NCBI GenBank assembly: GCA_028718635.1
Contig: JAQULK010000001.1
Location: 543,834 to 607,833 of the forward strand
Direction of reading: 5' to 3'
Source of the DNA: Minisyncoccota bacterium
GTDB taxonomy: Bacteria; Patescibacteriota; Minisyncoccia; Phycocordibacterales; UBA9973
Length of the DNA: 64,000 bases
The notes beneath the pieces are model-generated. The model searched no databases and was not told where the DNA came from. It saw nothing but the letters and a program-made list of their open reading frames with translations. The translations under genes were made by a program, and so were the position numbers. Shown piece by piece: positions 1-64,000 of this stretch (within the stretch, counting starts at the first letter, position 1; every line of letters starts with the position of its first letter).

Positions 1-429
1 ATTCGGACGTCCAACGTCCGTAGATCCACACCATGTGTATTTTGCTTCGCGTTCAATTAAAGATATTCCTAGGGTTTTAGTATCTTTAATCTTTAAATTT
101 ATATTCTTAATTCTTTTAAATTCATTCTGAAGCTCATTTTTAATGGTATTTTGAGGATAAATGAAAATATTAGTTTTCGGGAAAAGCCATATATATTTTC
201 CAGAAATTTTTTTATCTACCGCACTTTTTAATGTTTCTGTATCAAGAACCTTATTACCGACGATATCCACCTCACTAATATTTATATTTTTCAAACGGGA
301 AAGAAAAACAAGCAATATAAAAAACGCTAGAACCACTATCAATAAGATCAAAATCTTATTTAAAAAAACTTTGTGCCTTCTTTTTTTTAATTCTAAGAGG
401 CCCGGAGAATTTAAAACATTTCTTTTCAT
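1..429 (-). CDS. ftsQ: Cell division protein FtsQ/DivIB, N-terminal part; the gene runs off the window start
   Basis: My own reverse-complement translation from the ATG at 429-427 gives MKRNVLNSPGLLELKKRRHKVFLNKILILLIVVLAFFILLVF...VDIVGNKVLDTETLKSAVDKK...GISLIEREAKYTW, a basic N-terminus, a TM anchor and a POTRA-like segment typical of FtsQ. It is missing from the ORF track because no stop lies inside the window. Confidence 0.5.
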   Translation of the reverse strand, partial: MKRNVLNSPGLLELKKRRHKVFLNKILILLIVVLAFFILLVFLSRLKNINISEVDIVGNKVLDTETLKSAVDKKISGKYIWLFPKTNIFIYPQNTIKNELQNEFKRIKNINLKIKDTKTLGISLIEREAKYTWCGSTDVGRPN

Positions 430-499
430 CCCAGTACTAAAATTTTAAATTGTTAATATTAGTGGTCATTTATTCTACTCAAAAATTTAGTACGGGACA
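427..499. repeat. Type-A junction inverted-repeat element (arms CATCCCAGTACTAAAATTTTAAAT / CTCAAAAATTTAGTACGGGAC)
   Basis: It spans from the serS stop to the ftsQ start codon (CAT at 427-429 lies inside the left arm). Near-identical to the copy at 40407-40478. Confidence 0.75.
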
Positions 500-502
500 G
501 GT

Positions 503-1870
503 TTATTTAATGAATTCCCTACCACCCATATATTTGCGCAAAACTTCCGGAATTTTTATCGAACCATCGGCTTGTTGGTAATTTTCTACTATCATTATAA
601 GAGGCCTGCCGGAAAGAGCCGTATTGTTTAATGAATGGACAAATTTCAATTTGCCGTCATTATCGCGATAACGAATATTCAATCTGCGAGTTTGAAAATC
701 ATGGAAATAACTAGCGGAACCGGTTTCTCGGTAGGTATTTTCAGACGGCAACCAAGTTTCAATATCATATTTCTTTACTTGACCCAAGCCCAGATCCCCG
801 GCGCAATTTATAACTACATGATAAGGCAAACCTAAAGCTTCCATGATTTCTTCGGTATTCCGCTCGATCTCCTCATGAAACTTTACTGATTCTTCGTGAG
901 ATGCTTCACAAAGGACAACTTGCTCAAATTTATAAAACTCATGAACTCGAAGGATTCCTTTTGTATCTTTGCCATGACTTCCTGCCTCGCGACGAAATGC
1001 ATCAGAAAATCCAAGCATTTTTATCGGCAAATCTTTTTTTTCTAAAATTTCTCCCATATAATGTCCCATCATTGCGACCTCGGCCGTGCCAGAGAGATAC
1101 TCGCCATCTTGCGTCCTGTATAGATCTTCTTCTCCTTGAGGAAGATAACCAGTGCCTAAAAATACTTCTCGCTTTACTAAAGATGGAACTATCATCGGAA
1201 CAAAACCGTCTTTTTTAGAAAAGAAATCCTGCACAAACTGCCACAAGGCAAATTCTAATAACGCGCCATCACCCTTGAGAAAATATCCGCGAAAGCCGGC
1301 CACTTTTACACCTCGAACAATATCAACCATCCCGAGATTCTCCATGAGCTCAATGTGGTTTTTGGGAGTAAAATCAAATTTAGGAATTTCACCAAAAACT
1401 TTTACTTCTTTGTTTTCTGCGTCTGTTTTCCCTTCCGGTACAGACATATCTGGAACATTCGGCACTTGCACCATTATTTTCTGCCATTCTTCCATAGTAG
1501 TCTTTAATTTCTCTTCTTTAGCCTTGATGTCTTCTTTCACTGCGCGCATTTCCTCAATTAATTGAATTTTGGATGCTGGGTCCTGATCGCGAGATATGTC
1601 ATTCGAAACTCTATTTACTTCACTACGAAGTTCTTCCACTTCTTTGAGTTCTTTTAATCGGGTATCATCAAGCGCAATCAAAGCATCAATATCTATCTCA
1701 ATATTTTTTTTCTTCGCCCCCGCCTGCACGATATCTTTGTTTTCGCGAATAAATTTGATGTCTAGCATATTTTTATTATACACAAAAGTTGTTATAATGA
1801 AAAGCGCATAAATGATTTTAAGGAAACGTGTGGGTTCCCTGTCCTTTTGACTCCGAGGGCGCAGTTTCAA
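503..1870 (-). CDS. serS: Seryl-tRNA synthetase
   Basis: 455 aa with an N-terminal coiled-coil arm and a class II core (FRREAGSHGKDTKGILRVHEF, GSASYFHDFQTRRLNIRY) typical of SerRS. Confidence 0.9.
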   Translation of the reverse strand: MKLRPRSQKDREPTRFLKIIYALFIITTFVYNKNMLDIKFIRENKDIVQAGAKKKNIEIDIDALIALDDTRLKELKEVEELRSEVNRVSNDISRDQDPASKIQLIEEMRAVKEDIKAKEEKLKTTMEEWQKIMVQVPNVPDMSVPEGKTDAENKEVKVFGEIPKFDFTPKNHIELMENLGMVDIVRGVKVAGFRGYFLKGDGALLEFALWQFVQDFFSKKDGFVPMIVPSLVKREVFLGTGYLPQGEEDLYRTQDGEYLSGTAEVAMMGHYMGEILEKKDLPIKMLGFSDAFRREAGSHGKDTKGILRVHEFYKFEQVVLCEASHEESVKFHEEIERNTEEIMEALGLPYHVVINCAGDLGLGQVKKYDIETWLPSENTYRETGSASYFHDFQTRRLNIRYRDNDGKLKFVHSLNNTALSGRPLIMIVENYQQADGSIKIPEVLRKYMGGREFIK

Positions 1871-1896
1871 AAAATTATTTATGCGCTTTTCATTTC

Positions 1897-2757
1897 ATGC
1901 AAATTAAAAAACTGACAAAAAACAAATTTCCAAAAGCATTATTAGAAATTCCCCAACCGCCGGAAAATCTTTGGGTTATGGGGGAAATGCCCTCTCCTAA
2001 TTTAATACACCTCTGTGTAGTAGGCTCAAGAAAATTCACATCTTATGGGCGCGAATCCTGCGAAAAAATAATAGCAGGATTAAAAGGCTATCCGATAGTA
2101 ATCGTTTCTGGCTTTGCTATGGGTATAGACACCATAGCTCACAAAAAAGCGATGCAGGTAGGGCTCAAAACCTTAGTCTTCCCTGGTTCAGGATTATCGG
2201 ATGAAGCAATATATCCAAAAACAAATGTAAGACTCATAAGAGAAGTTATTGAAAACGGCGGATGCTTAATTTCGGAATTCGAACCTGACTTCAAGGCGAC
2301 GCAATGGAGCTTTCCGATGAGAAATAGGCTAATGGCTGGTATTTCAAAAGCAGTACTCATCATAGAAGCAGAAGAAAAATCAGGAACACTTATCACTGCA
2401 CGACTCACTACAGAGTACAATAGAGATTTATTGGTGGTGCCTGGTTCGATTTTTTCTCCAAACTCAAAGGGAGTAAATAAATTATTGCATCAAGGCGCGA
2501 CTCCCGTCACTTGCTCTGAAGATGTCCTTGAAGCGTTAGGCTTTGAGCTTCCTAAAGACAAAGAAAAACAGGCTAAATTGTTTTTAGACTTATCACCTGA
2601 TGAGAAAAAAGTCATCGATCTTTTACGCGAACCGATGCCTCGTGATGAATTGATCCGCTCTTTAAAAATGCCGACACCACATGCCAACGCACTGCTATCG
2701 GTGATGGAAATAAAAGGATTGATAAAAGAAGAAATAGGTGAAATAAGATTGGCCTAA
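1897..2757 (+). CDS. dprA: DNA processing protein DprA/Smf
   Basis: Rossmann-like DprA core VVGSRKFTSYGRESCEKIIAGLKGYPIVIVSGFAMGIDTIAHKKAMQVG. The start is trimmed to the internal Met (MQIKKL) so it does not overlap the divergent serS start. Confidence 0.8.
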   Translation: MQIKKLTKNKFPKALLEIPQPPENLWVMGEMPSPNLIHLCVVGSRKFTSYGRESCEKIIAGLKGYPIVIVSGFAMGIDTIAHKKAMQVGLKTLVFPGSGLSDEAIYPKTNVRLIREVIENGGCLISEFEPDFKATQWSFPMRNRLMAGISKAVLIIEAEEKSGTLITARLTTEYNRDLLVVPGSIFSPNSKGVNKLLHQGATPVTCSEDVLEALGFELPKDKEKQAKLFLDLSPDEKKVIDLLREPMPRDELIRSLKMPTPHANALLSVMEIKGLIKEEIGEIRLA

Positions 2758-2763
2758 TGTTTT

Positions 2764-3654
2764 CTATTTAATTTTTTTTCCATATTCATATGTGTGATTT
2801 TTATCAGCAGAAATATATTTTGAAATTAAATAAAATGTACTTGGATCAGCATCGGTTATTATTCCACTTTGTTCCCTTATTTCAAAGGCATTATTATAAA
2901 CATGATTTTTATCCTTGAAATAACATTCGGGTAATTTGGTAAATGTTTGAACATCAGCAACTTCTATTTTCTTACCACGATAATAGACACCACTCTTATC
3001 TTTATAAAAATCACATTCCAAAGATATAAAAGTTGCGGAATCAGCTCCCTTTAGTACCACTGCCGATTGAGGAATAGTGCCCTTAATATTACGAACAAGC
3101 TCCCCTCCAAAATAATAAACATTATGATTATCTTTAGCATAATGTTCACCTATAAACAAAAATGTTTTTGGGTCAGCACCATCAATAATATTTAATGCAC
3201 CTTCTCCTAAATTATCAACTCCTGCCATATACACATTTTTATTATCTTTTGAGTACAACCATGGGTTTATATCATTGACACCCATATTTTCAATTATTTT
3301 GAAAGATGTCGCATCAATCCCATTAAGTTTTTTTCCAAAATAAAAAACGGTTTTTTCATCCTTAGAATAAGGACTACCACTTATTATCTCAAAATGTATT
3401 GGATCAACGTCTATCTTTTTAACCAGCGGAATAAACTCAAAACACAGCAATGATCTACATCCTCCTCCTATTAAATAATCCTCATTACTATGGTAATATA
3501 TCGAAGAAAATCCTTTGTAATAATACTCACTAATGCTAATGCTCGAATCTATTTTTTCTTTCCCAAAGGAAGTTCTATTAATTAGAAACCATACACTAAA
3601 TGCTAAAAATACAATTACTATTAGTAAAACAGGAGTTCTAAGTATTTTTTTCAT
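2764..3654 (-). CDS. Secreted/membrane-anchored DKNYY-repeat protein
   Basis: N-terminal TM/signal segment (VLLIVIVFLAFSVWFLI). About 7 repeats of the motif Y(Y/F)xKDKNxVYY/GKK (DKNHVY, DNKNVY, DNHNVYYFGG, DKSGVYYRGKK, DKNHTYEYGKK), as in the DKNYY repeat family. Confidence 0.55.
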   Translation of the reverse strand: MKKILRTPVLLIVIVFLAFSVWFLINRTSFGKEKIDSSISISEYYYKGFSSIYYHSNEDYLIGGGCRSLLCFEFIPLVKKIDVDPIHFEIISGSPYSKDEKTVFYFGKKLNGIDATSFKIIENMGVNDINPWLYSKDNKNVYMAGVDNLGEGALNIIDGADPKTFLFIGEHYAKDNHNVYYFGGELVRNIKGTIPQSAVVLKGADSATFISLECDFYKDKSGVYYRGKKIEVADVQTFTKLPECYFKDKNHVYNNAFEIREQSGIITDADPSTFYLISKYISADKNHTYEYGKKIK

Positions 3655-3732
3655 AAATTTCTTTATTCATTGTCACATTAATCTAATCCTAGTTTCTTCA
3701 ATGATTTAGCATCTCAAATACTAAGTTATTTT

Positions 3733-3996
3733 TTAGAATTTCTTTCCCGAGTTAAATTCTATTTTCTCAACTCGCACAGTTAAATTTTCAATTCTTCTAT
3801 CGTAAGCAACATGATCGGTATATAAAGTAGAAATATTATCTCTAAAAGATTTACTGTCTTCGTGTATCGCTTTAATTTCTTTTAACATTATCTGCAAAAC
3901 ATCTTCTTGTCTTTTTAGATCCTTCTTTGTAGCCATTTTTTTCTCTAAACTTTCAAAACTATTATTCATCATAATAGCTAATTTATCTATTGTCAT
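3733..3996 (-). CDS. Small coiled-coil hypothetical protein
   Basis: ORF with a strong SD (AAGGTGGAAAAATG) before the internal Met (MTIDKLAIMM). No recognisable domain. Confidence 0.3.
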   Translation of the reverse strand: MTIDKLAIMMNNSFESLEKKMATKKDLKRQEDVLQIMLKEIKAIHEDSKSFRDNISTLYTDHVAYDRRIENLTVRVEKIEFNSGKKF

Positions 3997-4097
3997 TTTT
4001 CCACCTTTTTTAATCATTACTCAAGTATACCAATAACAAGATATTCGAGTCAAATTAAATTAATTTTTATATATTTTGAGTAAAAAATGAAACAAAA

Positions 4098-4137
4098 TTT
4101 GCAAAAAAAATATGTTTCGTGTAATACTTGGTGAGTT
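4098..4137 (+). promoter_or_regulatory. Candidate sigma70-like promoter for topA (TTGCAA-N18-TAATAC) followed by a GGTGAG SD
   Basis: Hexamer pattern read directly upstream of the topA ATG. Weak evidence only. Confidence 0.25.
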
Positions 4138-6417
4138 ATGAAATTATTAATTGTGGAATCACCATCAAAAGCAAAAACTATTGAGAAATATCTCGAAGGT
4201 GCCTTTACTGTGCGCGCGTCTGTCGGACATATTCGCGATTTGCCTAAATCAAACAAACAAGCCATAGACATCGAAGGCGGTTTTATTCCGCATTATGAAA
4301 TTTCAAAAGGTAAAGAAAAGATTGTGCATGAACTCCAAGGACTGGCAGAAAAAGCAAATGAAATACTTCTCGCGACAGACCCCGACCGTGAAGGAGAAGC
4401 CATCGCTTGGCACATAGAAACACTCCTTAATCAAGACCCCGAAGGAAAGAGTACTTCCTACGGGGCAAGTAAAAAAGTAAAAACTCCTATAAAAAGAGTA
4501 AGGTTTTACGAGATAACAAAAGATGCGGTACAAGAAGCTATAAAAAACCCAAGTGATATCGATCTGAAACTCGTTAAAGCTCAAGAAGCGCGCCGGGTGC
4601 TCGACAGGTTGGTAGGATATGATTTAAGCGGACTCATATGGAAAAAAGTGAGATACGGACTTTCTGCTGGCCGTGTCCAATCCCCTGCGCTTCGCATAAT
4701 AATGGAACGAGAACGCGAAATTCTAGCTTTTGTTCCTGAAAAATATTGGAAAATATTTGGATTATTTGAAACACCCAAAAAAGAGAAAATAACTCTAACT
4801 TGTTCCAAAGAGCCTCGAGAAGAAAAATTATTTGAAAAAATAATGACTGAAGGTAGAAAAGGTACTTGGATGGTAAAAGGAGTAAAAGAATCTGAGCAAA
4901 AACGTTCTCCTCGAGCGCCCTTTACCACTTCAACACTCCAGCAGACTGCCTCTTCGCGGCTTGGGTATTCCCCTTCGCGCACAATGCAAATAGCGCAAAA
5001 ACTTTATGAAGCAGGGCACATCACCTATATGCGAACAGACAGCACCAACCTTTCTGGTACTGCTCAAGCTCAAATAATATCATTTGTAAAAAAGGAATAT
5101 GGCAATAACTATGCGGAGGCACACACTTATAAGACAAAATCAAAAAATGCCCAGGAGGCGCATGAGGCTATCCGCCCTACACATATAGAGAAACTGTCTG
5201 CTGGGACAGATGACCAAAGCAAATTATACCGACTTATTTGGGAGCGCGCGGTTTCTTCACAAATGGCAGATGCCAAATTACTTAAAACTAAAATTACTGC
5301 AAATATAAATTCGGACGTTGGACGTCCGGTTTCCGGACGTCCAACGTCCGAATTACCCGATTTCACAGCGGTTGGCTCTCGTTTGCTTTTCCCCGGATGG
5401 CTAAGAGTCGACACTGGAGCGCGCGGTGAAGATGTGGAATTGCCTTTATGCAAAGAGGATGAAATTCTAAAACTTCTAGAACTAAAAGGAGAAGAAAAAT
5501 TTACCGAACCGCCTGGTAGATATTCTGAAGCGGGATTGATTAAAGAACTTGAGGCGAGAGGCATCGGCAGGCCTTCTACTTATGCATCAATAATGAGAAC
5601 CATCGAAACTAGAGGATATGTAAAAAAAGAAGGCAAAACGCTCTTTCCTACTGATGTCGGCGAAGTAGTATCGGATTTTTTAGAAAAACATTTTGCCAAT
5701 TATATCTCTGACACATTCACTGCTGAGATGGAGGACGAATTGGACGAAATATCCCGAGGCGAACGCGAATATGAAAAAACATTGAAAGATTTTTATATTC
5801 CTTTTTTGAAAGAAGTTAAATCAAAAGAAAAATTAGAAAAAGCAACCAACTTGGGCAATGCTCCGGAAAACATAAAATGCCCGAAATGCGGAGAGCCTAT
5901 GATTGTCAAGCTTTCACGCGGAGGAAAATTTTATTCTTGCTCGAAATATCCCGATTGCGAGGGAGCATTAATGCTCGACGGTACAGAATTAAAAGGTCCG
6001 GAAGAAACCGGTGAAATATGTCCTGAATGCGGAAACAAGAAAGGCAAATCCGGTGGAGGAAAATTGATAGTCAAACAAAGGCGCGATGGCACAGGCACAT
6101 TTATCTCCTGCTCGCGTTATCCTAAATGCAAATTTATCAAAAAAGATGAAGCTGAAGAAGCCAAAAAACGCACCGGTGTCATCTGTCCTGTTTGCAAAAA
6201 GGGAGATATCTCAGAGAGACGCGGACGTTTTGGAATATTTTATTCTTGTTCAAACTATCCTGATTGTAAATTCGCCATAAAGGCAAAACCTACCGGCAAC
6301 ATATGCAAGGAATGCGGAAGCTTGATGATGGAAGGCACAAAAACAATTCCTGAAAGATGTTCAAATAAAGCATGTAAAATACATAATCCTCATAAAATAC
6401 CCAAGATTGAAGCTTGA
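4138..6417 (+). CDS. topA: DNA topoisomerase I with four C-terminal C4 zinc ribbons
   Basis: 759 aa with a TOPRIM N-terminus (LLIVESPSKAKTIEKYLEG, ATDPDREGEAIAWH), active-site region (ITYMRTDST) and repeated C-terminal CPxCG...CxxYPxC zinc ribbons. A 43-nt palindrome is inserted in-frame at 5310-5352. Confidence 0.9.
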   Translation: MKLLIVESPSKAKTIEKYLEGAFTVRASVGHIRDLPKSNKQAIDIEGGFIPHYEISKGKEKIVHELQGLAEKANEILLATDPDREGEAIAWHIETLLNQDPEGKSTSYGASKKVKTPIKRVRFYEITKDAVQEAIKNPSDIDLKLVKAQEARRVLDRLVGYDLSGLIWKKVRYGLSAGRVQSPALRIIMEREREILAFVPEKYWKIFGLFETPKKEKITLTCSKEPREEKLFEKIMTEGRKGTWMVKGVKESEQKRSPRAPFTTSTLQQTASSRLGYSPSRTMQIAQKLYEAGHITYMRTDSTNLSGTAQAQIISFVKKEYGNNYAEAHTYKTKSKNAQEAHEAIRPTHIEKLSAGTDDQSKLYRLIWERAVSSQMADAKLLKTKITANINSDVGRPVSGRPTSELPDFTAVGSRLLFPGWLRVDTGARGEDVELPLCKEDEILKLLELKGEEKFTEPPGRYSEAGLIKELEARGIGRPSTYASIMRTIETRGYVKKEGKTLFPTDVGEVVSDFLEKHFANYISDTFTAEMEDELDEISRGEREYEKTLKDFYIPFLKEVKSKEKLEKATNLGNAPENIKCPKCGEPMIVKLSRGGKFYSCSKYPDCEGALMLDGTELKGPEETGEICPECGNKKGKSGGGKLIVKQRRDGTGTFISCSRYPKCKFIKKDEAEEAKKRTGVICPVCKKGDISERRGRFGIFYSCSNYPDCKFAIKAKPTGNICKECGSLMMEGTKTIPERCSNKACKIHNPHKIPKIEA
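5310..5352. repeat. 43-nt perfect palindrome TTCGGACGTTGGACGTCCGG-TTT-CCGGACGTCCAACGTCCGAA inserted in-frame in topA
   Basis: 20-bp arms with a 3-nt loop. It encodes SDVGRPVSGRPTSE in topA, and the antisense strand would read the same peptide motif. Confidence 0.85.
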
Positions 6418-6459
6418 AATAATATTTTCTAACTTTCACAAAGGTGCTATACTTTTAAG

Positions 6460-7941
6460 ATGGAAAATACAGTAGGAGATGTAAGAGAAATCATTGATCT
6501 CGTACAAGGAAAAATAAATAAAGAAGAGGAGGAACTTTTGCGCAAAGCCTATGATTTTGCGAAAAAAGCTCATGCGGGACAAAAAAGAATGAGCGGAGAA
6601 CCTTATTTTATTCATCCTTTTGAGACTGCAAAAATTTTAACTGGTCTTGGAATGGATATTCAAATCATCGTTGCTGGATTATTGCATGATGTATTAGAAG
6701 ATACTTCTATAACAGAAGATGCAATACAAAAAAATTTTGGTGATGATATTTTATTTTTAATCAAAGGTGTAACGAAATTAGGAACCTTAAAATACAGAGG
6801 ACATGAAAGGCATGTGGAATCTCTGCGTAAATTTTTTGTGGCGATAGCAAGCGATCTACGAGTAGTTATTATTAAATTTGCCGATAGATTGCACAACCTG
6901 CGCACTCTCGAATATGTGCGAGAAGATAAAAGAGCTCGAATAGCCATAGAATCTATCGAAGTTTACGCTCCCCTCGCAAACAGGCTCGGAATGGGAAAGC
7001 TCAAAGGCGAACTAGAGGATGCCGCTTTCCCATATGCTTTTCCAAAGGAGTACAAAGAGACAGAAGAAATATTTAAAGAAAAAAAAGGTCTTTATGAAAA
7101 AAACTTAAAAGAAGTGAATGAAAAATTACAAAAAGAATTAGAAAAAAACAAAATAAAATTTATAGAGATTGATTATCGGATAAAACACTTATACAGCTTA
7201 TATAAAAAACTTTTAAAATATGATATGGACATAGATAAGATCTATGACATCGTGGCGTTACGTGTGGTAGTTAATACTGTTGCAGATTGTTACCGAGTCT
7301 TGGGATTAATCCATTCTGTTTGGAATCCACTACCAGGAAGAATTAAAGATTTTATTTCTATTCCAAAACCAAACGGTTATCGTTCAATTCACACAACTGT
7401 TTTTACTGGTTTAGGAGGAGTAGCAGAAATTCAAATAAGGACAAAAGAAATGCATACTGAAGCAGCTTATGGTGTCGCTGCCCACTTTGTTTATAAAGAA
7501 AAAGGTGAAAATAAAATTAAAGGAAATAAAGAAAAATTTAAATGGATCGAAGAACTAAAAGAACTTAATTATTCTCCTGATGATCCAATAAAATTTATTG
7601 ACCATCTTAAGATGGATTTCTTTAATGATCGTATTTTTATCTTCACGCCTAAAGGGGATGTTATTGATTTGCCAGAAGATTCAAGCCCGATAGATTTTGC
7701 CTATTCGATACACACTGATATTGGAAATCATATTTTTGGAGCTAAAATAAACGGCAAAATGTCTCAAATTTTTACCAAATTAAGAAATGGAGATATTGTT
7801 GAAATAATAACCAAAAAAGATTCTAAACCTTCAGGCAAATGGCTGGAATATACTAAGACTTCCATTGCAAAGAAAAATATAAAATCCTATCTTGAAAAAA
7901 ATAGTCTTCTTTCTAAGCTCATGTCCTTCGGCCGTAGTTAA
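6460..7941 (+). CDS. Small RelA/SpoT homolog (HD hydrolase + (p)ppGpp synthetase + TGS domains)
   Basis: HD motif (LLHDVLEDT), synthetase motifs (GRIKDFISIPKPNGYRSIHTTV) and a TGS-like segment (FIFTPKGDVIDLPEDSSPIDFAYSIHTDIG). 493 aa, no ACT domain. Confidence 0.8.
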   Translation: MENTVGDVREIIDLVQGKINKEEEELLRKAYDFAKKAHAGQKRMSGEPYFIHPFETAKILTGLGMDIQIIVAGLLHDVLEDTSITEDAIQKNFGDDILFLIKGVTKLGTLKYRGHERHVESLRKFFVAIASDLRVVIIKFADRLHNLRTLEYVREDKRARIAIESIEVYAPLANRLGMGKLKGELEDAAFPYAFPKEYKETEEIFKEKKGLYEKNLKEVNEKLQKELEKNKIKFIEIDYRIKHLYSLYKKLLKYDMDIDKIYDIVALRVVVNTVADCYRVLGLIHSVWNPLPGRIKDFISIPKPNGYRSIHTTVFTGLGGVAEIQIRTKEMHTEAAYGVAAHFVYKEKGENKIKGNKEKFKWIEELKELNYSPDDPIKFIDHLKMDFFNDRIFIFTPKGDVIDLPEDSSPIDFAYSIHTDIGNHIFGAKINGKMSQIFTKLRNGDIVEIITKKDSKPSGKWLEYTKTSIAKKNIKSYLEKNSLLSKLMSFGRS

Positions 7942-7970
7942 CGTCCTACAGGCGAGGCCTTCGGACGTTC

Positions 7971-8966
7971 CTAGACGCTAAAATTAGAAATATTGTATAA
8001 ATCTGTCTCGTCCTTTTCTGCTTCTTCTTTTGATCTATCGTCTAGTGGTGTCTCAGCGGTTGAACCGTTAGGTTCCAGCGGTTGAACCGCTGTATTTTCA
8101 ATATGCTTTTCAAGCATATCACCTGGTTTTTTTTCAACTTCTCCTTTACGAATCAAGTCTAAAATTATTCGCAAATCTTCAGTAGAAAAAAAGTCAATTT
8201 TAATTTGCCCGCCCAATTCCTTCCTATCTATGTGTACTCGGGTACCTAATTTTTCCTGAAATTCTTCTTCTAATTCCGTAATTTCCGGGTCAGGCATAAA
8301 TTCTTTTTTTCGCACGCGATCATAAGCTATTTTCCTAGCCAGTCTTTCTGCCTCGCGCACCGTGATTTTTTTGTAAACAATTTCCTTAAATAAAACCAAT
8401 TGTTCCTCTGGATGATCTGCGAGCATTAAGAGTGGGCGAGTGTGACCATCGGAAATTTTTCCTTCAGATAAACCATGCAAAATTTCTTCTGGTAAAGTTA
8501 AAATACGCAAAGAATTGGAGACATATTCTCTGCTTTTACCCATCTTTTTAGCGACTTCATTGTGGGTAAATTTAAACTCAGTGACTAAACGAAAAAAAGC
8601 TCGAGCCCTATCAACGACATTTAAATCTTCACGCTGTAAATTTTCAATGATAGCAAGCTCAAGCTTCATCAAGGTCGTATCCCCTGTGCGAATCACTACA
8701 GGGACTTGCGATACCATAGCCATTTTGGCAGCTCGAAGCCTGCGCTCTCCAGCAATCAATTCATATTCAGTTACTAGTCCATCCCCGCCTTCTTTTTCCA
8801 CTTCAACTCGAGAAACTATAAGTGGCTGAAGAACCCCGTACTGTTTTATTGAATCAGCTAAATCAGCTAATCTAGCTTCATCAAAATCTCGCCTTGGTTG
8901 AAAAGGATTTGGTTTTATTTTATCGGTGTCAATCCAAAAAATTGAATTGGAATATAAGTTAGACAT
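7971..8966 (-). CDS. parB: ParB/Spo0J-like partition protein
   Basis: ParB box LQPLIVSRV...YELIAGERRLRAAKMA, HTH and C-terminal dimerisation region, with an acidic C-terminal extension. Confidence 0.8.
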   Translation of the reverse strand: MSNLYSNSIFWIDTDKIKPNPFQPRRDFDEARLADLADSIKQYGVLQPLIVSRVEVEKEGGDGLVTEYELIAGERRLRAAKMAMVSQVPVVIRTGDTTLMKLELAIIENLQREDLNVVDRARAFFRLVTEFKFTHNEVAKKMGKSREYVSNSLRILTLPEEILHGLSEGKISDGHTRPLLMLADHPEEQLVLFKEIVYKKITVREAERLARKIAYDRVRKKEFMPDPEITELEEEFQEKLGTRVHIDRKELGGQIKIDFFSTEDLRIILDLIRKGEVEKKPGDMLEKHIENTAVQPLEPNGSTAETPLDDRSKEEAEKDETDLYNISNFSV

Positions 8967-9147
8967 GAATTGATTTTAGCATGTTTTAGAAAATATAAAA
9001 AATTTATATAATCTTACAACTGATTTAGGGCAGATGTAAAATTGATTATTGTTGGAAAGAAATTAAATTGAGGGCCGTGCTCTTGGTTTAGACCTTCTTT
9101 TGGCAATACTTGTCATGCTCAATCCAAAATAAGGAAGGAGCATAAAA

Positions 9148-9537
9148 ATGAGAGACACGAATGATGAGAGGATTAGCAAAGCAGTATCGACCTTCGATCA
9201 CATCCTTTGGGAAAGTATTCTTAGGGCGTGTGGAATGGCAACTTCTAAAGCTTTCCAGCAAACAGGTCGTTCGGCGCGGGTAGTTTATTCAATCCCAGAC
9301 TTGGATCCCAACAGTGCTATTTACTCCGAAGGCATAGCCCAAGAAGTAAAGAGTTTTCTGATGTACAATCGACGCGTAAAGAAAATTGGTAAAAGATTGT
9401 ACAAACTCGATGAAGCTCTTAAATTATGTACTCATGAAAGTTATCGAATATTTTTGAAAAGAATATTCGGCGAACAACAAGAAAAAGAACTAGATTTCGT
9501 TCAGAAGCGAATCTACGAATTTCGTTTTCATGTTTGA
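9148..9537 (+). CDS. Hypothetical protein (129 aa) in a GC-richer islet with its own SD and terminator
   Basis: Strong SD AAGGAAGGAG 6 nt before the ATG, a terminator hairpin immediately downstream, and codon usage more GC-rich than the neighbours. No recognisable domain. Confidence 0.45.
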   Translation: MRDTNDERISKAVSTFDHILWESILRACGMATSKAFQQTGRSARVVYSIPDLDPNSAIYSEGIAQEVKSFLMYNRRVKKIGKRLYKLDEALKLCTHESYRIFLKRIFGEQQEKELDFVQKRIYEFRFHV

Positions 9538-9545
9538 TTGATATC

Positions 9546-9593
9546 ATAGACAGGCCATGGGGATTTAATCCTATCGCCTGTCTATTTTTTTTG
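9546..9593 (+). terminator. Rho-independent terminator (ATAGACAGGC...GCCTGTCTAT + T8)
   Basis: Perfect 10-bp stem followed by TTTTTTTT, read directly from the sequence. Confidence 0.7.
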
Positions 9594-9646
9594 TAGGATA
9601 ACGTTATTTTTCTATAAATTGATTTAAAATTAAAAATAAAGTATTA

Positions 9647-9731
9647 TTTTAATGTTGCCGGGGTGGCGAAATTGGTAACCGCAATTGACTCAAAATCAAT
9701 CGGGGGCGACCCCTTGGGAGTTCGAGTCTCC
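9647..9731 (+). tRNA. tRNA-Leu(CAA), class II with a long variable arm
   Basis: Folded by hand: acceptor GCCGGGG/CCCCGGC, D-arm GCG/CGC, anticodon stem ATTGA/TCAAT with loop CTCAAAA (anticodon CAA), variable arm GGGG-GCGA-CCCC, T-arm GGGAG-TTCGAGT-CTCCC, discriminator A, no encoded CCA. Confidence 0.8.
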
Positions 9732-9741
9732 CCCCCGGCAC

Positions 9742-10317
9742 TTGCCTTATAACAATAAAAACAAAAAATCTTTAGCCTATATAATTGGTGTTTCTTTGGG
9801 AGATGGAAATTTATCCAATGCGAACGGACGTGCTGTAAGACTAAGAGTAACTTGTGACAAAAAGTATCCACTGCTAATAAAAAATATAGTAAAAAATTTG
9901 GAGAACATTTTTATAAAAAATAAGGTTTCCATAGTGGACAGAGTTAACGCCGTAGATGTTTCTGTATATTCAAATGATTTAGAAGATTTATTAGGCTGGA
10001 AGGCAAAAAATGGATCTAAGATAAAACAACGAGTGTGTATTCCAGATTGGATTAAGGAAAATGAAATCTACCAAAAGGAGTGTATTCGAGGGTTATTTCA
10101 AACAGACGGATCTTTGTATTTTGACAGAGGATATAAAATGGCTAATTTTACATCTGCATGTATTACATTAATTCAGGATGTTAGCGAGATACTTAATTCT
10201 TTGGGTTTTAATGTTAAATCAAGAAAAGTTATTGATAAGGGCAAGATTAAATATGTCATTAGAATTTCTAAAGATGTAGAGGTTTTTGTTGAAACTGTCA
10301 ATTTTTGGAAATTGTAA
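9742..10317 (+). CDS. LAGLIDADG-family homing endonuclease-like protein
   Basis: LAYIIGVSLGDGNL (LAGLIDADG motif) and a second GLFQTDGSLYF motif about 100 aa later. The ORF frame reads through the tRNA 3' half; a TTG at 9742 is the first plausible start. No SD is visible. Confidence 0.6.
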   Translation: MPYNNKNKKSLAYIIGVSLGDGNLSNANGRAVRLRVTCDKKYPLLIKNIVKNLENIFIKNKVSIVDRVNAVDVSVYSNDLEDLLGWKAKNGSKIKQRVCIPDWIKENEIYQKECIRGLFQTDGSLYFDRGYKMANFTSACITLIQDVSEILNSLGFNVKSRKVIDKGKIKYVIRISKDVEVFVETVNFWKL

Positions 10318-10357
10318 CTATATTTAAGAAGTTATCCACATTTGCATTATATCATAT

Positions 10358-10930
10358 ATGATATATAGTTTATATGTGGGAAAATTATATGTAGTTAGGC
10401 ATGGAGAAATTGATTACAATATTCAAGGAAGATACGCTGGCTCTGTTGATGTTGAACTGAATAAAAAAGGAATACAACAAGCGCACGACACCGCCAACAA
10501 AGCTTCTCAATTAAATATTGATTTAATTATAACTTCTCCCCTAAAAAGATGTACGCGAATGGCGAACATTATTCAAAAAGTTATTAATGTGCCAGTCCAT
10601 AATTCAAATGAATTTTGTGAAAGAAACGTCGGGGTTTTTGAAGGTTTAACGCGTGAGGAAGCAAAGAAAAATTACCCTGAATTGTGGGCAAAAAATATTA
10701 CCAGGATTTACGACGATGCTCCACTTGGCGGAGAAACAATCAAGGAGGTAGAAAAAAGAGTTTATATCGGACTTCAGAAAATCAAAAAAAAATATAATGA
10801 TAAAAATACTCTTATTGTCACGCATGCTTTTGTTGGTAAAATAATACATAAGTTTTTTAACGAAATGAACGAGAAACAATTTTTTGAATACAAACTTGAT
10901 AATGCCAAAGTGGTGGAATACAATTTATAA
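10358..10930 (+). CDS. Histidine phosphatase family protein (phosphoglycerate mutase-like)
   Basis: RHGE catalytic motif (VVRHGEIDYN) and a conserved His region (LIVTHAFVGK). Confidence 0.7.
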   Translation: MIYSLYVGKLYVVRHGEIDYNIQGRYAGSVDVELNKKGIQQAHDTANKASQLNIDLIITSPLKRCTRMANIIQKVINVPVHNSNEFCERNVGVFEGLTREEAKKNYPELWAKNITRIYDDAPLGGETIKEVEKRVYIGLQKIKKKYNDKNTLIVTHAFVGKIIHKFFNEMNEKQFFEYKLDNAKVVEYNL

Positions 10931-10944
10931 ATTATTAGAAATAT

Positions 10945-12453
10945 ATGCAAAATACCCAACAAAAACAAATAGGAGAATTTATTAAAAATTTAAGAGAACA
11001 AAGAGGTTTAACGCAGGGAGAATTTGCCAAAGCTCTTTTTACTTCTCAAAGCGCTGTAGCTCGCATGGAAAAAGGCGAACAGAATTTTTCTACAGAAATT
11101 TTAACAAAAATAAGCAATGTACTAGATCATAAAATGGTTTGCATAAATGATTCAATTGACTTCCAAGTAAACGGCGGGAAGAAATTGAGTGGAACCATTA
11201 AGACAAATTTTTCTAAAAATGGTTCAGTTGGGCTACTTTGCGCTTCCCTATTAAATAAAGGCACGACTACCCTGCACGGTATTGCTAGAATCGAAGAGGT
11301 AAACAGGGTGATAGAAATATTGGAAAGCATAGGAGTCGCAGTAAAATGGTCAGACCAAAATACAGTAATTATTAAGCCCCCAAAAAAGTTTAATTTAAAA
11401 GATATAAATATTGAATCGGCTATTAAGACTCGTTCTGTTGTAATGCTGATGGGACCGCTCGTTCATTATCTTTCTTCTTTTTCCTTGCCTCATGCGCACG
11501 GTTGCAGTCTAGGCAAACGCACGGTGGCCGCTCATATTTATGCCCTGGAAAACCTTGGAATAAAAATAAAAACCACAGAAAAAACTTATGATATCACCGC
11601 AAAAAAATTAAAACCTAGTGAAATAGTGATGTATGAATCGGGAGATACTGCTTGTGAAAATATTCTGACAGCAGCCGCTCTAATTTCCGGAATCACAACC
11701 ATCTCTTTTGCCAGCGCAAACTACATGGTTCAAGAAATTTGTTTTTTCCTTGAGGCTTTGGGTGTGAAAATTGACGGCATAGGCACCGCCAACCTCACAG
11801 TGCACGGAATAAAGGAAATAAATAAAGATATTGAATATTGGAACAGCGAAGACCCGATCGAGTCCATGATGTTTATTTCGGCTTGCGTTGTCACGGATTC
11901 GAAACTCACCATCACCAGATGCCCAATTGATTTTCTATCATTAGAACTCGAGAAATTAAAAAGAATGAATTTAAAATATAAAATATTGAAAAGATACTAT
12001 TCATACAACGGTCGTACCAGACTCGTCGATATTGAAATATTTCCAAGCAAATTAAAAGCATTAGATGATAAAATCCATTCAAACCCTTACCCGGGAATAA
12101 ATATAGACAATTTGCCTTTTTTTGTACCCATCGCCATACGCGCTAAAGGTCAAACCATGATTCATGATTGGGTTTATGAAGATCGCGCGATTTATTTTAC
12201 TGAATTAAATAGATTAGGTGCAAGCATTACTCTTGCAGATCCTCATCGCGTTTATATTCAAGGCGGAACGCCTCTCAAATCGGCTCAGGTAGTATGCCCG
12301 CCAGCTCTTCGCCCTTCAATGGTTATTCTTATTTCCATGCTGGGGGCTCCTGGGACTTCCATTCTTCGCAATGTTTACATGATAAACCGCGGTTATGAAG
12401 AAATAGCTAAACGACTAAACTCCGTCGGTGCAGATATTAAAATTTTGAAGTAA
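10945..12453 (+). CDS. murA: UDP-N-acetylglucosamine 1-carboxyvinyltransferase (MurA) homolog with an N-terminal XRE-type HTH domain
   Basis: The N-terminal 65 aa form an XRE-like HTH (LREQRGLTQGEFAKALFTSQSAVARMEKG). The rest aligns to the MurA/EPSP-synthase fold (KLSGTIKTNFSKNG...LLNKGTTTLHGIARIEEV, HGCSLGKRTVAAH, C-terminal INRGYEEIAKRLNSVGADIKILK). Confidence 0.75.
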   Translation: MQNTQQKQIGEFIKNLREQRGLTQGEFAKALFTSQSAVARMEKGEQNFSTEILTKISNVLDHKMVCINDSIDFQVNGGKKLSGTIKTNFSKNGSVGLLCASLLNKGTTTLHGIARIEEVNRVIEILESIGVAVKWSDQNTVIIKPPKKFNLKDINIESAIKTRSVVMLMGPLVHYLSSFSLPHAHGCSLGKRTVAAHIYALENLGIKIKTTEKTYDITAKKLKPSEIVMYESGDTACENILTAAALISGITTISFASANYMVQEICFFLEALGVKIDGIGTANLTVHGIKEINKDIEYWNSEDPIESMMFISACVVTDSKLTITRCPIDFLSLELEKLKRMNLKYKILKRYYSYNGRTRLVDIEIFPSKLKALDDKIHSNPYPGINIDNLPFFVPIAIRAKGQTMIHDWVYEDRAIYFTELNRLGASITLADPHRVYIQGGTPLKSAQVVCPPALRPSMVILISMLGAPGTSILRNVYMINRGYEEIAKRLNSVGADIKILK

Positions 12454-12454
12454 T

Positions 12455-12563
12455 ATTTACAACATCAACTTTTTTACGGTACGGATTTTTGGAAGCTTTA
12501 AAAATCCTGAAGTTTGCTCGCCGTCGCTCGCAAAACCCCTGCGAAAAGTTATGTTGTAAATTT
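12455..12563 (+). repeat. Type-B structured junction element (~110 bp, terminal inverted repeats ATTTACAACAT-AACTTTT, core CGGTACGGATTTTT...AAAAATCCTGAAGTTT...AAACCCCT)
   Basis: Other copies at 43796-43905 and 35686-35803 (reverse orientation). It starts 2 nt after the murA stop and ends 7 nt before the miaA ATG. Confidence 0.7.
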
Positions 12564-12569
12564 AAAAAA

Positions 12570-13445
12570 ATGAAAAAAATTATTGTAATATTGGGTCAAA
12601 CAGCTACCGGTAAAAGTGATTTGGCAGTACAGATTGCTAAAAAAATTAATGGAGAAATTGTTTCTGCTGATTCCAGGCAGGTGTATAAAGGTCTTGAGAT
12701 TGGAACCGGAAAAATTACTCGAAAAGAAATGAAGGGTGTTCCGCATCATTTACTTGATGTAGCAAACCCCAAACACAGATTTACGGTTGCAGAATATCAG
12801 AAATTAGCAATATCAGCCATAGTTGATATTGCTAAACGAGGTAAAATTCCCATAATTTGCGGAGGGACGGGATTTTATATTGACGCAATAACGAAAGGTA
12901 TTGTTTTCCCGGAAGTTCCGCCAAATATTAGGTTGAGAAAAAGTCTGGATAAAAAATCATTAACAGAATTATTGAAAATATTAAAAAAACTTGATGCAAA
13001 ACGTGTTAAGAATATAGACGTTAAAAATAAAGTCCGGTTAATTAGAGCGATTGAAATAGCAAAAGCATTGGGCAAGGTTCCGAAAATTACAGCGGTTTCA
13101 CCGCTGTATGAATTTATTAAGATAGGTTTATATCTTCCTCAAGAAAAATTAAAAAAGAAAGTAGAAAAGAGAGTAAAAAAAATGTTTAAAATGGGTTTAC
13201 TAAAAGAAATAGAAAAACTTAAAAAATCTATCCGCCTCGGCGGTTACAGCGTTTCAGAAAAAAGGTTGAAGGAATTGGGATTCGAATACTATAACCCCAC
13301 GCCAGAAAAAGTGATTTCAGAAACTCTCAAATACTCCAAACGCCAAATGACTTGGTTTAAAAAGGATAAAAATATTTATTGGATAAATGGCGCAGAACAA
13401 AACGATAATTATTTGAACATACTAGGATTTGTCGGAGGCAAGTAA
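12570..13445 (+). CDS. miaA: tRNA dimethylallyltransferase
   Basis: P-loop GQTATGKSDLAVQIAKKINGEIVSADSRQVYKGLEIGTGKIT. The start is moved to the internal ATG at 12570 because the upstream part of the ORF lies inside a repeat element. Confidence 0.85.
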   Translation: MKKIIVILGQTATGKSDLAVQIAKKINGEIVSADSRQVYKGLEIGTGKITRKEMKGVPHHLLDVANPKHRFTVAEYQKLAISAIVDIAKRGKIPIICGGTGFYIDAITKGIVFPEVPPNIRLRKSLDKKSLTELLKILKKLDAKRVKNIDVKNKVRLIRAIEIAKALGKVPKITAVSPLYEFIKIGLYLPQEKLKKKVEKRVKKMFKMGLLKEIEKLKKSIRLGGYSVSEKRLKELGFEYYNPTPEKVISETLKYSKRQMTWFKKDKNIYWINGAEQNDNYLNILGFVGGK

Positions 13446-14710
13446 TACATCGGGTCGAGATATGCATTTATGGGCGCTAGAGGCTGAGTCAGTGACTTTC
13501 CAGGACAAGCCTTACTCGGAAGGTTTTTCACTTCAGCCGCATTGGGAGCAAAGACAGAGACGTGCAAGTGCGGTCCAGTAGAATAGCCTGTATTCCCGCT
13601 ATAGGCCACTACCGTGCCCCTGTCTACCTTTTGCCCTACATTCACTTTTATTAAGGATAAATGCCCATAAGCGCTAGAAAGTCCATTATCGTATTTAATG
13701 AAAACAAATTTACCAAAAGAAGCCCCTGGACATTGTATATCTGTGTCTCCTATGCCGGCAACTATTCCTGAAGCCATGGATTTAACTGGTGTACCCACTG
13801 AGGCGCGGAAATCTACCCCACCATGAGAACCTGACACATAAAGTCTCTTGGAGTCGACAGTCTTGCCAAAAAGCTGAGTTATAAGTATATAATCTAACGG
13901 CCAAGAAAATACCCCAGCATTTGGCAATTTTGAAGGATCTAGAATATATTTTAATTGAGATTCATAATCCCGGAGTTCTTTTTCGATTGCATTTTTTTGA
14001 GCAAGCTTGCTTTTTAAAAGTTTTTGATAGTTGGCTTCGCTATTTTTCGTTTGAGCTAAAAGCTTATTTTTTTCTTTAGTGTTCTGCACTACGATTTTCT
14101 GCTGATCAGAAAGTTGGGATTTTAGTTTTGAAAGCTCATTTTTAGCATCGATGGTCACATTTCTAGTATCTTCCAAGGCTCCTTTTGTTTGTTTAAGCGT
14201 TATTATTTCCGCTCTAATTCTTTCACGCACGGTGATAATATTATCCATATCATTCCAAATTGTTGAGAAATCATTATTAGACAAAATGTTTTCCACTAAG
14301 CTAGTTTGCTCGGATTCATTTATATTTTTAATCTCGAGACGGATAGAATCTAAATTATTTTTTATAGAATCTTCCTTGGTGTGTATATCAGAACTCAAGC
14401 TTTGGATTGTAAAATTTGTTTTATCAATTTTCTTTTGGGTAAGGGCGATATCCGCATCCAATTTTTTTTTAGTTAAATCAAGCGCTTTAAGAGAACTGCT
14501 CAGAGAGTTTTTTTGTTGTCCAAGGCTATCTAATTGTGATTGAAAATTAGCAATCTCCTTTTCCAACTGCGCAATGTCGGAATTTTTTTGATTTATCTGA
14601 TCTTGAAGATTTTGAGCGCTTTGTGCATAGGAAAAAACAACTGGAAAAAGAAGTAAAATTATTAAAACCAGCGTATTAAACTGCTTTTTGTAATCGCGAT
14701 AATGTTTCAT
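13409..14710 (-). CDS. M23-family peptidase with N-terminal coiled coil (EnvC/NlpD-like)
   Basis: Signal/TM segment, long coiled coil, and a C-terminal M23 motif (GVDFRASVGTPVKSMASGIV, HLHVSVF). Confidence 0.75.
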   Translation of the reverse strand: MKHYRDYKKQFNTLVLIILLLFPVVFSYAQSAQNLQDQINQKNSDIAQLEKEIANFQSQLDSLGQQKNSLSSSLKALDLTKKKLDADIALTQKKIDKTNFTIQSLSSDIHTKEDSIKNNLDSIRLEIKNINESEQTSLVENILSNNDFSTIWNDMDNIITVRERIRAEIITLKQTKGALEDTRNVTIDAKNELSKLKSQLSDQQKIVVQNTKEKNKLLAQTKNSEANYQKLLKSKLAQKNAIEKELRDYESQLKYILDPSKLPNAGVFSWPLDYILITQLFGKTVDSKRLYVSGSHGGVDFRASVGTPVKSMASGIVAGIGDTDIQCPGASFGKFVFIKYDNGLSSAYGHLSLIKVNVGQKVDRGTVVAYSGNTGYSTGPHLHVSVFAPNAAEVKNLPSKACPGKSLTQPLAPINAYLDPMYYLPPTNPSMFK

Positions 14711-15995
14711 TTTTTCCTAATACGGAGGCTATGGTAAACGGATCAGGTGATTTGTCCATTCCAGACAAAGCAAAACGCACTGGATGCAGCAATTCTCCCT
14801 TACTGCTCATTTTATCCGCTAGTGACATCAGCACATTTTTTATGTTTTCCTGAGAAAAATTTTCTTCTTTTAATTCTTCTAATGCTTTTATCGCTAGCTG
14901 TAAATTTTCAGACGTTTTTTCCGGAGAAGTATTCTTAAAAATTAATTTCTCCTTAGGATAATTTGGTTGTTTAAAAAATAAATCCAACTCTCCTTTTTCT
15001 ATCATTTCCTTTATATCTCCCCACTTAGAAATTCTCTCAAAAATTAATGGTACTATTTTTTTTTCTCGCATATTTTCTGGTAGACTTTTTAAGATATTTT
15101 TTTCTATTTCTTCTTTAGAAAGTAATTTCATATGCTCCTTATTTATCCAATTTAATTTATCATCGCTCCACTTTGCTCCTGAATGTTGAATTTTAGTCAA
15201 ATCAAAAACCTTAATTAATTCTTCTCTGGTGTATACTTCTTTTTCTCCGCCGGGATTAAAACCAAGGAATGCTAAATAATTTATCATGGCATCCGGTAAA
15301 TAGCCCTCCTTTTCGTAATCTAAAACATCTTTGGCGCCATCGCGTTTCCCTAGTTTTTTGTTTCCTTCCGATCCCATTATCGGAGGCGTAGTTACAAAAT
15401 ACGGAGGAGTAACGCCAAGCGCTTCATAAACAGACAAAAACTTCGGGGTTGAGGATATAAATTCTTGCCCTCGCACCACGTGAGTCACCTCCATCTCTAT
15501 GTCATCTACAATGTGCGCAAAATTATAGGTCGGATATCCGTCGCTTTTTATTAATATAAAATCATCCAGCGCCTCCGGGCCGGCAGAAAGTTCTCCCCAA
15601 ACAATATCATTCCATTCGGTGCGTTTTTTTTCTGGTATTTTAAATTTTATAGCTTGGCCATCTAAATAAGTATGCCCGGCTTTAGTGAGTTTATCCGCGT
15701 ATTTTTTATATAATTCTAATCTTTTTGATTGAATATATGGCGCATGTGGTCCTCCGATATCCGGCCCTTGATCCCAATTCAAACCAAGCCATTTTAATGA
15801 TTTTTGAATATGCTCTATTGATCCTTCGACTTCCCTTTCTTTATCTGTATCTTCTATGCGTAAAATAAATTGACCATTGTTTTTTCTAGCCAAAAGCCAA
15901 GCATAAAGCGCTGTTCGGATATTTCCGACATGAATAAAACCCGTCGGCGACGGCGCAAACCTAGTTACAACTTTTTCTGTAGTTTTTTCTTGCAT
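14676..15995 (-). CDS. gltX: Glutamyl-tRNA synthetase
   Basis: Class I HIGH region RFAPSPTGFIHVGNIRTALY, KMSKS-like KLGKRDG; 439 aa. Confidence 0.85.
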   Translation of the reverse strand: MQEKTTEKVVTRFAPSPTGFIHVGNIRTALYAWLLARKNNGQFILRIEDTDKEREVEGSIEHIQKSLKWLGLNWDQGPDIGGPHAPYIQSKRLELYKKYADKLTKAGHTYLDGQAIKFKIPEKKRTEWNDIVWGELSAGPEALDDFILIKSDGYPTYNFAHIVDDIEMEVTHVVRGQEFISSTPKFLSVYEALGVTPPYFVTTPPIMGSEGNKKLGKRDGAKDVLDYEKEGYLPDAMINYLAFLGFNPGGEKEVYTREELIKVFDLTKIQHSGAKWSDDKLNWINKEHMKLLSKEEIEKNILKSLPENMREKKIVPLIFERISKWGDIKEMIEKGELDLFFKQPNYPKEKLIFKNTSPEKTSENLQLAIKALEELKEENFSQENIKNVLMSLADKMSSKGELLHPVRFALSGMDKSPDPFTIASVLGKNETLSRLQKAV

Positions 15996-16017
15996 GCAAT
16001 TATTTTAGCACATTTTT

Positions 16018-17148
16018 CTATTTCTCGTGGCTTAAGGCTATGTCTACCAACTCCCTAGCTATTTTTTCTGCAGCACCTTCTTTCCCAAAAGCTTTTGCAT
16101 TCTCGGCCATTTTTTTATATCCTTCCTTGTCATTTATTATTCTTTCAATTTCTAAGCTTAAAATATTAGCTGTCATATTCTCCTCCTCAATAACACTGCA
16201 AGCTCCGGCTCGCGCATAACTAAAAGCATTTTTCCTGGAGTGGTCGGCGTTTGAATTTTTAAAAGGGACCAGGATCGATGGCACGCCCCAGGAAGCTATT
16301 TCGAACAAGGTTGACCCTGCGCGCGAAACGATAACCGTGGCAGCGCCAGCTACCATTTTCATTTGCAAAGGATTTAAAAAAGGAAGAGGCAAATACCTCG
16401 CTTTATTTTTTTCTTTTTCAAGAGCAACCTCGGACTGCCCTTTAACTGTCTTAAAATTTTTAATCCCTGTTTGATGAATAATTTGATAATTTTTTATTAA
16501 TTTTGGCAATGCATCTAAGACAACATTGTTTATAAGTTGTGCACCCTGAGAACCACCAAGTATGACAATTACAGGTATGGCCTCTTCTAATTTAAAATAT
16601 TCAAACGCTTCTTTTTGCGGTGCTTTATGTTCTATTTCGGTTCTTATCGGCTGGCCTGTCCAAGCAATGGTTTTTTTAGGAAAAAATGGGGCAGACTCCG
16701 CAAAAGACACAGCGACTTTTTCGGCAAAATGCCCGGCCCAAAGATTTACGCGTCCGGGAGCAGAGTCCGATTCATGGATCAAAACAGGAATGCGTAAAAT
16801 TCTGGCTGCAAAAATCGTCGGGAAAGATGCGTATCCGCCTTTTCCAAAAACCACATCCGGATAAATCGTAAATAATTTGTAAGTGGCATTAAGAATGCCA
16901 AAAAAAACCTTAAAAATATCAATAAAATTTTGGAATGAAAAATAGGTACGCATCTTTCCAGAAATTACTTCTTCAAAAAGAAGTTCATTTTCAACAAGCA
17001 TTTTTTTGTCGTAAGGGCTATCTGAAAAATAGTAAAGTTTTGCTCCAATGATGTGTTCGGAATCTACAATTTTATTAACTTTTTGAGCGACAGCGATTAA
17101 AGGATAAAAATGCCCTCCTGTCCCCCCGCCTGTAAAAACTATTTTCAT
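16018..17148 (-). CDS. murG: Undecaprenyldiphospho-muramoylpentapeptide beta-N-acetylglucosaminyltransferase
   Basis: MKIVFTGGGTGGHFYPLIAVA N-terminus and a GT28 C-terminal domain. Confidence 0.85.
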   Translation of the reverse strand: MKIVFTGGGTGGHFYPLIAVAQKVNKIVDSEHIIGAKLYYFSDSPYDKKMLVENELLFEEVISGKMRTYFSFQNFIDIFKVFFGILNATYKLFTIYPDVVFGKGGYASFPTIFAARILRIPVLIHESDSAPGRVNLWAGHFAEKVAVSFAESAPFFPKKTIAWTGQPIRTEIEHKAPQKEAFEYFKLEEAIPVIVILGGSQGAQLINNVVLDALPKLIKNYQIIHQTGIKNFKTVKGQSEVALEKEKNKARYLPLPFLNPLQMKMVAGAATVIVSRAGSTLFEIASWGVPSILVPFKNSNADHSRKNAFSYARAGACSVIEEENMTANILSLEIERIINDKEGYKKMAENAKAFGKEGAAEKIARELVDIALSHEK

Positions 17149-17182
17149 GATTTTATTCTACCATATTTAATCCCTGTAGCAG

Positions 17183-17216
17183 AGCGAGCCCTGCCTGCCG
17201 GCAGGCAGGGCTCGCT
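17183..17216. repeat. 34-nt perfect GC-rich palindrome AGCGAGCCCTGCCTGCCGGCAGGCAGGGCTCGCT (GGCAGGCAGG family)
   Basis: Read directly, intergenic between the Cys-rich gene stop and the murG start. Related copies at 31036, 41562, 53768 and 57932. Confidence 0.8.
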
Positions 17217-17222
17217 ACGGGA

Positions 17223-18974
17223 CTAGTATATTTCTTGCTGATAACACCTCTCACAATAAATAATTTCAGGACGTTCCGGAGCATAACTGGTCTCAAACTC
17301 TACAGGGCATTTACCTATATGGGTATGGGTAGTCTTTTCACACATGCAGGCTCTATGCCAAAGCTTTAAGGGATTCCTTTGTTTCAGTCTTTGGTAATGT
17401 CTGCAATTAGGACAGAGATGAGGTAAAGGTAGATTCATTCTTTGGTAGAATTGGAGTTCTGGAGCAATGATTTTGAAGGCTTCGGTGCATTGTTCATTGC
17501 ATTTGCCTTGATGTTCGCATTCTATGACTTTCCCTAGGATGGATTCATCTACGTCTTGGATGTTGTCCGGAATGTCTGTTGTTTTAATGTCTAGGGTATA
17601 GTTTCTTTCTTCTGCATCTTTCCATTGGTAACCTTGTTTTAAAGCTTCTTCTTTGGTTAAAGGAAAGTATTCTTGAGCGATGGTTTCGTTGTAACAGAAA
17701 GGGCTTAATTCTGTTGGAAAGAACTCTCCGTATTGGTAGATTCTGCCTTTGGTGTCTAGGTAGGGCATATCGTTCATGTGCTTGATGATTTTGGGGACTA
17801 GTTCTTCGTATTGTTCTTTGGTGTATTGGTGGTTGAGGATGCAGTAGGATTTGTTGCGGAGACCGACGCAGGCGAAGAGGTGGATAGATCCTGAACAATT
17901 TATAGAATAAGAAATATCACTACTGTCCTTTATAAAAAAACTAAATTTATAATCGGAATTTTCATTTGATTCAAAACCTAATGCAATAGTCTCATAGACT
18001 GATTCTGCTTTTGACATTCCATAATTGTCATAGCTATCTTTTACGCCAAGGACTGAATGTGTGGTGTATTTACTATTTTCAGAATCATTTCCCAATACAT
18101 CAAAACAATATTTACAATTTCTTGCATTCCTAATATTATTCCCTGTGCATTCTTTTGTATTAATTAAAAGAGAATGTCTGTGTATAGAATTAAGATATAA
18201 ATCTTTAAATTTATCTTTGTTTTTTTGCAAAGAATCATAACTACCTAAATTTAAATTCTGAATAGTTGCCAAATATTCTTCCCTCTTCATTTGTTTATTA
18301 AAAAAACAATATTGTTTATTCTTTAAATTAGTACATCCAAAACAGTTAGTGCAATTTTTACATTCGTATAAAAAATATGAATCAACGCAATTATCAGAAT
18401 TTTTACTAAAGAATAATCTGTTTGAATTCTCGCATTGAATATCCTCATAACAAAGTTCAAGTTTTTTAGAAATAGAAATGTCTAAGGAATCTTTCATGAA
18501 GGATGAGTTGCTGGAATATAAAACATTTTCATCGTTTTTACTTCCAAATAAGAGGTAACAATTTTTATTTTCAGCAGAAAAATTACAATAATCTGAATTT
18601 ACTGGATTAGTATTAAATAAACTCATTTGTGGAACTTTATTATATAAATCCTTTAGCTGAACGAAAAAATTTTTAGAAAAATCATAATCGCTTCCAAAAG
18701 AAAAAGGATCCCAAGAATCTCCCCACCAGCAATCCTGACAGAATACATTTATGGGACTTTCTTCTGCATAAATAGAAATAATAGTTTTTTTACAAAGATT
18801 GCATTTCCTTTTATACAAAGACCTTTCATTGCGAAAGTTCATCCTTTTGACCATCCGACATTCCGGACACCATGTAGGTGGAGGCACTTTTATTTTTTTA
18901 TAGAAATTAAAATCTTCCGGCTCGATTATGAAGTCTTTTTGACAATTTTGGCATACTTTAGTTTCCGAATCCAT
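17223..18974 (-). CDS. Cysteine-rich paralog family protein, copy 1 (583 aa), inserted between ftsW and murG
   Basis: Family signature: N-terminal CQNCKKDFxIEPEDFxFYxKIKVPPPTxCPECR, C-terminal LPLPxLCPNCRHYQRLKxRNPxKLWHRxCMCxK...CxVEFETSYAPxRPEIIYCExCYQQE(I/V)Y, and internal C-x2-C-x2-C-x2-C modules. Confidence 0.85.
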   Translation of the reverse strand: MDSETKVCQNCQKDFIIEPEDFNFYKKIKVPPPTWCPECRMVKRMNFRNERSLYKRKCNLCKKTIISIYAEESPINVFCQDCWWGDSWDPFSFGSDYDFSKNFFVQLKDLYNKVPQMSLFNTNPVNSDYCNFSAENKNCYLLFGSKNDENVLYSSNSSFMKDSLDISISKKLELCYEDIQCENSNRLFFSKNSDNCVDSYFLYECKNCTNCFGCTNLKNKQYCFFNKQMKREEYLATIQNLNLGSYDSLQKNKDKFKDLYLNSIHRHSLLINTKECTGNNIRNARNCKYCFDVLGNDSENSKYTTHSVLGVKDSYDNYGMSKAESVYETIALGFESNENSDYKFSFFIKDSSDISYSINCSGSIHLFACVGLRNKSYCILNHQYTKEQYEELVPKIIKHMNDMPYLDTKGRIYQYGEFFPTELSPFCYNETIAQEYFPLTKEEALKQGYQWKDAEERNYTLDIKTTDIPDNIQDVDESILGKVIECEHQGKCNEQCTEAFKIIAPELQFYQRMNLPLPHLCPNCRHYQRLKQRNPLKLWHRACMCEKTTHTHIGKCPVEFETSYAPERPEIIYCERCYQQEIY

Positions 18975-19000
18975 GGACTTAAAATTAATTATTTTTATGT

Positions 19001-20101
19001 TTAATTTTTGCGCTGAAATTTTGATATATTAAGCACTATGCCTATAGCCATCATATAAACCATAAGTGAAGTGCCTCCTTGGCTCATAAACACTAATGGA
19101 ACTCCTGTTAAGGGAAAAACCCCAACCACAGAAGCAATATGCATAAATGATTGCGCTGTAATTAGTATAACAATTCCATAAACTAAAAGTCCACTAAAAG
19201 CATCTGGGGAGCGATTGGCAATACGAAAACCCCGTAAAATAAAAAATAAATAAAGAATTATCGTAAAGACTGATCCGACAAAACCTAATTCTTCGCCCAA
19301 AACAGCAAAAATAGAATCCCCTTGCGGCTCAGGAAGATAACTGAATTTTTGAATGCTTTGACCGAATCCACGCCCTATAATACCGCCAGACCCTAAGGCG
19401 ATGAGAGATTGCTGGATTTGATAGGAAGATCCTTGCGCATCCTGCGATGGATTTATAAAAGTTTTTACCCGTTCCTGCAGATAAGGCGTAAAATATACAA
19501 GGGTTCCGAGTAGCAGTGTCGCCCCTAAAATCGTGCCTATAATATATTTAACAGGAACGCTTGAAATAAAAAGCATCGACACTCCGGTAACAGTAATCAA
19601 GATAAAGCTTTTTGTATCCGGCTGTTTTAATAGAACCACAGCAATGACTGCGAGCATCACTAAGAATGGCAAAATTCCAAATTTAAAATCCTTGACTCTG
19701 CTTTTCGCCCACGACAGCCAAGCGGCAAAATAAATCACAAAAGCAAATTTTAAAAATTCAACAGGTTGGAATTTTAGCAGGCCTAGGTCGATCCATCTTT
19801 CTGCCCCTCCATGACTCCACCCAAGTGCAGGAATAAAAACCGACGCAGTCAATAATATTGATCCCAGAAAAATTATTAAGGAAAATCTGCGCCAAAATTT
19901 ATAATTAATCTTAGAACAAAAGTACATGCCCAGAAAACCAATACCAAGACCTAAAACTAGTTGGCTAAAAAGCACTGAATAAAAAGTTTTTTCATTTCTT
20001 GCTAAAACTCCGAGCGATGCTGAAATAAACATAGCCACTCCCAGCGCTAATAAAATAAATGTAATTATAAGAAAAAATTTATCGGCCTTTTTTTCTTTCA
20101 T
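19001..20101 (-). CDS. ftsW: SEDS-family peptidoglycan glycosyltransferase FtsW/RodA
   Basis: 366 aa polytopic membrane protein with SEDS conserved regions (GxxxNGAxRW-like GGAERWIDLG, PEPQGDSIFAVLGEELG). Confidence 0.8.
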   Translation of the reverse strand: MKEKKADKFFLIITFILLALGVAMFISASLGVLARNEKTFYSVLFSQLVLGLGIGFLGMYFCSKINYKFWRRFSLIIFLGSILLTASVFIPALGWSHGGAERWIDLGLLKFQPVEFLKFAFVIYFAAWLSWAKSRVKDFKFGILPFLVMLAVIAVVLLKQPDTKSFILITVTGVSMLFISSVPVKYIIGTILGATLLLGTLVYFTPYLQERVKTFINPSQDAQGSSYQIQQSLIALGSGGIIGRGFGQSIQKFSYLPEPQGDSIFAVLGEELGFVGSVFTIILYLFFILRGFRIANRSPDAFSGLLVYGIVILITAQSFMHIASVVGVFPLTGVPLVFMSQGGTSLMVYMMAIGIVLNISKFQRKN

Positions 20102-20220
20102 CCCGTACGAAATAGGACGCGTACGCTTACGTTATATCCTTTGTTTTGTTATTAATAATAGATCTTATCAATTTCATAATTTTATTTGTTTTATGCGTCC
20201 GCGATTTCGTTCGGGATTCA
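20099..20220. repeat. Type-A junction inverted-repeat element (arms TCATCCCGTACGAAAT / ATTTCGTTCGGGATTCA, inner IR GGACGCG/CGCGTCC)
   Basis: It spans exactly from the mraY stop to the ftsW start codon, which is embedded in the left arm. Confidence 0.7.
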
Positions 20221-20224
20221 TTCT

Positions 20225-21280
20225 TTACCGACTAATAATTGCTAAAATTATGCCTATGATGGCAAACATAATTGAGAGAACCCAAAAACGCATCGTCACC
20301 TTATAGGATGGCCAGCCGATCGCCTGAAAATGATGATGAATAGGAGCAAGCCTAAACACTCTTTTGCCGTTTCTAATTTTCTTTGAAATCATTTGGATGA
20401 TAACCGAGCCAGAGGTGACCACGAGCAACATAGCAACTACAGGCAGAATCAAAACTGAGTCAGTTAAAAATGCCAATGTTGCCAAAGTAATAGTGAGCCC
20501 CATAATGCCCGTCTCTCCCATATAAAATCTAGCAGGAGGAATGTTGAACCAAAGGAAAGCCAAAATTGATCCGGTAATTACTCCGGAAAAAACAGCGAGA
20601 TCTATCTGATTATTGGCGAAGGCAATGGCGGAATATGCAGCAAAAATTGAGGCAAAAACTCCTCCTGAAAGCCCGTCGATGCCATCGATTACTCCTCCGG
20701 AAAAAGTCGCCAACGCCACTATTATAAAAAAAGGAATAATCAAAACGCCCAAATAAATTTCGCCACCGAACGGAATATGGATCGACGTCATGCCTAGTTT
20801 ATAAAAAAACCAACATCCTATAAAAAAAGATATCAAAAGTATAAAAAGAACTTTCCATTTGCGCCAAGATTTGTCATCCCGGGCAAATTTTCCAGATCCG
20901 TAAATTTGGATAAGATCATCCCAAAGCCCGACCAATGAACCCAAAAGAAGCGTGAAAAAAGGGATGAGCGCTTGGTTGCGGCTCAGAAAATTCATTTTTT
21001 CCGTATCGTTGGATGGAAATAGAACTAGAGCTAAATAAAAAAGAAGCGTGGTCAGAAGAGCGGAAGCCCAAATTATTATTCCGCCGACGCGAGGAGTTTT
21101 TGATTCTTCTTTTTCGTTGTGTATTTTATGAAAATCTGACGCGGACGTGTCCATGCTTCTGGAATATTTTTTCCACATTTTATATTTATAAAAAAAATGG
21201 GTGGCGATAGGAGTAAGCAAAAGACCTAAAAAAAATGCAAAAGCCGTAGGTATAAAAATCTTGACCAAATTTAGAAGCAT
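20225..21280 (-). CDS. mraY: Phospho-N-acetylmuramoyl-pentapeptide transferase
   Basis: GLWDDLIQI and APIHHHFQAIGW motifs characteristic of MraY. Confidence 0.85.
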   Translation of the reverse strand: MLLNLVKIFIPTAFAFFLGLLLTPIATHFFYKYKMWKKYSRSMDTSASDFHKIHNEKEESKTPRVGGIIIWASALLTTLLFYLALVLFPSNDTEKMNFLSRNQALIPFFTLLLGSLVGLWDDLIQIYGSGKFARDDKSWRKWKVLFILLISFFIGCWFFYKLGMTSIHIPFGGEIYLGVLIIPFFIIVALATFSGGVIDGIDGLSGGVFASIFAAYSAIAFANNQIDLAVFSGVITGSILAFLWFNIPPARFYMGETGIMGLTITLATLAFLTDSVLILPVVAMLLVVTSGSVIIQMISKKIRNGKRVFRLAPIHHHFQAIGWPSYKVTMRFWVLSIMFAIIGIILAIISR

Positions 21281-21323
21281 TTAATCAGTATAACATTAAT
21301 TTTCTTTTGATTAAAATATATGG

Positions 21324-22190
21324 TTGTGTTATTGTTTCCGTGTGAACAAAATTAACTCAAAACTCGTCCTTGCTTTAATTTTATTGATTTTTATATCTCT
21401 GCCAGTGTTCACCACTTCTCTTTTGGATTTTGAAGAACAAAAAACAAACGAAGAAAATTACCAGAAACTTTTACAAGAAGAATCAACCCGCAAAGAAATA
21501 GCGAAGAAAATTCAAGAAGAGGCGGAAGAAAAAAAATATTTAACGGGAAAATTCGACCCTAGCGTTAGAAAAGATTTTGTTTTGATACCTGCGATGTATA
21601 CTACCAATCAAAGCAAAATGTATTTGAGAAAAGAAACTTTTGACGCCTTTTTAAAAATGCGAGATGCCGCAGATAAGGGTGGAATTGGCCTTAGAATAGC
21701 TTCAGCTACTAGAAACTTTGTTTATCAAAAAAATATTTGGAATAATAAATGGACAGGGGTTATGGAAGTAAATGGAGAAAATCTTGCAAAAACTATTCCG
21801 GACAGCTTGGAAAGGTTTATGAAAATATTGGAATATAGCGCCGTTCCAAGCACATCCAGGCATCACTGGGGTACAGACATAGACATAAACGATGCTACCC
21901 CAGAATATTTTGAAAGCAAATTGGGTAAAAAAACTTATGAATGGCTAGTAAAAAATGCTCCATTGTTTGGTTTTTGCCAACCTTATAATCTAAAGGATGA
22001 AAATAGGCCGACGGGCTACAATGAAGAAAAATGGCATTGGTCATATTTGCCTCTCTCAAAAACTTTTACAGAAGAATACAAAGATTTAATAAAAGACGAT
22101 GATATAAAAGGATTTTTGGGGGATGAAAATGTCGCCGGACAGGATTTAATAAATAATTATGTGCTTGGTATCAATCCTAATTGTCTTTAA
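21324..22190 (+). CDS. VanY/M15-family D,D-carboxypeptidase-like protein with N-terminal membrane anchor
   Basis: SRHHWGTDIDIN (SxHxxGxAxD) and EKWHWSY motifs of the LAS/VanY metallopeptidase family. Confidence 0.6.
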   Translation: MCYCFRVNKINSKLVLALILLIFISLPVFTTSLLDFEEQKTNEENYQKLLQEESTRKEIAKKIQEEAEEKKYLTGKFDPSVRKDFVLIPAMYTTNQSKMYLRKETFDAFLKMRDAADKGGIGLRIASATRNFVYQKNIWNNKWTGVMEVNGENLAKTIPDSLERFMKILEYSAVPSTSRHHWGTDIDINDATPEYFESKLGKKTYEWLVKNAPLFGFCQPYNLKDENRPTGYNEEKWHWSYLPLSKTFTEEYKDLIKDDDIKGFLGDENVAGQDLINNYVLGINPNCL

Positions 22191-22216
22191 TTTATTTTGA
22201 ATTACAAAAGAAAAGT

Positions 22217-22849
22217 TTATGTTTGTAATTCATATTTTTTAAAATATTTTTTATAAAGACCGTACTTCGATAATATTTCCCGCAAAGTCAAAGTAGTTGC
22301 AATGGAGATAAAAATCGCAACACTAATATTTATAAACATTAAAAAATAAAAAGTGACAGCACCTGCAAAAGCCGCCATAATATAACCGGATTTTTTATGA
22401 AAAGCGAATGGCGCATCACCCATCACTGCATCGCGAAGCACTCCGCCTCCAAAACCGGTAAACATCCCCATAAAAATACACACTAACGGAACAATAATTC
22501 CATGGCCATTGTCATTAAATAAATAATTATAAGTTACGGAAGTTCCAATAATCGAAAAAGCGGCCAAGCCGATTGAATCCAAAAAACGGAAAAAGGTAAA
22601 CCATTTCTTAAAAACATGCGGTACCAGATAGGTCGCGATGCTCCCAATAACCGCAACCAAAAGATAATTCGGATCTTTGAGATAAAAAACTGGCGTGCGC
22701 CCGATAACTAAATCCCGAAAAGTTCCCCCGCCTACCGCAGTAATAACTCCTAAAAGCACTACTCCAAAAACATTCAACTCGCGCCCCCGAGCCTTAAAAG
22801 CCCCGGCTACAGCGAATGCTAATGTTCCAATTAGATCAAGGATATACAT
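22217..22849 (-). CDS. UPF0126/TRIC-type membrane protein (YicG/YadS glycine-transporter family)
   Basis: Duplicated GGGxxRD motif (VGGGTFRDLVIG; GFGGGVLRDAVMG) in a ~210 aa polytopic protein. Confidence 0.6.
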   Translation of the reverse strand: MYILDLIGTLAFAVAGAFKARGRELNVFGVVLLGVITAVGGGTFRDLVIGRTPVFYLKDPNYLLVAVIGSIATYLVPHVFKKWFTFFRFLDSIGLAAFSIIGTSVTYNYLFNDNGHGIIVPLVCIFMGMFTGFGGGVLRDAVMGDAPFAFHKKSGYIMAAFAGAVTFYFLMFINISVAIFISIATTLTLREILSKYGLYKKYFKKYELQT

Positions 22850-22941
22850 AAATATATTCTACCATAATCACCACCCCCTGCTGACATTAAAAACAGAACT
22901 TACTACAAAACCAGACGACCGCATCATTTCATAGTATTTAA

Positions 22942-24705
22942 TTAATAAACTTCCTGTTGATAGCACTTCTCACAATAAATTATTTCTGGTCTATCTGGTG
23001 CATAACTCGTCTCAAATTCTACTTCGCATTTTCCTGCTCCATGAAAATGATTTTGTTTATCACACATGCAGACTCTGTGCCAAAGTTTCATTGGATTTTT
23101 TTGTTTCATTCTTTGATAGTGCCTACAGTTCGGACACAACCTAGGTAAAGGCAAATTCATTCTTTTGTAAAATTGCAAATCTTCAGGAAGAATTCTGAAG
23201 GCGGTCATACAATCCTCCTCGCACCCTCCTTCATGCTCACAGCCTATCACTTCTTCTAAAATTGAGTCCTCGACTTGTAGAATACTGTCCGGAAGTTCGT
23301 TCGATTTTTTTGTAATTTTATAATCTCTTTTTTCACGATCTTTCCAATTATAACCACTTGCTAGAGCTTTTTCTTTATTCAGAGGAAAATATTCTTGCGC
23401 AGTAGTTTCATTATAGCCATATGGTGAAAATTCTACAGGAAAAAATTCACCGTATTTATATACTCTTTCTTTTTTATCCATATAAGGCATATCATTCATA
23501 TGTTTGATTATTTTAGGAACCAGTTCTTCGTATTCTTCTTTTGTGTATTGCTTGTTTAAGATGCAATATTCCTTCTTTTTTAAACCAACGCAAGCAAAAT
23601 TATTTTCTCCTCCGACAACCCTGATGCTATAATCTATATTTCTCGAACTACTCCAAACTCCCCAACTATGCTTAATATTATATGTACCATTTCCACACTG
23701 AAGACATTCATATACAAGCTCAATATTATCTCCATAATGAGTAAAATCATAAGTAGTTCGTACTGGTCCATTTGAAACAAAAGAGCAAAATTTTGAATCT
23801 TCTGTATTTATGACGCAAAAACATTCTTTGGCATTTTTGGAATGTACTATATAGTCACCAGTCACATTTGAATTTTGAACACCAAAATAATATTTTTTAG
23901 GAAATTTTTTCCAAAACTTCTTAGCTTTTTCTTTCAATGCACTTATATTTTTATAAGAATCCAATCCGAAAGATTTTAATTTTTCTTCGTATTCTTCTTT
24001 GGTGTATGGGGCATTCCAAATGTGATAACTTTTTTTATGGAGATTTACACAACCAAAACAATTATTGCATCCGCGAAGACTATAAGAAAAATATACTTCC
24101 ACGCAATCTTCACAATTTTGAGAGAAAAAAGTCCGATAACAATTTACACTAGTTACTGTTTCATAACTAAGTTCTACTCTATCTACCATAGTAATGTCCT
24201 GCGAATCTTTTGAGTGGAAAACTCCGCTTCCGTAAGATATGTCTTCGTCAAAGGTTCCATCATGAAGCAAGTAACAATTTTTCATATCATTTGCCATATT
24301 GCAATACTGAGAATTAATCATAGTCATACTTATTGCGAAAAGATTACCAATGGGAACTTTAAGAAAAAGTTCAAAAATTTGATCAAAAAATGGTCTGGAA
24401 AAATCAATATCCATTGCATAATCAGAAGCATTCCAATCATCTCCCCACCAGCATTTATCGCAATATATAGTATCTTTTTTATAATCTTTGCTATAAATAG
24501 AAATTATTTTCTTTTTACACAAACCGCATTCTCTATAATGAAGACTCTTTTCATTGCGCCATGCTAAACGTCTTTGTAATCTACACTCTGGACAAAAAGT
24601 CGGCACCGGCACTTTTATTTTTTCATAAAATCCAAAATCATTCGGTTCTATTGCAAAGTCTTTTTTGCAATTTTGGCATATTTTGTTTTCTTTTTTATGT
24701 TCCAT
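22942..24705 (-). CDS. Cysteine-rich paralog family protein, copy 2 (587 aa)
   Basis: Same N- and C-terminal family signature; tandem with copies 3 and 4. Confidence 0.85.
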   Translation of the reverse strand: MEHKKENKICQNCKKDFAIEPNDFGFYEKIKVPVPTFCPECRLQRRLAWRNEKSLHYRECGLCKKKIISIYSKDYKKDTIYCDKCWWGDDWNASDYAMDIDFSRPFFDQIFELFLKVPIGNLFAISMTMINSQYCNMANDMKNCYLLHDGTFDEDISYGSGVFHSKDSQDITMVDRVELSYETVTSVNCYRTFFSQNCEDCVEVYFSYSLRGCNNCFGCVNLHKKSYHIWNAPYTKEEYEEKLKSFGLDSYKNISALKEKAKKFWKKFPKKYYFGVQNSNVTGDYIVHSKNAKECFCVINTEDSKFCSFVSNGPVRTTYDFTHYGDNIELVYECLQCGNGTYNIKHSWGVWSSSRNIDYSIRVVGGENNFACVGLKKKEYCILNKQYTKEEYEELVPKIIKHMNDMPYMDKKERVYKYGEFFPVEFSPYGYNETTAQEYFPLNKEKALASGYNWKDREKRDYKITKKSNELPDSILQVEDSILEEVIGCEHEGGCEEDCMTAFRILPEDLQFYKRMNLPLPRLCPNCRHYQRMKQKNPMKLWHRVCMCDKQNHFHGAGKCEVEFETSYAPDRPEIIYCEKCYQQEVY

Positions 24706-24735
24706 GGTCTAATCTGCTTTAGTTAAGTAAAGTAA

Positions 24736-26439
24736 TTAATACACTTCCTGTTGATAACATTTCTCGCAGTAAATAATCGGAGCGTAAGATTCATCATATA
24801 CTGTTTCAGCTTCTATATTGCATTTTGAACAAAAACGTTTTATTAATCTAAAAGGCGAACGTTTTGCTAAACGTCGCATATGCCTGATATAAAAACTCGC
24901 GTGTGGAAGAGGTAAATCCATTTTTCTATAAAATGAAAGTTCGTTCTCTGTTATTTTATATGCCCCTACAGATTTCGAATTATTTTTTTCTTCGCATTCT
25001 ATAATTTCCTTTAAAATTGAATCATCGGTTTCGCTAATGGTTTCAGGCAACTCTGAACTTTTAATCGTTGTTTTATAATTTTTTTCTTCTCTGTCCTTCC
25101 ATTTATACCCTTTTGCTAAAACCTCTTCTTTTGACAAAGGAAAGAAGTCTGCCGCTGCTGTCTCATTAAAAGCAAAATCAGAAAAAGAGTTTGGAAAATG
25201 TTCGCCAAATCGATACTCTAAACCTTGATCAAAATAAGGCATTTCTTTCATTTGTTTTATGATTTTTTCTTTCAGCACTTCATATTCCTCTTTATTATAC
25301 TTTTTATTCAAAATTGAGTACTCTCCTTTTTTTAAACCGACACATCCAAAACAATTCCGTGCCCCTGGACAGGAATTGCAATAATATAAATCCGAGGCTC
25401 CCATCCAACACTGAGTGCAAAAGTAAATTCTAGCGATATCTAGACCGCAGTTTTCTGATTCATATACTAGTTCAGCCTTATTCCCCCATTCAAAAAAATC
25501 CATGCAGTCTTCCAAGCCGAAAACCGAAAAAAGATACTTTCCATCTTTTACATTTACACAATCAAAAGATTGATGTACGTTTTTGCAGTTCGTAAACCAA
25601 TTGCCAGAAACATCACTAGATTTTATAGAAGCAACCGCTTTTTGAGGGAATTTTTTTCTAAATTCTTCAAATTTTCTATCCATTTCCTTAATGCCAGAAT
25701 AAGTGTTCAATTTAAGACCCTTTATCTTTTTAAAATATTCTTCTTTAGAATAAGCTTCGTTAAAAATATAAAATTCCTTATTATTCAAATTAACGCAACC
25801 TACACAATCAGAACAATTTCGGCAAGCATACAAAAACGAAGAATCCCTGCAATCATGGCTCTCCATACTAAACCTAAGGTTATAACAATTTCTGCAATTT
25901 ATACATTCATAACAAAGCTCGCTTTTGTCAGTCCAAGCGCAGTCGGAACAATCTCTTATGTTCTCGGCAATATAGCTATAAAAAGAATTTTCTGCATTGG
26001 TGGCTCTGAAAACCATATAGGAATTCCTTGGACTGGTAACACGATGAGTGTAAGGGCTATTGATCGCAAAACCCTGCCTGACAAGACTCATTCTCGGAAC
26101 CTTGTTTTGTAATTCCAAAAATTGTTCAAAGAATGGACGATTTTCGTCGTAATCCATTCCATATGAAGACGGATCCCATTTATCTGAATACCAAATATCT
26201 ATATCATAAACTGGAAATATCGTTTTCTCGGGATACATACTAAAAATTTCTTTGTTCGTAAAATCACATTTGCGCTTATAAAGAATAAGCTCATTGGTGC
26301 TCATTAGGCGTCTCATTAGCCTACACTGCGGGCAAAAAGTCGGTGGTGGTACTTTTATCTTTTCATAAAACCCAAAATCATCCGGCTCAATTACGAAATC
26401 TTTTTTACAATTTTGGCAAGTTTTAATTTCTTCTTTCAT
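24736..26439 (-). CDS. Cysteine-rich paralog family protein, copy 3 (567 aa, divergent C-terminus)
   Basis: N-terminal signature conserved (CQNCKKDFVIEPDDFGFYEKIKVPPPTFCPQCR); the C-terminus keeps ...SYAPIIYCEKCYQQEVY but lacks part of the CPNCRHYQR ribbon. Confidence 0.8.
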   Translation of the reverse strand: MKEEIKTCQNCKKDFVIEPDDFGFYEKIKVPPPTFCPQCRLMRRLMSTNELILYKRKCDFTNKEIFSMYPEKTIFPVYDIDIWYSDKWDPSSYGMDYDENRPFFEQFLELQNKVPRMSLVRQGFAINSPYTHRVTSPRNSYMVFRATNAENSFYSYIAENIRDCSDCAWTDKSELCYECINCRNCYNLRFSMESHDCRDSSFLYACRNCSDCVGCVNLNNKEFYIFNEAYSKEEYFKKIKGLKLNTYSGIKEMDRKFEEFRKKFPQKAVASIKSSDVSGNWFTNCKNVHQSFDCVNVKDGKYLFSVFGLEDCMDFFEWGNKAELVYESENCGLDIARIYFCTQCWMGASDLYYCNSCPGARNCFGCVGLKKGEYSILNKKYNKEEYEVLKEKIIKQMKEMPYFDQGLEYRFGEHFPNSFSDFAFNETAAADFFPLSKEEVLAKGYKWKDREEKNYKTTIKSSELPETISETDDSILKEIIECEEKNNSKSVGAYKITENELSFYRKMDLPLPHASFYIRHMRRLAKRSPFRLIKRFCSKCNIEAETVYDESYAPIIYCEKCYQQEVY

Positions 26440-26486
26440 TTTTTTTATATTATCACTTTATAACGGCCGTTAAATTTTGATAATGC

Positions 26487-28238
26487 TTAATACACTTCCT
26501 GCTGATAACATTTCTCGCAGTAAATTATTTCTGGCCTCTCTGGTGCATAGCTCGTCTCAAATTCGACATCGCACTTCTCTGTCCCATGAAAATGATTTTG
26601 TTTATCACACATGCAGACTCTGTGCCAAAGTCTCATGGGATTTCTGTATTTAAGCCTGCGTGCGTGTCTACAATTCAGACAAAGGTTCGGAAGCGGTAAA
26701 TTCATGCGTCGATAAAATTGCAACTCGGCTTGAATGATCTTAAATGCGCCAGTGCATTGATCATTGCAGTTGCCGTCATGTTCGCATTTTATGACTTCAT
26801 GTATAATATCATCCTGCACCTCTGAAATAGTATCGGGTAAATCGCTCACATTTTTTGTGATTTTATAATTTCTCTTTTCGGTTTCTCTCCACGAATATCC
26901 CAAAGCCAATGCTTGTTCTTTGGTCAATGGAAAGAATTCTTGAGCGGTGGTTTCATTGTAGGCAAAAGGACAAGTTTCTATCGGGAAAAATTCTCCATAT
27001 TTATATATCAGGCCTTGCTTGTCTGTGTAAGACATATCATTCATATGGTTTATAATTTGTTCTCTTAATTTAAAATATTCTTCTTTTTCATATTGCTTAT
27101 TGAAAATACAATATTGCTTTTTTCTTAAACCGACACAGCCGAAAATATCCTTTGAATTGACACAAAACATAGAATACTCCACATTTTGGCAATTTGTGAT
27201 TATCCAATGAGAGAATTTTATATTCGCGTTCTGGTCACCGCTTTGCAATGTCTCATACAATAGCGAGGATCCTTGGCCAAACGTGCTGTGGTCGTAAGCA
27301 TCGGTTAATTTTCCTGTTATAAAACTGCAAAATTTACTGTCTTCGATCTCAAAACCAATGAAGCAATTTTTTGCATTTTTTGTGTCGTTTAAATAATCGC
27401 CAGACGATCCGATATTTCGCCATCCATGATAAAATTTTTGAGGATAATTTTGCGACAAAGATTCGACTTTCTCTTGTGCTGTTTTTATCTTTTTTAATGA
27501 ACTTGGGTATAGTTCTGCTAATTTCTTATTATAATCTTCCTTGGAATACTGTTCATTAAAAATGCAATAACTTTTTTTATTTAAATTTATACAGCCGAAA
27601 CAATCATTGCACCCTGAGCAATTTTTAGAAAACATAACATTATGGCAACTATCGCAATCAATACTGAAAAATGTATTGTAGCATCGATTGCAATTCATAG
27701 TTTCATAGCAAAGCTCGCAATGGTTCGCCATTAAATTATCCACGCTGTCCTTGCTATGATTCACGAAACTACCATAAATCAAATTTTCTCCATAATCAGA
27801 ATAAGTAACCATGTATGAATTTTTTTGCCAAGCAGACATGTTGACGTATTCAGTATTAATCCAAGTCGAATACAATCCATATAAATTCATTATGGGAACT
27901 CTGTGATACAGATCATTTATTTGCGAAATTACATTCTGTTTTGGATTAAAATCAACTCCATAATCTATCGCGTCCCAGTCATCTCCCCACCAGCACGAAG
28001 TACAATAAACATGAATTCCAGAATCTTCTGCAAAGATAGCAATCGTCTTTTTATCGCATTTTTCACATATTCGATGATGGAAAGTTCTTTCGTTTCTTCG
28101 AGCCAGCCGACGTATCAAACGGCACTCAGGGCAAAAAGTCGGCAGTGGCACGTTCATTTTTTCATAAAATCCAAAATCATCTGGCTCAATCGTAAAGTCT
28201 TTTTTACAGTTTTGGCAAGTTTTAATTTCTTGATTCAT
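26487..28238 (-). CDS. Cysteine-rich paralog family protein, copy 4 (583 aa)
   Basis: Full family signature at both termini. Confidence 0.85.
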   Translation of the reverse strand: MNQEIKTCQNCKKDFTIEPDDFGFYEKMNVPLPTFCPECRLIRRLARRNERTFHHRICEKCDKKTIAIFAEDSGIHVYCTSCWWGDDWDAIDYGVDFNPKQNVISQINDLYHRVPIMNLYGLYSTWINTEYVNMSAWQKNSYMVTYSDYGENLIYGSFVNHSKDSVDNLMANHCELCYETMNCNRCYNTFFSIDCDSCHNVMFSKNCSGCNDCFGCINLNKKSYCIFNEQYSKEDYNKKLAELYPSSLKKIKTAQEKVESLSQNYPQKFYHGWRNIGSSGDYLNDTKNAKNCFIGFEIEDSKFCSFITGKLTDAYDHSTFGQGSSLLYETLQSGDQNANIKFSHWIITNCQNVEYSMFCVNSKDIFGCVGLRKKQYCIFNKQYEKEEYFKLREQIINHMNDMSYTDKQGLIYKYGEFFPIETCPFAYNETTAQEFFPLTKEQALALGYSWRETEKRNYKITKNVSDLPDTISEVQDDIIHEVIKCEHDGNCNDQCTGAFKIIQAELQFYRRMNLPLPNLCLNCRHARRLKYRNPMRLWHRVCMCDKQNHFHGTEKCDVEFETSYAPERPEIIYCEKCYQQEVY

Positions 28239-28261
28239 ATTTTTTCTCCCGCCTGCATCAG

Positions 28262-28813
28262 CTATGCTTCAGGCATTGCGGGCAGGTCTAAAGATTTTGC
28301 CGCAACACTGATGGAATTACTAACTTCATTATAATCTGGTAATTCTTCTACGGATTTTACTCCCATAAAAGATAATAATTCAAAGCTAGGTTTGTAAATA
28401 TATTTTCTACTGTCTTTTGCATCCGTCGTTTTATCCACCAATCCGCGAACAGACAAGGCTCTTAAAGTAAAACTAGAATTTACGCCTCTAATATAATCGA
28501 TCTCTGCCCTACTCACGCCATTTTTATAAAGAATAATAGAGAGAGTTTCCAGGCTAGCTTTGGAAAGTTCTTTATTGAGTTCCTCTTTTTGCAAATCTTC
28601 AATAATCCCGCTCAATTCTGGCGCAGTGCCGAGCATTATTTCATTTTCATTTTCGATCAGCGCTATTCCTCTTTCTTTCAAATTTTCTTTCAATTTTCCT
28701 ACAGCTTCATTTATTTCTAACTGTTCCACTTTTAAAATTTCAGCAAGTTTCTTGCGAGACATTGGTTCTTCTTTCCAAAATAATATCGCTTCAATTTTTT
28801 GTTCTATGTTCAT
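28262..28813 (-). CDS. scpB: Segregation and condensation protein B
   Basis: IEAILFWKEEPMSRKKLAEIL winged-helix N-terminus typical of ScpB. Confidence 0.75.
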   Translation of the reverse strand: MNIEQKIEAILFWKEEPMSRKKLAEILKVEQLEINEAVGKLKENLKERGIALIENENEIMLGTAPELSGIIEDLQKEELNKELSKASLETLSIILYKNGVSRAEIDYIRGVNSSFTLRALSVRGLVDKTTDAKDSRKYIYKPSFELLSFMGVKSVEELPDYNEVSNSISVAAKSLDLPAMPEA

Positions 28814-28821
28814 AATAAATA

Positions 28822-29592
28822 TTAAGATGCAGTTTCAGAAATTTCTTGCATAATTTTTTCTTGCTTAGTCATTATAATATCTCCTCCTTCAGTTTCTTGG
28901 ATTGCATCAAGTATTCCGTTTCTGATAAGCTCCAGCATAGCCAAAAAACCAACAATCACAACTATCTTTTCTTCTCTTGATGCCTGCTTTCCTCCTCCGC
29001 TAAAATCCTTAAAATTCATCTTAAGAGAACTTTTAATTCTTTCTGTCAATTTATCTATCATTTCCTCGAGGCTTATGACCTTTTGCACTTCTACTTTCGG
29101 CAGAAATACTTTTTGAGGCATAGCGCCTACCGCATTCCGGGCGAAAATCATCATGGAGTCCTTAGTAATTCTATCATCCGGTAAAAATACTAAAACATTA
29201 TTCTTCCTTTCAAGCGGAGCAAAAATTATTTTTTGACCAAAATTATTTTTTATATTTCCTCCTAGCTTGGTGAAAAGTTCGTAAAGGCGCAGCCTTTCTT
29301 CTAAATTTTTAATATCTCCTTCTTCTTCGTTTGTCAGATCTAGGTTTGGCAATAAGGATTTAGATTTGATTAAAAGCAAAGAAGCCGCTACTGAGACAAA
29401 ACTCGAAATTTCAGAATAATGCAAACCTCCCAATTTATTCATGAAATTCAAGAAATCTTCAGTCACCGCGGAAAGGGATACATCATTAATATGAAGCTTT
29501 CGCTTTTCGATCAAGCTCAAAAGCAAGCCAAACGGCCCTTCAAAGCTATTAGTTTTTATTTGAAAAGCAGAATTATCTGTCTGTGTTTCCAT
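28822..29592 (-). CDS. scpA: Segregation and condensation protein A
   Basis: FEGPFGLLLSLIEKRKLHINDVSLSAVTEDFLNFM kleisin N-terminus typical of ScpA. Confidence 0.7.
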   Translation of the reverse strand: METQTDNSAFQIKTNSFEGPFGLLLSLIEKRKLHINDVSLSAVTEDFLNFMNKLGGLHYSEISSFVSVAASLLLIKSKSLLPNLDLTNEEEGDIKNLEERLRLYELFTKLGGNIKNNFGQKIIFAPLERKNNVLVFLPDDRITKDSMMIFARNAVGAMPQKVFLPKVEVQKVISLEEMIDKLTERIKSSLKMNFKDFSGGGKQASREEKIVVIVGFLAMLELIRNGILDAIQETEGGDIIMTKQEKIMQEISETAS

Positions 29593-29713
29593 CACGTTAG
29601 AAGCAGATCGCGATCAACTCACGTTTCTGATATTTAAAGTTATTAATTTTTTTATTATTTATTTTCATATTAATATTTATTTTTAAATTGCGATCGCGGC
29701 TTCTAACGGGATC
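29588..29713. repeat. Type-A junction inverted-repeat element (arms CCATCACGTTAGAAGCAGATCGCGATC / GATCGCGGCTTCTAACGGGATCC)
   Basis: It spans the pepA stop region to the scpA start codon, with an AT-rich spacer between the arms. Confidence 0.6.
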
Positions 29714-31151
29714 CATATCCTTCGATAAATTTGTATAAAAGTCTCACGGGCGTACCGAGAGCCCCAGCAGCCAAACTCTCTCCCGCAGTTGATGTCATTC
29801 TCGGAGCTATATCCAAATGCGCCCACTTCGGAGTTTTTTCCTCTTCTTTTGTATTTTTTACAAATTGATACAAAAAAATTGCTCCATAAATCGCTCCGCC
29901 GTAACGAGAATCCTTATTGTGAACATTTGTAAGATCCCCTATAGATCCTTTTATCTCATTTTCATATTCCTCCCACATTGGCAAACGCCAAATATAATCT
30001 CCAGTTTTTTCTGCTATTTCCTCAAGGTTTTTCACCAATGCATCATTATTAGAAAAAATAGCTGAAGCCCTCTCTCCGAGCGCCACCGCCGCAGCTCCAG
30101 TCAAAGTGGCAACATCTATTATTACCTCTCCATTATATTTTCCTGCATAAGAAAGTGCATCTGCTAAAATTACCCTACCTTCTGCATCAGTATTTAATAT
30201 TTCAATCGTTTGCCCTGACATAGAGCGAACCACGTCTCCAGGTCGATAACTTTTTCCTGATGTCATATTTTCCACAGAAGGAGTAAGCCCGACTACATTC
30301 TTTTTTAATTTCATTTTTGCAGCAAGAGCTATCGTATGTATCACTGCCGCACCGCCTGACATATCCATATTCATTCCGAGAAGCGAAGAAGAAGGTTTTA
30401 GATTTATTCCCCCAGCATCAAAAGTTACCCCTTTACCGACAAGCACAATGGGTTTCTCTTCTTTTTTGCCACCCTTATATTCCATAATAATAAATTTTGA
30501 TTCTTCGTCTGATCCTCGTCCGACAGAAAGAATCGCTCTCATGTTTTGTTTCTCCATTTCTTTCTCTCCTAGGACTGTCACTTTTACTGGCAGATTCTTC
30601 ACCGCTTCTTTTGCCTTTTGAGCCAGAATTTGCGGAGTCATGTCTCCTCCTGGAGTATTTGATAACGTTCTAGTTTTATTTACCTCTTCGGCAATAATAT
30701 TTCCTTTTAAAATTGCTTTTTGAGTTTCTTTGTTTGTTCCAAAAATAATAATCTCTTTAATAGTATTAAATCCTTCCTTGGGCGGTTTTTTATATTCATT
30801 AAATTCATAATTGGCGAAATCAAGCTGAGTACCGATTATTTCTCCCAACTCTAAATCTGAAATCTGTGCGAGGTCTTGCCTCGCACAAGTTTTGAAATCA
30901 TTAAAATTAAAAGCTATTTTTTCTACTTTTGTACTTTTCGCCAAAGCAACCATCTTGCGCACAAGCAAAAAGAGCTTCCGCAAATTCATTTTTTCCTTTT
31001 CTTCGCATTTTAAATAGAGGGTTTTTACACCATTTCCTGCCTTGCCGGCAGGCATGTCCCTAACAATTTCGTCCTTATTTTTTGGGTCAATAGAAACAAA
31101 GAGCACCTCACCTTTTATGTCTTTTGCATTGTCCTTAAAAGTTATTTTCAT
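29703..31151 (-). CDS. pepA: Leucyl aminopeptidase (M17)
   Basis: M17 signature NTDAEGRVILADALSYAG, 482 aa. Contains an in-frame GC palindrome at 31036-31056. Confidence 0.85.
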   Translation of the reverse strand: MKITFKDNAKDIKGEVLFVSIDPKNKDEIVRDMPAGKAGNGVKTLYLKCEEKEKMNLRKLFLLVRKMVALAKSTKVEKIAFNFNDFKTCARQDLAQISDLELGEIIGTQLDFANYEFNEYKKPPKEGFNTIKEIIIFGTNKETQKAILKGNIIAEEVNKTRTLSNTPGGDMTPQILAQKAKEAVKNLPVKVTVLGEKEMEKQNMRAILSVGRGSDEESKFIIMEYKGGKKEEKPIVLVGKGVTFDAGGINLKPSSSLLGMNMDMSGGAAVIHTIALAAKMKLKKNVVGLTPSVENMTSGKSYRPGDVVRSMSGQTIEILNTDAEGRVILADALSYAGKYNGEVIIDVATLTGAAAVALGERASAIFSNNDALVKNLEEIAEKTGDYIWRLPMWEEYENEIKGSIGDLTNVHNKDSRYGGAIYGAIFLYQFVKNTKEEEKTPKWAHLDIAPRMTSTAGESLAAGALGTPVRLLYKFIEGYGSR

Positions 31152-31283
31152 AATTAGATTATATACCTTTTTACAAAAATTTCAAAAAACCATATAAAAT
31201 CTAACATTTTAATAAAAAAGTTTTCCACACCCATTTAGTTTACTTTACTTGACTAAAGTAATTTACTTTGATAAAGTAGCGGT

Positions 31284-31688
31284 ATGAGTAAAGGAATGAA
31301 TAAAAATACATCAATAAATACGGTTAAGCTGATTCAAGGAATTGGCCCCAAGATGAATTGGGACGATAAGAAAAACAAACAATTCATTGAGGCAATCTTG
31401 AGTTTAAAAAATACCGATGAAGCCGAACGTTTTTTACGTGACTTAATGACTGAAAGTGAAATAAAAGAATTTGCGAATCGCCTCGAGGCTGCTTCCCTTC
31501 TATCTAAAGACGTACAATACAATGCGATTATTGAAAGCACGGGTCTTTCTTCTACAACGATCGCCAGAATAGCAAAATGGCTCAAAGGTTCGCTTGGTGG
31601 ATATCGCTTAATTTTATCCCGCTTATCTAATGTTTCTTTGCACCATCACAACTCTTCCAAACTTAGGAAAGGGTTGTTTTTGAGTTGA
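31284..31688 (+). CDS. YerC/YecD-like TrpR-family DNA-binding protein
   Basis: EAILSLKNTDEAERFLRDLMTESEIKEFANRLEAASLL...GLSSTTIARIAKWL matches the YerC/YecD TrpR-related fold. Confidence 0.5.
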   Translation: MSKGMNKNTSINTVKLIQGIGPKMNWDDKKNKQFIEAILSLKNTDEAERFLRDLMTESEIKEFANRLEAASLLSKDVQYNAIIESTGLSSTTIARIAKWLKGSLGGYRLILSRLSNVSLHHHNSSKLRKGLFLS

Positions 31689-31957
31689 TAATTATTTCAA
31701 AGTATTTTTCGAAACTAACCCCTTCCTAAGTTTAGGAAGGGGTTTTGCATTTAGCAAAACTAATTTTTGTTCTTTGAAAGGAAAAAGTATGAGAAAAAAG
31801 GAAAAAGTAAAGAAAGAAAGTAAAAAAGAAAAAGAAAGGAAGGCAGCAGAGAAAAGAAAGTCAGAGGACAAAGAACTCGACAGATTGGTTGATAGTTGGG
31901 GCAAGCGTTTCTTTGGTCTTGGAGGGGCATTAATAGATTAGATAAGGAGGTTAAAAA

Positions 31958-32167
31958 ATGATAGGAAAGAAAAAAATGTACAAGAAAGAAGAATTTCACA
32001 CTTGTTACAGCACAAGTGAAGAAATGGAAAAGGCACTTAAACCTTTTCGCGATGACGGCTGTTCTGACATACGTTTTATGTCCGAGTTAATTGAAATCGA
32101 AAAAAAACGGAAGCAACGATTTTGCAAACTATGCCTAAGACAAAAGTATAAAAACAAGTTAGATTAA
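31958..32167 (+). CDS. Small hypothetical protein (69 aa) with strong SD (TAAGGAGG) and terminator
   Basis: Canonical SD 7 nt before the ATG and a terminator hairpin 25 nt after the stop. A second small Lys-rich ORF (31789-31941, 50 aa) precedes it. Confidence 0.35.
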   Translation: MIGKKKMYKKEEFHTCYSTSEEMEKALKPFRDDGCSDIRFMSELIEIEKKRKQRFCKLCLRQKYKNKLD

Positions 32168-32193
32168 TATCGCGTCTAATCAACGCAAGAAAT

Positions 32194-32232
32194 GGGGCGA
32201 ATCGTGAAACGATTCGCCCCATAATTATTTTT
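32194..32232 (+). terminator. Rho-independent terminator (GGGGCGAATCG-TGAAAC-CGATTCGCCCC + AT-rich/T5 tail)
   Basis: 11-bp perfect stem read directly from the sequence. Confidence 0.6.
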
Positions 32233-32263
32233 ATTCAATTATTTTTTTTATTTTGCTTAAAAA

Positions 32264-32869
32264 TTATTTTAATTTCAAAGTGTGTCCCATTTTGTCGCGT
32301 TTGGTGAGAAGGTAGGATTTGTTATATTTATTTGGTTTTATCTCAATCGGAATATTTTCCACAATTGTCAAGCCATTTTTTATCAGACTTTCTGATTTTT
32401 TAGGATTGTTGGTCAATAACCTTATTTTTGAAATGCCTAAATCGCGCAGAATTTCCGCGCCCACCCTGTAATCCCGTTCATCTATTTCAAAACCAAGCTT
32501 TATGTTGGCTTCGGCAGTGTCTAAGCCATTTTCTTGAAGTTTGTAAGCTCTTAATTTATTCATCAAACCGATTCCCCGGCCTTCTTGGTTCAAGTAAACA
32601 AGCGCGCCCTTGCCTTTCTTTTCAATCATCTTGATTGCTTTTTCGAGCTGATGTCCGCAATCGCATCTAAGAGAGCCGAAAATGTCTCCGGTCATGCAAG
32701 AAGAATGAATCCTCACTAAAACAGTTTCATCTTTCTTCCATTTTCCTTTTACTAAGGCTAAATGTTCTCCTCTTCCCCTGGCTAAACTATAAGCGTATAA
32801 ACTAAAATTCCCATATTTGGTGGGCAATTTTACTTCTATTTCTCTTTTTACAAAATTTTTATTTTTCAT
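32264..32869 (-). CDS. ribA: GTP cyclohydrolase II
   Basis: [23 protein letters not shown] zinc-binding motif; 201 aa, cyclohydrolase II domain only. Confidence 0.85.
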
Positions 32870-33312
32870 TTAAGTAAAGCAAGTTCGAGCGCAGCTAGGG
32901 CAGCTTCTCCTCCGACATGGATTCTTTGCCTTGCTTGCTTGATATTATTTACCGTCAGCACCCCAAAACCGACGGGAATATTGTCTTCAATCATAACTTT
33001 CAGAACCCCTTCTTGCGCCATTTTGCAGACGTAATCAAAATGCGGAGTATCACCTTTTATAACACAACCTAAAGCAACAAGGAAATCATATTTTTTCGAT
33101 TTTGCCATTTTATGCAAAGCAAAAGGAATTTCTACAGACCCAGCGACAGACATTTTCTCAATATTTTTATCAGCAATATTGCAATTCTTCAGCATCTGAA
33201 GCGCGTTTTGCAAAAGAGGCTCCGTGATCTCGGAATTCCATCTAGCAACCACGATGCCGACTTTTAGGTTTTTTCCGTTTAAATATTTATATTTTTTATT
33301 TTTTATATGCAT
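32866..33312 (-). CDS. ribH: 6,7-dimethyl-8-ribityllumazine synthase
   Basis: [18 protein letters not shown] and the lumazine synthase core. The start is set at the ATG at 33312-33310, which lies inside the left arm of a junction repeat; the track ORF extends further to a GTG. Confidence 0.8.
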
Positions 33313-33394
33313 CCCGTACGAAATTATATTAACTTTGTAAATTGACCCATCCACAACACGAAATTTTATTAAAAAGATTTCGTACGGGATGCAT
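33309..33394. repeat. Type-A junction inverted-repeat element (arms ATGCATCCCGTACGAAAT / ATTTCGTACGGGATGCAT, 18-bp perfect)
   Basis: The right arm encodes the last 8 codons of ribE (YASRTKSF). The left arm contains the ribH ATG. Confidence 0.75.
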
Positions 33395-33950
33395 ATTTAG
33401 CCAGTATATCAAATTCCAAATTAACTTCATCTTCTTCTTTTTTAAATTTTAAATTTGTGTGTTTTAGGGTATACGGTAATATTTTTACAACAAATAAATC
33501 TTTGAGAACCTCGGCGACAGTCAGGCTTATGCCTTCTATCGCGATCGATCCCTTATAAACCAAAAATTTTTTGAATTTTTTATCAGAAACCTTTATATAA
33601 AATTCTTTAGAATTTCCTTCTTTTTTTATGCTGATAATTCTGCCTTTTCCATCAATATGCCCGAGCACTAGGTGCCCGTCGAGCCTGTCGGACAAACGCA
33701 TTGATTGCTCAAGATTCACAATGTCGCCTTTCTTCAAGAGTCCTAAATTTGTAAGTTTTAGTGTTTCTGGCATATATTCAAATGAAATATTTTTGTTATT
33801 TTTTTTAACAGTGGAACAAACGCCATTGATAGAAATACTTTCTCCTAATTTTATTTTTCCTAAATTATTTAAAATATCAACAAAAAGACCGCCTTGCGCA
33901 GATTTTACTCTTTTCACTTTTGAAGTTTTTTTTATTATGCCTGTGAACAT
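33369..33950 (-). CDS. ribE: Riboflavin synthase alpha subunit
   Basis: MFTGIIKKTSKV...GESISINGVCSTV with the duplicated lumazine-binding barrel. Confidence 0.8.
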   Translation of the reverse strand: MFTGIIKKTSKVKRVKSAQGGLFVDILNNLGKIKLGESISINGVCSTVKKNNKNISFEYMPETLKLTNLGLLKKGDIVNLEQSMRLSDRLDGHLVLGHIDGKGRIISIKKEGNSKEFYIKVSDKKFKKFLVYKGSIAIEGISLTVAEVLKDLFVVKILPYTLKHTNLKFKKEEDEVNLEFDILAKYASRTKSF

Positions 33951-34309
33951 ATATTAAGATCTTTCTCTATTTGTATAATCAATTCTTTTTCTGTTTTAAA
34001 TTTTTTAAATTTTCTGATAAATTTATTCATTTCAAGAATGACTTTCTTGTCATAAGCATTTCCATTATAGCCGAGCAAATGCGCTTCTATTTTCGGCAAA
34101 CCTTTTTTATCTAATGGACCGATCACAATTCCCGCTTGATATGTCAAACATCGGGTGTTTGACATTAAACTAACTTTTCCAGCGTACACTCCAAAAACCG
34201 GTTTTTTCTCCAGCCTCATAAAATTTTTCCTGTCTAAGTTGATGGTCGGAAAACCGATCTTCCTGCCGTACTGATCCCCTTTTATTACTTTACCAGAGAT
34301 TGTGTACAT
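33935..34309 (-). CDS. Stand-alone riboflavin kinase domain protein
   Basis: GKVIKGDQYGRKIGFPTINL...GVYAG...KIEAHLLGY resembles the C-terminal flavokinase domain of RibF. Confidence 0.55.
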   Translation of the reverse strand: MYTISGKVIKGDQYGRKIGFPTINLDRKNFMRLEKKPVFGVYAGKVSLMSNTRCLTYQAGIVIGPLDKKGLPKIEAHLLGYNGNAYDKKVILEMNKFIRKFKKFKTEKELIIQIEKDLNICSQA

Positions 34310-34313
34310 TTAA

Positions 34314-35663
34314 TTAAAATCCTTCTTCACTTAACCTTTCATCAATGCGATTCATGTCTCGCGGAAACATAGACGCCTCGCGAATATTTTTTAGTCCTAA
34401 AAGTTGCATGGTTATACGTTCTGCACCAAAAGAGAATCCTCCTTCTGGTGGAACTCCGTATTTAAAAGCTTCAAGAAACATTCTAATTTTATTTGGATCC
34501 ATTTCCCAAAGTTTTACATGCTCCTTTAACTGTTCGTAATTATTTATTCTTCGTCCACCAGAGAGCCATTCAACTCCGCGACAAATTAGGTCCATGCCCT
34601 CGTTGTATTCTGGTTCAGCTGGGTTCGGATAAACATAAAAAGGCTTCTTGCGAGTAGGATAGCCATAAATAAAAACAAAATCAGAGCCTGTTTCTTCTTT
34701 AATTATTTCAGAAATTTCTCTTTCATCTTGCGGATTGGTGTCTTTTTCACCTCGCACATCCCGACCAAATTTTTCAAAAATTTTCTGTTGGACTTCTCTC
34801 AAAGAAAGAGATGGGGTTTTGTCTAGCATAACTGGGAGCGTAACGTTTAATAATTTTAATTGTTCACTATTTCTAACTTCAACTTGTTTTAAAATATATT
34901 TAAAAGTTTCTTCCGCCATATCGCGTACATCTGTCCATGATTCTATAAAACCCATTTCAGCATCTAGACAAACAATCTCTGTCAAATGTCTTGTAGTCGA
35001 TGAAGGTTCAGCTCTAAAAACTTTATTCACAGTAAAACATCTTTCAAAAGCTGACATCACAATTTGTTTATAAAGTTGTGGAGACTGAGATAAATAAGCT
35101 TTCTTTCCAAAATAATCAAACTGAAAGACCTCTGCCCCACCCTCAGCAGCGGCAGGAGTTATAGACGGTGCTTGAAATTCAAAAAACATATTTTTTTTCA
35201 TAAATTCTCTGAAAGAATCAATGATCGTTTCTTGAATTTTAAAAATTGCTTGGACTTTTGGCTGCCTTAATACTAATGCCCTGTTGTCCAGCTCTGTTGT
35301 AAGTTCTAAATTATATCCGTCAAGTGACATATCAAAAGGAAGTGCTTCAGCTTTTGCTAATATTTCTATACCTGTGACCTCTAGTTCCACATCGCCATTT
35401 AATACTCCCGCTTTTATATTTTTTTCCGGACGCTTGTTTACCATTCCGGTAATTTTCAAAACCCATTCGGGGCGAATTGTTTTTGCCACCTCTATCGCTT
35501 CTACATGATTCGGCAAAGTGACGCACTGCACTCGCCCAGTCATATCCCGCATATCAAAAAAAACCATTTTACCTTGATCACGTCGCACATCCACCCATCC
35601 GGCGATGACAACCTCTTTGCCAATATGATCTTTTAAATCTTTAATATAAATTCGTTCTTTCAT
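34314..35663 (-). CDS. aspS: Class IIb aspartyl/asparaginyl-tRNA synthetase (archaeal/eukaryal-type, ~450 aa)
   Basis: N-terminal OB anticodon-binding domain (VVIAGWVDVRRDQGKMVFFDMRD) and class II motifs (FRAEPSSTTRHLTEI, GSDFVFIYGYP, GGFSFGAERI). Confidence 0.8.
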   Translation of the reverse strand: MKERIYIKDLKDHIGKEVVIAGWVDVRRDQGKMVFFDMRDMTGRVQCVTLPNHVEAIEVAKTIRPEWVLKITGMVNKRPEKNIKAGVLNGDVELEVTGIEILAKAEALPFDMSLDGYNLELTTELDNRALVLRQPKVQAIFKIQETIIDSFREFMKKNMFFEFQAPSITPAAAEGGAEVFQFDYFGKKAYLSQSPQLYKQIVMSAFERCFTVNKVFRAEPSSTTRHLTEIVCLDAEMGFIESWTDVRDMAEETFKYILKQVEVRNSEQLKLLNVTLPVMLDKTPSLSLREVQQKIFEKFGRDVRGEKDTNPQDEREISEIIKEETGSDFVFIYGYPTRKKPFYVYPNPAEPEYNEGMDLICRGVEWLSGGRRINNYEQLKEHVKLWEMDPNKIRMFLEAFKYGVPPEGGFSFGAERITMQLLGLKNIREASMFPRDMNRIDERLSEEGF

Positions 35664-35685
35664 AAAATTATTCTAGCATAACAAA

Positions 35686-35803
35686 TCAAAATAAAATAGA
35701 AAGTAACATTTTAAGGGGTTTTGAGCGCGTCGGCGCGAAAACTTCAGGATTTTTTCAGTAGAAAAAATCCGTACCGGCAAAATGTTACTTTCTATTTTAT
35801 TTT
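35686..35803. repeat. Type-B structured junction element, reverse orientation, flanked by perfect 25-bp TIR AAAATAAAATAGAAAGTAACATTTT
   Basis: The core matches the 12455 and 43796 copies. The right TIR overlaps the prs stop codon and last codons. Confidence 0.75.
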
Positions 35804-36816
35804 CCATTATGCCAAAGCTGTGTGACGGAATCACCATTATGTAAATTGTCTATGACCTGCGCAATTAATTTAGCGGTAGAGATTATTTCCAATTTTTTAA
35901 TTTTTGTTCGAGCTTCATCTGAAAGGCATGTATCCGTAAACCAAATACCGGAGAACGGCGCATTATTTAATTTTTCTATTGCCTCTCCCGAAAGCACAGC
36001 ATGAGTAGCTGTAAAATACACATCCTCGGCGCCATTTTCTTTTAAAGTCTTGAGAGCTTTGATAGCTGTACCGCAAGTGTCCGCCATGTCATCCGGCATG
36101 ATTATATTGAAACCCCTAGGATCGCCGATGACCTCCATGATTTCATTGTGGTTAGCTTTTTTAGGATCACGGAATTTATTTATAATTACGATGTTGCCTG
36201 GAATGCCAAGCTGTTGCGCGAGTAGCCTGCAGGAAGGCGCGGCTCCCAGATCGGGCGCTACAATTTTAAATTTCTTTAAATTGAATTTTTTAGAACGAAT
36301 ATGATTCAAGATAAGCGAGTCTGTATTCACATCTACTACAGGAATAGTGAGAGGATGAGCATTGTAGCTCGATGGATTGTGTAATTTTAAAACTACTATT
36401 CTATGCGCCCCTGCCATCTGAAGCCGCATAGGAATTTTTTGAGAAAGTACCGGCTCTCGGTGATTGGAAGATTTATCTTGCCTGGAATATGGCAAGCACG
36501 GCATAACCACTGTCACTCGAAAAGGCTCGCCTTGCTTTAGAGCGAGGATCAAAGATTCGCATTCATCTAAATCATAAGAAAGTTTTTCTTTATCGCCAAA
36601 GCGAGGCTGAGAAATAATGTAGACATCTCTGTCTCGGACTGATTCTGTGTGATGCACTAAAAATTCTCCATTGCTGAATATTTTATAATAAAAAGGATCT
36701 AGTTTAGTTTTTAATAATTTGGCTACTTTAAGAGAGAGATTTTGATGAGAACCGCTGGCATTTCCGTATAACTTTAAGGGATAAGGGTTTAGTTTGGGAT
36801 ATTTTTGGTTTTTCAT
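35797..36816 (-). CDS. prs: Ribose-phosphate pyrophosphokinase
   Basis: KIFSNGEFLVHHTESVRDRDVYIISQ and PRPP-binding loop motifs; 339 aa. Confidence 0.8.
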   Translation of the reverse strand: MKNQKYPKLNPYPLKLYGNASGSHQNLSLKVAKLLKTKLDPFYYKIFSNGEFLVHHTESVRDRDVYIISQPRFGDKEKLSYDLDECESLILALKQGEPFRVTVVMPCLPYSRQDKSSNHREPVLSQKIPMRLQMAGAHRIVVLKLHNPSSYNAHPLTIPVVDVNTDSLILNHIRSKKFNLKKFKIVAPDLGAAPSCRLLAQQLGIPGNIVIINKFRDPKKANHNEIMEVIGDPRGFNIIMPDDMADTCGTAIKALKTLKENGAEDVYFTATHAVLSGEAIEKLNNAPFSGIWFTDTCLSDEARTKIKKLEIISTAKLIAQVIDNLHNGDSVTQLWHNGK

Positions 36817-36856
36817 TTGGTTAATTAATTACAAAACATAATAAAATAACTTTCTT

Positions 36857-37921
36857 TTAATGCGCATTAACCAAATAATTCCTGGCTGAAAAAAGATATT
36901 GCTCTGTGAATATTTCTTTCATTGGGACTATAGAATTTTCTTCGTAAAAAGCCAAGATTGATTTTTTGTAAATATTTTCGTCAATGCTCCTGTATGAGAG
37001 TGGAGCGCAACCTTTTGAAAGAAGAACGGCATTGCAAAGCAAGCGCGCAGTGCGTTTATTGCCGTCTTCAAATGGTTGAATATATGAGAGACCCGCCAAA
37101 AGAGTAAGAGCGCCGCTGTAAACATCTTTCATTTTATTAACTAATTCACAAAGAGATTCCAGCGCTTCCTTAATCTGATATTTATTATCGAGAGGCTTAT
37201 ATTTTGTGCCGACAATACCGACAAGACCGTTTCTTATACCGCGAGCTATTCCTAATTTTTCAATAATTATTTCATGCACTTTTTCTATAAAAACAACATT
37301 CACTCCTTTTTTTTTGAAACCCTCTATATTTTCTAAAATGAAAGAAAAAGCTCTTTTGTGATTTAAGATCATTATCGCCTCATCCTGTGAATGACCCTTG
37401 GCTGGTATGCCTTCGCGAATCAAGCGTTCGGTATCCAATAAAGTATAGGTATTGCCTTCAATTTTTGAAGACTTCCAGGATAATTCAATTATGAAACGCT
37501 CCAATTCTTTTACATGGATTGTCGGTGTTAATTTTTTTATATTTTTTTTATATTGAGCTGTGGCAGAATCAAGGATATTTTTTTCGTCATCCGAAAATAT
37601 ATCAAGTGGAAATTCTTTGAATAAGCGAAAATTAAAAAAGCCGTTTCCTATTCTTTTGTCCGGTTCTATCGTATCATACACCGAGAGGTCTACTGGAGAA
37701 AATAAAATTCCTTTAATTGTTTTTTGGTATACAGTGGAACGTCCCTTGCCCTTTCTTTTAAGATATTCAGCTTTGCTCAGATAATCCAAATCCCGCTTTA
37801 TTGTTATTAGAGAAACTTTCTGTTTTTTATCCATTAAACCCAAAACGTCAGAAGAAGAAAACTCTTCATTTAGTTTTATATTTTTTAGAATATCCAGTTG
37901 TCTATTATTCAAATAATCCAT
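36857..37921 (-). CDS. Fic/DOC-family protein (AMPylation/fido domain)
   Basis: Canonical Fic motif QPFEDGNKRTARLL (HxFx(D/E)GNGRxxR) plus an N-terminal wHTH-like region. Confidence 0.8.
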   Translation of the reverse strand: MDYLNNRQLDILKNIKLNEEFSSSDVLGLMDKKQKVSLITIKRDLDYLSKAEYLKRKGKGRSTVYQKTIKGILFSPVDLSVYDTIEPDKRIGNGFFNFRLFKEFPLDIFSDDEKNILDSATAQYKKNIKKLTPTIHVKELERFIIELSWKSSKIEGNTYTLLDTERLIREGIPAKGHSQDEAIMILNHKRAFSFILENIEGFKKKGVNVVFIEKVHEIIIEKLGIARGIRNGLVGIVGTKYKPLDNKYQIKEALESLCELVNKMKDVYSGALTLLAGLSYIQPFEDGNKRTARLLCNAVLLSKGCAPLSYRSIDENIYKKSILAFYEENSIVPMKEIFTEQYLFSARNYLVNAH

Positions 37922-38038
37922 AATTTTTTAAAAAATTTATCGTATCATTTTGACTCCCTAATCATATCATTTTGATACGATTAGGGCAATACCCAACATT
38001 ATTTGACTTTAAAAATTATTCGTGTAATATACATATTA

Positions 38039-38116
38039 ATGAAATCAAATATGAGTTTTAACAATTATTTCTTCTTTTTTAGCTTTTGGAGCCAAGGTTC
38101 CAGAGTTCATTTCTGA
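38039..38116 (+). CDS. Candidate Phe-rich leader peptide (MKSNMSFNNYFFFFSFWSQGSRVHF) upstream of pheA
   Basis: Translated by hand; 7 Phe in 25 codons with the run FFFFSF, followed by a terminator hairpin 45 nt later. No strong SD. Confidence 0.4.
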   Translation: MKSNMSFNNYFFFFSFWSQGSRVHF

Positions 38117-38158
38117 TATTGTTAAAATCATTCTAAAACAAACATAACAATACAAGAA

Positions 38159-38197
38159 ACGAGCCCTGGAACGGGGCTCGTTTTTCTTTTTTGTTTA
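38159..38197 (+). terminator. Attenuator/terminator hairpin (CGAGCCC-TGGAAC-GGGGCTCG + TTTTTCTTTTTTGTTT)
   Basis: Stem plus T-tract lying between the Phe leader peptide and the pheA SD (AAGGAAGG). Confidence 0.55.
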
Positions 38198-38280
38198 AGA
38201 GAAAAAAGTAGCACATCGTCAGAAGAATAAAAACGGTTGCCCTTAGGTGACTGAAAAAACTAGAAAGGAAGGAAAAAGTC

Positions 38281-39156
38281 ATGGAAAGAATTACTTATCT
38301 TGGCCCCCAAGGAGCAACATTCTCAGAGCTAGCTTACATAGAGCTGGCCAGGTTGTTTGGAGCTCCTAGTCTTAATGTGGGAGAAATAGTTCTGGCTGGA
38401 AAAAACCAAGACGTTTTGCCTTTGGTTTTCAACCATGGTGGCTATGGAGCTATAGCGATGGAAACAGATGCTGAGGGTAGAGTTGACGGACCTGTCAACA
38501 CTTTCATTCAGCTTCTTAGAAATTGCGAAACTTCAGAGGATTGCCCGATAACAGTTATTGGGGCAATCAAAATGCCTATTTCTTTTGCCCTTATGGTTAG
38601 ACCAGGAGTGCAAAAGAAAGACATTAGGACTGTTGTCGCACACCCAAAAGCATTAGGTGCATGCAGAAACATGGTCAACTGTTTAGTCAGTGACCAAGAA
38701 AAGATCATCGAGTCGGACAGTAATGGCTTAGCCGCCGAAGATGTTGCAACTAAACAAAAATTTTCTCAGGCTGCAGCACTTGGCCCAAGAGTCGCCGCAG
38801 ACAGGTATGGACTTCAGATTTTAGAAGAAGCTTGTGAAGATAGTCCTGCGACTACCACTTTTTTTCTTTTAGGACCTAAATCTCGCCCACAAGTGATGCA
38901 GGAGGTAAATAGGTCTTTATTAGTATTTCGGGTTAAACACGAACCTGGGTCACTTGTAAAGACACTTCTACCTTTCTCGGACGCAGGATTAAACTTGCGT
39001 CAAATTCATTCACTTTATACTGGCAAAGGTCAATATGACTTCGCAGTCGAGATTGAATGTGGAAAGGACCAAGAAGAGGACTTAGTACGTGCTATGTATG
39101 GATCAATGAGACACATGATGTGTTATGTTCTTTTCGGCCCTTTCCCTGTTGTTTAA
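38281..39156 (+). CDS. pheA: Prephenate dehydratase (PDT + ACT domains)
   Basis: ITYLGPQGATFSELA N-terminus and an ACT-domain region LLVFRVKHEPGSLVKTLLPFSDAGLNLRQIHS. Codon usage is GC-richer than the surroundings. Confidence 0.65.
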   Translation: MERITYLGPQGATFSELAYIELARLFGAPSLNVGEIVLAGKNQDVLPLVFNHGGYGAIAMETDAEGRVDGPVNTFIQLLRNCETSEDCPITVIGAIKMPISFALMVRPGVQKKDIRTVVAHPKALGACRNMVNCLVSDQEKIIESDSNGLAAEDVATKQKFSQAAALGPRVAADRYGLQILEEACEDSPATTTFFLLGPKSRPQVMQEVNRSLLVFRVKHEPGSLVKTLLPFSDAGLNLRQIHSLYTGKGQYDFAVEIECGKDQEEDLVRAMYGSMRHMMCYVLFGPFPVV

Positions 39157-39421
39157 GTTCAATGTTTAAAAAAAAACAGCTACCTGTGGTGGCTGTAAAA
39201 ACAACACTAATTAAAGGAAGGAAGTAAAAAGAAATGAAAAAGAACCGTATTTTTCTCCAATGCCTACGTCAGTACCGACAGTACCGTTTGAGCAGGTAAG
39301 TCTGCTTATACGACATATGGAAGCCCAAAAGGGCAAAAATGAAGAAGGAATGGAAAAAATAAAGAAAGAAGCTGAAGAAGCTGGCTTCAAAATAGAATAA
39401 AGGTATCGTTTTTATCAACTT

Positions 39422-47356: not shown

Positions 47357-49105
47357 CTAATACACCTCCCCCTGATAACATTTCTCACAATAAATAATTT
47401 CAGGACGTTCCGGAGCATAACTGGTCTCAAACTCTACAGGGCATTTACCTATATGGGTATGGGTAGTCTTTTCACACATGCAGGCTCTATGCCAAAGCTT
47501 TAAGGGATTCCTTTGTTTCAGTCTTTGGTAATGTCTGCAATTAGGACAGAGATGAGGTAAAGGTAGATTCATTCTTTGGTAGAATTGGAGTTCTGGAGCA
47601 ATGATTTTGAAGGCTTCGGTGCATTGTTCATTGCATTTGCCTTGATGTTCGCATTCTATGACTTTCCCTAGGATGGATTCATCTACGTCTTGGATGTTGT
47701 CCGGAATGTCTGTTGTTTTAATGTCTAGGGTATAGTTTCTTTCTTCTGCATCTTTCCATTGGTAACCTTGTTTTAAAGCTTCTTCTTTGGTTAAAGGAAA
47801 GTATTCTTGAGCGATGGTTTCGTTGTAACAGAAAGGGCTTAATTCTGTTGGAAAGAACTCTCCGTATTTATATACTCTACCCTTTGCATCAATGTAGGGC
47901 ATGTCGTTCATGTGCTGGATGATTTTGGGGACTAGTTCTTCGTATTGTTCTTTGGTGTATTGGTGGTTGAGGATGCAGTAGGATTTGTTGCGGAGGCCGA
48001 CGCAGCCAAATAAATTCGAGCAATTATAACAAATAACAGAATACTGCACATTTTGCGATTCTCTTATCTCGACTGAAAAATTTATTTTAGAAGAAGAAAC
48101 TCCTGCGGCAACACTTTCGTAAATAAGTTCACCACCTACTCCACAAGCAATCCCATCATACATATCTCGCACACCACCTCCTAGCCAAAAAGCAAATTTA
48201 CTATCTTCATTTTTTCCATCTACACAGTCAAAAATATATTTGCAGTTTTTGGCGTCTATAATATAGTCCCCGGTAGTGTTTTGCATGCGTACAAAAGAAG
48301 CAAATTTCTTCGGAAGTTTTAATTTTAAGTCTTCAAATTCTTTTTTGTTTTTAATCAAATTACTGTAATTACCTAATTTTAGCCTATCTATTTCTTTAAT
48401 ATAATCGTCTTTCGTATAGGCAATGTTAAAAACATGATACTGTTTATTTCGCAACCCAACACAACCGAAGCAATTTGAACAATTTTTGCAATCATACATT
48501 AAAAATGATTCCACGCAATTTGAACAATTTTCTCCAAAAAATAATTTATATGAATTTTGACAATTTATGTTTTCATAACAGAATTCGACTTTATCAGTAA
48601 AATAAATATCCACAGAATCTCTAGAACTAAAAGGACGATTACCATAAATAATATTTTCTCCCCATCCGCCACCAAAAGTTAAGTAACAGTTCTTGCTGTC
48701 ATCCATCCAATTTACATATTCACAATTTACATTGTTTTTATTGGTTAGATTGCTTCTGGGAACTTTTAGAAATAAATCATTGAACTGTTCGAAAAAAGTC
48801 TTGGAAAAATCATAATCTCTGCCAAAATCCATCGGTGACCAAGAATCTCCCCACCAATATTTTTGATCATACACTACTCCGCTGCCTGGTGAATAAGCAG
48901 AAAATATTTGTTCTTCGTGGCCTAAGGCATCACATTTTCTCTTATATAAAGTTCTCTCATTCCTAAAATTCATCCGTCTTACCATACGGCAAGACCAACA
49001 CCAGGTCGGGGCTGGAACCTTCATTTTTTTATAAAAACTAAAATCGTCAGAATCAATGGTGAAGTCTTTTTTACAGTTTTGACAGATTTTTGTTTGTGGC
49101 GCCAT
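47357..49105 (-). CDS. Cysteine-rich paralog family protein, copy 5 (582 aa), immediately downstream of dnaJ
   Basis: Full family signature. The C-terminal ~205 aa are virtually identical to copy 1. The start codon is 2 nt after the dnaJ stop. Confidence 0.85.
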   Translation of the reverse strand: MAPQTKICQNCKKDFTIDSDDFSFYKKMKVPAPTWCWSCRMVRRMNFRNERTLYKRKCDALGHEEQIFSAYSPGSGVVYDQKYWWGDSWSPMDFGRDYDFSKTFFEQFNDLFLKVPRSNLTNKNNVNCEYVNWMDDSKNCYLTFGGGWGENIIYGNRPFSSRDSVDIYFTDKVEFCYENINCQNSYKLFFGENCSNCVESFLMYDCKNCSNCFGCVGLRNKQYHVFNIAYTKDDYIKEIDRLKLGNYSNLIKNKKEFEDLKLKLPKKFASFVRMQNTTGDYIIDAKNCKYIFDCVDGKNEDSKFAFWLGGGVRDMYDGIACGVGGELIYESVAAGVSSSKINFSVEIRESQNVQYSVICYNCSNLFGCVGLRNKSYCILNHQYTKEQYEELVPKIIQHMNDMPYIDAKGRVYKYGEFFPTELSPFCYNETIAQEYFPLTKEEALKQGYQWKDAEERNYTLDIKTTDIPDNIQDVDESILGKVIECEHQGKCNEQCTEAFKIIAPELQFYQRMNLPLPHLCPNCRHYQRLKQRNPLKLWHRACMCEKTTHTHIGKCPVEFETSYAPERPEIIYCEKCYQGEVY

Positions 49106-49106
49106 T

Positions 49107-50225
49107 TTATATCCCCTCTTTTTTAAGTTCTTCTATTGTTGCACGAGCTTGACGAGAGAGTTTGGTTGGAAGTTTTATGTTGAGTTTAATTAATAGATCC
49201 CCTCTTTTATTTTTTGCAAAAGGCACACCCTTGCCACGAACGCGCAGGATCTCATTTACAGAAACTCCTTCCGGAATCGTCACTTCGATTTCTCCATCCA
49301 AAGTTTGAATAGGATATTTAGTTCCGAGGAGCGCATCGGAGAGTTTTAAATTCAAATTCATCACTAGGTCATTTCCCTCTCGCTTGAATATAGGATGCGG
49401 AGCCACATTTATTTTTATATAAAGATCCCCCGTAGTGCCTTTAGAAACTGCCTCTCCGTAGCCTGTCATGCGAATCATCTCGCCATCGCGAATGCCGGCT
49501 GGAATGACAATGGAAACTTCTTCCTCGCGACGAAGTACTCCTTTGCCTTTACATTTTTCACAAACTTCTTTCGGCACTTCGCCTGTACCCAGACAGACTT
49601 CGCAAGTTTTCGTACTGGCGATATTTCCAAAAATTGTTCTTTTTGATTCGCGAATGCGTCCCTGTCCATTGCAATTTTTACAGGTTTCCATTTTAGTTCC
49701 AGGTTTCGCGCCGGAACCTTTACAAGTCTCGCAGGTGGAAGTTTTGGTAATTAAAACTTTTCTGGTTACGCCAAAGATAGAATCAGCGAAAGAAATTTGA
49801 ATCTCCGTAGAGATATCTCTGCCTCGACGCGCTTCTTGTCTTCCTCCGCCCATTCCGCCTCCGAAGAAATCACTGAAAATATCATTGAGGTCAAACTCGG
49901 CAGAACCGTTTTGAAAACCGCCAAAGCCCTGCCCAGAAAAATTACTGAAATCAAAACCACCGAAGCCACCTTGCCTTGGGTCGCCGTAGCCTCCGGCAGA
50001 GGCACCTCCCATATTTTCAAAACCTGATCCGAATTGATCATACTTTGAACGCTTGGCGTCGTCGGAAAGCACTTGATAAGCTTCGTTGGCTTGCTTAAAT
50101 TTTGCTTCATTACCGCCCTTTTTATCAGGGTGATATTTCTGCGCCAACTTATAAAAAGCCTTCTTGATTTCATCTTTAGAGGCAGTTTTATTCACACCTA
50201 AAATGTCATAATAGTCTTTATTCAT
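49107..50225 (-). CDS. dnaJ: Chaperone DnaJ
   Basis: J-domain (DYYDILGV...HPDK), G/F-rich linker and four CxxCxGxG zinc-finger repeats; 372 aa. Confidence 0.9.
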
Positions 50226-50240
50226 AACATTATTCGACTA

Positions 50241-51755
50241 TTATATCATAGGCTCAGCCTCTTGTGAAGTTTTAGTTTCTATTTTTTGATTATTTTCCTT
50301 AATCTCTGATTCTTCAGATATTTCTTCTCCCCTTTCTTTTGCTTTTCTTTTAGCTTTTCCTTCAATAATAGCCTTTTCTTCCGCACTTCGAATGATGGTA
50401 GCTTCTTCTTCAGCGATAAGTTTTGCCGCATCGTCTTTTGAAATTGAGTACTTCCTACGCGAGGCATCAACAATTTCTTTTCTATAAGACGGATGTGTGG
50501 GCGCTAAAACCCGCAAGGTCTCAGCGGAAAATGGATCATAAGATTCTCCATCGATGGTCATCTTGATATAAATTTCTCCTACTGCGAGATTGATCATATC
50601 TTTCACATCAAAGAGTGGCGCAAATTCTGGTTTCATTTTGACGGCATCTTCACCACCAACACGAAAAGTAATGATACTACCGCAATTTCCGAGCACTGCC
50701 TGATGAACTTTCGTAATAATTTGGCCCACATACTGGTGGGCGATAGTTAAGTTTAATCCGTACTTTCTAGCCTCGGATAATATATTTTCAAAAGTTTGGG
50801 TGACGACATTTTGGAACTCATCTACGTATAAATAAAAATCTGTGCGGTCTTTTTCCGGAATAGCCGCACGTTCCATGCCGGCTTGTTTTATTTTTGTCAA
50901 AAACATTGAACCCAAAAAGGAAGAATTTTCTTCTCCAAGTCGGCCCTTGGAAAGGTTGATGAAAATTATTTTTCCTTCATTCATCAGCTTACTGATATCA
51001 ATCTTATTCTGTTTCTGACCGAAAATATTTCGAAGTAATGGATCGGAAAGAAATTGGCCGAGCTTGTTTACGAGCGGGATGATAGCGTCCGTATCGAATT
51101 TCTCCGACCAGTCGGCAAATTCTATAGCGAAGAATCTTTTGACCATATCGTCGGTAATATATTCCACCACTTTTTGCCTGTAATTCCTGTCAGTCAACAT
51201 TGAGATCATCCCACGCATAGTAGCATGCGGATAATCAAGCAAGGCCAAACAAGTAAAACGAAAAACGTGCTCCAGACGAGGAGTCCAGTTGGCTCCGAAT
51301 TGCTTTTGAAATACTTCGATCAATCCTTGGGTCAATTGGAATTTAAACATCGGATCGACATTTGCGAGCGGATTGAAAGAAGCTGGAAAATCAATATCTG
51401 GCGGATCTATAATGCAGACATCTTCTATACGTTCTTTTGGTATATAGTCCAGCATCGCGTCAATCACATCGCCGTGCGGATCGATCAGGCACAAGCCATG
51501 ACCATAAGTCACATCTTGCCTGAGCATGAGTTCTAGAAGTTTCGTTTTACCAACACCAGACTTTCCGATGATATAAAGATGTCTTCGTCTATCTATTCTT
51601 TTTATTCCAAAAATAAATTTTTTCTCTTCTAAAGAAGCAACGTAATTTGTCCGTCCGATAAAAGAAACTTCAGCCGGATCTACTTTGCCGAACACAGGCA
51701 GTTCTGGTGGTGGTGGTCCGTATTTTATTATTTGCACTCGATTCGGCTTGGGCAT
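50241..51755 (-). CDS. P-loop ATPase of the TraD/VirD4 (type IV coupling protein)/FtsK-HerA superfamily, paralog 1 (504 aa)
   Basis: Walker A IIGKSGVGKT, Walker B LYVDEFQNV, and a C-terminal EARKYGLNLTIAHQYVGQI motif resembling the TraD/TraG C-terminal domain. Acidic/Lys-rich tail. Confidence 0.6.
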   Translation of the reverse strand: MPKPNRVQIIKYGPPPPELPVFGKVDPAEVSFIGRTNYVASLEEKKFIFGIKRIDRRRHLYIIGKSGVGKTKLLELMLRQDVTYGHGLCLIDPHGDVIDAMLDYIPKERIEDVCIIDPPDIDFPASFNPLANVDPMFKFQLTQGLIEVFQKQFGANWTPRLEHVFRFTCLALLDYPHATMRGMISMLTDRNYRQKVVEYITDDMVKRFFAIEFADWSEKFDTDAIIPLVNKLGQFLSDPLLRNIFGQKQNKIDISKLMNEGKIIFINLSKGRLGEENSSFLGSMFLTKIKQAGMERAAIPEKDRTDFYLYVDEFQNVVTQTFENILSEARKYGLNLTIAHQYVGQIITKVHQAVLGNCGSIITFRVGGEDAVKMKPEFAPLFDVKDMINLAVGEIYIKMTIDGESYDPFSAETLRVLAPTHPSYRKEIVDASRRKYSISKDDAAKLIAEEEATIIRSAEEKAIIEGKAKRKAKERGEEISEESEIKENNQKIETKTSQEAEPMI

Positions 51756-51849
51756 AACTAGATATATTTTAGCATAATTTAGGCTTAATTACATTCAAAA
51801 ATAAAATTTTCTATAAAACTAGACGACCGCATTGTTTTATAGTATGAAA

Positions 51850-53586
51850 TTAATATACCTCCTGCTGATAGCATTTTTCACAATACACTATCTCAGGCCG
51901 ATCTGGAGCATAACTCGTCTCAAATTCTACTTCGCATTTTTTAGTTCCGTGAGAATGATTGGTCTTGTCGCACATACACTGCCTGTGCCAAAGTTTTAAT
52001 GGATTAACTTTTTTAAATCTCTCCTGATGCCTGCACTCAAAACATTTTCTAGGCAATGGCAACTTAAATTTTTTCAAAAAAAGATATTCGTTTTGAATAA
52101 TTTTATAAGGTCTTTTGCAGGAAGCGCATTCAATAACTAAATTAATGATATCCTCCTCAGTATTATTGATATGATCTGGTAAATCCTTCGCTTCACAAGT
52201 AGCACTGTATTCTGGTTTGGCCTTCTCGATATAGTTGTAACCTTCATTTAAAATATTTTCCTTAGAAAATGGAAAATAATCTTGCGCAACGGTTTCATTA
52301 TAACCAAAAGGAGAAAGCTCTATTGGAAAATATTCACCATAAGAATATGAATTCCCCTTTTTATCAAAATAAGGCACCTTCGCCATCTGCTCAATAATCT
52401 GTAACCGTAATTCTTCAAATTTTTCTTTAGAATACTGTTTGTTAAAAATACAATAACTTTTATTTCGAAGACCTACACAACCAAAAATATTATTACAACC
52501 ATGACAATTAAAACAATATTCAGCATTTAAACACTCCCAAACTGTTAAGGTGAATAATTGTCTAGACCCATAAACCCCAGAATCCATAGCCTCATAAATC
52601 AATTCTGATTTTTCTCCCGTACCATAAGCGTCATAACTATCTTTTTCACCATTAACCGCGTTAATCACATATTTACAATCTTTCATATCATCTTGAATGG
52701 CAAAGCAATGATGACAATTTTTGGCATGAAAAATATCATCTCCAGAAACATCGACAGAATTTATAATGTTAGCAAATCTTCTGATGGTCTTTAATTTTAG
52801 CTTTTCAAATTCTTCGCTTACTTTTTTAAAATTTTCAAAATTTCCGAGATCTAATTCTTTAAGCTTTTTATCGTACTCTTCTTTGGTCAATTGAACATTC
52901 CACATACAATTAGACTTATTGCGGAGACCAGTGCAACCAAAACAATTTATGCAGTTTTTGCAATCGTAAAGAAAATATGAGCTAGTGCAAGAGTCTGCAT
53001 TATGAGAAAAAAAGGTTTCATAACATTTCAAGGAAGAAACATCTTCATAACAGAATTCGCAATCCTTTACTGTAAACATATCCATGCAATCTTTGCAGGA
53101 ATTGGCGCGCGAGGAATAAGAAATATTCTCGCCTATCCAAGATGCCGATACAAGAAAGGAATTTCTGAATTCGCCGATATAATTGCCATAGGAAGTATTG
53201 ACGCATCTTCCGATAAAAAGGTTTGGTTGAGGAGTTTTTTCCAACAACTCTCGAAATTGCTCAAAGAATAGCCTATTAAAATCATATTCTAAACCATAGT
53301 CCAAAGGATCCCACTCATCGCTCCACCAGATATCTCTCTCATAAATAGTAAATGGGGAATCCGATGAAAAACAACTGATCAGACTCTTGCCAGTTTTTGC
53401 GCATTTATTCCTGTGCAACGCACGTTCGTTTCGCCAAGCAAAACGCCTTTGCATTCGACAATCAGAACAAAAAGTAGGCGGTGGCACTTTTATTTTTTCG
53501 TAAAAATTAAAATCTTCTTGTTCTATCAGAAAATTTTGTTTACAATTTTGACAATTTTTTGTTTCTGCATTCATAAAATTTCTCAA
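51850..53586 (-). CDS. Cysteine-rich paralog family protein, copy 6 (578 aa), between the two ATPase paralogs
   Basis: Family signature at both termini (CQNCKQNFLIEQEDFNFYEKIKVPPPTFCSDCR ... CEVEFETSYAPDRPEIVYCEKCYQQEVY). Confidence 0.85.
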   Translation of the reverse strand: MRNFMNAETKNCQNCKQNFLIEQEDFNFYEKIKVPPPTFCSDCRMQRRFAWRNERALHRNKCAKTGKSLISCFSSDSPFTIYERDIWWSDEWDPLDYGLEYDFNRLFFEQFRELLEKTPQPNLFIGRCVNTSYGNYIGEFRNSFLVSASWIGENISYSSRANSCKDCMDMFTVKDCEFCYEDVSSLKCYETFFSHNADSCTSSYFLYDCKNCINCFGCTGLRNKSNCMWNVQLTKEEYDKKLKELDLGNFENFKKVSEEFEKLKLKTIRRFANIINSVDVSGDDIFHAKNCHHCFAIQDDMKDCKYVINAVNGEKDSYDAYGTGEKSELIYEAMDSGVYGSRQLFTLTVWECLNAEYCFNCHGCNNIFGCVGLRNKSYCIFNKQYSKEKFEELRLQIIEQMAKVPYFDKKGNSYSYGEYFPIELSPFGYNETVAQDYFPFSKENILNEGYNYIEKAKPEYSATCEAKDLPDHINNTEEDIINLVIECASCKRPYKIIQNEYLFLKKFKLPLPRKCFECRHQERFKKVNPLKLWHRQCMCDKTNHSHGTKKCEVEFETSYAPDRPEIVYCEKCYQQEVY

Positions 53587-53647
53587 CTCGCCTCACCCCT
53601 TGCTTTCCCCTCTCCATTACTATGGAGAGGGGCTGGGGAGAGGTTTT

Positions 53648-55792
53648 CTATTCTAAAATTTTTCTTAAAACATCTTCTGGTACTTCCCTCGGCTGTAGCC
53701 CTCCTACGGGCGAAGCTGGTGTTTTTGGCTTTTGGGGAGTTTCTTCCCCTCCTTGTGAAGGAGGGGTGCCTGCCTGCCGGTCAGGCAGGGCTTCAGCCGG
53801 GGTGGTGATTTTTTTCGTAATCAAATCTTTTAATTTATTCATATTTTCCGGAGTAGCTGCGCGGTCAACACCTATTGGACTGACAGGCTTTTTTACTTCC
53901 CTCGGCTGTAGCCCGCCTATGGGCGAAGCTTGCATTTTATTTTTTAGAGAATCAAGTGAAATGGGAGTAGGTGTGGAAACAGGCGTTGGTGTGGATTTAG
54001 TTTCTTCTACTACTACTTTATTTAAAACTTCTCTTAATGCTGAATTGTCCCCATTTACTCGTTTCACAGGAGCTCCACTAATGCGAGCTGGATAAACGGG
54101 TTTGACTTTAACTGGAACTTTTTTAGTAAAAACTTTTTTTATAGACTTAAATACACTAGGCTTGCTTGCTAAAGCAATATCTTTTTCTCCTCTTTCTTGA
54201 TATCTATGTTCTTCTTCAACTCCTCCATTCTTTTGTTTAAATTCTATACCTAAATCAGCCAATGGTTTATAAAATTTAGATTCATCATACTTAATTTGAT
54301 CTTGCCCCCTTTTTTCCACCTTAACTTCTCCAGATTTTATTTTTGCTATACATTCCTTACAATAAACTGCTCGGCCTGGTTCAGGCTTGAAAGGTACCGT
54401 CTTTTCTAACTTACAAAGAGAACAAATTACGGGAAACTTTTCCAAATTTCCATTTCCGTTAGTGTCAGGATAATTGCCCAAGGACATTCCGCTCCAGTTA
54501 TTGATTTCTCTTTCCACTGCCTCGCGAGGCCTACAATAAAGATCCCGGGATGATTTTATTACCTCTTCTTCTATTTTTTTATTACCCGACTTTACTATCG
54601 GAGGCAAAGTCCTAGCGGAAAATGGACGGGAGGTCACGCCATCGATCATCAACTTCAGATAAATTTTATAGTTTGGCAAGTTTACAATATCAGAAGGAGT
54701 GAATTCTGGATCAAATTCTTTTTCTAAAAAGTCTGCATCGTCCGAGCCGACCCTAAAAACTATCATTGTGCCGACGTTACCAAAAACAGCATCACGCACC
54801 GCAGAACTCTTATCAGAAATAAGTTGCGCAGTGTACTGGTGCGCCACCGTCAAATTCAGCCTGTATTTTCTAGCTTCAGACAAAATACCCGCAAAAGCAT
54901 CCGTCACAAAGTTTTGGAATTCGTCGACATAAAGGTAAAAGTCTTTGCGGTATTCCTCAGGGATGCGCACTCGTTCCATCGCGGCTAGTTGAATCTTGGT
55001 AATGATCATTCCTCCTAATAGCCCGGAATTGTCTTCACCGATTCGTCCCTTGGAAACATTCACGAGAAAAATCTTCCCGTCATTCATAATGTCGAAAATG
55101 TTGATCGTACTTACAGATTGGCCGACGACATTGCGGATAATCGAGGTCGAAAGAAATTGCCCGACTTTGTTTTGAATCGGCGCGATGGCCTCATTTCTGA
55201 ATTTATCCTGCCAAGCTTCATACTCATGGACCCAGAAGGCTTTTATAACCGGATCTTTTAGATTAGAAATTATTTTCTGGCGGTAATCTTTGTCTACAAG
55301 CATTCGGGGAATTCCAAGCAGGGTCGTTCCCGGAGTATCGAGCAATGCCAAAATACAATTATTTAAAATATATTCCATTCGGGCACTCCAAGCGTTCGCC
55401 CAGATTTTCGTAAAAATACCCATGAGTCCGGACGCTACCAGATGCTTATATTGCGGATCAATTAATTCCAAAACATTAAAACCGATATGATAATCCGTGT
55501 CTGCCGGATTAAAATAAACTACATCTTTCATTCGCTCCGGCGGAATAGCAGAAAGGACGCCTTCGACGAGTTCTCCGTGCGGATCGACTACGCAGACTCC
55601 TTCGCCGTTCTGAATATTCTGAACTATCATATTAAACATCAAGGCAGATTTACCGGTACCGGACTTTCCGAGAATATAAACATGCTGACGCCTGTCCTTG
55701 CGTTTGATGCCAAAGAGTTGATTTTTGTCGCGAAAAGATGTGAGCCCAAGATAAGTAATATCTCTATTTTTTGGTATTTCTGGCAGTTCCAT
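53648..55792 (-). CDS. TraD/VirD4-like P-loop ATPase, paralog 2, with C-terminal zinc ribbon and Pro-rich repeat tail (714 aa)
   Basis: The N-terminal ~440 aa are homologous to paralog 1 (ILGKSGTGKS, LYVDEFQNFV, EARKYRLNLTVAHQY). This is followed by CSLCK...YCKECIAK and a tandem SPIGGLQPREV-containing tail. An in-frame GC palindrome lies at 53768-53791. Confidence 0.6.
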   Translation of the reverse strand: MELPEIPKNRDITYLGLTSFRDKNQLFGIKRKDRRQHVYILGKSGTGKSALMFNMIVQNIQNGEGVCVVDPHGELVEGVLSAIPPERMKDVVYFNPADTDYHIGFNVLELIDPQYKHLVASGLMGIFTKIWANAWSARMEYILNNCILALLDTPGTTLLGIPRMLVDKDYRQKIISNLKDPVIKAFWVHEYEAWQDKFRNEAIAPIQNKVGQFLSTSIIRNVVGQSVSTINIFDIMNDGKIFLVNVSKGRIGEDNSGLLGGMIITKIQLAAMERVRIPEEYRKDFYLYVDEFQNFVTDAFAGILSEARKYRLNLTVAHQYTAQLISDKSSAVRDAVFGNVGTMIVFRVGSDDADFLEKEFDPEFTPSDIVNLPNYKIYLKLMIDGVTSRPFSARTLPPIVKSGNKKIEEEVIKSSRDLYCRPREAVEREINNWSGMSLGNYPDTNGNGNLEKFPVICSLCKLEKTVPFKPEPGRAVYCKECIAKIKSGEVKVEKRGQDQIKYDESKFYKPLADLGIEFKQKNGGVEEEHRYQERGEKDIALASKPSVFKSIKKVFTKKVPVKVKPVYPARISGAPVKRVNGDNSALREVLNKVVVEETKSTPTPVSTPTPISLDSLKNKMQASPIGGLQPREVKKPVSPIGVDRAATPENMNKLKDLITKKITTPAEALPDRQAGTPPSQGGEETPQKPKTPASPVGGLQPREVPEDVLRKILE

Positions 55793-55816
55793 ATAGTTAT
55801 TATTTTACAACAAAAT

Positions 55817-55851
55817 CACAAAAACAAAAAGCCCCTTGAAGGGGCTTTTTG
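55817..55851 (-). terminator. Rho-independent terminator downstream of dnaK (AAAGCCCC-TTGAA-GGGGCTTT, T-runs on both strands)
   Basis: 8-bp GC-rich stem. The minus-strand transcript continues into TTTTTGTTTTTG. Confidence 0.65.
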
Positions 55852-55854
55852 TAG

Positions 55855-57759
55855 TTACGCCTTAGGCTCTTCGCCTTCAGGACCTTTTTCTTTAAACTCA
55901 GCGTCTTTGACTTCGGCTGGTTGTTCTTCGGGAGTTCCAGCTGGAGGAGTTTCGGTCCCTGCCTTTGCCATTGCTTCTCCTATCTTAGACATTTCAGCAG
56001 AAAGTTCTTCAGTGGCTTTTTTGATCGCCTCTCCATCGGTGCCATCTTTCACCCCTCGCAACGCAGTTATCTTTGCATTCACTTCATCTTTTAATTCTGC
56101 AGGAATTTTTGCTTCATTGTCTTTGAGCGCTTTTTCTGCAGTGTAAATTATCATCTCTGCAGTGTTTTTCACTTCTGCATTTTCTTTCTTTTTCTTATCC
56201 TCTTCAGCATGAAGCTCTGCATCAGCTTGCATTTTCTTGATGTCTTCTTCCTTGAGCCCGGAACTGGCTTCGATTTTAATTGATTGAGTTTTTCCAGATG
56301 CTTTATCTTTTGCAGAAACGTTTAGGATTCCATTTACATCCACATCAAAAGCAACTTCAATCTGGGGCATGCCACGAGGAGCTGGTGGAACTCCATCTAA
56401 AATAAATCGGCCTAGAGATTTGTTGTCAGATGCCATCGGGCGTTCTCCTTGCACAATATGTATTTCTACAGAAGTTTGATTGTCAGCAGCAGTAGAAAAT
56501 GTTTGGGACTTACTCGAAGGAATAGTGGTATTTCTTTCAATTAATTTTGTAGCCACTCCTCCTAAAGTCTCAATCCCTAAGGATAGAGGAATCACATCCA
56601 GAAGCAACACATCACGAACATCCCCTTGCAACACGCCTGCTTGGACGGCTGCACCGAGCGCCACGACTTCATCAGGGTTAATAGACATATTTGGAACTTT
56701 GCCGAAAAGATTTTGTACTGCAGAAACTATGGCTGGCATTCTCGTCTGACCGCCCACCATGATAATTTCATTAATTTCATTCATCTTAAATGGAGAAGCG
56801 GAAAGAGCTCTTTTAGTAATTTCAATGGATCGATCTATGTATTCCTTAGCAAGAGATTCCAACATCGCACGAGACATCTTGAGCAATAAATGCTTTGGAC
56901 CAGAAGCATCAGAAGTAATAAAAGGAATATTTATTTCAGTTTCCGTAGTGGTAGAAAGTTCATGCTTAGCTTTTTCGGCAGCTTCTTTTAGTCTTTGGTG
57001 CGCCAGAGGATCTTTGATCACATCAATACCAGATTCTTTTTTATATTCTTCAGCTATCCACCCTATTATTTTTCTATCAATATCCCCTCCGCCCATATGG
57101 CTGTCTCCATCGGTGGATTTAACTTCAATAACGTCATCGCCTATTTCTAATACAGACACATCAAAAGTTCCTCCGCCGAAATCGTAAACAACTATCTTTT
57201 CATTTTTCTTTTTATTAAATCCATAAGCAAGCGCTGCAGCCGTTGGTTCGTTGATGATACGCTTTACATCGAGCCCAGCGATAGCTCCTGCATCTTTGGT
57301 CGCTTTTCTTTGGGCATCATTAAAATATGCTGGAACTGTTATTATAGCCTCAGTAATTTTTTCTCCTAACTTTGCTTCAACGTCGGCTTTTATTTTTTGT
57401 AGAATAATCGCGGAAATTTCTTCTGGTCGATAAAACTTATCTGCCATTTTTATTTTTACTCCGCCTCCATCTCCCGCTTCAATTTTAAATGAAGCTGTTT
57501 CGCGATCCTTTTGCACTTCTGGATCATCAAATCGATGTCCCATATAGCGTTTTATTTCAGCAATGGTGTTTTCTGGATTTGTAACCGCTTGTCTTTTTGC
57601 TAAAAGGCCGACGATGCGATCTCCATTTTTTGCAGTCGCTACGACAGAGGGTGTCGTACGATTGCCTTCTACATTCTCTATAATCTTCGGTGCACCGCCT
57701 TCAATGACAGCTACTGCCGAATTTGTTGTTCCTAAATCTATACCTATTATTTTTGACAT
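55855..57759 (-). CDS. dnaK: Chaperone DnaK (Hsp70)
   Basis: [35 protein letters not shown] Hsp70 signatures; 634 aa. Confidence 0.95.
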
Positions 57760-57857
57760 ATATTTTATAAGGTTAATTTATAATTTTTAATAATTTACTA
57801 ATATTTCGCGACCACTAAAAACTTGTATAAACAGAGTATATATGATAACATATATCC

Positions 57858-58406
57858 ATGTCAAGTTATTCAAGAAAAATACTTAAAAAACTAGCCGAAA
57901 GACCGGCAATTTCCGTGGAAGATTTAAAAGACCTGCCTGCCATGCCTACCGGCAGGCAGGCCGGCGAGGCAGGAAATGATACTAAAACAACCTATGCTAT
58001 TTCTCGCGCCTTAAAAAATTTAGTGGAAGGCAAATATGCAGAAATTCATGAATCCGGAAGGCAAGATTACGTAAAAATTACTCCTCTTGGAAAAAATAAA
58101 TTAAACACGTTGCTCTTGGAAAATGAGAGTGTGCTGGTCCCACAAAATTGGGATGGATTTTGGAGAATTATTTTGCTTGATCTTCCTGAAAGTAGAAAAA
58201 GTGAGCGCGAATCTTTACGCTACCTTTTAAAAAAAGCTGGCTTTGTCTGTCTAAAAAATTCTGCTTGGATTTCTCCCTTCCCTTTTGAACATTTGTTTGC
58301 GAACATAAAAAAAGATCTCGGGCTCACCACCGAGATAATGATCATCGTCACTGAAAATATAGACAACGAAAGTAAAAAAGTTTTATTTGAAAGTTTTGGA
58401 AAGTAG
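57858..58406 (+). CDS. PaaX-like winged-helix regulator family protein (182 aa), opposite strand within the chaperone/Cys-rich cluster
   Basis: C-terminal WDGFWRIILLDLPESRKSERESLRYLLKKAGFVCLKNSAWISP matches the PaaX-type C-terminal domain. The N-terminus carries an in-frame GC palindrome insertion (LPAMPTGRQAGEAGN). Confidence 0.45.
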   Translation: MSSYSRKILKKLAERPAISVEDLKDLPAMPTGRQAGEAGNDTKTTYAISRALKNLVEGKYAEIHESGRQDYVKITPLGKNKLNTLLLENESVLVPQNWDGFWRIILLDLPESRKSERESLRYLLKKAGFVCLKNSAWISPFPFEHLFANIKKDLGLTTEIMIIVTENIDNESKKVLFESFGK

Positions 58407-58412
58407 TAGCAG

Positions 58413-58453
58413 CAGACGTTGGACGTCTGGGAATCTTGACGTCCAACGTCTGT
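58413..58453. repeat. GACGTTGGACGTC-family inverted repeat (CAGACGTTGGACGTC-N11-GACGTCCAACGTCTG)
   Basis: 15-bp perfect arms, intergenic between convergent stops. Related copies at 1-25, 5310-5352 and 7940-7970. Confidence 0.75.
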
Positions 58454-58456
58454 AAC

Positions 58457-60184
58457 CTAGTATATCTCCTGCTGGTAGCATTTCTCGCAATAAACTATTT
58501 CCGGACGGTCGGGCGCATAACTGGTCTCAAATTCAACTTCGCATTTGCCTTTATGATTTGAATGATTTTCTTTATCGCACATGCACTGTCTTTTAAAAAA
58601 AATAGGTGGATTTCGCAACTTTAAACGTTCATAATGTCTGCAATTAATACATAAACGAGGCAATGGAAGGTTCATTCTTTTTAAGAAATCAAATTCTGTT
58701 TTAATTATGCGAAAAGCCTTCGTACATTCATGTTGACAATTTCCTTTATGAGCACATTCAATAGATTGATTCAAGATGTTCTCATCAATTTCTTTTATGT
58801 TATCTGGAATATCTTCATTTATTAATGTAATTTTATAATTTTGCTTTGAAGTTTCATACCACAAAAACCCTTTACTTTTCGCTTTTTCTTCACTTAAAGG
58901 AAAAAATTCATATGCTTGAGTAGCGTTGTACGGAAAAAAGGAAAATTTACTCGGAAAAAATTCTCCGTATTCACTTGTTTCTTTCATGTGTTTAATTATT
59001 AGAGGCACTATTTTTTCATATTCTTCTTTGGTGTATTGCTTGTTGAAGATGCAATATTGTTTATTTTTTAACGAAACACACCCAAAAAGATCTGACGAAC
59101 TACTACAGAAAACACAGTAAGTCAAATTCCTTACATTCGGATAACAGTAAGCACTGAATTTAATATTCGAACTTCCATCACCAACAATAAGACTTTCATA
59201 AATAAGCTCTGCATTTTCTCCATAATTAGAATAATCGTAACAATCTTTCACTGGACCACTTAAAATATTTTGAACGAATTTACTATCTTCCACCGTCCTA
59301 ACACGAAAACAATATTTTGCGTTTTTAGACCCATAGACATAATCACCGGAAACATTCATATTTTGACGGTCATGGATATATTTTTGAGGATAATTAAGCC
59401 AATGCTTATAAGCTTTGTCGCGTAAGATTTCAAAAGCTTTGTTGGAGCCCAAGTTAAATTCTGCAACTTTTTTTAAATATTCTTCTCTTGAATATTGTTT
59501 ATTAAAAATACAATATGATTTATTGCGAAGATTAATTGACCCTAAACAACTATTGCATCCAATACAATCTTTACAGAAAATCATTTCTTGGCAACTTTCA
59601 CAATCAACTGAAAAAAATGTTTTGTAACAAGTTGTTGTATTAACATTTCCATAACTTAATTCACATTTAGTTGTCATGTGACTGTCAAAGGATTGTTTAG
59701 AACCCGTGTCCCAAATAAGATAAGCGGAATCTTCCGTATAAGACGCTCCTCGAACGAGATAGCAATTTTTGCAGCTATGATTATTTGAACAATAATAACA
59801 ATTCACCATATTGTACATAGAATGTACAGGTAGTGGTACTTTATAAAGCAAATCTTTAAACTGTTCAAAAAATGGTTTTGAAAAATTATACTCTTGACCA
59901 TATTCCAAAGGATTCCAAGCATCAGAAATCCAATAATCCCGATCATATATTTTATAAGTGTTTTCTTCAGGGAAAAGTGAGAAAATTTCTTCCCCATTTA
60001 GAGCTTCCTTTTTCTTGAATAAATGCCAATCATTACGCCAAGCCATACGTCTTTGCAACCTGCATTCTGGACAAAAAGTAGGCGGTGGAACCTTTATCTT
60101 TTCATAAAAGTTAAAATCTCCCGACTCTATCGTGAAATCTTTTTGGCAATTTTGGCATATTTTGTTTTCACTGTTACTTTCCAT
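58457..60184 (-). CDS. Cysteine-rich paralog family protein, copy 7 (575 aa)
   Basis: Family signature (CQNCQKDFTIESGDFNFYEKIKVPPPTFCPECR ... CEVEFETSYAPDRPEIVYCEKCYQQEIY). Confidence 0.85.
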   Translation of the reverse strand: MESNSENKICQNCQKDFTIESGDFNFYEKIKVPPPTFCPECRLQRRMAWRNDWHLFKKKEALNGEEIFSLFPEENTYKIYDRDYWISDAWNPLEYGQEYNFSKPFFEQFKDLLYKVPLPVHSMYNMVNCYYCSNNHSCKNCYLVRGASYTEDSAYLIWDTGSKQSFDSHMTTKCELSYGNVNTTTCYKTFFSVDCESCQEMIFCKDCIGCNSCLGSINLRNKSYCIFNKQYSREEYLKKVAEFNLGSNKAFEILRDKAYKHWLNYPQKYIHDRQNMNVSGDYVYGSKNAKYCFRVRTVEDSKFVQNILSGPVKDCYDYSNYGENAELIYESLIVGDGSSNIKFSAYCYPNVRNLTYCVFCSSSSDLFGCVSLKNKQYCIFNKQYTKEEYEKIVPLIIKHMKETSEYGEFFPSKFSFFPYNATQAYEFFPLSEEKAKSKGFLWYETSKQNYKITLINEDIPDNIKEIDENILNQSIECAHKGNCQHECTKAFRIIKTEFDFLKRMNLPLPRLCINCRHYERLKLRNPPIFFKRQCMCDKENHSNHKGKCEVEFETSYAPDRPEIVYCEKCYQQEIY

Positions 60185-60230
60185 TTTTGAAATTTCTTAG
60201 TCTATCATATATGATATGCTAATTAAATAT

Positions 60231-61973
60231 TTAATATATCTCCTGTTGATAACACCGTTCACAGTATACAGTCTCTGGTCGGTCCGGAGCATAGTTCGTT
60301 TCAAATTCTATCTCGCATTTGCCTTTGTGATTTGAATGGTTTTCTTTGTCGCACATACATTCACGTTTATAAAGTCTTGGTAAGGGTAATTGTATAAATC
60401 TTTTGTAATGACGACAATTAGAACAAAGAACAGGAAGCGGTATATTGTGTTTCTTATAAAATTTTAGCTCATAATCCGTCAAACGAAAAGCTACATTACA
60501 ATGATGGTCACACCTCCCTGCATGAGCACATCCTAAAACTTCTTTCAAAATTTCATCATTTACTTCGACTATATTGTCTGGAATTTTTTCTGTTGGTATA
60601 CTAATTTTAAAATTTTTAACAATAGATTCGCGCCAAGTATAACCTTTTTTTGCTGCTTCCTCCTCTGTGATAGGAAAAAATTCCTGAGCTATAGTTTCGT
60701 TGTATCCCCAAGGAGAAAGTTCTACTGGAAAAAATTCACCATATCTATAAATCCTTCCCACCTTATCCACAAAAGGCACATTTTCCATTTGTTTTATGAT
60801 CTCCTCTCGAAGTTTATTAAATTCTTCTTTTGAATAAACCCTGTTTAAAATTGCATTTTCTTTGTTTTTTAGACCGGTACAACCAAATATATCATTGCAA
60901 TTGGCACAAAAATCAACATAATCCGCATCTCGCACAGAGTTATTGGCAGAATGGGAAAACTTTACATTGTAATCGTCTAAGGAACCTGTCACATACTCAT
61001 ACATCATCTCTGACCATCCGCTATAAGTAAAATCCATACAATCTTTTGCAACCAGAGTTCTATAGCCATATTTTACATTTTCCACATCCTCTGAATTAAA
61101 ACAATTTTTACAATTTTTCACATTGGAAAGATTATTTCCTGTAGAATTTACTGAACGAATGATGTTAGCAAAACGATAAATAGCTCTTTGCTTTATCTCT
61201 TCGAATTCCTTGATTAAGATTTCACGCGAAGCCCTGCTTTGTAAATTTAATTTCTTTATCTCTTTTAAATATTCTTCTTTTGAATATTGTTTGTTGCGAA
61301 TATAAAATTCTTTATTGCGCAAATTATAAGAAAGTAAGCAGTTACTACAATTTACACAATCAACCAAAAAATAAGAATCCAAACAATTTCTAGACAATAA
61401 AACGTGCTGGCAATTATAGTTTTTTTCTCCTTCAATATTCTCATATAAACTTTGTCCTTCCTTCATATTTGCGCAATCAATAATATCGCTGGACTTGTCT
61501 ACTGTTGTTGAATAAAAAACATTTTCTGACCCTTTAACGACAGAAACAGATAAGTAAACATTTCTTGATTCCCCAACATAGTTCGAATAATCAGAATTAA
61601 TAGAATTTCTCTGCCAAAGAGCTAACCTTGGTACAGTTTCAAGCAATTCTTTAAATTGTTCAAAAAAAGATCTAGAAAAATCATAACCCCGTCCAAAAGT
61701 AGTAGCTTCCCACGCGTCTCCATGCCAACATTCCCTACAGTAGACAGGAAAGGACACAAATTCAGCATACATTGAAATAATATTTTTTTTACACAGACTG
61801 CAGTCACGACGATACAATACCCTCTCATTACGCCAAGCAAGACGCCTAATAAATCTGCATTCCGGACAAAAAGTAGGAGGCGGTACTTTTATTTTTTCAT
61901 AAAAATTAAAATCTTCTGCCTCTATGATGAAGTCTTTCTTACAGTTTTGACAAATTTTAATTTCTTGTTTCAT
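60231..61973 (-). CDS. Cysteine-rich paralog family protein, copy 8 (~580 aa)
   Basis: Family signature. The start is trimmed to the internal MKQEIKICQNCKK Met (61973), 2 nt after the upstream copy's stop. Confidence 0.8.
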   Translation of the reverse strand: MKQEIKICQNCKKDFIIEAEDFNFYEKIKVPPPTFCPECRFIRRLAWRNERVLYRRDCSLCKKNIISMYAEFVSFPVYCRECWHGDAWEATTFGRGYDFSRSFFEQFKELLETVPRLALWQRNSINSDYSNYVGESRNVYLSVSVVKGSENVFYSTTVDKSSDIIDCANMKEGQSLYENIEGEKNYNCQHVLLSRNCLDSYFLVDCVNCSNCLLSYNLRNKEFYIRNKQYSKEEYLKEIKKLNLQSRASREILIKEFEEIKQRAIYRFANIIRSVNSTGNNLSNVKNCKNCFNSEDVENVKYGYRTLVAKDCMDFTYSGWSEMMYEYVTGSLDDYNVKFSHSANNSVRDADYVDFCANCNDIFGCTGLKNKENAILNRVYSKEEFNKLREEIIKQMENVPFVDKVGRIYRYGEFFPVELSPWGYNETIAQEFFPITEEEAAKKGYTWRESIVKNFKISIPTEKIPDNIVEVNDEILKEVLGCAHAGRCDHHCNVAFRLTDYELKFYKKHNIPLPVLCSNCRHYKRFIQLPLPRLYKRECMCDKENHSNHKGKCEIEFETNYAPDRPETVYCERCYQQEIY

Positions 61974-61975
61974 TT

Positions 61976-63649
61976 TTAAGCAATATTCTGCTTGTAACAT
62001 TCTTCGCAAGCGATTTTCTGATATCCCCACTCTGGCAAATAATACGCTTCAACTTCTTTTTCGCAATAAAAACACTTATACGGATATGCTTGCAAAACGG
62101 TCAAGTATTTCAAACTATTTTTTATACGCACGTCAAAATGACGACGCGGAAGCGGAATATTGTTCTCTCTATAAAAAGAGAGTTCGTTTTGGGCAATATT
62201 AAAACGCCAGCCTGTCTCCGGGCATATGAGCGCTTGAGTAATAATGGTATCTGGTACATCTTTTATGTCATCAGGCAATTCGCTTGTAGGCATTCCATCT
62301 ATATGATTCTCTATGATATCTTCCCAATAACCTCCAAGTTTTAAAATATCTTCTTTTTTTGTATCTGGAAAATATAAAAAGCTTGTTGAAAAATTGAAAG
62401 GTCCTGCGCTCATAGCGTAAGGTAAAAACTTTCCATATTCTCCCCTCTTTTTCATATCAGAAACTATTTCATCTTTTAGTTTTTCATACTCTTCCTTGTC
62501 ATACTGTTTATTTAAAATGCAATATTTTTTCTTCTTGAGTCCAACACAACCAAAACAATATTCACATTCAAAACAAATGTCTAAATATTCAGAATACCTG
62601 GAAGGAGACCAACTCGAATATTTGAGAGAATAACTATTTCCTTGACAGGCGCTGCAATTACCAGACAATTCCAAAAACTGACAACCATTAGAATCAATAC
62701 TTGATTTTAATTCTTGCCCTCTGATACAATTTGATAAATCTTCAGAAGTTTGTATCGTATTACAATTGTGACAATTTTTTACATCTAATAAATAATTTCC
62801 ATCTGAATTATGTGTTTTTAGATTAAAATTTGGCCTGTGAACTACCTCTTTTATAATTATTTCCTCAAAACGTCTTTTATATTTTTGGATAGAACCATAG
62901 GAACCTAAATTAAATGATTTTATTTTTTTTTCATATTCCTCTTTAGAATACTGAACATTTTCTATGCAATGAGATTTGTTGCGTAAATTCCAACACATAA
63001 AACAGTTTTGGCAATTTCGACAATCGTATAAAAATCTAGAGTCTATGCAATCACGAGAATGTTTGGAATAAAAAAGTTTATAAGAGTTAAAGCAATCTGA
63101 GGAATCATAACTTTTTTCGCAAAAAAAACCAACAATCATATCAAAAGAATTCTTTACTCCTATATTTCTATATGAATAATACAAATCTTCACAATCCACC
63201 ATCGAACGAGATAAATAACAATTTTTTGAATTCCAAACATCATCGCACCAATCACAACCAGTATTCTTTATACCTCCTTGGTGTGGGTGAGGAATTTTTT
63301 CTTGAAGTTCTTGTAATTGCTCAAAAAAAGGCTTACTAGAATTATAATCCATTCCATAATCCATCGCGTCCCATTTGTCGCTGTACCATTCGTTTAAAGT
63401 ATAGATCGGGTATCTGCTTTTTTCCGGCAAAACAGTGATCAAGCTCTCTCCTGAAAGGTCTGATTTGCCTTTGCGGAATTTTCCAAACATCCAAAAAGAT
63501 AAATGTAATTTTACTCGACAGAAAAAACAAAGCGTTGGCAGTTCAATATCAACTTTTTTATATAAAGATAATTCCTCTTCTGTAATTGTGAAGTCTTGCT
63601 GGCAGTGTTCACAAATTTTATGTTGCTGATTCTTTGTATTCATATACAT
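61976..63649 (-). CDS. Cysteine-rich paralog family protein, copy 9 (557 aa, most divergent member)
   Basis: Recognisable but diverged termini (ICEHCQQDFTITEEELSLYKKVDIELPTLCFFCR ... CFYCEKEV...IACEECYKQNIA) and the same C-x2-C module architecture. Its start overlaps the grpE 3' end. Confidence 0.75.
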   Translation of the reverse strand: MYMNTKNQQHKICEHCQQDFTITEEELSLYKKVDIELPTLCFFCRVKLHLSFWMFGKFRKGKSDLSGESLITVLPEKSRYPIYTLNEWYSDKWDAMDYGMDYNSSKPFFEQLQELQEKIPHPHQGGIKNTGCDWCDDVWNSKNCYLSRSMVDCEDLYYSYRNIGVKNSFDMIVGFFCEKSYDSSDCFNSYKLFYSKHSRDCIDSRFLYDCRNCQNCFMCWNLRNKSHCIENVQYSKEEYEKKIKSFNLGSYGSIQKYKRRFEEIIIKEVVHRPNFNLKTHNSDGNYLLDVKNCHNCNTIQTSEDLSNCIRGQELKSSIDSNGCQFLELSGNCSACQGNSYSLKYSSWSPSRYSEYLDICFECEYCFGCVGLKKKKYCILNKQYDKEEYEKLKDEIVSDMKKRGEYGKFLPYAMSAGPFNFSTSFLYFPDTKKEDILKLGGYWEDIIENHIDGMPTSELPDDIKDVPDTIITQALICPETGWRFNIAQNELSFYRENNIPLPRRHFDVRIKNSLKYLTVLQAYPYKCFYCEKEVEAYYLPEWGYQKIACEECYKQNIA

Positions 63650-64000
63650 TGACTCTCGCAGGGCGTATCACGCGTTCACCTAGTTTGTAACCTTTCTGAA
63701 TCACATTGGCGACTGTGTGGTCTTGTTCTTTTTTGTTTGTCTCCACTGCTTCGATAGACTGATGAATATTCGGATCAAAATTCTCTCCGGTTTCGCCTAT
63801 TGCTTTCACTCCATACTCTTCAAAGATTGCATTCATTTGCGCGTAAATATATTCGACGCCCTTTCTCCAATTGTCGTCTACTTTCTCCCAAGCTTCTTTG
63901 TTTGCAAAAGCCATATCAAAACTATCAGAGACTGTTAGGAAACGAGTCAAAATTCTTTCTCGCATCGCTTCTGAAAAAATCGCTTTCCGATCTTCTTCTT
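63618..64000 (-). CDS. grpE: Nucleotide exchange factor GrpE, C-terminal part (N-terminus beyond the window end)
   Basis: LTVSDSFDMAFAN...GVEYIYAQMNAIFEEYGVKAI...NIHQSIEAVET...IQKGYKLGERVIRPARVNV matches the GrpE dimerisation/beta domain. My translation shows the frame stays open to the window edge. Confidence 0.8.
   Translation of the reverse strand, partial: EEDRKAIFSEAMRERILTRFLTVSDSFDMAFANKEAWEKVDDNWRKGVEYIYAQMNAIFEEYGVKAIGETGENFDPNIHQSIEAVETNKKEQDHTVANVIQKGYKLGERVIRPARVNVYEYKESAT

Follow-up and report, generated by a model that had tools for sequence, protein, structure and literature searches.

REP/REPIN-RAYT systems, known from the RayT and REPs of E. coli and the REPINs of Pseudomonas fluorescens (Bertels & Rainey 2011, PMC3116915, PMC3337134), consist of short GC-rich hairpins that occur as singlets and as inverted doublets forming a long hairpin. 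They build up multi-copy, genome-specific populations without target-site duplications, and a single-copy HUH/tyrosine transposase gene lies between its own hairpins, related transposases having different ones. REPINs were defined in extragenic space. Intragenic REPs with GTAG or CGTC tags, including RPE-4/RPE-6 of Rickettsia conorii and the REPs of Opitutus terrae, add residues to ORFs as singlets and dimers; head-to-head dimers predominate, many copies are in replication or repair genes, and for the CGTC REPs no dedicated transposase was found (Di Nocera, De Gregorio & Rocco 2013, PMC3733652). The Rickettsia palindromic elements (RPE; Ogata et al. 2000, reviewed in PMC10969869 and PMC3184786) are palindromes of ~105-150 bp that a small, AT-rich bacterium dependent on its host carries in frame in unrelated housekeeping genes, at positions apparently compatible with protein folding. 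Organellar GC clusters are short GC-rich palindromes of AT-rich genomes, also found as in-frame coding insertions, with fast-evolving loops, and they merge and shuffle. For the RPEs we know of no mobilising enzyme. Insertion sequences of the IS200/IS605 type (IS608, ISDra2) rely on an HUH/tyrosine catalytic core, hairpin recognition and duplication-free insertion, and both IS608 TnpA and E. coli RayT are known to act on a hairpin in single-stranded DNA.

We believe that the elements built on the core GACGTTGGACGTC in the window (the whole stretch of DNA analysed, 64 kb) are probably a REP/REPIN-type repeat family of Paceibacteria (Patescibacteria), mobilised by a RayT-like transposase and filtered in genes by selection. 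The core is present exactly at 6-18 (minus), 5314-5326 (plus), 5336-5348 (minus), 58415-58427 (plus) and 58438-58450 (minus), that is, in five arms against 0.32 expected, and five or more were obtained in none of 100 shuffles. The copies and their host genes are as follows.

1-25, minus strand: edge-cut copy (left arm plus start of the loop), in an ftsQ-like ORF
1-429, minus strand: ftsQ-like ORF read from the translation, N-terminal 143 aa in the window, continuing past the left edge
4138-6417, plus strand: topA, type IA topoisomerase of 759 aa (Pfam Toprim, Topoisom_bac, zf-C4)
5308-5354, no strand: complete doublet, a REPIN-like nested palindrome, inside topA
58413-58452, no strand: intergenic doublet of a subfamily with CA…TG flanks, 15-nt perfect arms and 10-nt loop

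The topA copy is a perfect palindrome of 47 nt, in which 22-nt arms (5308-5329 and 5333-5354) enclose a 3-nt loop, TTT, and each arm is itself the hairpin CGGACGT-TGG-ACGTCCG; a preliminary description had recognised it, but with a slightly short extent (5310-5352). It is in frame and its translation is NSDVGRPVSGRPTSE, the antisense frame reading GNSDVGRPETGRPTSEFI as had been reported. That both strands give the same peptide is true but trivial, a perfect palindrome having no orientation. The informative property is the reading phase, and its bias is strong: the 49 internal copies split 37:2:10 (p = 1e-9), 37 of them being in the DVGR…RPTS phase, and independent sites split 23:2:6 (p = 6e-6). 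The predicted RNA fold is -42.2 kcal/mol (z = -9.9) for the topA copy and -31.2 kcal/mol (z = -6.5) for the intergenic one, which lies in the 50-nt spacer of the convergent ORFs 57858-58406 (plus) and 58457-60184 (minus); its arms and setting are those first described, with the end at 58452. On the minus strand, copy 1-25 reads TCTACG-GACGTTGGACGTC-CGAAT… and gives in frame the peptide …CGSTDVGRPN. Its host ORF shows a weak FtsQ-type POTRA_1 match (22.2 bits, cutoff 23) and, by inspection of the translation, a transmembrane segment, and its orthologs keep a conserved synteny upstream of serS-dprA-topA. In the window, dprA (1828-2757) neighbours topA.

A fourth copy had been proposed at 7940-7970. 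This stretch does fill the relA/parB spacer, which is unusually long here, since in most relatives the two genes overlap by 4 nt or lie 0-9 nt apart. Its stem, however, comprises only 7 nt (AACGTCC/GGACGTT), and shuffled sequences fold about as well (z = -1.05). Moreover, its 21-nt centre, CCTACAGGCGAGGCCTTCGGA, is also found in the relA/parB spacer of L023, with a looser likeness to L107; we therefore rejected it as a variant of the GACGTTGGACGTC family and regard it as a different short insert, belonging to another element family.

Presence and absence at the same loops of orthologs support that the peptide is an insertion in both TopA and FtsQ, as judged from sequence comparison, and with it the earlier proposal of a dispersed, selfish-type palindrome that is tolerated in frame in essential genes. 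The modal TopA ortholog has 738 aa and lacks the peptide, as do most of the closest 120 TopA orthologs listed (81-90% identity), and the E. coli protein shows a gap at this position, which we take to be, on the E. coli structure, the turn of the domain-II beta hairpin. The linker spans 4-5 residues. Seven alleles carry the element in it, at differing positions and with differing subfamilies, while the nearest empty alleles are 84-92% identical, and at least eight unrelated hairpin families occupy the same linker among other relatives. In fact, 72 topA genes contained 31 long palindromes where a codon-shuffled control had 3. Of the 31, 20 are at the loop of the window's insert, which makes it a hot spot at which the hairpin inserts of relatives concentrate, and 9 are at a second loop. 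In FtsQ, the loop WCG…CYF holds a full copy in L036, a collapsed copy of 20 nt in L164 and another hairpin family in L061, and is empty in L166, L159, L012 and L024.

The constraint on the inserts is seen at the DNA level. The TopA carriers encode the peptide with the same palindromic DNA, third-codon positions included: these are invariant in the core, whereas host synonymous sites differ by ~54%. The refuting case named in the preliminary description, TopA orthologs with this peptide in non-palindromic DNA, did not arise. Between the window and L061, 155 of 289 four-fold sites of topA differ, against 1 of 12 inside the element, and the L164-L166 alleles, found via the peptide, have exact cores. 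No stop interrupts the element in any of the six frames. Roughly half of the copies are intragenic, and nearly all of these are in frame (49 internal copies; the possible frame changes, 7 in number, are at tandem-gene junctions).

The unit of the family is a hairpin of 17-19 nt whose stem reads (C)RGACGT/ACGTCY(G) and whose loop reads TGG, each arm folding by itself in RNA fold predictions. Its usual form is an inverted doublet of ~45 nt, a nested palindrome of two copies of the 17-nt hairpin seen in topA that, when single-stranded, could fold into a hairpin of 20-24 bp; there are also singlets and doublets joined tail to tail. Beyond the core the arms go on pairing for ~5-6 nt of variable sequence. 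Several copies are perfect palindromes without any loop, and the JBAYFP01 subfamily has a loop of 21 nt. We looked for target-site duplications at the copies and saw none. No GTAG tag was evident in the flanks, where the positions adjoining the core read T-n-C-R. An exact-pattern scan of 185,579 genomes yielded 82 loci, all in Patescibacteria MAGs and some of them in multi-copy genomes, and none in viral contigs; the topA-ascertained relatives had one doublet only in 502 kb.

In four genomes (CAZKWN01, JARLIG01, CAWHSF01 and JBAYFP01), which are those with most family loci by count from the scan list, the hairpins bracket a transposase gene of ~220 aa, and the repeat is therefore assigned to a REP/REPIN-RAYT-type system. 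These ORFs match Pfam Y1_Tnp (23.0-26.4 bits, cutoff 23) and have in common the motifs HUH (NPNHFHF), QGRF and the tyrosine motif YVNINH. Their sole NCBIfam match is the REP-associated tyrosine transposase (RayT) model, at 25-30 bits and thus far under the equivalog cutoff of 80. In hhalign with E. coli RayT the catalytic motifs are in register, although the match is weak (E = 0.019), and an AlphaFold2 model (pLDDT 81) has as best matches IS608 TnpA (2a6m) and the E. coli RayT-REP complex (4er8), with probability 1.0. Homologs number at least 6,907; of the 120 matches listed, those with names come from Patescibacteria-type MAGs, and JGI and NCBI call some of them RayT. The gene is single-copy and syntenic in relatives, and transposase orthologs at the same syntenic position have other hairpins on either side, among them TCGGGTGT-tgg-ACACCCGA, a hairpin that L092 also carries in frame in its TopA loop. 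No cognate transposase was found within the 64-kb window; the gene is presumably elsewhere in the same genome. By analogy with the characterised enzymes, the bracketed protein probably catalyses the movement of the hairpin.

The family thus resembles REP/REPIN-RAYT systems in hairpin architecture, population structure, gene arrangement and predicted enzyme fold. It departs from them in several respects: the doublet is of ~45 nt, as against inter-REP spacings of 71 and 110 bp in SBW25 (PMC3116915, PMC3337134), the GTAG tag is not evident, the distant, ~220-aa transposase ends in a helical C-terminal extension, and the host genome, of Patescibacteria, is ultra-small. It is also unusual in being mostly intragenic. 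Intragenic REPs are already on record from other phyla and differ in sequence; in the CGTC REPs the tag is terminal and unpaired, whereas CGTC is here inside the stem, and the present family brackets a RayT-like gene and has a far higher intragenic fraction. With the RPEs, which are longer, it shares the in-frame insertion of palindromes into unrelated housekeeping genes. Organellar GC clusters resemble it as short GC-rich palindromes that also form in-frame coding insertions; their terminal AG/TAG repeats have been interpreted as target duplications, their host is an organelle, and no Y1 transposase takes part. As to IS200/IS605, with which the enzyme shares core and fold, the repeats here are not the ends of a gene-carrying insertion sequence, the gene being in fixed synteny like those of RAYTs.

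In the mechanism that we propose, a RayT-like HUH/tyrosine (Y1, IS200/IS605-superfamily) enzyme would recognise the hairpin (CGGACGTTGGACGTCCG) on single-stranded DNA and would move or copy it without duplicating the target. Most landing sites would be intragenic because the genomes are ~90% coding. Selection would then keep only inserts with a length multiple of three, free of stops, in the phase encoding the Gly/Pro/Ser/Arg-rich peptide DVGR(P/L)…(G/R)RPTS, and situated in variable loops at the protein surface, of which the turn of the domain-II hairpin in TopA and the cysteine-bounded loop of FtsQ are examples; the inserts are probably translated. Because a copy has to be recognised in order to propagate, the 13-nt core would remain exact as loops and outer stems drift, and copies would be lost by deletion between the direct repeats held in the nested palindrome. 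Since the nearest scanned genome (JBAZSZ01, L061) has one exact doublet only, activity in the window's lineage is at most putative, and the copies there may be relics.

The same loops are reused, with one phase per site, and old insertions spread by homologous recombination could give a similar picture. Hence the copies at orthologous sites might be old or single insertions disseminated by recombination or natural transformation (through biased gene conversion, homing-like), the transposase being relevant only to rare founding events. We consider this unlikely, although a single phase is kept at 12 of 12 multi-genome host sites, orthologous sites are common to hosts at 53-93% identity, the L165 linker flanks (ANL…IPDFTANG) are like those of the L083 type in a gene closest to L095, dprA adjoins topA, and target duplications are missing at the copies. 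Against it, the seven TopA alleles differ in linker position and in genome-specific subfamily (as in the JBAYFP01 type), at least eight unrelated families share the one TopA loop, and divergence between the window and L061 restarts right beside the element, leaving no long recombination tract. Dispersal of many copies to non-homologous genes within one genome would also remain unaccounted for.

It is still less probable that the repeats are cis-elements selected by the host, as sites for a conserved DNA-binding protein or structural signals (gyrase/topology, replication, DnaA titration), with genic placement resulting only from scarce intergenic space. Such a role would fit a core that is exact across species with near-saturated synonymous sites, the DnaA-box 9-mer TTATCCACA that lies beside or inside 13 of 89 copies and beside the transposase-flanking ones, and the report of E. 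coli REPs as gyrase targets (PMC3733652). However, presence or absence differs among close relatives at every examined site, the distribution is patchy, with one doublet in 502 kb of relatives, the same loops harbour many sequences unrelated to one another, some copies are collapsed or decayed, and recognition by a transposase explains core conservation equally well.

A function as mRNA hairpin (stability, RNase III processing, pausing or termination), with palindromy kept at the RNA level, is very unlikely. The predicted hairpins are indeed very stable, one copy is between convergent genes, and a role in transcripts has been proposed for REPs elsewhere (PMC3733652), but the sense-strand stem mismatches of 52 coding copies include 16 of G:U type and 15 of A:C type, and this equality makes the symmetry a property of the DNA and not of the mRNA. 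In addition, several copies are perfect palindromes lacking a loop, Rfam has no family matching the element, and a 22-bp duplex in an essential ORF would be a liability. Finally, we give hardly any credit to inserts that are bypassed or excised untranslated, like the Magnusiomyces mitochondrial 'byps', or that relate to restriction-modification, a possibility that the preliminary description had raised for GACGTC: coding GC-rich palindromic clusters of a yeast mitochondrion can be bypassed in translation (PMC8811140) and 5 of the 7 GACGTC sites of the window are within copies, but being in frame, stop-free and phase-biased is needless in a skipped insert, and the 2 sites outside copies, against 6.9 expected, are ordinary among the window's hexamer palindromes.

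By its association with a RayT-type transposase gene in related genomes, the ~45-nt hairpin found in the reading frames of essential genes of a tiny candidate-phyla bacterium represents a new family within a class of mobile repeats that is already known.

The 13-nt core GACGTTGGACGTC was matched exactly five times in the window, against a mean of 0.32 in shuffled sequences, and five matches were reached in 0 of 100 shuffles. These matches belong to three copies of a nested palindrome, which are listed below with their cores.

1-25, in a minus-strand ORF: window-edge copy, a single arm plus the first loop bases, in frame (…CGSTDVGRPN)
6-18, minus strand: exact GACGTTGGACGTC core
5308-5329 and 5333-5354: arms of the topA copy, a perfect palindrome with 22-nt arms and a 3-nt loop
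5314-5326, plus strand: exact GACGTTGGACGTC core
5336-5348, minus strand: exact GACGTTGGACGTC core
58413-58452: intergenic copy with 15-nt arms, between convergent ORFs
58415-58427, plus strand: exact GACGTTGGACGTC core
58438-58450, minus strand: exact GACGTTGGACGTC core

The preliminary description had reported four copies, three of which are confirmed by these core matches. The fourth, at 7940-7970, has a stem of only 7 nt, folds no better than shuffled sequences and has a centre, CCTACAGGCGAGGCCTTCGGA, that is also present in the corresponding relA/parB spacer at the related locus L023 (and more loosely in that of L107), and we regard it on these grounds as a different short insert. Two of the three window copies lie inside genes. 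The topA copy is in frame within a 759-aa ORF (4138-6417) and encodes NSDVGRPVSGRPTSE; its antisense frame reads GNSDVGRPETGRPTSEFI, so that translation of the ORF agrees with the earlier claim of an in-frame palindrome whose peptide is also read from the opposite strand. In the ORF hosting copy 1-25, inspection showed a transmembrane segment, and an FtsQ-type POTRA domain was matched weakly.

Every arm forms a small hairpin of its own (CGGACGT-TGG-ACGTCCG, -9 kcal/mol), and the element, of about 45 nt, is therefore a palindrome of palindromes; the whole topA element folds at -42.2 kcal/mol (z = -9.9). In 87 copies from other genomes, arm pairing reached 5-6 nt past the core through variable sequence, the paired fractions outward from the core being 0.94, 0.89, 0.75, 0.68, 0.53 and 0.45 before falling to background, loops were mostly 9, 12 or 10 nt long, and no consistent direct repeat indicative of a target-site duplication was found at any assumed boundary. 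The flank consensus adjoining the core was T-n-C-R; a conserved GTAG tetranucleotide at the REP end was absent, CTAC/GTAG being seen by eye in a minority of the listed copies. The sampled loci, which had been selected for doublets (two inverted arms), contained 91 doublets versus 25 solo arms, and tail-to-tail doublets and solo hairpins also occurred.

A search for exact pattern matches in 185,579 species, each represented by one genome, yielded 82 loci, every one in a Patescibacteria MAG. By count of the listed rows, they are held by about 30 MAGs labelled Paceibacterota, Nomurabacteria or, in some cases, "Saccharibacteria", the four richest genomes having 7-14 loci each. Viral contigs gave no match to the family pattern, leaving phage carriage unsupported, and Rfam returned nothing but sub-threshold matches to generic hairpins. 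A single doublet was present in 502 kb of topA surroundings from 80 metagenomic relatives, and the family is thus patchy. With regard to the labels, the MAG titles of L008, L002, L005 and other loci read 'uncultured Candidatus Saccharibacteria'; the TopA of L008 is 82% identical to the Paceibacteria TopA of the window and L023 shows the relA-parB junction, and that label looks wrong in those records.

We compared the host sites with their orthologs. A "Candidatus Pacebacteria" MAG encodes, on a 671,958-nt contig, a protein with 100% identity to the window TopA, and the 120 closest TopA orthologs (81-90% identity) have a modal length of 738 aa, a form that lacks the peptide. Among the 63 metagenomic topA loci in which the flanking anchors SQM… and …FPGW could be located, 46 have a segment of 36-38 residues and 17 carry extra sequence, most of these extras being other perfect GC-rich palindromes of 43-49 nt in which each arm is again a small palindrome. 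The GACGTTGGACGTC family occupies the TopA linker in seven alleles (window, L061, L164, L165, L166, L008 and L012), at differing positions within a 4-5-residue linker and with differing flanks and loops, and the nearest empty alleles are 84-92% identical to them. A single ancient TopA insertion as the whole story is disfavoured by these differing linker positions, by the subfamilies and by the unrelated families found at the same loop. E. coli TopA has a 13-residue gap at the insert position (stretch TLTVGAG-DF…RLKARG), which we take to be the turn of a domain-II beta hairpin. Over 72 topA genes, 31 long palindromes were counted versus 3 after codon shuffling; 20 of the 31 are at the domain-II linker loop and 9 near residue 212-214. 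At this second hot spot (window numbering), a family AAGGCAAGACCTTAAGGGAGCCCAAGGTCTTGCCTT encoding KRQDLKGAQGLAL was seen in L084, L087, L090, L110, L129 and L166; L161 has a different palindrome there, and L024 a GACGTTGGACGTC copy that is read in another phase. The window topA has a second palindromic insert at 4437-4465 (CCCCGAAGGAAAGAGTACTTCCTACGGGG, peptide PEGKSTSYGAS), common to a few orthologs (P0062, P0056, P0052) and missing from most.

The FtsQ loop WCG…CYF offered a similar series of states. The L036 ortholog (55% identity) has the complete element, L164 has a collapsed palindrome of 20 nt, L061 is occupied by a hairpin of another family, and the site is empty in four other orthologs. 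Deletion between the GGACGTC direct repeats contained in the nested palindrome would be expected to leave such a collapsed copy. Filled and empty states at orthologous sites, together with this collapsed copy, are the observations at hand that relate to mobility.

With a requirement for at least 40 open codons to either side of a copy, 49 of 89 were internal to an ORF and in frame; seven further copies lay at the boundary of two long ORFs in different frames, the simplest reading being a junction of tandem genes. Internal copies used the three phases 37 (DVGR…RPTS) : 2 : 10 (p = 1e-9), or 23:2:6 over 31 independent host sites (p = 6e-6), and phases were never mixed at any one host site. Translational bypass of the kind known for mitochondrial byps is disfavoured by the 49 in-frame internal copies as against seven ambiguous junctions and by the strong phase bias. 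Since about 94% of the window is open reading frame, measured stop to stop, genes are under-hit per base though they hold half of the copies. The gene-borne survivors are in frame, stop-free, biased in phase and limited to a few variable loops.

In topA, 155 of 289 four-fold degenerate sites differ between the window and L061 (54%), versus 1 of 12 inside the element (by our breakdown, 0/7 in the core and 1/5 outside it). Loops and outer stems of orthologous copies vary freely, and cores are exact in L164-L166, alleles that had been recognised by their peptide alone. The feature that is kept is the core DNA sequence and not the peptide, which answers the question, raised in the preliminary description, of whether TopA orthologs would carry the peptide on non-palindromic DNA. 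Selection on an mRNA hairpin was considered as the source of this constraint and discarded, as sense-strand stem mismatches in 52 coding copies were 16 of the G:U type versus 15 of the A:C type and thus had no asymmetry.

A search for a mobilising enzyme with phmmer and a four-sequence HMM (queries: IS608 TnpA, ISDra2 TnpA, two Sulfolobus TnpAs and E. coli RayT) gave no match in 5,114 ORFs from 1.15 Mb. This screen was a false negative, the genes being later detected by the Pfam Y1_Tnp model. In a second approach, ORFs were inspected at loci with several clustered arms, and arm-bracketed ORFs in four genomes (CAZKWN01, JARLIG01, CAWHSF01 and JBAYFP01; loci L014, L034, L045 and L080) matched Y1_Tnp with scores of 24.0, 26.4, 23.0 and 23.5 bits, versus a gathering score of 23. 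These are the four genomes richest in loci by count of scan rows, and their RayT-like genes are bracketed by hairpins of the present family. Identity to the first of the four proteins (L034) is 71-81%, and the motifs NPNHFHF (HUH), QGRF and YVNINH (tyrosine) are conserved in 55 homologs. The sole NCBIfam match was NF047646, "REP-associated tyrosine transposase", at 25-30 bits, short of the RayT equivalog cutoff of 80, and the protein represents a distant subfamily. An hhalign comparison with E. coli RayT was weak (E = 0.019) and aligned the catalytic motifs of the two proteins, and for the AlphaFold2 model built from the 55 homologs (pLDDT 81.3, pTM 0.80) the best PDB matches in Foldseek were IS608 TnpA (2a6m) and the E. 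coli RayT-REP hairpin complex (4er8), with a probability of 1.0 each.

Around each of the four transposase genes, a doublet lies about 90-130 nt upstream of the start and an arm or doublet just past the stop, in conserved synteny. We estimate that random placement would put all four genes within the sampled 8-kb loci with a chance of about 1e-4, if genome size is taken as about 800 kb and each genome has 7-14 loci. The 64-kb window is without the transposase gene and its synteny block. The family of RayT-like homologs has at least 6,907 members, some of them named RayT by JGI and NCBI. Among the matches listed, many RayT-like genes (P0125-P0136 and others) are on contigs of 0.8-3 kb, which would fit metagenome assemblies breaking at flanking repeats. 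By analogy with IS608 and RayT, the transposase would act on the hairpin in single-stranded DNA and insert it without duplication.

Orthologous transposases of 64-67% identity and the same synteny were bracketed by different hairpins, as follows.

L167, transposase flanks: TAGACGTCCAACGTCTA singlets
L168 and L169, transposase flanks: (C)GTCGGGTGT-tgg-ACACCCGAC
L170, transposase flanks: CCAGGTATC-c-GATACCTGG

L092 carries the unit of L168 and L169 as well, in frame in its TopA loop. In L019:1-650 there is a second RayT-like gene, a 35%-identical paralog that, on our reading of the sequence, is bracketed by GTTAAACAC-TCG-GTGTTTAAC; it belongs to CAWHSF01, the same genome as one of the GACGTTGGACGTC-associated transposase genes. 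Across hairpin families, a DnaA-box 9-mer, TTATCCACA (or TGTGGATAA), was seen about 7 nt outside the hairpins bracketing the RayT-like gene, at the following sites.

L034:1005-1030: DnaA-box 9-mer
L080, 5' flank of 3078-3761: DnaA-box 9-mer
L045:2100-3100: DnaA-box 9-mer
L169:2168-2205: DnaA-box 9-mer

The 9-mer is also present at 13 of 89 dispersed copies (e.g. L077, L058 and L041), and in the JBAYFP01 copies it is inside their 21-nt loops; the background of the 8-mer TTATCCAC/GTGGATAA is 0.11 per kb. The TTATCCACA motif could be a cleavage or guide site of the transposase, or a real DnaA box.

Other palindromes were noted in the window and its relatives. Most relatives show a 4-nt overlap between relA and parB, and junction inserts occur in several lineages (window 7942-7970, L023, L107, L083, L085, L087 and L090); those of the window, L023 and L107 have CCTA(C/T)AGGCGAGGCC in common, and the junction contains a 66-nt palindrome in L083 and L085 and a 32-nt one in L087. 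Further GC-rich palindromes built on CCTGCCTGCC/GGCAGGCAGG are at 17183-17216, a perfect palindrome of 34 nt, and at 57932-57975, in frame in a PaaX-like ORF (57858-58406) with the peptide LPAMPTGRQAGEAG; related LPAGRQ/GLPAEALAKAG peptides are inserts in TopA orthologs. Inverted-repeat families are also found at 431-496, 40411-40475 and 33305-33396, the inverted repeat CCRGTACTAAAATTT…AAATTTAGTACGGG occurring twice in the window and a 28-nt-arm pair, ATATGCATCCCGTACGAAATT…, once. Outside the copies, GACGTC occurs twice versus about 6.9 expected, an ordinary value for a hexamer palindrome in this window. Several hexamer palindromes are strongly depleted in the window relative to base composition (GGGCCC, 0 vs 2.2 expected; CACGTG, 1 vs 6.9; GTTAAC and TACGTA, 2 vs 21.6; ACATGT, 3 vs 21.6), and another hairpin family among the TopA inserts has ACATGT as its core.

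REP elements are defined as extragenic. The arrangement found here is that of REP/REPIN-RAYT as described in Pseudomonas and E. coli (PMC3116915, PMC3337134). It shares with these systems a unit repeated far above chance, inverted doublets folding into a long hairpin and, in four related genomes, a Y1 HUH transposase gene of predicted IS200/RayT fold flanked by the same repeats; it differs in that most copies are not extragenic (49/89 in ORFs), GTAG is not conserved and the score is under the RayT equivalog cutoff. Intragenic REPs as such are not new: GTAG- and CGTC-tagged REPs, including R. conorii RPE-4/6 and Opitutus terrae REPs, lie inside genes, many of them replication or repair genes, and CGTC REPs have no dedicated transposase (Di Nocera et al. 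2013, PMC3733652). Rickettsia palindromic elements, of about 105-150 bp (PMC3184786, PMC10969869), are alike in their in-frame insertion into unrelated protein-coding genes, but the element here is about 45 nt and all 82 genome matches are in Patescibacteria. The GC clusters in yeast mitochondrial var1 are a further parallel, whereas MITEs differ from the present element, which lacks a target-site duplication and is as a whole one palindrome. DUS/USS are short motifs arising by point substitution in existing sequence with no added length, unlike the insertions of about 45 nt relative to orthologs seen here. We found nothing relevant in the literature on palindromic elements, REPs or RAYTs in CPR/Patescibacteria. 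We regard the repeats as a new REP family that, together with its RayT-like partner, extends this arrangement to a new phylum; what sets it apart is that most of its copies are intragenic.

For palindromic inserts that lie in frame, the Rickettsia RPEs among them, no mobilising enzyme is known to us. Here a mostly intragenic, in-frame hairpin family can be linked to the RayT-type transposase gene it brackets, in candidate-phyla bacteria with genomes of about 0.7 Mb (the contig carrying the window's topA is 672 kb). This provides a tractable case for how repeats come to lie in reading frames and why they accumulate repeatedly in a few protein loops; on the practical side, the inserts lengthen and vary conserved marker proteins in Patescibacteria MAGs. 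An unlikely reading, in our estimate, is that the Paceibacteria RayT-REPIN is retained and not merely tolerated, the transposase in its fixed synteny seeding stop-free hairpin cassettes into permissive loops of essential proteins (TopA domain II, FtsQ). If it were true, RayT-REPIN would be a recurrent source of protein-loop variation in very small genomes, and might even be linked with replication by way of the DnaA-box-like TTATCCACA beside the transposase-flanking hairpins.

Follow-up and report, generated by a model that had tools for sequence, protein, structure and literature searches.

Bacterial REPs are extragenic, lineage-specific sequences that occur in hundreds of copies and depend on a cognate gene for a Y1 transposase, and insertion by elements of the IS200/IS605 family leaves no target duplication. 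Bacterial MITEs are 50-500 bp long, with terminal inverted repeats around a core, a fixed target duplication and a parent insertion sequence (IS). HIP1 (GCGATCGC) of cyanobacteria is an 8-mer highly iterated palindrome that arises by substitution in existing sequence. The Rickettsia palindromic elements (RPEs) are ~100-150 bp long and form roughly ten families restricted to Rickettsia, each with one conserved peptide (PMC10969869). The mitochondrial GC clusters and the repetitive and double-hairpin elements of yeast, sponges, placozoans and Allomyces are regarded as selfish DNA; they occur in AT-rich compact genomes, in spacers as well as in protein and tRNA/rRNA genes, and vary between close relatives (PMC7813641 and references therein).

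The DNA analysed here is a 64-kb stretch (the window; 36% GC) of the 672-kb genome of a member of Candidatus Pacebacteria/Paceibacterota, an AT-rich, ultra-small bacterium of the CPR. It contains five copies of a GC-rich palindrome, three in-frame within protein genes and two intergenic (Table 1), and the family unit is the 20-bp perfect palindrome (CCTG)2CC/GG(CAGG)2, sequence CCTGCCTGCCGGCAGGCAGG (the slash marks the centre). A scan of the window found this 20-mer exactly in both intergenic copies, with degenerate matches at 41562-41581 and 57941-57960, and matches were obtained in 0 of 100 dinucleotide-preserving shuffles. With ≤1 mismatch allowed, the half-site GGCAGGCAGG has 12 occurrences in the window (1.19 expected), and these take in every one of the five loci. 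Variants of the unit measure 18 bp (centre GC/GC), 21 bp (one base added) and 24 bp (one CCTG added), and the largest insert, 42 nt in the PaaX-like gene, is made of two nested copies. As DNA the copies fold into stable GC-rich hairpins of the 20-40 nt class, most strongly the two perfect intergenic ones (z = -6.3 and -6.1, versus -2.4, -1.4 and -3.7 for the three coding copies, in which substitutions have accumulated and complementarity has been lost). Family matches number ~22 in 1.07 Mb of related genomes, a low density, and most copies in these genomes lie inside ORFs. A literature search did not find the 20-mer sequence in the publications covered, and no described repeat family accounts for its occurrence across phyla.

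Table 1. Copies of the palindrome family in the 64-kb window
Copy	Position	Strand	Sequence	Context
1	17183..17216		34-nt perfect palindrome AGCGAGCC-CTGCCTGCCGGCAGGCAG-GGCTCGCT; core is the exact 20-mer, 17190-17209	intergenic
2	41562..41585		24 nt, CCTGCCTGCCTGCCGGCAGGCAGG; exact 20-mer 41566-41585 plus an extra CCTG in the left arm	intergenic
3	31036..31056	-	21 nt, CCTGCCTTGCCGGCAGGCATG	in-frame in pepA (29703-31151, minus strand)
4	53769..53789	-	21 nt, CCTGCCTGCCGGTCAGGCAGG	in-frame in the C-terminal tail of a TraG/VirD4-like ATPase (53648-55792, minus strand)
5	57932..57973	+	42 nt, two nested 21-nt copies	in-frame in a PaaX-like gene (57858-58406)

Comparison with the described systems indicated partial likenesses. 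Like the mitochondrial GC clusters, these are GC-rich hairpins in spacers, protein genes and RNA genes of an AT-rich compact genome, and they differ between relatives; those clusters, however, are organellar and lineage-specific, whereas this family occurs in bacterial chromosomes and phage contigs and is shorter than most of them, and because the organellar setting is absent the likeness is an analogy and not membership. MITEs such as Correia, ERIC and QMITE are likewise non-autonomous and may sit in genes, where they can form in-frame fusions, but the unit described here is wholly palindromic, with no core, no consistent duplication and no parent IS found. HIP1 is also a very short GC-rich palindrome, over-represented both inside and outside coding sequence and likewise not linked to a transposase, but the family arrives as a 20-nt block of new DNA.

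The pepA product is an M17 aminopeptidase (Pfam Peptidase_M17). Its copy, GA[CATGCCTGCCGGCAAGGCAGG]A on the coding strand, differs from the 20-mer by an internal extra A and one substitution, and it turns KEN into RD-MPAGKAG-N (peptide ...DMPAGKAGNG...). Among 120 protein orthologs and 80 DNA loci most have the empty site AAG GA/A AAC, the slash here marking the insertion point; the 21-nt insert is present in 7 of the 120 orthologs, and the carriers are a few scattered lineages, each with insert-free sister sequences. The same internal extra A is found in the 21-nt pepA copies of several lineages, a pattern that a single ancient insertion with many later losses, or recombination, would explain no less well than recurrent insertion at that position; the 21-mer with the added A also occurs in GrpE of another lineage. 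An AlphaFold2 model gives pLDDT <50 for residues 34-40, between strands 30-32 and 43-48, so that the pepA insert is predicted to be a low-confidence loop joining two beta strands, in keeping with the loop position that had been proposed for the inserts.

Assigned by Pfam to the TrwB/TraG-type ATPases, the ATPase contains a copy whose coding strand, CCTGCCTGACCGGCAGGCAGG, is the 20-mer with one internal A, encoding LPDRQAG (...LPDRQAGTP...). Two orthologs have neither this 21-nt block nor three neighbouring hairpin-derived blocks. At least three further GC-rich hairpin families were observed in-frame in the window, in topA and in the ATPase tail. In the PaaX-like gene (Pfam PaaX_M), an outer copy, CCTGCCTGCC...GGCGAGGCAGG, carries an inner copy, (C)ATGCCTACCGGCAGGCAGG, at its centre, and the insert turns KEN into KD-LPAMPTGRQAGEAG-N (peptide ...LPAMPTGRQAGEAGN...). 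Most orthologs are 168 aa long with the empty site AAA GA/A AAT, one has an 18-nt variant (LSAQAG) at the insert position, and two independent metagenome contigs have the same nested insert in a protein 91% identical. Both the ATPase and the PaaX-like copies lie in segments that are poorly conserved and length-variable across orthologs. The first-pass annotation had described five copies of one sequence family, three of them preserving the reading frame as lineage-specific insertions; all five are present at the coordinates given there, the shuffles uphold their unity as a family, direct reading of the three genes confirmed the frames, and the extra peptide segments proved to be missing from most orthologs.

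Of the intergenic copies, the one at 17183 caps a larger imperfect hairpin at ~17171-17222, TCCCGTAGCGAGCC...GGCTCGCTCTGCTACAGGGA (murG orientation), and its fold has a predicted energy of -23.5 kcal/mol. It begins 7 nt past the stop codon of an ORF (17223-18974, minus strand) and ends 34 nt upstream of the murG start codon; in two relatives ftsW directly adjoins murG, so that here a paralog gene has been inserted between the two, and the copy lies at its 3' edge. The divergent spacer between trpS and dnaB (Pfam tRNA-synt_1b and DnaB) holds the 41562 copy; six relatives have the empty site TTGTCCACATTTTA(G/A)TAACAT there, and the window, with TTGTCCA[24 nt]TTAGTAACAT, is 20 nt longer on balance.

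Orthologous empty sites were found for four of the five copies, in pepA (21 nt), the PaaX-like gene (42 nt), the ATPase tail (21 nt) and the trpS/dnaB spacer (24 nt), showing that the DNA at these unrelated sites was uninterrupted before the copies entered it. Among 163 non-redundant exact copies the flanks show no relation to one another, and no consistent target-site duplication was found: 55 copies have an identical base on both flanks (33 expected), and abutting repeats of 7 or 14 nt are confined to 5. There is a weak preference for GA, AA, CG or TC before the element, and T at -1 is avoided. Flanking stems of ≥6 bp accompany 12% of copies versus 2.9% of control positions, and the stem abuts the palindrome in 13 of the 22 copies that have one; 5' tRNA pseudo-fragments also gave repeated matches, located in their D-loop. 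Besides the PaaX-like gene, four loci from other phyla (L018, L042, L021 and L028) have nested self-insertions, and an asymmetric T-variant 18-mer, CCTGTCTGCGCAGGCAGG, is present in both orientations at ≥5 loci that are not orthologous. In the window and in its relatives, coding copies measure only 18, 21 or 42 nt, all multiples of three. Depending on the host, one 20-mer is translated as LPAGRQ, PACRQAG or CLPAGR, which covers all three frames, and because the reading frame differs in this way the conserved entity is the DNA and not the peptide. No recurrent protein family was found ≤2 kb from 160 copies, no transposase is encoded in the 64-kb window, and Rfam gave no match to the copies.

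The exact 20-mer was found in at least 120 genome stretches from CPR, Bacteroidota, Omnitrophota, Planctomycetota and other phyla, comprising at least 10 bacterial phyla other than that of the host, and also in phage contigs; most of these exact copies outside the window are non-coding. Among the carriers of copies were cultured isolates (including Bacteroidota), complete chromosomes and a single-cell genome. In viral contigs, the only sequences in which controls were counted, the 20-mer is present in 35 stretches, and two control palindromes matched to it in base composition gave 0 and 1. That one 20-mer should be identical in so many phyla and in phage contigs implies that it has spread horizontally or that a universal mechanism independent of the host is at work; known transposition systems can hardly account for it. 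The sequence is not specific to this kind of genome, a point missed in the first-pass annotation.

Our main reading, to which we give a probability of about 0.6, is that all five represent one insertion element, ultra-short, non-autonomous and hairpin-forming, which behaves as selfish DNA and has analogues in REPs, RPEs and mitochondrial GC clusters. Its targets in the window were a conserved promoter-region motif, the beta-hairpin loop of pepA, the PaaX-like and ATPase-tail segments, and the centre of another copy. New copies would arise by copy-and-paste from existing ones, probably by a structure-directed route on single-stranded DNA or at stalled forks, and the agent could be a trans-acting enzyme of the HUH/Y1 type or a polymerase that switches template onto another copy. 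Within genes, selection would leave only in-frame copies at tolerant positions, which point mutation may then erode, and precise deletion promoted by the hairpin may remove copies, which would account for their patchy spread among orthologs. The tetranucleotide-repeat arms could in principle originate and lengthen by slippage. A broader proposal, which we offer tentatively and think more likely wrong than right, is that no smaller mobile DNA than the 20-bp palindrome has yet been seen. It would be a simple hairpin lacking terminal repeats, target duplication and a dedicated enzyme; its spread might be directed by structure, either through insertion into single-stranded DNA at the loops of hairpins, the centres of palindromes and tRNA-like D-loops or through a switch of template at stalled forks; and it may have crossed phyla, possibly by means of phages, and given rise to surface loops that are new in essential proteins of CPR and other bacteria.

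A more specific version of the mobile-element reading, which we consider unlikely, is a REP-like element moved in trans by a RAYT (the Y1 HUH enzymes of the IS200/IS605 family) encoded elsewhere in each genome, with single-stranded insertion and no duplication. The size and shape of the copies match REPs (18-34 nt GC-rich palindromes), they appear non-autonomous, target duplication is absent as expected for IS200/IS605, the 17183 copy has GTAG before it and CTAC after it, and a related Paceibacteria genome (L240) has a hairpin-flanked Y1_Tnp gene at 18219-18863. The hairpin of that gene, ACAAGGGTWACCCTTGT, is however unrelated to the family and is found nowhere else in the DNA compared; no Y1 gene occurs in the window or ≤2 kb from the 160 copies, the other four copies have no 5' GTAG, three of the five are intragenic, and unrelated phyla share this 20-mer unchanged, although REPs are normally confined to one lineage. 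A slightly less probable account dispenses with movement: CCTG/CAGG runs would become palindromes repeatedly and de novo, by slippage and quasi-palindrome template switching, and the copies would be independent of one another. This would agree with arms of two to three tetranucleotide-repeat units, with variable arm length (the extra CCTG at 41562, the extended arms at L018 and L042), with centres that differ among the 18-, 20- and 21-nt forms, with the presence of the sequence in unrelated phyla and with the lack of an enzyme linked to the copies, but the empty sites AAAGAAAAC, AAAGAAAAT and TTGTCCACATTTTAG contain no CCTG/CAGG seed and the block arrives whole. The control repeat palindrome (CCGT)2CC/GG(ACGG)2 has 0 viral matches versus the 35 of the family, and asymmetric subfamily variants recur at unrelated loci, both of which also argue against independent origins.

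Selected function, either as a terminator, RNA-stability or protein-binding signal in spacers or as a Pro/Gly/Ala linker in proteins, seems improbable, and selfish DNA would be the better description. The positions of the intergenic copies, just past a stop codon and in a promoter region, could suggest a signal, as could the very stable folds of the perfect copies and the CATG on both arms of one pepA copy (L177), a possible compensatory pair. An intrinsic terminator, that is, a GC-rich hairpin directly before a T/U run, was rejected at both intergenic copies: the terminator search found no T-run and no terminator-like site at either. Against function are also the failure to match Rfam, the eroded complementarity of the coding copies, the absence of inserts from most orthologs including the nearest, the change of peptide with reading frame, and the splitting by the 41562 copy of a promoter-region motif that is conserved among relatives. 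True membership of the RPEs is very improbable. The resemblance noted in the first-pass annotation stands as an analogy, in that these palindromes are also in-frame at tolerated positions of unrelated housekeeping genes in a reduced AT-rich genome, add a short peptide and vary in presence among orthologs; it fails as a class assignment because RPEs are ~150 bp long, with defined families and a conserved peptide (PMC10969869), whereas the unit here, at 18-24 bp, has about one-seventh of their length, is translated in three frames, shows no sequence relation to them and has a core common to CPR, Bacteroidota and many further phyla. Scarcely credible, finally, is a sequencing, assembly or adapter artefact: a synthetic oligonucleotide might be suspected behind a perfect palindrome that recurs in many metagenome assemblies, but flanks are continuous over the inserts and frames are kept, copies have diverged and been inherited among orthologs, the identical nested insert was recovered from ENA and JGI samples, and cultured isolates and complete chromosomes are among the carriers.

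Direct reading of the window, which is 36% GC, confirmed the coordinates and peptides of the five palindrome copies claimed by the first-pass annotation, and none of 100 dinucleotide-preserving shuffles of the window yielded a match to the 20-mer. The exact 20-mer, CCTGCCTGCCGGCAGGCAGG, is found at 17190-17209 and 41566-41585, with further matches at up to three mismatches at 41562-41581 and 57941-57960. The half-site GGCAGGCAGG, at no more than one mismatch, occurs 12 times in the window against 1.2 expected, with all five loci included. Copies within the host genome were counted in this 64-kb window, and Pfam confirmed the host-gene identities. The PepA and MurG proteins match those of a Candidatus Pacebacteria MAG at 100% identity, which makes the host a CPR/Patescibacteria bacterium.

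Features of the window and of fetched loci; positions in fetched loci (L numbers) are those of the locus
Feature	Source	Position	Strand	Remarks
Perfect palindrome, 34 nt	window	17183-17216		intergenic; direct reading
20-mer plus one extra CCTG	window	41562-41585		trpS/dnaB spacer; direct reading
pepA copy	window	31036-31056		peptide MPAGKAG; direct reading
TraG/VirD4-like ATPase copy	window	53769-53789		peptide LPDRQAG; direct reading
PaaX-like gene copy	window	57932-57973		peptide LPAMPTGRQAGEAG; direct reading
topA	window	4138-6417	+	carries second-family copy
Second-family copy	window	5308-5354		in topA
Second-family copy	window	58413-58452		intergenic
Third-family copy	window	53746-53766		ATPase tail
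Fourth insert family	window	53675-53722		ATPase tail
Fourth insert family	window	53888-53932		ATPase tail
Inverted-repeat element, 96 nt	window	41457-41552		trpS/dnaB spacer
scpB 3' end	window	28262-28300		peptide LDLPAMPEA
cysS 3' end	window	46700-46741		peptide LGHRPTGEAKI
Cys-rich paralog	window	17223-18974
Cys-rich paralog	window	22942-24705
Cys-rich paralog	window	24736-26439
Cys-rich paralog	window	26487-28238
Cys-rich paralog	window	47357-49105
Cys-rich paralog	window	51850-53586
Cys-rich paralog	window	58457-60184
Cys-rich paralog	window	60231-62030
Cys-rich paralog	window	61976-63649
tRNA-Leu(CAA)	window	9657-9741
ORF with LAGLIDADG domain	window	9685-10317
20-mer in tRNA pseudo-fragment	L030	3628
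20-mer in tRNA pseudo-fragment	L083	4416
20-mer in tRNA pseudo-fragment	L106	3709
20-mer in tRNA pseudo-fragment	L037	2127
20-mer in tRNA pseudo-fragment	L015	4041
20-mer in tRNA pseudo-fragment	L099	5992
20-mer in tRNA pseudo-fragment	L085	67
20-mer in tRNA pseudo-fragment	L232	515
20-mer in tRNA pseudo-fragment	L202/L225

Ortholog alignments for pepA, the PaaX-like gene and the ATPase all include insert-free orthologs, in agreement with the proposal that the inserts are lineage-specific. In pepA the seven residues (L/M)PAGKAG are found in 7 of 120 aligned orthologs, the remainder reading DEIVKE-NG; the empty site is AAG GA^A AAC (^ marks the insertion point) and the filled site GA[CCTGCCTGCCGGCAAGGCAGG]A, a 21-nt insert made of the 20-mer and one internal extra A. 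The 18-nt form CCTGTCTGCGCAGGCAGG (LSAQAG) occupies the identical position in other lineages, and a second pepA site (FIIMEY.G^GKK), empty in the window, holds 21-nt or 18-nt copies elsewhere. Carriers of the site-1 insert are scattered in a single-gene neighbour-joining tree, each with insert-free sisters, and the nearest relatives of the window's protein (P0002 and P0003, 88% identity) are without it. An AlphaFold2 model of PepA built with 56 orthologs had moderate overall confidence (mean pLDDT 60) and a well predicted N-terminal domain, and placed the insert in a loop, as had been anticipated: residues 34-40, with pLDDT <50, lie between strands 30-32 and 43-48. Most PaaX-like orthologs are 168 aa long and have the empty site AAA GA^A AAT. 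An identical 42-nt insert is shared by the window and by a protein of 91% identity recovered from two independent metagenomes (ENA, JGI); it is composed of two nested 21-nt copies, the inner centred in the outer. In ortholog P0137 this position is occupied by the 18-nt form. The C-terminal tail of the ATPase contains four blocks additional to those of orthologs L239 and L240, namely ASPIGGLQPREV, LPDRQAG, TPPSQGGEE and ASPVGGLQPR, the second of which belongs to the 20-mer family. The central claim of the annotation, a palindrome family inserted in frame in three genes, holds, since both the observation itself and the lineage-specificity of the inserts were borne out.

The trpS/dnaB junction is kept in about 40 related loci, and the empty site of several relatives reads TTGTCCACATTTTA(G/A)TAACAT; the corresponding sequence of the window is TTGTCCA[24 nt]TTAGTAACAT. 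The sequence TTGTCCACA at 41555-41563, which matches the DnaA-box consensus TTATNCACA, is conserved 5' of dnaB in relatives, and its last base was altered by the palindrome insertion. At the other intergenic site, relatives have ftsW immediately 5' of murG, and the window interposes a gene for a 583-aa Cys-rich paralog, with the palindrome at the 3' junction of this inserted gene; no clean empty site was found among the relatives' ftsW-murG junctions. The outer hairpin AGCGAGCC...GGCTCGCT, considered as a separate family, had no further member in 243 loci. The ftsW-murG spacer of another relative (L242, about 3880-4000) contains a different inverted-repeat element of ~118 nt, the termini of which, TCCCGTTAGAAGC, resemble the outer arms TCCCGTAGCGAGCC of the window hairpin at 17183.

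The palindrome was also found far from this lineage. One genome per GTDB species was searched, and the exact 20-mer was present in at least 120 stretches; among the matches listed, with taxa taken from record titles and thus depositors' labels, were some 40 genomes of CPR bacteria spread over many candidate phyla, some 35 Bacteroidota, Omnitrophota (including one single-cell genome), Planctomycetota, Nitrospirota, Bdellovibrionota, Elusimicrobia, Verrucomicrobia, Chloroflexi and proteobacterial-labelled MAGs. The Bacteroidota included the cultured isolates Winogradskyella echinorum KCTC 22026, Flagellimonas yonaguniensis 334s03, Longitalea luteola SYSU D00799, Flavivirga sp., Aquiflexum lacus, Agriterribacter humi and Aestuariivivens sediminis. 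In IMG/VR the exact 20-mer occurred in 35 stretches (about 45 copies), compared with 0 and 1 stretches for two control palindromes of equal base composition, one of them sharing the tetranucleotide-repeat design, both run on viral contigs; the 18-mer occurred in 25 viral stretches, its control being a 20-mer that was not length-matched. The copy-richest viral contig, IMGVR_UViG_3300037242_000417 (L221, L228 and L229; 60% GC), carries six or more exact copies within 29.5 kb, which form part of two larger repeat families, e.g. GTAG[P]GGGCGGCACAATCTAGCCCAGGGCGGAAGCCCTGGGTA, and inspection by eye of this contig and of L207 revealed no obvious transposase or nuclease. The family is not confined to genomes of this type: many phyla and viral contigs hold exact copies. 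Flanking sequences differ entirely from copy to copy, so the palindrome itself is the unit.

The conserved entity is the DNA. One 20-mer is read in three ways in ORFs of other phyla (LPAGRQ, PACRQAG and CLPAGR), and the majority of exact 20-mers elsewhere are not within long ORFs. Lengths of 18, 21 or 42 nt were seen for coding copies, both in the window and in 1.07 Mb of related genomes. Either in-frame variants survive in genes, or in-frame subfamilies propagate, and the latter has support from two signatures of copying from masters: the +A 21-mer of pepA also occurs in GrpE of another lineage (KGYMIGG[DLPAGKAG]RVIRP, versus KGYKLGERVIRP in the window and L240), and an asymmetric T-variant of the 18-mer recurs, in both orientations, at no fewer than five unrelated loci. 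Folding is strong for the perfect intergenic copies (z = -6.3 and -6.1 against shuffles), whereas complementarity has been lost in the coding copies (z = -2.4, -1.4 and -3.7), a pattern consistent with neutral decay after insertion rather than with upkeep of a structure. A terminator scan found no T run after the intergenic copies at either site, and an Rfam scan of the whole window returned nothing at any palindrome, tRNA-Leu being the sole match.

No fixed target duplication was evident over 163 non-redundant exact copies. A 1-nt duplication that would make all inserts 21 nt was rejected, since the extra base is internal and differently placed (GGCA-A-GG in pepA versus CCTG-A-CC in the ATPase) and flank pairs are mixed. 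The flanks are biased in composition: the adjacent base is A in 41% and T in 9% of cases, against a background of 28%, and among preceding dinucleotides GA, AA, CG and TC are enriched and AT, AC, CT and GT depleted, with three Paceibacteria coding inserts (pepA, the PaaX-like gene and GrpE) following the GA of a GAA codon. Copies sit atop longer hairpins (stem of at least 6 bp) in 12% of cases versus 2.9% of control positions, the flanking stem abutting the palindrome on one side in 13 of 22, and nesting near the centre of other copies was seen in L018, L042, L021, L028 and the PaaX insert. In the 25 nt to each side of the copies, direct repeats of at least 7 nt are three times as common as at control positions, and several copies are inside heptamer tandem arrays. 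About ten copies, including some in other phyla and viral contigs, are in tRNA-like sequence, mostly the D-loop (some in the variable or anticodon region), within partial 5' tRNA pseudo-fragments just upstream of intact tRNA genes. A reading as tRNA introns was rejected: with the 20-mer excised in silico, ARAGORN predicted no tRNA spanning the junction. The partial tRNA copy and the intact gene of L106 are separated by a GIY-YIG-like ORF.

No protein family recurred in more than four loci within 2 kb of 160 copies, and no transposase gene was found in the window. A related Paceibacteria locus (L240, 18212-18911) encodes an IS200-like Y1_Tnp protein of 214 aa with the hairpin ACAAGGGTWACCCTTGT on both sides, which we rejected as the mobiliser, that hairpin being unrelated to the 20-mer and unique in the fetched DNA. 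The bias in flanks and structure, together with the lack of a linked protein family and of a transposase in the window, suggests that the 20-mer is a non-autonomous element and that DNA structure directs where it inserts. Insertion could be carried out by a trans-acting HUH enzyme, or alternatively by a stalled polymerase that switches template to another copy, and clean losses could be due to precise deletion, promoted by the hairpin, between the short GA repeats on either side of the pepA copy. We assign a probability of roughly 0.6 to a selfish copy-and-paste reading of the family, and our confidence in any particular mechanism of mobility is low. Most surprising is that an exact 20-bp palindrome is common to many phyla, cultured isolates and phage contigs, with controls on viral contigs near zero and no linked enzyme found.

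Among known families, REPs are extragenic, lineage-specific repeats marked by GTAG and dependent on a cognate RAYT (REP-associated tyrosine transposase). The 20-mer family is like them in size and hairpin shape but has GTAG at only one window copy, and no RAYT was found in the 64-kb window or in the 2 kb around 160 copies. Nor does it have the terminal repeats around a core, fixed target duplication and parent IS of MITEs. Rickettsia palindromic elements (RPEs) are about 150 bp long, Rickettsia-specific, and each encode a conserved peptide (PMC10969869). The resemblance to RPEs that had been proposed stands for the behaviour of in-frame insertion in housekeeping genes, but length, host range and coding pattern all argue against membership, and the label is an analogy. 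The closest functional analogues are found in AT-rich mitochondrial genomes, namely GC clusters and repetitive hairpin-forming elements, which likewise invade spacers, protein genes and tRNA genes by a mobility that is unexplained (PMC7813641). The 20-mer, its core and the 18-mer had no sequence match in the literature searched, and keyword searches for hairpin insertion in CPR genomes gave nothing relevant. The family probably belongs with the short palindromic selfish repeats.

Other hairpin families are present in the window. A second GC-rich family (GACGTTGGACGTC / GACGTCCAACGTC) has one copy in topA and one between the PaaX-like gene and the ORF that follows it. In topA the copy, a perfect palindrome of 47 nt with a 22-bp stem (RNA fold -42 kcal/mol), adds the in-frame peptide NSDVGRPVSGRPTSEL in a variable loop and is missing from the nearest TopA representatives. 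A third family, CCCCTCCTTnnnAAGGAGGGG, the arms of which resemble an anti-Shine-Dalgarno/Shine-Dalgarno pair, encodes TPPSQGG adjoining the LPDRQAG copy, and in other lineages (P0142, P0146, P0149, P0153 and others) it appears as PLLHKEG or TPPSQGE at the PaaX position of the main family, indicating that this position is a hotspot for several hairpin families. The fourth insert family, ASP(I/V)GGLQPREV, occurs twice in the ATPase tail, both copies being missing from L239 and L240; similar ASPIGLRPR blocks are found at other pepA sites (P0004, P0042 and P0061) in relatives that also have GSTSSPQV and PARNA..S.AGG blocks. The 96-nt inverted-repeat element, which adjoins the 24-nt palindrome, has 14-nt perfect arms (AAAAGCAGATTATG / CATAATCTGCTTTT; RNA fold -33 kcal/mol) and is lacking from relatives' spacers. 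The 3' ends of scpB and cysS contain GC-rich, partly self-complementary DNA, and may be decayed hairpin inserts. In Saccharibacteria L053 the exact 20-mer lies in ScpB (LPAGRQG), at a position different from the scpB 3' end of the window.

If the palindrome is mobile, it would set a new lower size limit for selfish DNA and imply that a hairpin alone suffices for insertion, by a route that may be universal given identical 20 bases in at least 10 phyla and phage contigs. CPR proteins gain and lose loops through hairpin insertions, with at least four hairpin families inserting into proteins within one window, and such inserts, a source of protein length variation, can confound gene calling, alignment and phylogeny. 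As marks of recent indels the hairpins could serve in strain tracking, and they may stall polymerases in sequencing. Cultured Bacteroidota with exact copies make the mechanism experimentally testable.

The window also encodes nine paralogous Cys-rich proteins of about 560-600 aa, of which the two scanned (17223-18974 and 58457-60184) had no Pfam match. Over 634 nt, segments 17238-17871 and 47372-48005 share 97.5% identity, indicating recent duplication or gene conversion. The sole tRNA gene of the window, tRNA-Leu(CAA), is overlapped in its 3' part by an ORF with a LAGLIDADG homing-endonuclease domain that extends beyond it.

Follow-up and report, generated by a model that had tools for sequence, protein, structure and literature searches.

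What do nine related, cysteine-rich proteins do in a Minisyncoccota bacterium, and why do several of their genes lie within heat-shock chaperone operons? The question is raised by a 64,000-nucleotide stretch of DNA (the window), in which an earlier note had listed nine paralogous reading frames on the minus strand and put their share of the sequence at about 25%.

Nine paralogues and their architecture

Inspection of open reading frames and translations placed nine genes, designated m1 to m9, on the minus strand as had been listed, with only the start codons of m6 and m8 needing refinement. Together they take up 24% of the window (about 15.6 kb), and they encode proteins of 557 to 587 aa with 30 to 37 cysteines each (5.2-6.4%). 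A hidden Markov model (HMM) built from the nine recovered exactly nine members among the reading frames of the window of at least 150 aa, taken from stop to stop, and the proteins form a collinear alignment of 601 columns in which indels are few. No match to the family was found in Pfam or NCBIfam (above threshold), nor in PADLOC or PDB. The nine genes are one family of real paralogues with a shared architecture, as had been proposed, and the family is in no curated library, which agrees with the earlier failure to recognise any characterised domain.

m1 (17223-18974; 583 aa; 962 bits against the family HMM) is flanked by ftsW (19001-20101) and murG (16018-17148), both identified with Pfam, at distances of 26 and 74 nt respectively. 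m4 (26487-28238; 583 aa) lies 23 nt downstream of scpB, in a run scpA-scpB-m4-m3-m2 that continues with m3 (24736-26439; 567 aa) and closes with m2 (22942-24705; 587 aa); the m2 product is 100% identical to P0063, the NCBI entry [quoted passage not shown]. m5 (47357-49105; 582 aa) begins 1 nt past the dnaJ stop codon. m6 (51850-53574; 574 aa) sits between two genes for VirD4-like ATPases; its ORF opens at a TTG at 53586 and the Met common to the family is at 53574. m7 (58457-60184; 575 aa) and m8 (60231-61973; 580 aa) are followed on the map by m9 (61976-63649; 557 aa), the start of which overlaps the 3′ end of grpE. The mechanical ORF of m8 extends to a GTG at 62030, the family N-terminus being given by the ATG at 61973. 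The limits of m2, m4, m7 and m8 rest on ORF and family HMM, those of m3 on these and the alignment.

The last 620 nt or so of m1 (17223-17845, minus strand) are nearly identical to the corresponding end of m5 (47357-47975) and include a perfect 486-nt run ending near the stop codon (repeat family D8). This gene-conversion tract falls in the conserved 3′ end, outside the core. Beyond it, the first 1,140 nt of the two genes are 45-73% identical and the downstream flanks are unrelated. Misassembly, which the earlier note had raised as a possible source of the copies, is excluded because, the tract excepted, the copies are only about 60-75% identical in DNA, and because both tract junctions are backed by gene order: ftsW-m1-murG is the order expected of a cell-wall cluster, and the order dnaJ-family gene-u192, here dnaJ-m5-u192, recurs in other genomes (L003, L010, L020, L026 and L063).

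The proteins are soluble and mildly acidic (whole-protein pI 5.8-6.8). Export signals are absent, with no hydrophobic N-terminus or transmembrane segment in any family protein (maximum KD19 at most 1.4); thus, the statement that none has a signal peptide stands. m4 served as reference for the domain map and for an AF2 model (pLDDT 85, pTM 0.87; only 65-75 pLDDT in the solenoid parts), the structure prediction of one member having been among the checks first proposed. The map, all on the minus strand, begins with a putative double zinc ribbon (residues 1-95; 27954-28238) carrying invariant and near-invariant cysteines: ribbon A (C8,C11...C36,C39) has an embedded helix, and ribbon B reads C58,C61-x17-C79,C82. 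The first half of a predicted beta-solenoid (residues 121-262; 27453-27878) consists of coils of about 12 residues, several with CxxC pairs, and terminates in a cap, FGCxNLxKKxYCIFN..KEEY, and a helical hairpin. The second half (residues 263-405; 27024-27452), recognised by hhalign, the model and a motif scan, carries the cap motif a second time, along with a helix. A conserved middle domain (YGEFFPxExSPFxYNETxAQEFFPL...; residues 406-484; 26787-27023) is followed by a C-terminal double ribbon (residues 485-583; 26490-26786; hhalign and conservation) with extra Cys and His (C485,H487,C491,C495; C520,C523; C542,C544...C556; C574,C577).

The core had been described as a hypervariable array of variable numbers of modules of about 30-35 aa. 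This description does not hold: the alignment is collinear, and the motif on which it was based occurs exactly twice in each of the nine members, near residues 213 and 366. The core is instead a single, fixed duplication of a beta-solenoid module of about 145 aa (residues 115-262 against 263-405, hhalign E = 1.8e-27), with one FGCxxLxxKxYCIxN...KEEY motif closing each half. That the C-terminal ribbon duplicates the N-terminal one, as had been noticed, was corroborated for ribbon A (hhalign E = 2.4e-18) and for the second ribbon (8.6e-8). Solenoid and ribbon pair were each born of an internal duplication. Ribbon B cysteines are absent in five of the nine paralogues and those of the C-terminal ribbon A′ in two, m3 lacking both sets in the alignment. 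The CxxC pairs are most reasonably read as sites of intracellular zinc binding, since the ribbon B spacing equals that of a CxxC-x17-CxxC domain of Methanosarcina small proteins shown by ICP-MS to bind zinc (PMC12704099); the metal binding suggested at the outset is to that extent supported.

Divergence and distribution of the family

The paralogues are old, being only 32-66% identical to one another. Between them the core is about 35% identical as against about 50% for the N- and C-terminal regions, so that the picture of conserved ends and a variable core stands for paralogues. It fails for orthologues, in which the core is 61-90% identical and equals or exceeds the termini in most pairs. 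Several paralogues have orthologues at 69-81% in other genomes: m3 (69%, L008), m4 (80%), m6 (73%, at the same position in L043), m8 (70%, syntenic in L062) and m9 (77-81%, directly after grpE). m9 is the most divergent paralogue and typifies a distinct conserved subfamily, clearly so in 11 of the 12 best-matching homologues. Among 41 positions conserved in orthologues yet variable among paralogues, 33 fall in the solenoid core; in the termini such positions make up 0-5% of columns. The termini are common to all paralogues, with solenoids that differ among paralogues and stay constant within orthologues. This pattern indicates probable paralogue-specific binding surfaces and not a contingency family.

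Searches returned more than 7,000 homologue hits, unnamed or "hypothetical" save for one generic JGI label. The family amounts to no fewer than 5,144 clusters at 50% identity, 2,279 of them reaching 1e-30, and has at least 510 genomic relatives. Organism-named homologues are almost all from Patescibacteria of the Parcubacteria/Paceibacteria group, and labelled records are mainly Parcubacteria-group MAGs; a pattern scan confirmed no relatives in a viral contig collection. By these matches, the family is very large, lineage-wide in Patescibacteria (Parcubacteria group), the CPR bacteria with tiny genomes, and never described. The survey of relatives that had been proposed revealed tandem arrays of up to 12 copies, together with the syntenic orthologues of m6, m8 and m9. 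Nine copies in one window are highly unusual, as first claimed, against bacteria in general, but not within this lineage, where arrays of 7-12 copies are common. Many single copies lie amid unrelated housekeeping genes; family genes are also found in tight operon spacing or overlap with uvrC and with ileS/recO.

Chaperone operons and orphan ATPases

In the window, family genes are spaced as in operons, or overlap, with grpE, dnaJ, scpB and ftsW, and five of them are interleaved with chaperone genes in the order grpE-m9-m8-m7 ... dnaK-ATPase1-m6-ATPase2-dnaJ-m5, all on the minus strand. The 3′ part of grpE (63618-64000), cut by the end of the window, has its stop at 63618 and overlaps the m9 start by 32 nt; its translation matches GrpE cluster c13. 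Downstream of dnaK (55855-57759; Pfam HSP70, 802 bits) lies a strong terminator-like hairpin (55852-55824). ATPase1 (53648-55792) encodes a soluble VirD4/TraD-like P-loop ATPase of 714 aa with a CxxC-x17-CxxC zinc finger towards its C-terminus and a tail of low complexity; it matches TrwB_AAD_bind, DUF87, TraG-D_C and zf_Tbcl_2 (6.9e-10) in Pfam, and TIGR04272 above cut-off. ATPase2 (50241-51755; 504 aa), VirD4/TraD-like by Pfam and NCBIfam, lies directly upstream of dnaJ and has orthologues 88-93% identical across loci. dnaJ itself (49107-50225; Pfam DnaJ, DnaJ_C and DnaJ_CXXCXGXG) lies directly upstream of m5.

The ATPase cluster, to which ATPase1 belongs, is the commonest neighbour of the family (36 of 78 loci, a biased background, since the loci were picked for having the family). 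In family-containing loci, 27 of 98 arrays have it as their direct upstream neighbour and 19 of 96 as their direct downstream neighbour; 48 of 118 arrays (about 40%) have no ATPase on either side. The pairing recurs in varied surroundings: dnaK-ATPase-family gene, membrane protein c9-ATPase-family gene, and family array-ATPase-dnaJ. Membrane protein c9 and the ATPases match adjacent portions of one phage profile, phrog_5156. On an independent JGI contig, a DUF87 ATPase is followed by a small CTP-transferase-like gene, eight genes for proteins of about 560-585 aa lacking a Pfam match, and an 845-aa T4CP-like protein with zf_Tbcl_2; on the related contig L079, seven of eight such array genes were verified with the family HMM. 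In RAAC4_OD1 (L054) dnaK directly adjoins dnaJ, and no family gene intervenes. The association with dnaK, dnaJ and grpE may be partly inherited gene order within one order-level clade, and the strongest context link of the family is to the orphan VirD4/TraD-like ATPases. Patescibacteria are rich in such proteins: 5,713 VirD4-like homologues have been counted in 2,918 genomes, only 148 of them near virB4, and their exaptation to another function has been left open (PMC12102498).

Possible functions and comparison with known systems

We tentatively favour, at a probability of about 0.4, a role as cytoplasmic, zinc-stabilised adaptors or scaffolds that work with the co-encoded ATPases. The conserved ribbon pairs and middle domain of each protein would dock on a common partner, most likely the hexameric VirD4-like ATPases, given that a CxxC-x17-CxxC finger of this type is also present in ATPase1, and the solenoid face peculiar to each paralogue would bind a client of its own. 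Together, the paralogues would in this way aim one ATP-driven machine, possibly cooperating with DnaK, DnaJ and GrpE, at several targets, and clients might be unfolded, translocated or remodelled at the ATPase. The location within chaperone operons beside orphan secretion-type ATPases offers a testable lead on the function of both.

[quoted passage not shown] VirD4-family proteins are T4SS substrate receptors, and the system is widespread in Patescibacteria (PMC12102498); the route needs no signal peptide, which the family proteins lack, and tandem arrays are common. The nearest structural matches for the solenoids are mostly extracellular (curli CsgA, insect antifreeze proteins, autotransporter heads). 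In some lineages c9 precedes the ATPase, and the two jointly resemble a single, fused phage protein. We nonetheless consider this unlikely. Beyond the scarcity of coupling-protein homologues near virB4 (148 of 5,713), the only strain amenable to genetics did not require the coupling protein for epibiotic growth (PMC12102498). The ATPases of the window lack a transmembrane segment, and no c9 homologue was found in the window. Moreover, the solenoids are among the parts best conserved between orthologues, the opposite of what an arms race at a host interface would produce; at least eight structural zinc-type cysteine clusters at both termini suit a folded cytoplasmic protein, and family genes are placed in core housekeeping operons.

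Nucleic-acid binding is common among zinc ribbons, and the proteins could be such binders, for example regulators or chaperones of RNA or DNA. Contact with nucleic acid would be made by all four ribbons and by the Arg-rich helix that follows ribbon A (CPxCRxxRRLAxRNE, with R40, R43, R44 and R48 conserved), and the solenoids would supply paralogue-specific recognition or protein partners. DNA-related genes occur among the neighbours (uvrC, recO, scpAB), VirD4/FtsK-type ATPases translocate DNA, and the JGI label mentioned above reads "Zn ribbon nucleic-acid-binding protein". This label is, however, an automatic annotation, the proteins are acidic, the ribbon regions have little net positive charge (-4 to +7), and no DNA- or RNA-binding family in Pfam or NCBIfam matches; these features make the proposal improbable.

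By analogy with bactofilins, the homologous ribbon pairs flanking the beta-solenoid core at both ends might join head to tail, and different paralogues might thereby build different cytoskeletal or scaffold polymers for division, segregation or cell shape. The copies within the ftsW-murG cluster and directly after scpA-scpB would fit, as would the considerable portion of the genome, some 0.67 Mb in size, that the family takes up. Yet these two placements were seen in no other sampled genome, and Pfam gave no sequence match to bactofilin or another polymer family, so that we rate this idea as quite improbable.

It is very improbable that the stacked CxxC pairs and the C-x2-C-x2-C-x2-C run (residues 207-216) bind Fe-S for electron transfer or redox sensing. 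The run is dense and conserved (C210, C213 and C216 in at least 90% of sequences) and CxxC pairs recur about every 12 residues in m4 solenoid half 1. But the spacing is unlike known 4Fe-4S or radical-SAM motifs, with no Fer4 or radical-SAM match in Pfam; the half-2 counterpart of the run is mostly devoid of cysteines and m7 and m8 miss some in half 1, therefore a cluster would not be essential to the fold; and the metal bound by the related CxxC-x17-CxxC domain is zinc and not Fe-S (PMC12704099).

Lastly, the likeness to diversifying or contingency families with a fast-varying middle, serving for instance immune or phage evasion or defence, finds some echo in the many paralogues with conserved ends and divergent middles, in the recent m1/m5 conversion and in the HerA/VirD4-like ATPases of some defence systems (those here match PADLOC mad8 and HerA weakly), but is largely refuted by middles that equal or surpass the ends in conservation in most orthologue pairs, old paralogues, a fixed module number, genes devoid of simple-sequence repeats, a conversion tract that spares the core, no reverse transcriptase or recombinase among the part of the window ORFs scanned against Pfam, and a family with neither PADLOC match nor viral-contig relatives.

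Several known systems resemble the family in part. The solenoid regions of m9 (E = 1.5e-7) and m3 (3.6e-6) match the phage family phrog_15341 partially, the other paralogues scanned (m1 and m4) giving no match; some phage proteins therefore carry related solenoid repeats with cysteines. Evenly spaced cysteines within coils are reminiscent of insect antifreeze proteins. Short-coil, Cys-rich beta-solenoids such as curli CsgA-like repeats (8c50), spruce budworm antifreeze protein (1m8n) and left-handed beta-helix acyltransferases show no sequence kinship to the family (6-11% identity, no Pfam match), in a region where model confidence is only 65-75; curli and antifreeze proteins have export signals, whereas the family protein is presumably cytoplasmic and has zinc ribbons on both flanks.

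With PF23477 (zf_Tbcl_2)/TIGR04272, of which ATPase1 bears a true member, ribbon B of m1, m2, m4 and m8 shares the exact C58-x2-C61-x17-C79-x2-C82 spacing, and the duplicated ribbon B′ closes in the same ...Y-C-E-K-C-Y knuckle. Matches stay below threshold (12.6-14.8 bits against cut-offs of 27 and 36; residues 51-83 in m4), these cysteines are gone in the five paralogues noted above, and the domain spans about 35 of some 580 residues, being uninformative on the remainder.

Type IV coupling proteins (VirD4/TraD/TraG) recognise sets of client proteins, a logic to which a set of paralogues sharing their ends and differing in their middles would be suited, and the commonest neighbours of the family are VirD4/TraD-like P-loop ATPases with an all-alpha-domain match. 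These ATPases nevertheless score far under every curated coupling-protein threshold (e.g., 47-54 bits against 366), lack the N-terminal membrane domain and are not beside virB4, and no known coupling-protein adaptor or substrate resembles the family.

ClpX, which bears a zinc-binding domain at its N-terminus and works with adaptors such as SspB, and J-domain proteins as Hsp70 specificity factors are functional analogies only. The family has neither a J domain nor a ClpX-type finger match in Pfam, and homology is absent, but the logic would be alike: a common docking element joined to a variable client-binding one, a zinc module on the ATPase, and linkage to grpE, dnaK and dnaJ.

Architecture of the nine proteins

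The nine genes of the cysteine-rich family (m1 to m9) were verified by ORF calls and translation at 17223-18974, 22942-24705, 24736-26439, 26487-28238, 47357-49105, 51850-53586, 58457-60184, 60231-61973 and 61976-63649, all on the minus strand, as the earlier note had placed them. The family methionine of m6 lies at 53574, the TTG at 53586 not being the family start, and m8 begins with the ATG at 61973 rather than with a GTG further upstream. The proteins are 557-587 amino acids long, contain 30-37 cysteines each and jointly account for about 24% of the window. They are soluble, mildly acidic and, as had been claimed, devoid of a signal peptide. A profile built from the nine sequences retrieved exactly m1 to m9 among the window's reading frames of 150 aa or longer. 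The m2 protein has an exact counterpart (100% identity) in NCBI, a "hypothetical protein" from a Candidatus Pacebacteria MAG. The window itself is ordinary chromosomal DNA of a Patescibacteria genome, low in GC (about 36%), and carries topA, relA/spoT, mraY-ftsW-murG, scpAB, several aminoacyl-tRNA synthetase genes, dnaB, recR, riboflavin genes and one tRNA. An origin of the copies from misassembled repeats was ruled out, DNA identity between copies being only 60-75% and the junctions syntenic.

Few indels interrupt the alignment of the nine proteins, which is collinear over its 601 columns. Mean pairwise identity reaches 49% in the N-terminal 100 columns and 54% in the C-terminal 220, versus 35% in the middle, which bears out the conserved ends described in the earlier note. 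The core was said to consist of variable numbers of 30-35-aa modules; this description does not hold, the motif FGCxxLxxKxYCIxNxxYxKE being present exactly twice in each member, near residues 213 and 366. The core is in fact a single internal duplication (residues 115-262 versus 263-405; E = 1.8e-27 in a profile-profile comparison). In m4, our reference for domain mapping and modelling, the first half of this predicted beta-solenoid is made up of coils of about 12 residues with CxxC pairs at 183/186, 195/198, 207/210 and 213/216, as read from the sequence; most of these cysteines are gone from the second half. The C-terminal ribbon is a duplicate of the N-terminal one, as suspected (ribbon A, residues 11-49, versus 495-533; E = 2.4e-18), and the duplication reaches further, with the second ribbon (53-82) aligning to 537-577 (E = 8.6e-8). 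Since both ribbons match C-terminal counterparts, the entire N-terminal double ribbon is repeated at the C-terminus. The architecture is fixed and built from duplicated modules, the two internal duplications being new points.

An AlphaFold2 model of m4, obtained from a 95-sequence alignment, has an overall pLDDT of 85 and a pTM of 0.87; pLDDT exceeds 90 in the ribbons and in residues 340-583 and lies at 65-75 in most of the solenoid. The predicted fold is unusual: short CxxC-bearing solenoid coils are combined with a double ribbon present in duplicate and with a C-terminal domain that lacks a structural neighbour.

Conservation among paralogues and orthologues

Pairwise identity among m1 to m9 ranges from 32 to 66%. 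Closer orthologues are found in other genomes (81% for m9, 80% for m4, 73% for m6, 70% for m8 and 69% for m3), often in the same gene order; m9 represents a clearly separate subfamily. Conservation between orthologues provides the decisive test of the hypervariability that had been attributed to the middle region, and it speaks against it: the solenoids are 61-90% identical in orthologue pairs, at or above the level of the termini in most of them, and in m4 orthologues they reach 88-90% versus 76-81% for the ends. Forty-one positions are at least 90% conserved in 25 m4-type orthologues yet variable among the nine paralogues. The two solenoids hold 33 of these 41 (16% and 13% of their columns, as opposed to 0-5% in the termini) and have the smallest share of columns varying within orthologues. 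Therefore, the ends represent the common part, and the solenoids are surfaces particular to each paralogue and kept by purifying selection.

A single trace of recent exchange was detected, between m1 and m5, which lie 30 kb apart. Their 3' portions of about 620 nt (17223-17845 and 47357-47975), covering the conserved 3' end, are nearly identical and include a 486-nt perfect run ending near the stop codon. Outside this tract, identity is only 45-73% over the 5' 1,140 nt, and the sequences downstream of the two genes bear no relation to each other. As both tract junctions are supported by gene order, the tract results from recent gene conversion and not from misassembly.

Distribution and gene neighbourhoods

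A word-indexed search returned more than 7,000 matches, all of them unnamed or "hypothetical" except for one generic JGI label, and an exhaustive search yielded 5,144 clusters (50% identity) at E <= 1e-3 and 2,279 at E <= 1e-30. Named homologues come from Nomura-, Giovannoni-, Staskawicz-, Portnoy-, Pacebacteria and similar organisms; genomic relatives number at least 510, and those with a label are for the most part MAGs of the Parcubacteria group. The family is thus very large, its named homologues belonging almost entirely to one lineage. A scan of a viral contig collection confirmed no relative. Tandem arrays occur in other genomes: a single-cell assembly from Patescibacteria has twelve copies that fill 21.7 kb (L039, 1-21771), nine were found in L007 and L072, eight in L047, and one MAG has at least 15 copies over three loci. 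The array of locus L079 (1-13432) comprises seven HMM-confirmed copies and ends at a T4CP-like ATPase with a zf_Tbcl_2 finger; a longer JGI contig of the same organism shows eight consecutive genes for proteins of about 560-585 aa, seven confirmed by the family HMM via L079. Since multi-copy arrays are the rule in the lineage, nine copies are typical, and the copy density, which had been considered highly unusual, is not so where up to 12 copies stand in tandem.

Five of the nine copies are interleaved with genes of the Hsp70 system, in the order grpE, m9, m8, m7, a divergent PaaX-like gene, dnaK, ATPase1, m6, ATPase2, dnaJ, m5 and a membrane protein gene, where ATPase1 and ATPase2 are VirD4/TraD-like ATPases. 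The 3' end of grpE and the start of m9 share 32 nt, dnaJ and m5 are separated by a single nucleotide, and a strong terminator-like hairpin lies 3' of dnaK. The order is repeated in several related genomes, with family copy number varying at the three positions, and the linkage between Hsp70 and the family may in part be inherited synteny. Other copies are placed tightly in housekeeping operons of unrelated function, for example ftsW-m1-murG and scpB-m4-m3-m2 here and, elsewhere, a family gene between uvrC and spoU or between ileS and recO, a placement typical of core genes.

The PaaX-like gene (57858-58406, plus strand) encodes a small protein combining a winged helix with a Cas2-like PaaX_M domain, and its position divergent from dnaK is kept in 12 loci; it may regulate the heat-shock cluster in place of HrcA. 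The membrane protein (46731-47309, minus strand; 192 aa, multi-pass, no family match) is encoded directly 3' of dnaJ, or of dnaJ followed by a family gene, in 12 loci. Two intergenic sites, the m4/m3 gap (26449-26484) and the gap between m5 and the downstream membrane protein gene (47288-47347), share a conserved stretch of about 30-60 nt with the palindrome TTAACGGCCGT(T/C)A at its centre, which may represent a common operator or an RNA element.

When the neighbours of family genes were clustered in 78 loci, themselves chosen through the family, the commonest was a soluble VirD4/TraD/HerA-like P-loop ATPase (36 loci, 55 genes). This ATPase lies directly upstream of 27 of 98 arrays and directly downstream of 19 of 96. 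An ATPase neighbour is missing from about 40% of the arrays. Contexts include dnaK-ATPase-family gene, c9-ATPase-family gene (as in Staskawiczbacteria and Kaiserbacteria MAGs), c9 being a cluster of membrane-protein neighbours, and one or more family genes followed by the ATPase and dnaJ. On the JGI metagenome contig mentioned above, which is independent, a DUF87 ATPase gene is followed by a small CTP-transferase-like gene, then by the eight family-sized genes and last by a gene for a T4CP-like protein of 845 aa that bears zf_Tbcl_2. The c9 protein and the ATPase domain match adjoining parts of the phage profile phrog_5156, suggesting a split membrane-anchored protein in some lineages.

The window contains two types of this ATPase, both encoded on the minus strand. 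ATPase1 (53648-55792) carries a true CxxC-x17-CxxC finger (38.9 and 40.8 bits, above cut-offs) and a low-complexity, Pro/Gln-rich repetitive tail. ATPase2 (50241-51755) is 88-93% identical across genomes whose family orthologues share only 50-80%. Both differ from bona fide T4CPs, falling far under the cut-offs of all curated TraD/VirD4 models and lacking the N-terminal membrane domain, with the P-loop beginning near residues 30-60 and no TM segment. A wider homology between the ATPase C-terminus and the family, outside the zinc finger of about 30 aa, was considered and rejected (hmmsearch E > 0.02). In 2,918 Patescibacteria genomes, a 2025 survey counted 5,713 VirD4-like homologues, of which only 148 lie near virB4; it left the role of the orphan ATPases unresolved and their exaptation to another function open (PMC12102498).

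Several other features of the window were recorded. A GC-rich palindromic motif, CCTGCCTGCCGG(CAGGCAGG), is present in 8 copies versus 0.13 expected at 36% GC, with sites at 17183-17216, 41562-41585, 57949-57960, 53769-53780 and 31045-31056; among them are a perfect palindrome of 34 bp in the m1/murG gap and a copy within the low-complexity tail of ATPase1, and the motif looks like a REP-like repeated element. A perfect inverted repeat of 22+22 nt (5308-5354; AATTCGGACGTTGGACGTCCGG, 3 nt, reverse complement) lies within the topoisomerase I ORF (4138-6417). Two intergenic copies of an 81-nt direct repeat (12460-12540 and 43803-43883), 84% identical and 31 kb apart, each lie 3' of a plus-strand gene. 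Genes for GTP cyclohydrolase II, lumazine synthase, a lumazine-binding/riboflavin synthase-like protein and also a Fic-domain protein are found at 32264-33950 and 36857-37921, on the minus strand; riboflavin biosynthesis genes stand out in a Patescibacteria genome that is minimal in other respects.

Proposed function and relation to known families

From architecture, conservation and gene linkage, we tentatively propose, with a probability of roughly 40%, that the family members are cytoplasmic adaptors or scaffolds, probably stabilised by zinc. Shared ends combined with a middle that differs between paralogues and is conserved between orthologues predict a common docking partner and paralogue-specific clients. 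The ends would dock on the shared partner, most plausibly the linked VirD4-like ATPases, perhaps with participation of the Hsp70 system, and the solenoids of different paralogues would bind different clients. A wider and doubtful extension would make the family part of a protein-handling machine that has gone unrecognised and is spread throughout the lineage of Parcubacteria-group Patescibacteria. The two TM-less VirD4-like ATPases and, in some members of the lineage, the Hsp70 system would also belong to it, and a panel of zinc-ribbon/beta-solenoid adaptors would present different clients, via paralogue-specific solenoid faces, to an exapted type-IV-coupling-protein motor. If true, this would assign a function to some 5,700 orphan T4CP homologues of Patescibacteria and explain why at least 2% of minimal genomes is devoted to one unannotated family.

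Alternatively, the family proteins might themselves be substrates exported by the coupling-protein-like ATPases. This we consider unlikely, for the solenoids are conserved between orthologues, the genes sit in a housekeeping context and no link to virB4 is apparent. No virB4 gene was found among window ORFs scanned against Pfam. Nucleic-acid binding is less probable still, being disfavoured by protein charge. By analogy, the proteins could assemble into bactofilin-like polymers, a prospect to which we give slightly less weight; known beta-solenoids (bactofilin PF04519, hexapeptide LbH PF00132, curlin repeat, insect antifreeze) gave no profile match in four members at Pfam E <= 1 and no PDB sequence match. 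An Fe-S or redox role appears very improbable: the family motif is C-x2-C-x2-C-x2-C, not the CxxCxxCxxxC or CxxxCxxC of Fe-S proteins, and no member tested matched the Fer4 or Radical_SAM Pfam profiles. The diversifying or contingency reading of the earlier note has almost nothing left to recommend it, given the orthologue-conserved middle and the lack of any detected variation mechanism (no simple-sequence tracts or tandem repeats within the nine genes; no reverse transcriptase or recombinase among window ORFs scanned against Pfam).

Patescibacteria (CPR) account for much of bacterial diversity; their genomes measure about 0.6-1 Mb, and their cell biology is largely uncharted. A family of at least 5,000 clusters, which can reach a dozen copies per genome or more and sits inside core operons for chaperones, cell wall, chromosome segregation and DNA repair, constitutes a substantial blind spot, and its linkage to the ATPases joins two unknowns into one testable pair. 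Besides the two internal duplications, the solenoid specificity pattern, the lineage-wide scale and the link to orphan coupling-protein-like ATPases and chaperone operons are new.

The family is undescribed, with no curated model, structure or paper found. In keeping with the earlier note, in which no characterised domain had been recognised, Pfam, NCBIfam and PADLOC gave nothing above threshold; at E <= 1, Pfam and NCBIfam returned noise (Med15_N, CHIPS) plus a sub-threshold zinc finger. No description was found in the open-access literature, including a census of CPR protein families (PMC6744442). PADLOC defence models matched none of four members at E <= 0.1, and the window ATPases gave only weak mad8 and HerA matches. 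A profile search of PDB sequences produced one chance match (E = 0.5), and a Foldseek search of the PDB with the m4 model nothing at E < 1. Matches to PHROGs were limited to families of unknown function, one of which, phrog_15341, resembles part of the m9 and m3 solenoid. The DnaJ-type finger (PF00684, CXXCXGXG) is found in the neighbouring dnaJ and in no family member tested. A resemblance to the Hep1/DNL-type Hsp70 escort finger was considered and dropped, no match to Pfam zf-DNL being obtained. The sole meaningful library signal comes from ribbon B, which matches the CxxC-x17-CxxC finger (PF23477 zf_Tbcl_2 / TIGR04272) below threshold. For m4 the match scores 14.8 versus 27 bits (Pfam) and 12.6 versus 36 bits (NCBIfam), failing both cut-offs, and the other members tested gave zero matches. 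The cysteines are absent from m3, m5, m6, m7 and m9; m1, m2, m4 and m8 reproduce the finger's spacing exactly (C58, C61, C79, C82), and in small proteins of Methanosarcina mazei this domain binds zinc, as determined by ICP-MS (PMC12704099).

Follow-up and report, generated by a model that had tools for sequence, protein, structure and literature searches.

How can two genes with separate histories carry C-terminal parts that are the same almost base for base? This question is raised by two cysteine-rich genes of a Minisyncoccota bacterium, here called c1 and c5, whose protein records belong to a Candidatus Pacebacteria/Paceibacterota MAG. Both genes lie in the window, by which we mean the whole stretch of 64,000 nucleotides that was analysed, and both are members of a larger set of paralogs.

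The cysteine-rich family

A first reading made from the sequence only had counted nine Cys-rich gene copies in the window. Our count is the same: there are nine minus-strand paralogs, c1 to c9, with products of 557-599 aa, and all of them are full-length ORFs with start codons. Together they occupy 15.7 kb, or 24.5% of the 64-kb window, and their pairwise nucleotide identity is 48-62%, the c1-c5 pair excepted. They are located as follows.

17223-18974, minus strand: c1, 583 aa (MDD5721397.1, PHT16_03050), product identical to the NCBI protein
22942-28238, minus strand: tandem array of c2 (22942-24705), c3 (24736-26439) and c4 (26487-28238), with gaps of 30 and 47 nt
47357-49105, minus strand: c5, 582 aa (MDD5721427.1, PHT16_03205), product identical to the NCBI protein
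51850-53586, minus strand: c6, between two TrwB/VirD4-like ATPase genes
58457-63649, minus strand: tandem array of c7 (58457-60184), c8 (60231 to about 61973) and c9 (61976-63649)

Several of these copies are found among housekeeping genes. The neighbours of c1 on its two sides are murG (16018-17148) and ftsW (19001-20101), within a dcw-type cluster that includes mraY; c4 comes after scpA/scpB, and c5 begins 2 nt past the stop codon of dnaJ. The TrwB/VirD4-like ATPase genes around c6 sit between dnaJ and dnaK. The Rfam search returned tRNA only, and the promoter and terminator scans gave no signal above shuffle level.

Members of the family account for more than 7,000 matches, all labelled "hypothetical", in Paceibacteria, Nomurabacteria, Staskawiczbacteria and their relatives. 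A profile search gave 5,231 cluster representatives at 50% identity, 2,306 of them with E <= 1e-30. In Pfam, NCBIfam, PADLOC, PHROGs and the PDB sequences, the search for a family assignment of the Cys-rich proteins gave no meaningful match, and our literature search found no description of the family. For c1, c5 and c2, neither PF13451 (zf_Tbcl) nor PF23477 (zf_Tbcl_2) matches at E <= 1. Among 40 members, weak matches below the gathering threshold occur to PF13451 (13 of 40) and to PF23477 (5 of 40), the best at E = 3e-4. We therefore regard the treble-clef zinc finger likeness of the terminal modules as a resemblance only.

The proteins hold 31-37 Cys, and no signal peptide or TM segment was found in the products of c1-c9 (maximum KD19 at most 1.41). 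There is internal duplication. Residues 2-83, the N-terminal Zn module, are similar to the C-terminal Zn module at about residues 486-578 (E = 8e-14), and the two central halves of the protein resemble each other (E = 2e-10). The AlphaFold2 model is of good overall confidence (pLDDT 84, pTM 0.85), with the central repeats lower, at 57-70, and the C-terminal 230 residues at 85-98. A left-handed beta-helix (hexapeptide-repeat) identity for the central Cys-laddered repeats was considered and rejected: Foldseek found nothing significant in the PDB, and about 16 of the 21 top matches are LbH proteins, all with E of at least 1.8 and TM of at most 0.23. In BFVD, the best match of the Zn modules is to a phage zinc-ribbon protein (E = 0.01), followed by further zinc-ribbon and HNH matches at E = 0.3 or weaker, and none of the BFVD matches is significant. 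Judged by these sequence features, this appears to be a large, uncharacterised, cytoplasmic, Cys/Zn-rich family of Paceibacteria (CPR).

The tract shared by c1 and c5

In an ungapped register with an offset of 30134, the blocks of c1 and c5 pair at 609 of 623 bases (97.8%) with no gaps, and the first 486 nt in window coordinates, 17249-17734, are free of mismatches. BLASTN gives 97.5% over 634 nt. The tract and the divergent island inside it are placed as follows.

17249-17871, minus strand: shared, probably converted tract, c1 copy; codons 368-575 of 583, compared with the c5 copy at the 623 positions above
47383-48005, minus strand: shared, probably converted tract, c5 copy; from the ungapped comparison and BLASTN
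17735-17783, minus strand: island, c1 version; GC-ending codons, encoding ..LDTKGRIYQY..
47869-47917, minus strand: island, c5 version; AT-ending codons, encoding the family-consensus ..IDAKGRVYKY..

The sequence-only reading had given the same coordinates, except that it began the c5 block at 47384 instead of 47383. It was also right in describing a near-identical block on the minus strand in both genes. Its description of the block as the last ~205 aa does not hold, since the very end of the proteins is excluded. The tract is in frame in both genes and comprises the C-terminal domain (codons 368-575) of two genes of ~583 aa. At the 5' side the edge is within the invariant motif CVGLRNK, and at the 3' side the tract stops 26 nt ahead of the stop codon. 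Because the final 26 nt of the c1 gene (17223-17248) hold 7 mismatches to c5, the tract lies inside the coding sequence.

Identity at the flanks of the tract falls to ~50-65%, on both sides and in both copies. In a global alignment of the extended regions, the remainder of the two genes is ~50-78% identical at the nucleotide level (mean 59%), and the sequence 3' of the genes is ~45-60% identical. The upstream cores had been called unrelated. They are homologous instead, at 47% aa and 59% nucleotide identity.

At the protein level, the tract (residues 368-575) opens in the last portion of the second central repeat, at CVGLRNK-YCILN-QYTKEEY, and continues through a helical/alpha-beta region and the C-terminal Zn module. 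In an alignment of 120 sequences, the nearly invariant columns are found for the most part in this tract-encoded region. Thus, no domain of the family is more conserved than the one exchanged.

Chance is excluded as the origin of the c1/c5 identity. With a generous background identity of p = 0.72, the binomial probability of at least 609 matches in 623 positions is 3e-67. Where the two proteins have the same amino acid in the tract, 199 of 207 codons are identical (0.96; family background 0.49, P = 4e-50), and by this measure of codon identity at identical residues the synonymous sites of the tract have been homogenised as much as the non-synonymous ones. In the N parts of c1 and c5, the same count is 97 of 173 (0.56), which is at the saturated background of all other pairs (0.57). 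A GENECONV-like permutation over all 36 paralog pairs finds 333 consecutive variable sites that match between c1 and c5 (p <= 0.0005), and c1-c5 is the only pair with global significance in that test.

The two parts of the genes have separate relationships. The N part of c1 is nearest to P0002 (78% aa), followed by P0003 and P0004 (to 72%), all from other genomes, and the N part of c5 is nearest to P0049, P0081 and L083 (72% aa), also from other genomes. An old split between c1 and c5 follows from these separate orthologs. The N parts of c1 and c5 are 47% identical at the aa level, in contrast to 96% for the C parts, and the C parts match anything outside the genome at no more than 85% aa. The nearest external DNA to the block is 82% identical. 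Block-type C-domains elsewhere are 78-82% identical at the nucleotide level, whatever N part is attached to them, and the other seven paralogs of the window have 64-72% nucleotide identity in the C-domain.

A third paralog of the same genome, P0054 (PHT16_00530, MDD5720925.1), lies outside the window, and at the protein level its C part is 92% identical to that of c1/c5. c1, c5 and P0054 have genome-specific residues in common, i.e., the H in ILNHQY, APELQFYQRMNLPLPH and WHRACMCEKTTHTHIGKCP, the last of which sits in a stretch of 75 residues that is identical across the three. P0054 is itself a mosaic, with K..RIYQY like c1 and a QGEVY tail like c5. As far as the protein sequences go, this pattern looks like the signature of a single domain that evolves in concert at three or more loci.

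The 14 mismatches of the c1/c5 tract are strongly clustered (P < 1e-11). Eleven of them are in 17735-17759 and the other three are at 17769, 17783 and 17862, so that 13 of the 14 fall within 49 nt. The sequence-only reading had seen this patch of about 50 nt and taken it for the only difference between the copies; the patch is there, with an extra mismatch at 17862. Within the island c1 and c5 are 73% identical, which equals the match of each one to unrelated paralogs at this place. Because its divergence is at the level of unrelated paralogs, the island has a separate ancestry and is not accumulated mutation. The GC-ending codon style of the c1 island is that of the surrounding block, and its IYQY is common to the third paralog P0054 only. 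The codons GTA TAT AAA TAC of the c5 island are also found in c2, P0002, P0004 and P0081. A c2-like donor of the c5 island was rejected, because the 17-nt match is at background and the identity of 0.73 is the same as that of c1 and c5 there. A diversity-generating retroelement was rejected as well: the mismatches are not adenine-specific, as on one strand they involve G, T and A, so that every base class is affected. No reverse transcriptase was found among the 20 neighbouring genes scanned.

For the direction of transfer, we compared c1 with its orthologs L079 and L080, and c5 with L081-L083. Two readings are suggested by the data. Since the c1 island has the GC-ending codons of the block and an IYQY shared with P0054, c5 could be the recipient, having kept a patch of its own sequence. 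Since the c5 island is consensus-like and c5 is collinear with its ortholog P0049, the block could be native to c5, and the short patch of c1 would come from a later exchange with the P0054 lineage. P0049 is the best external match to the block, and its nucleotide identity to c5 is 0.75 in the N part and 0.83 in the C part.

Shared runs of a shorter kind are present between other paralogs of the window. Two of them reach no more than marginal significance (global p 0.01-0.06).

23039-23086 and 26584-26631, minus strand: exact run of 48 nt between c2 and c4; global permutation p 0.02-0.06
23000-23032 and 51908-51940, minus strand: exact run of 33 nt between c2 and c6; global p 0.01-0.04

The run between c2 and c4 had been noticed before, with a length of 46 nt, and is 48 nt by our measurement. 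It is included in the final ~135 nt of c2 and c4, which are 81-89% identical, and it is possibly a short or old conversion tract. The first ~135 nt of c3 and c4 are 87-91% identical.

Tracts are also found elsewhere. We fetched 162 loci from other genomes and metagenomes, of which 82 have two or more family genes. Seven of these 82 multi-paralog loci contain tracts of at least 80 nt at no less than 88% identity between different paralogs, and in most of the seven the tract is in the first or last ~45 codons, i.e., in the two Zn modules. In one locus, L022 (Paceibacterota MAG, JBBABV010000001.1), positions 8333-8826 pair with 11117-11610 over 494 nt with 3 mismatches. This tract includes a perfect run of 408 nt and starts at codon 371/373, with the same 5' edge as in c1/c5. 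From its sequence, we read it as an independent event of the same kind.

Explanations for the tract

We consider it very probable that the tract is the result of recent ectopic (interlocus) gene conversion, i.e., of non-reciprocal homologous recombination, in the course of a concerted evolution of the C-domain. The sequence-only reading had proposed gene conversion or segmental recombination between copies of the family. For c1/c5 this proposal is well supported by the tract, the codon identity and the permutation test, and the phenomenon recurs in L022. RecR is encoded within the window, which counts in favour of recombination.

The process may have run as follows. The paralogs c1 and c5, which are in the same orientation and 30.1 kb apart, would have recombined non-reciprocally, and the C-terminal domain (codons 368-575) of one copy would have been overwritten by that of the other. 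The exchange would have begun and ended inside the most conserved domain, where the identity between paralogs may suffice for strand invasion. The island would then be a patch left unconverted, through patchy heteroduplex repair or template switching, or it could be a second short conversion. With at least three paralogs of the genome taking part, the C-domain would evolve in concert and the N-terminal and central parts would stay paralog-specific. We infer a mechanism of the RecA type, a repair explanation of the island and a functional interchangeability of the C-domain.

The source of the sequence is a MAG contig of 671,958 bp, and the perfect repeat of 486 nt exceeds the size of short reads, so that a metagenome assembler might have created or misplaced the block through repeat collapse, a strain chimera or a wrong path through the repeat. 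We regard such an assembly artefact as highly unlikely. A collapsed or copied repeat would be identical, yet the copies differ at 14 positions including the 49-nt island. Both blocks are in frame and have unique flanks on each side. Though a wrong path may swap flanks, it cannot make identity out of sequences that are otherwise ~70% alike. In addition, the third paralog has the domain at 92% aa, and an equivalent tract is found in the independently assembled genome of L022.

In cassette systems of antigenic variation such as pilE/pilS, vlsE/vls and msp2, segments are transferred unidirectionally among multiple related copies. The donor-cassette style mosaicism that had been suggested for the window would correspond to such a system: an expressed copy would take in segments from silent donors, and a variable protein would thereby be diversified. 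Like these systems, the window has multiple related copies with unidirectional segmental transfer; its many paralogs are partly in tandem and take up a quarter of its length (24.5%), and several of the pairs show mosaic patches and have short runs in common. However, the suggestion does not agree with the rest of our findings, and we think a cassette system very improbable here. Each of the nine copies is intact, full-length and provided with a start codon of its own; silent truncated donors are absent, and so is a single expression site. It is the conserved domain that is exchanged, and thus the event homogenises instead of diversifying, while the variable N and central parts are without tracts. 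Neither a signal peptide nor a TM segment is found in the products, and the copies are in or beside the dcw, scpAB and dnaK/dnaJ clusters, in housekeeping surroundings.

The base composition of the tract bears on another alternative, in which the C-domain is a module that spreads by itself (homing-type) or was imported horizontally. Its copying into several paralogs would have been driven by an outside donor or by a nuclease activity of the C-domain, and its foreign-looking GC3 would be explained as well. The tract has a GC of 0.41 and a GC3 of 0.43. The GC3 of the N parts of c1 and c5 is 0.23 and 0.27, that of the C parts of the other seven window copies is 0.24-0.37, and the 37 other window genes have a mean of 0.321 (sd 0.043) and a maximum of 0.391, so that the tract is above every other gene of the window. 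The block had accordingly been described as GC-richer than the rest of either gene. This is correct, but the excess is not specific to the event; it is a trait of the C-domain type across genomes. In 180 family genes from other genomes, the difference in GC3 between the C part and the N part (C minus N) tends to be larger where the C part is more similar to the block (Spearman 0.49, p = 2e-12). The family-wide mean of this difference is +0.011 +/- 0.068, and the class with at least 75% aa identity to the block has an excess of +0.124, positive in 16 of 16 genes. Because the excess tracks the C-domain class across many genomes in this graded way, it is not a by-product of the c1/c5 event, and this origin is ruled out.

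A homing or imported module would also fit the joining of one C-domain type to many N-part orthogroups and the weak structural likeness of the Zn modules to the phage zinc-ribbon and HNH proteins (E = 0.01 and E = 0.3 or weaker). Against this, the modules have no significant nuclease or Pfam match, with sub-threshold treble-clef finger matches only, and the closest external DNA is 82% identical. The GC3 excess is graded across many genomes, and the L022 tract is without it. Therefore, we also see very little probability in this alternative.

Finally, an origin with no recombination, either through extreme selection on the C-domain (purifying or at the codon level) or through a recent whole-gene duplication with fast divergence of the N part, is hardly credible: the C-domain is indeed the most conserved part of the family, and block-type C-domains elsewhere are 78-82% alike regardless of the N part, but protein selection gives a codon identity of ~0.49 in all other pairs as opposed to 0.96 here, the other seven paralogs are only 64-72% alike in the C-domain and are free to vary, no Rfam match supports a constraint from RNA structure, the N parts with their separate orthologs make the c1/c5 split old, and the island has diverged to the background level.

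Known systems and what the tract means for the family

Interlocus conversion and concerted evolution of bacterial paralogs, e.g., of tufA/tufB and the rRNA operons, have been surveyed (PMC6053082, PMC8022953). [quoted passage not shown] It differs in that one domain of a multi-domain protein is affected, in at least three of ten or more old and saturated paralogs, and in that the genome is a CPR genome of ~0.67 Mb and the family is without an assigned function.

The outer-membrane paralogs of Helicobacter pylori (babA/babB and other Hop genes) undergo segmental conversion. Segmental conversion is also documented for the PE/PPE genes of M. tuberculosis (PMC13061034, PMC12046097). As in these two groups, we find an expanded family with concerted conserved terminal segments, distinct middle or N-terminal parts and mosaic patches. 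However, the Hop and PE/PPE proteins are surface-exposed or secreted and under immune pressure from the host, whereas the family described here has no export signal and lies among housekeeping genes.

With regard to base composition, GC-biased gene conversion has been described in bacteria (PMC4450053). The likeness to our case is that the recombining segment has the top GC3 of the window, with an excess that scales with the block-type class. On the other hand, there is no direct evidence of bias in the c1/c5 event, the excess predates that event, and there is none in L022. GC-biased conversion is a possible cause of the GC3 excess.

A wider interpretation, which we offer tentatively and consider rather unlikely, is that the family constitutes a modular system specific to CPR. 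Recurrent intragenomic conversion would hold a constant C-terminal Zn-binding domain uniform over many paralogs; the domain would be a long-term recombination hot spot, with a GC3 footprint that is compatible with GC-biased conversion, and diversifying N-terminal and central Cys-laddered repeats would provide paralog-specific recognition surfaces. The proteins would then be intracellular receptors or adaptors of ultra-small genomes, with a variable head and a common tail.

The c1/c5 event is a new example of a well-known process, and the family and its GC3 pattern are the more interesting leads. We found no description of gene conversion in CPR/Patescibacteria in the literature. Such conversion tracts call for caution when MAGs are assembled and when orthologs are assigned in this Cys-rich family. 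The correlation between the C-domain type and the GC3 excess offers a starting point from which biased gene conversion in bacteria could be tested (PMC4450053). For the organism, the tract points to active homologous recombination between diverged repeats in a reduced CPR genome of at least ~0.67 Mb. For the family, our analysis draws attention to a very large group of proteins that has no Pfam model, in which the N-terminal and central parts are variable and the C-domain is probably evolving in concert.

Protein architecture and the divergent copies

The Cys-rich family proteins, nine of which (c1-c9) are encoded in the window, all on the minus strand, contain an internal duplication. In c1 (17223-18974), as in all paralogs, the N-terminal Zn module is similar to its C-terminal counterpart (E = 8e-14). 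Similarity is also seen between the two Cys-laddered halves of the central part (E = 2e-10), and each of them ends in the motif CxxCFGCxxLRNKxYCIxNxxYxKEEY.

The most divergent paralog is c9 (61976-63649), with 48-51% nucleotide identity, and it is without several of the C-terminal Cys/His residues. No other copy gives a clear PHROG match; that of c9 falls in the central repeat (phrog_15341, unknown function, E = 1.5e-7). For the neighboring copy c8 (60231-62030), the mechanical ORF starts at a GTG at 62030, which gives it a 55-nt overlap with c9. Alignment of the paralogs suggests that the true start is an ATG near 61973 (MKQEIK...), immediately after the c9 stop.

Gene neighborhood and flanking repeats

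One block of the window, 49107-57759, is bounded by dnaJ and dnaK, and two TrwB/VirD4-like coupling-ATPase paralogs together with the family copy c6 are found between them. Of the two ATPases, the larger one contains a PF23477 treble-clef finger and, at its C terminus, a repeat of the SP(I/V)GGLQPREV type.

49107-50225, dnaJ
50241-51755, TrwB/VirD4-like coupling ATPase
53648-55792, TrwB/VirD4-like coupling ATPase, paralog of the preceding one
55855-57759, dnaK

The sole Rfam match in the window is one tRNA gene (9657-9740). Short repeats and a palindrome are present at the 3' sides of genes.

17184-17215, GC-rich perfect palindrome of 32 nt (GCGAGCCCTGCCTGCC|GGCAGGCAGGGCTCGC)
12460-12540 and 43803-43883, intergenic repeat pair, 81 nt, 84% identity
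440-498 and 40419-40477, short intergenic repeat pair
26418-26477 and 47288-47347, short intergenic repeat pair (identities of this and the preceding pair, 73-75%)

The palindrome is located 8 nt past the c1 stop codon and is not followed by a T-run. In this otherwise AT-rich genome, it may represent a hairpin that resembles a terminator or a REP element. Both copies of the 81-nt repeat are immediately 3' of a plus-strand gene, recR in the case of the second copy. This repeat includes the hairpin GGATTTTTnGAAGCTTnAAAAATCC as well as a tail that is GC-rich. The two shorter pairs are immediately 3' of minus-strand genes; the copies at 26418-26477 and 47288-47347 directly follow the c4 and c5 stops and have the palindromic core AACGGCCGTT.

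C-terminal domain tracts and orthologs in other genomes

In a locus of another Paceibacterota MAG (L022, JBBABV010000001.1), an independent, near-perfect tract of 494 nt with 3 mismatches (8333-8826 / 11117-11610) joins two family paralogs. Its 5' boundary is the same as that of the c1/c5 tract in the window. Since the C-domain is conserved, the C parts of orthologous genes are expected to be more alike than the N parts. The c5 orthogroup (external loci L081, L082 and L083) shows the reverse, with nucleotide identities of 80% in the N parts versus 73-74% in the C parts. This pattern suggests that the C-domain was replaced repeatedly during the history of the family.
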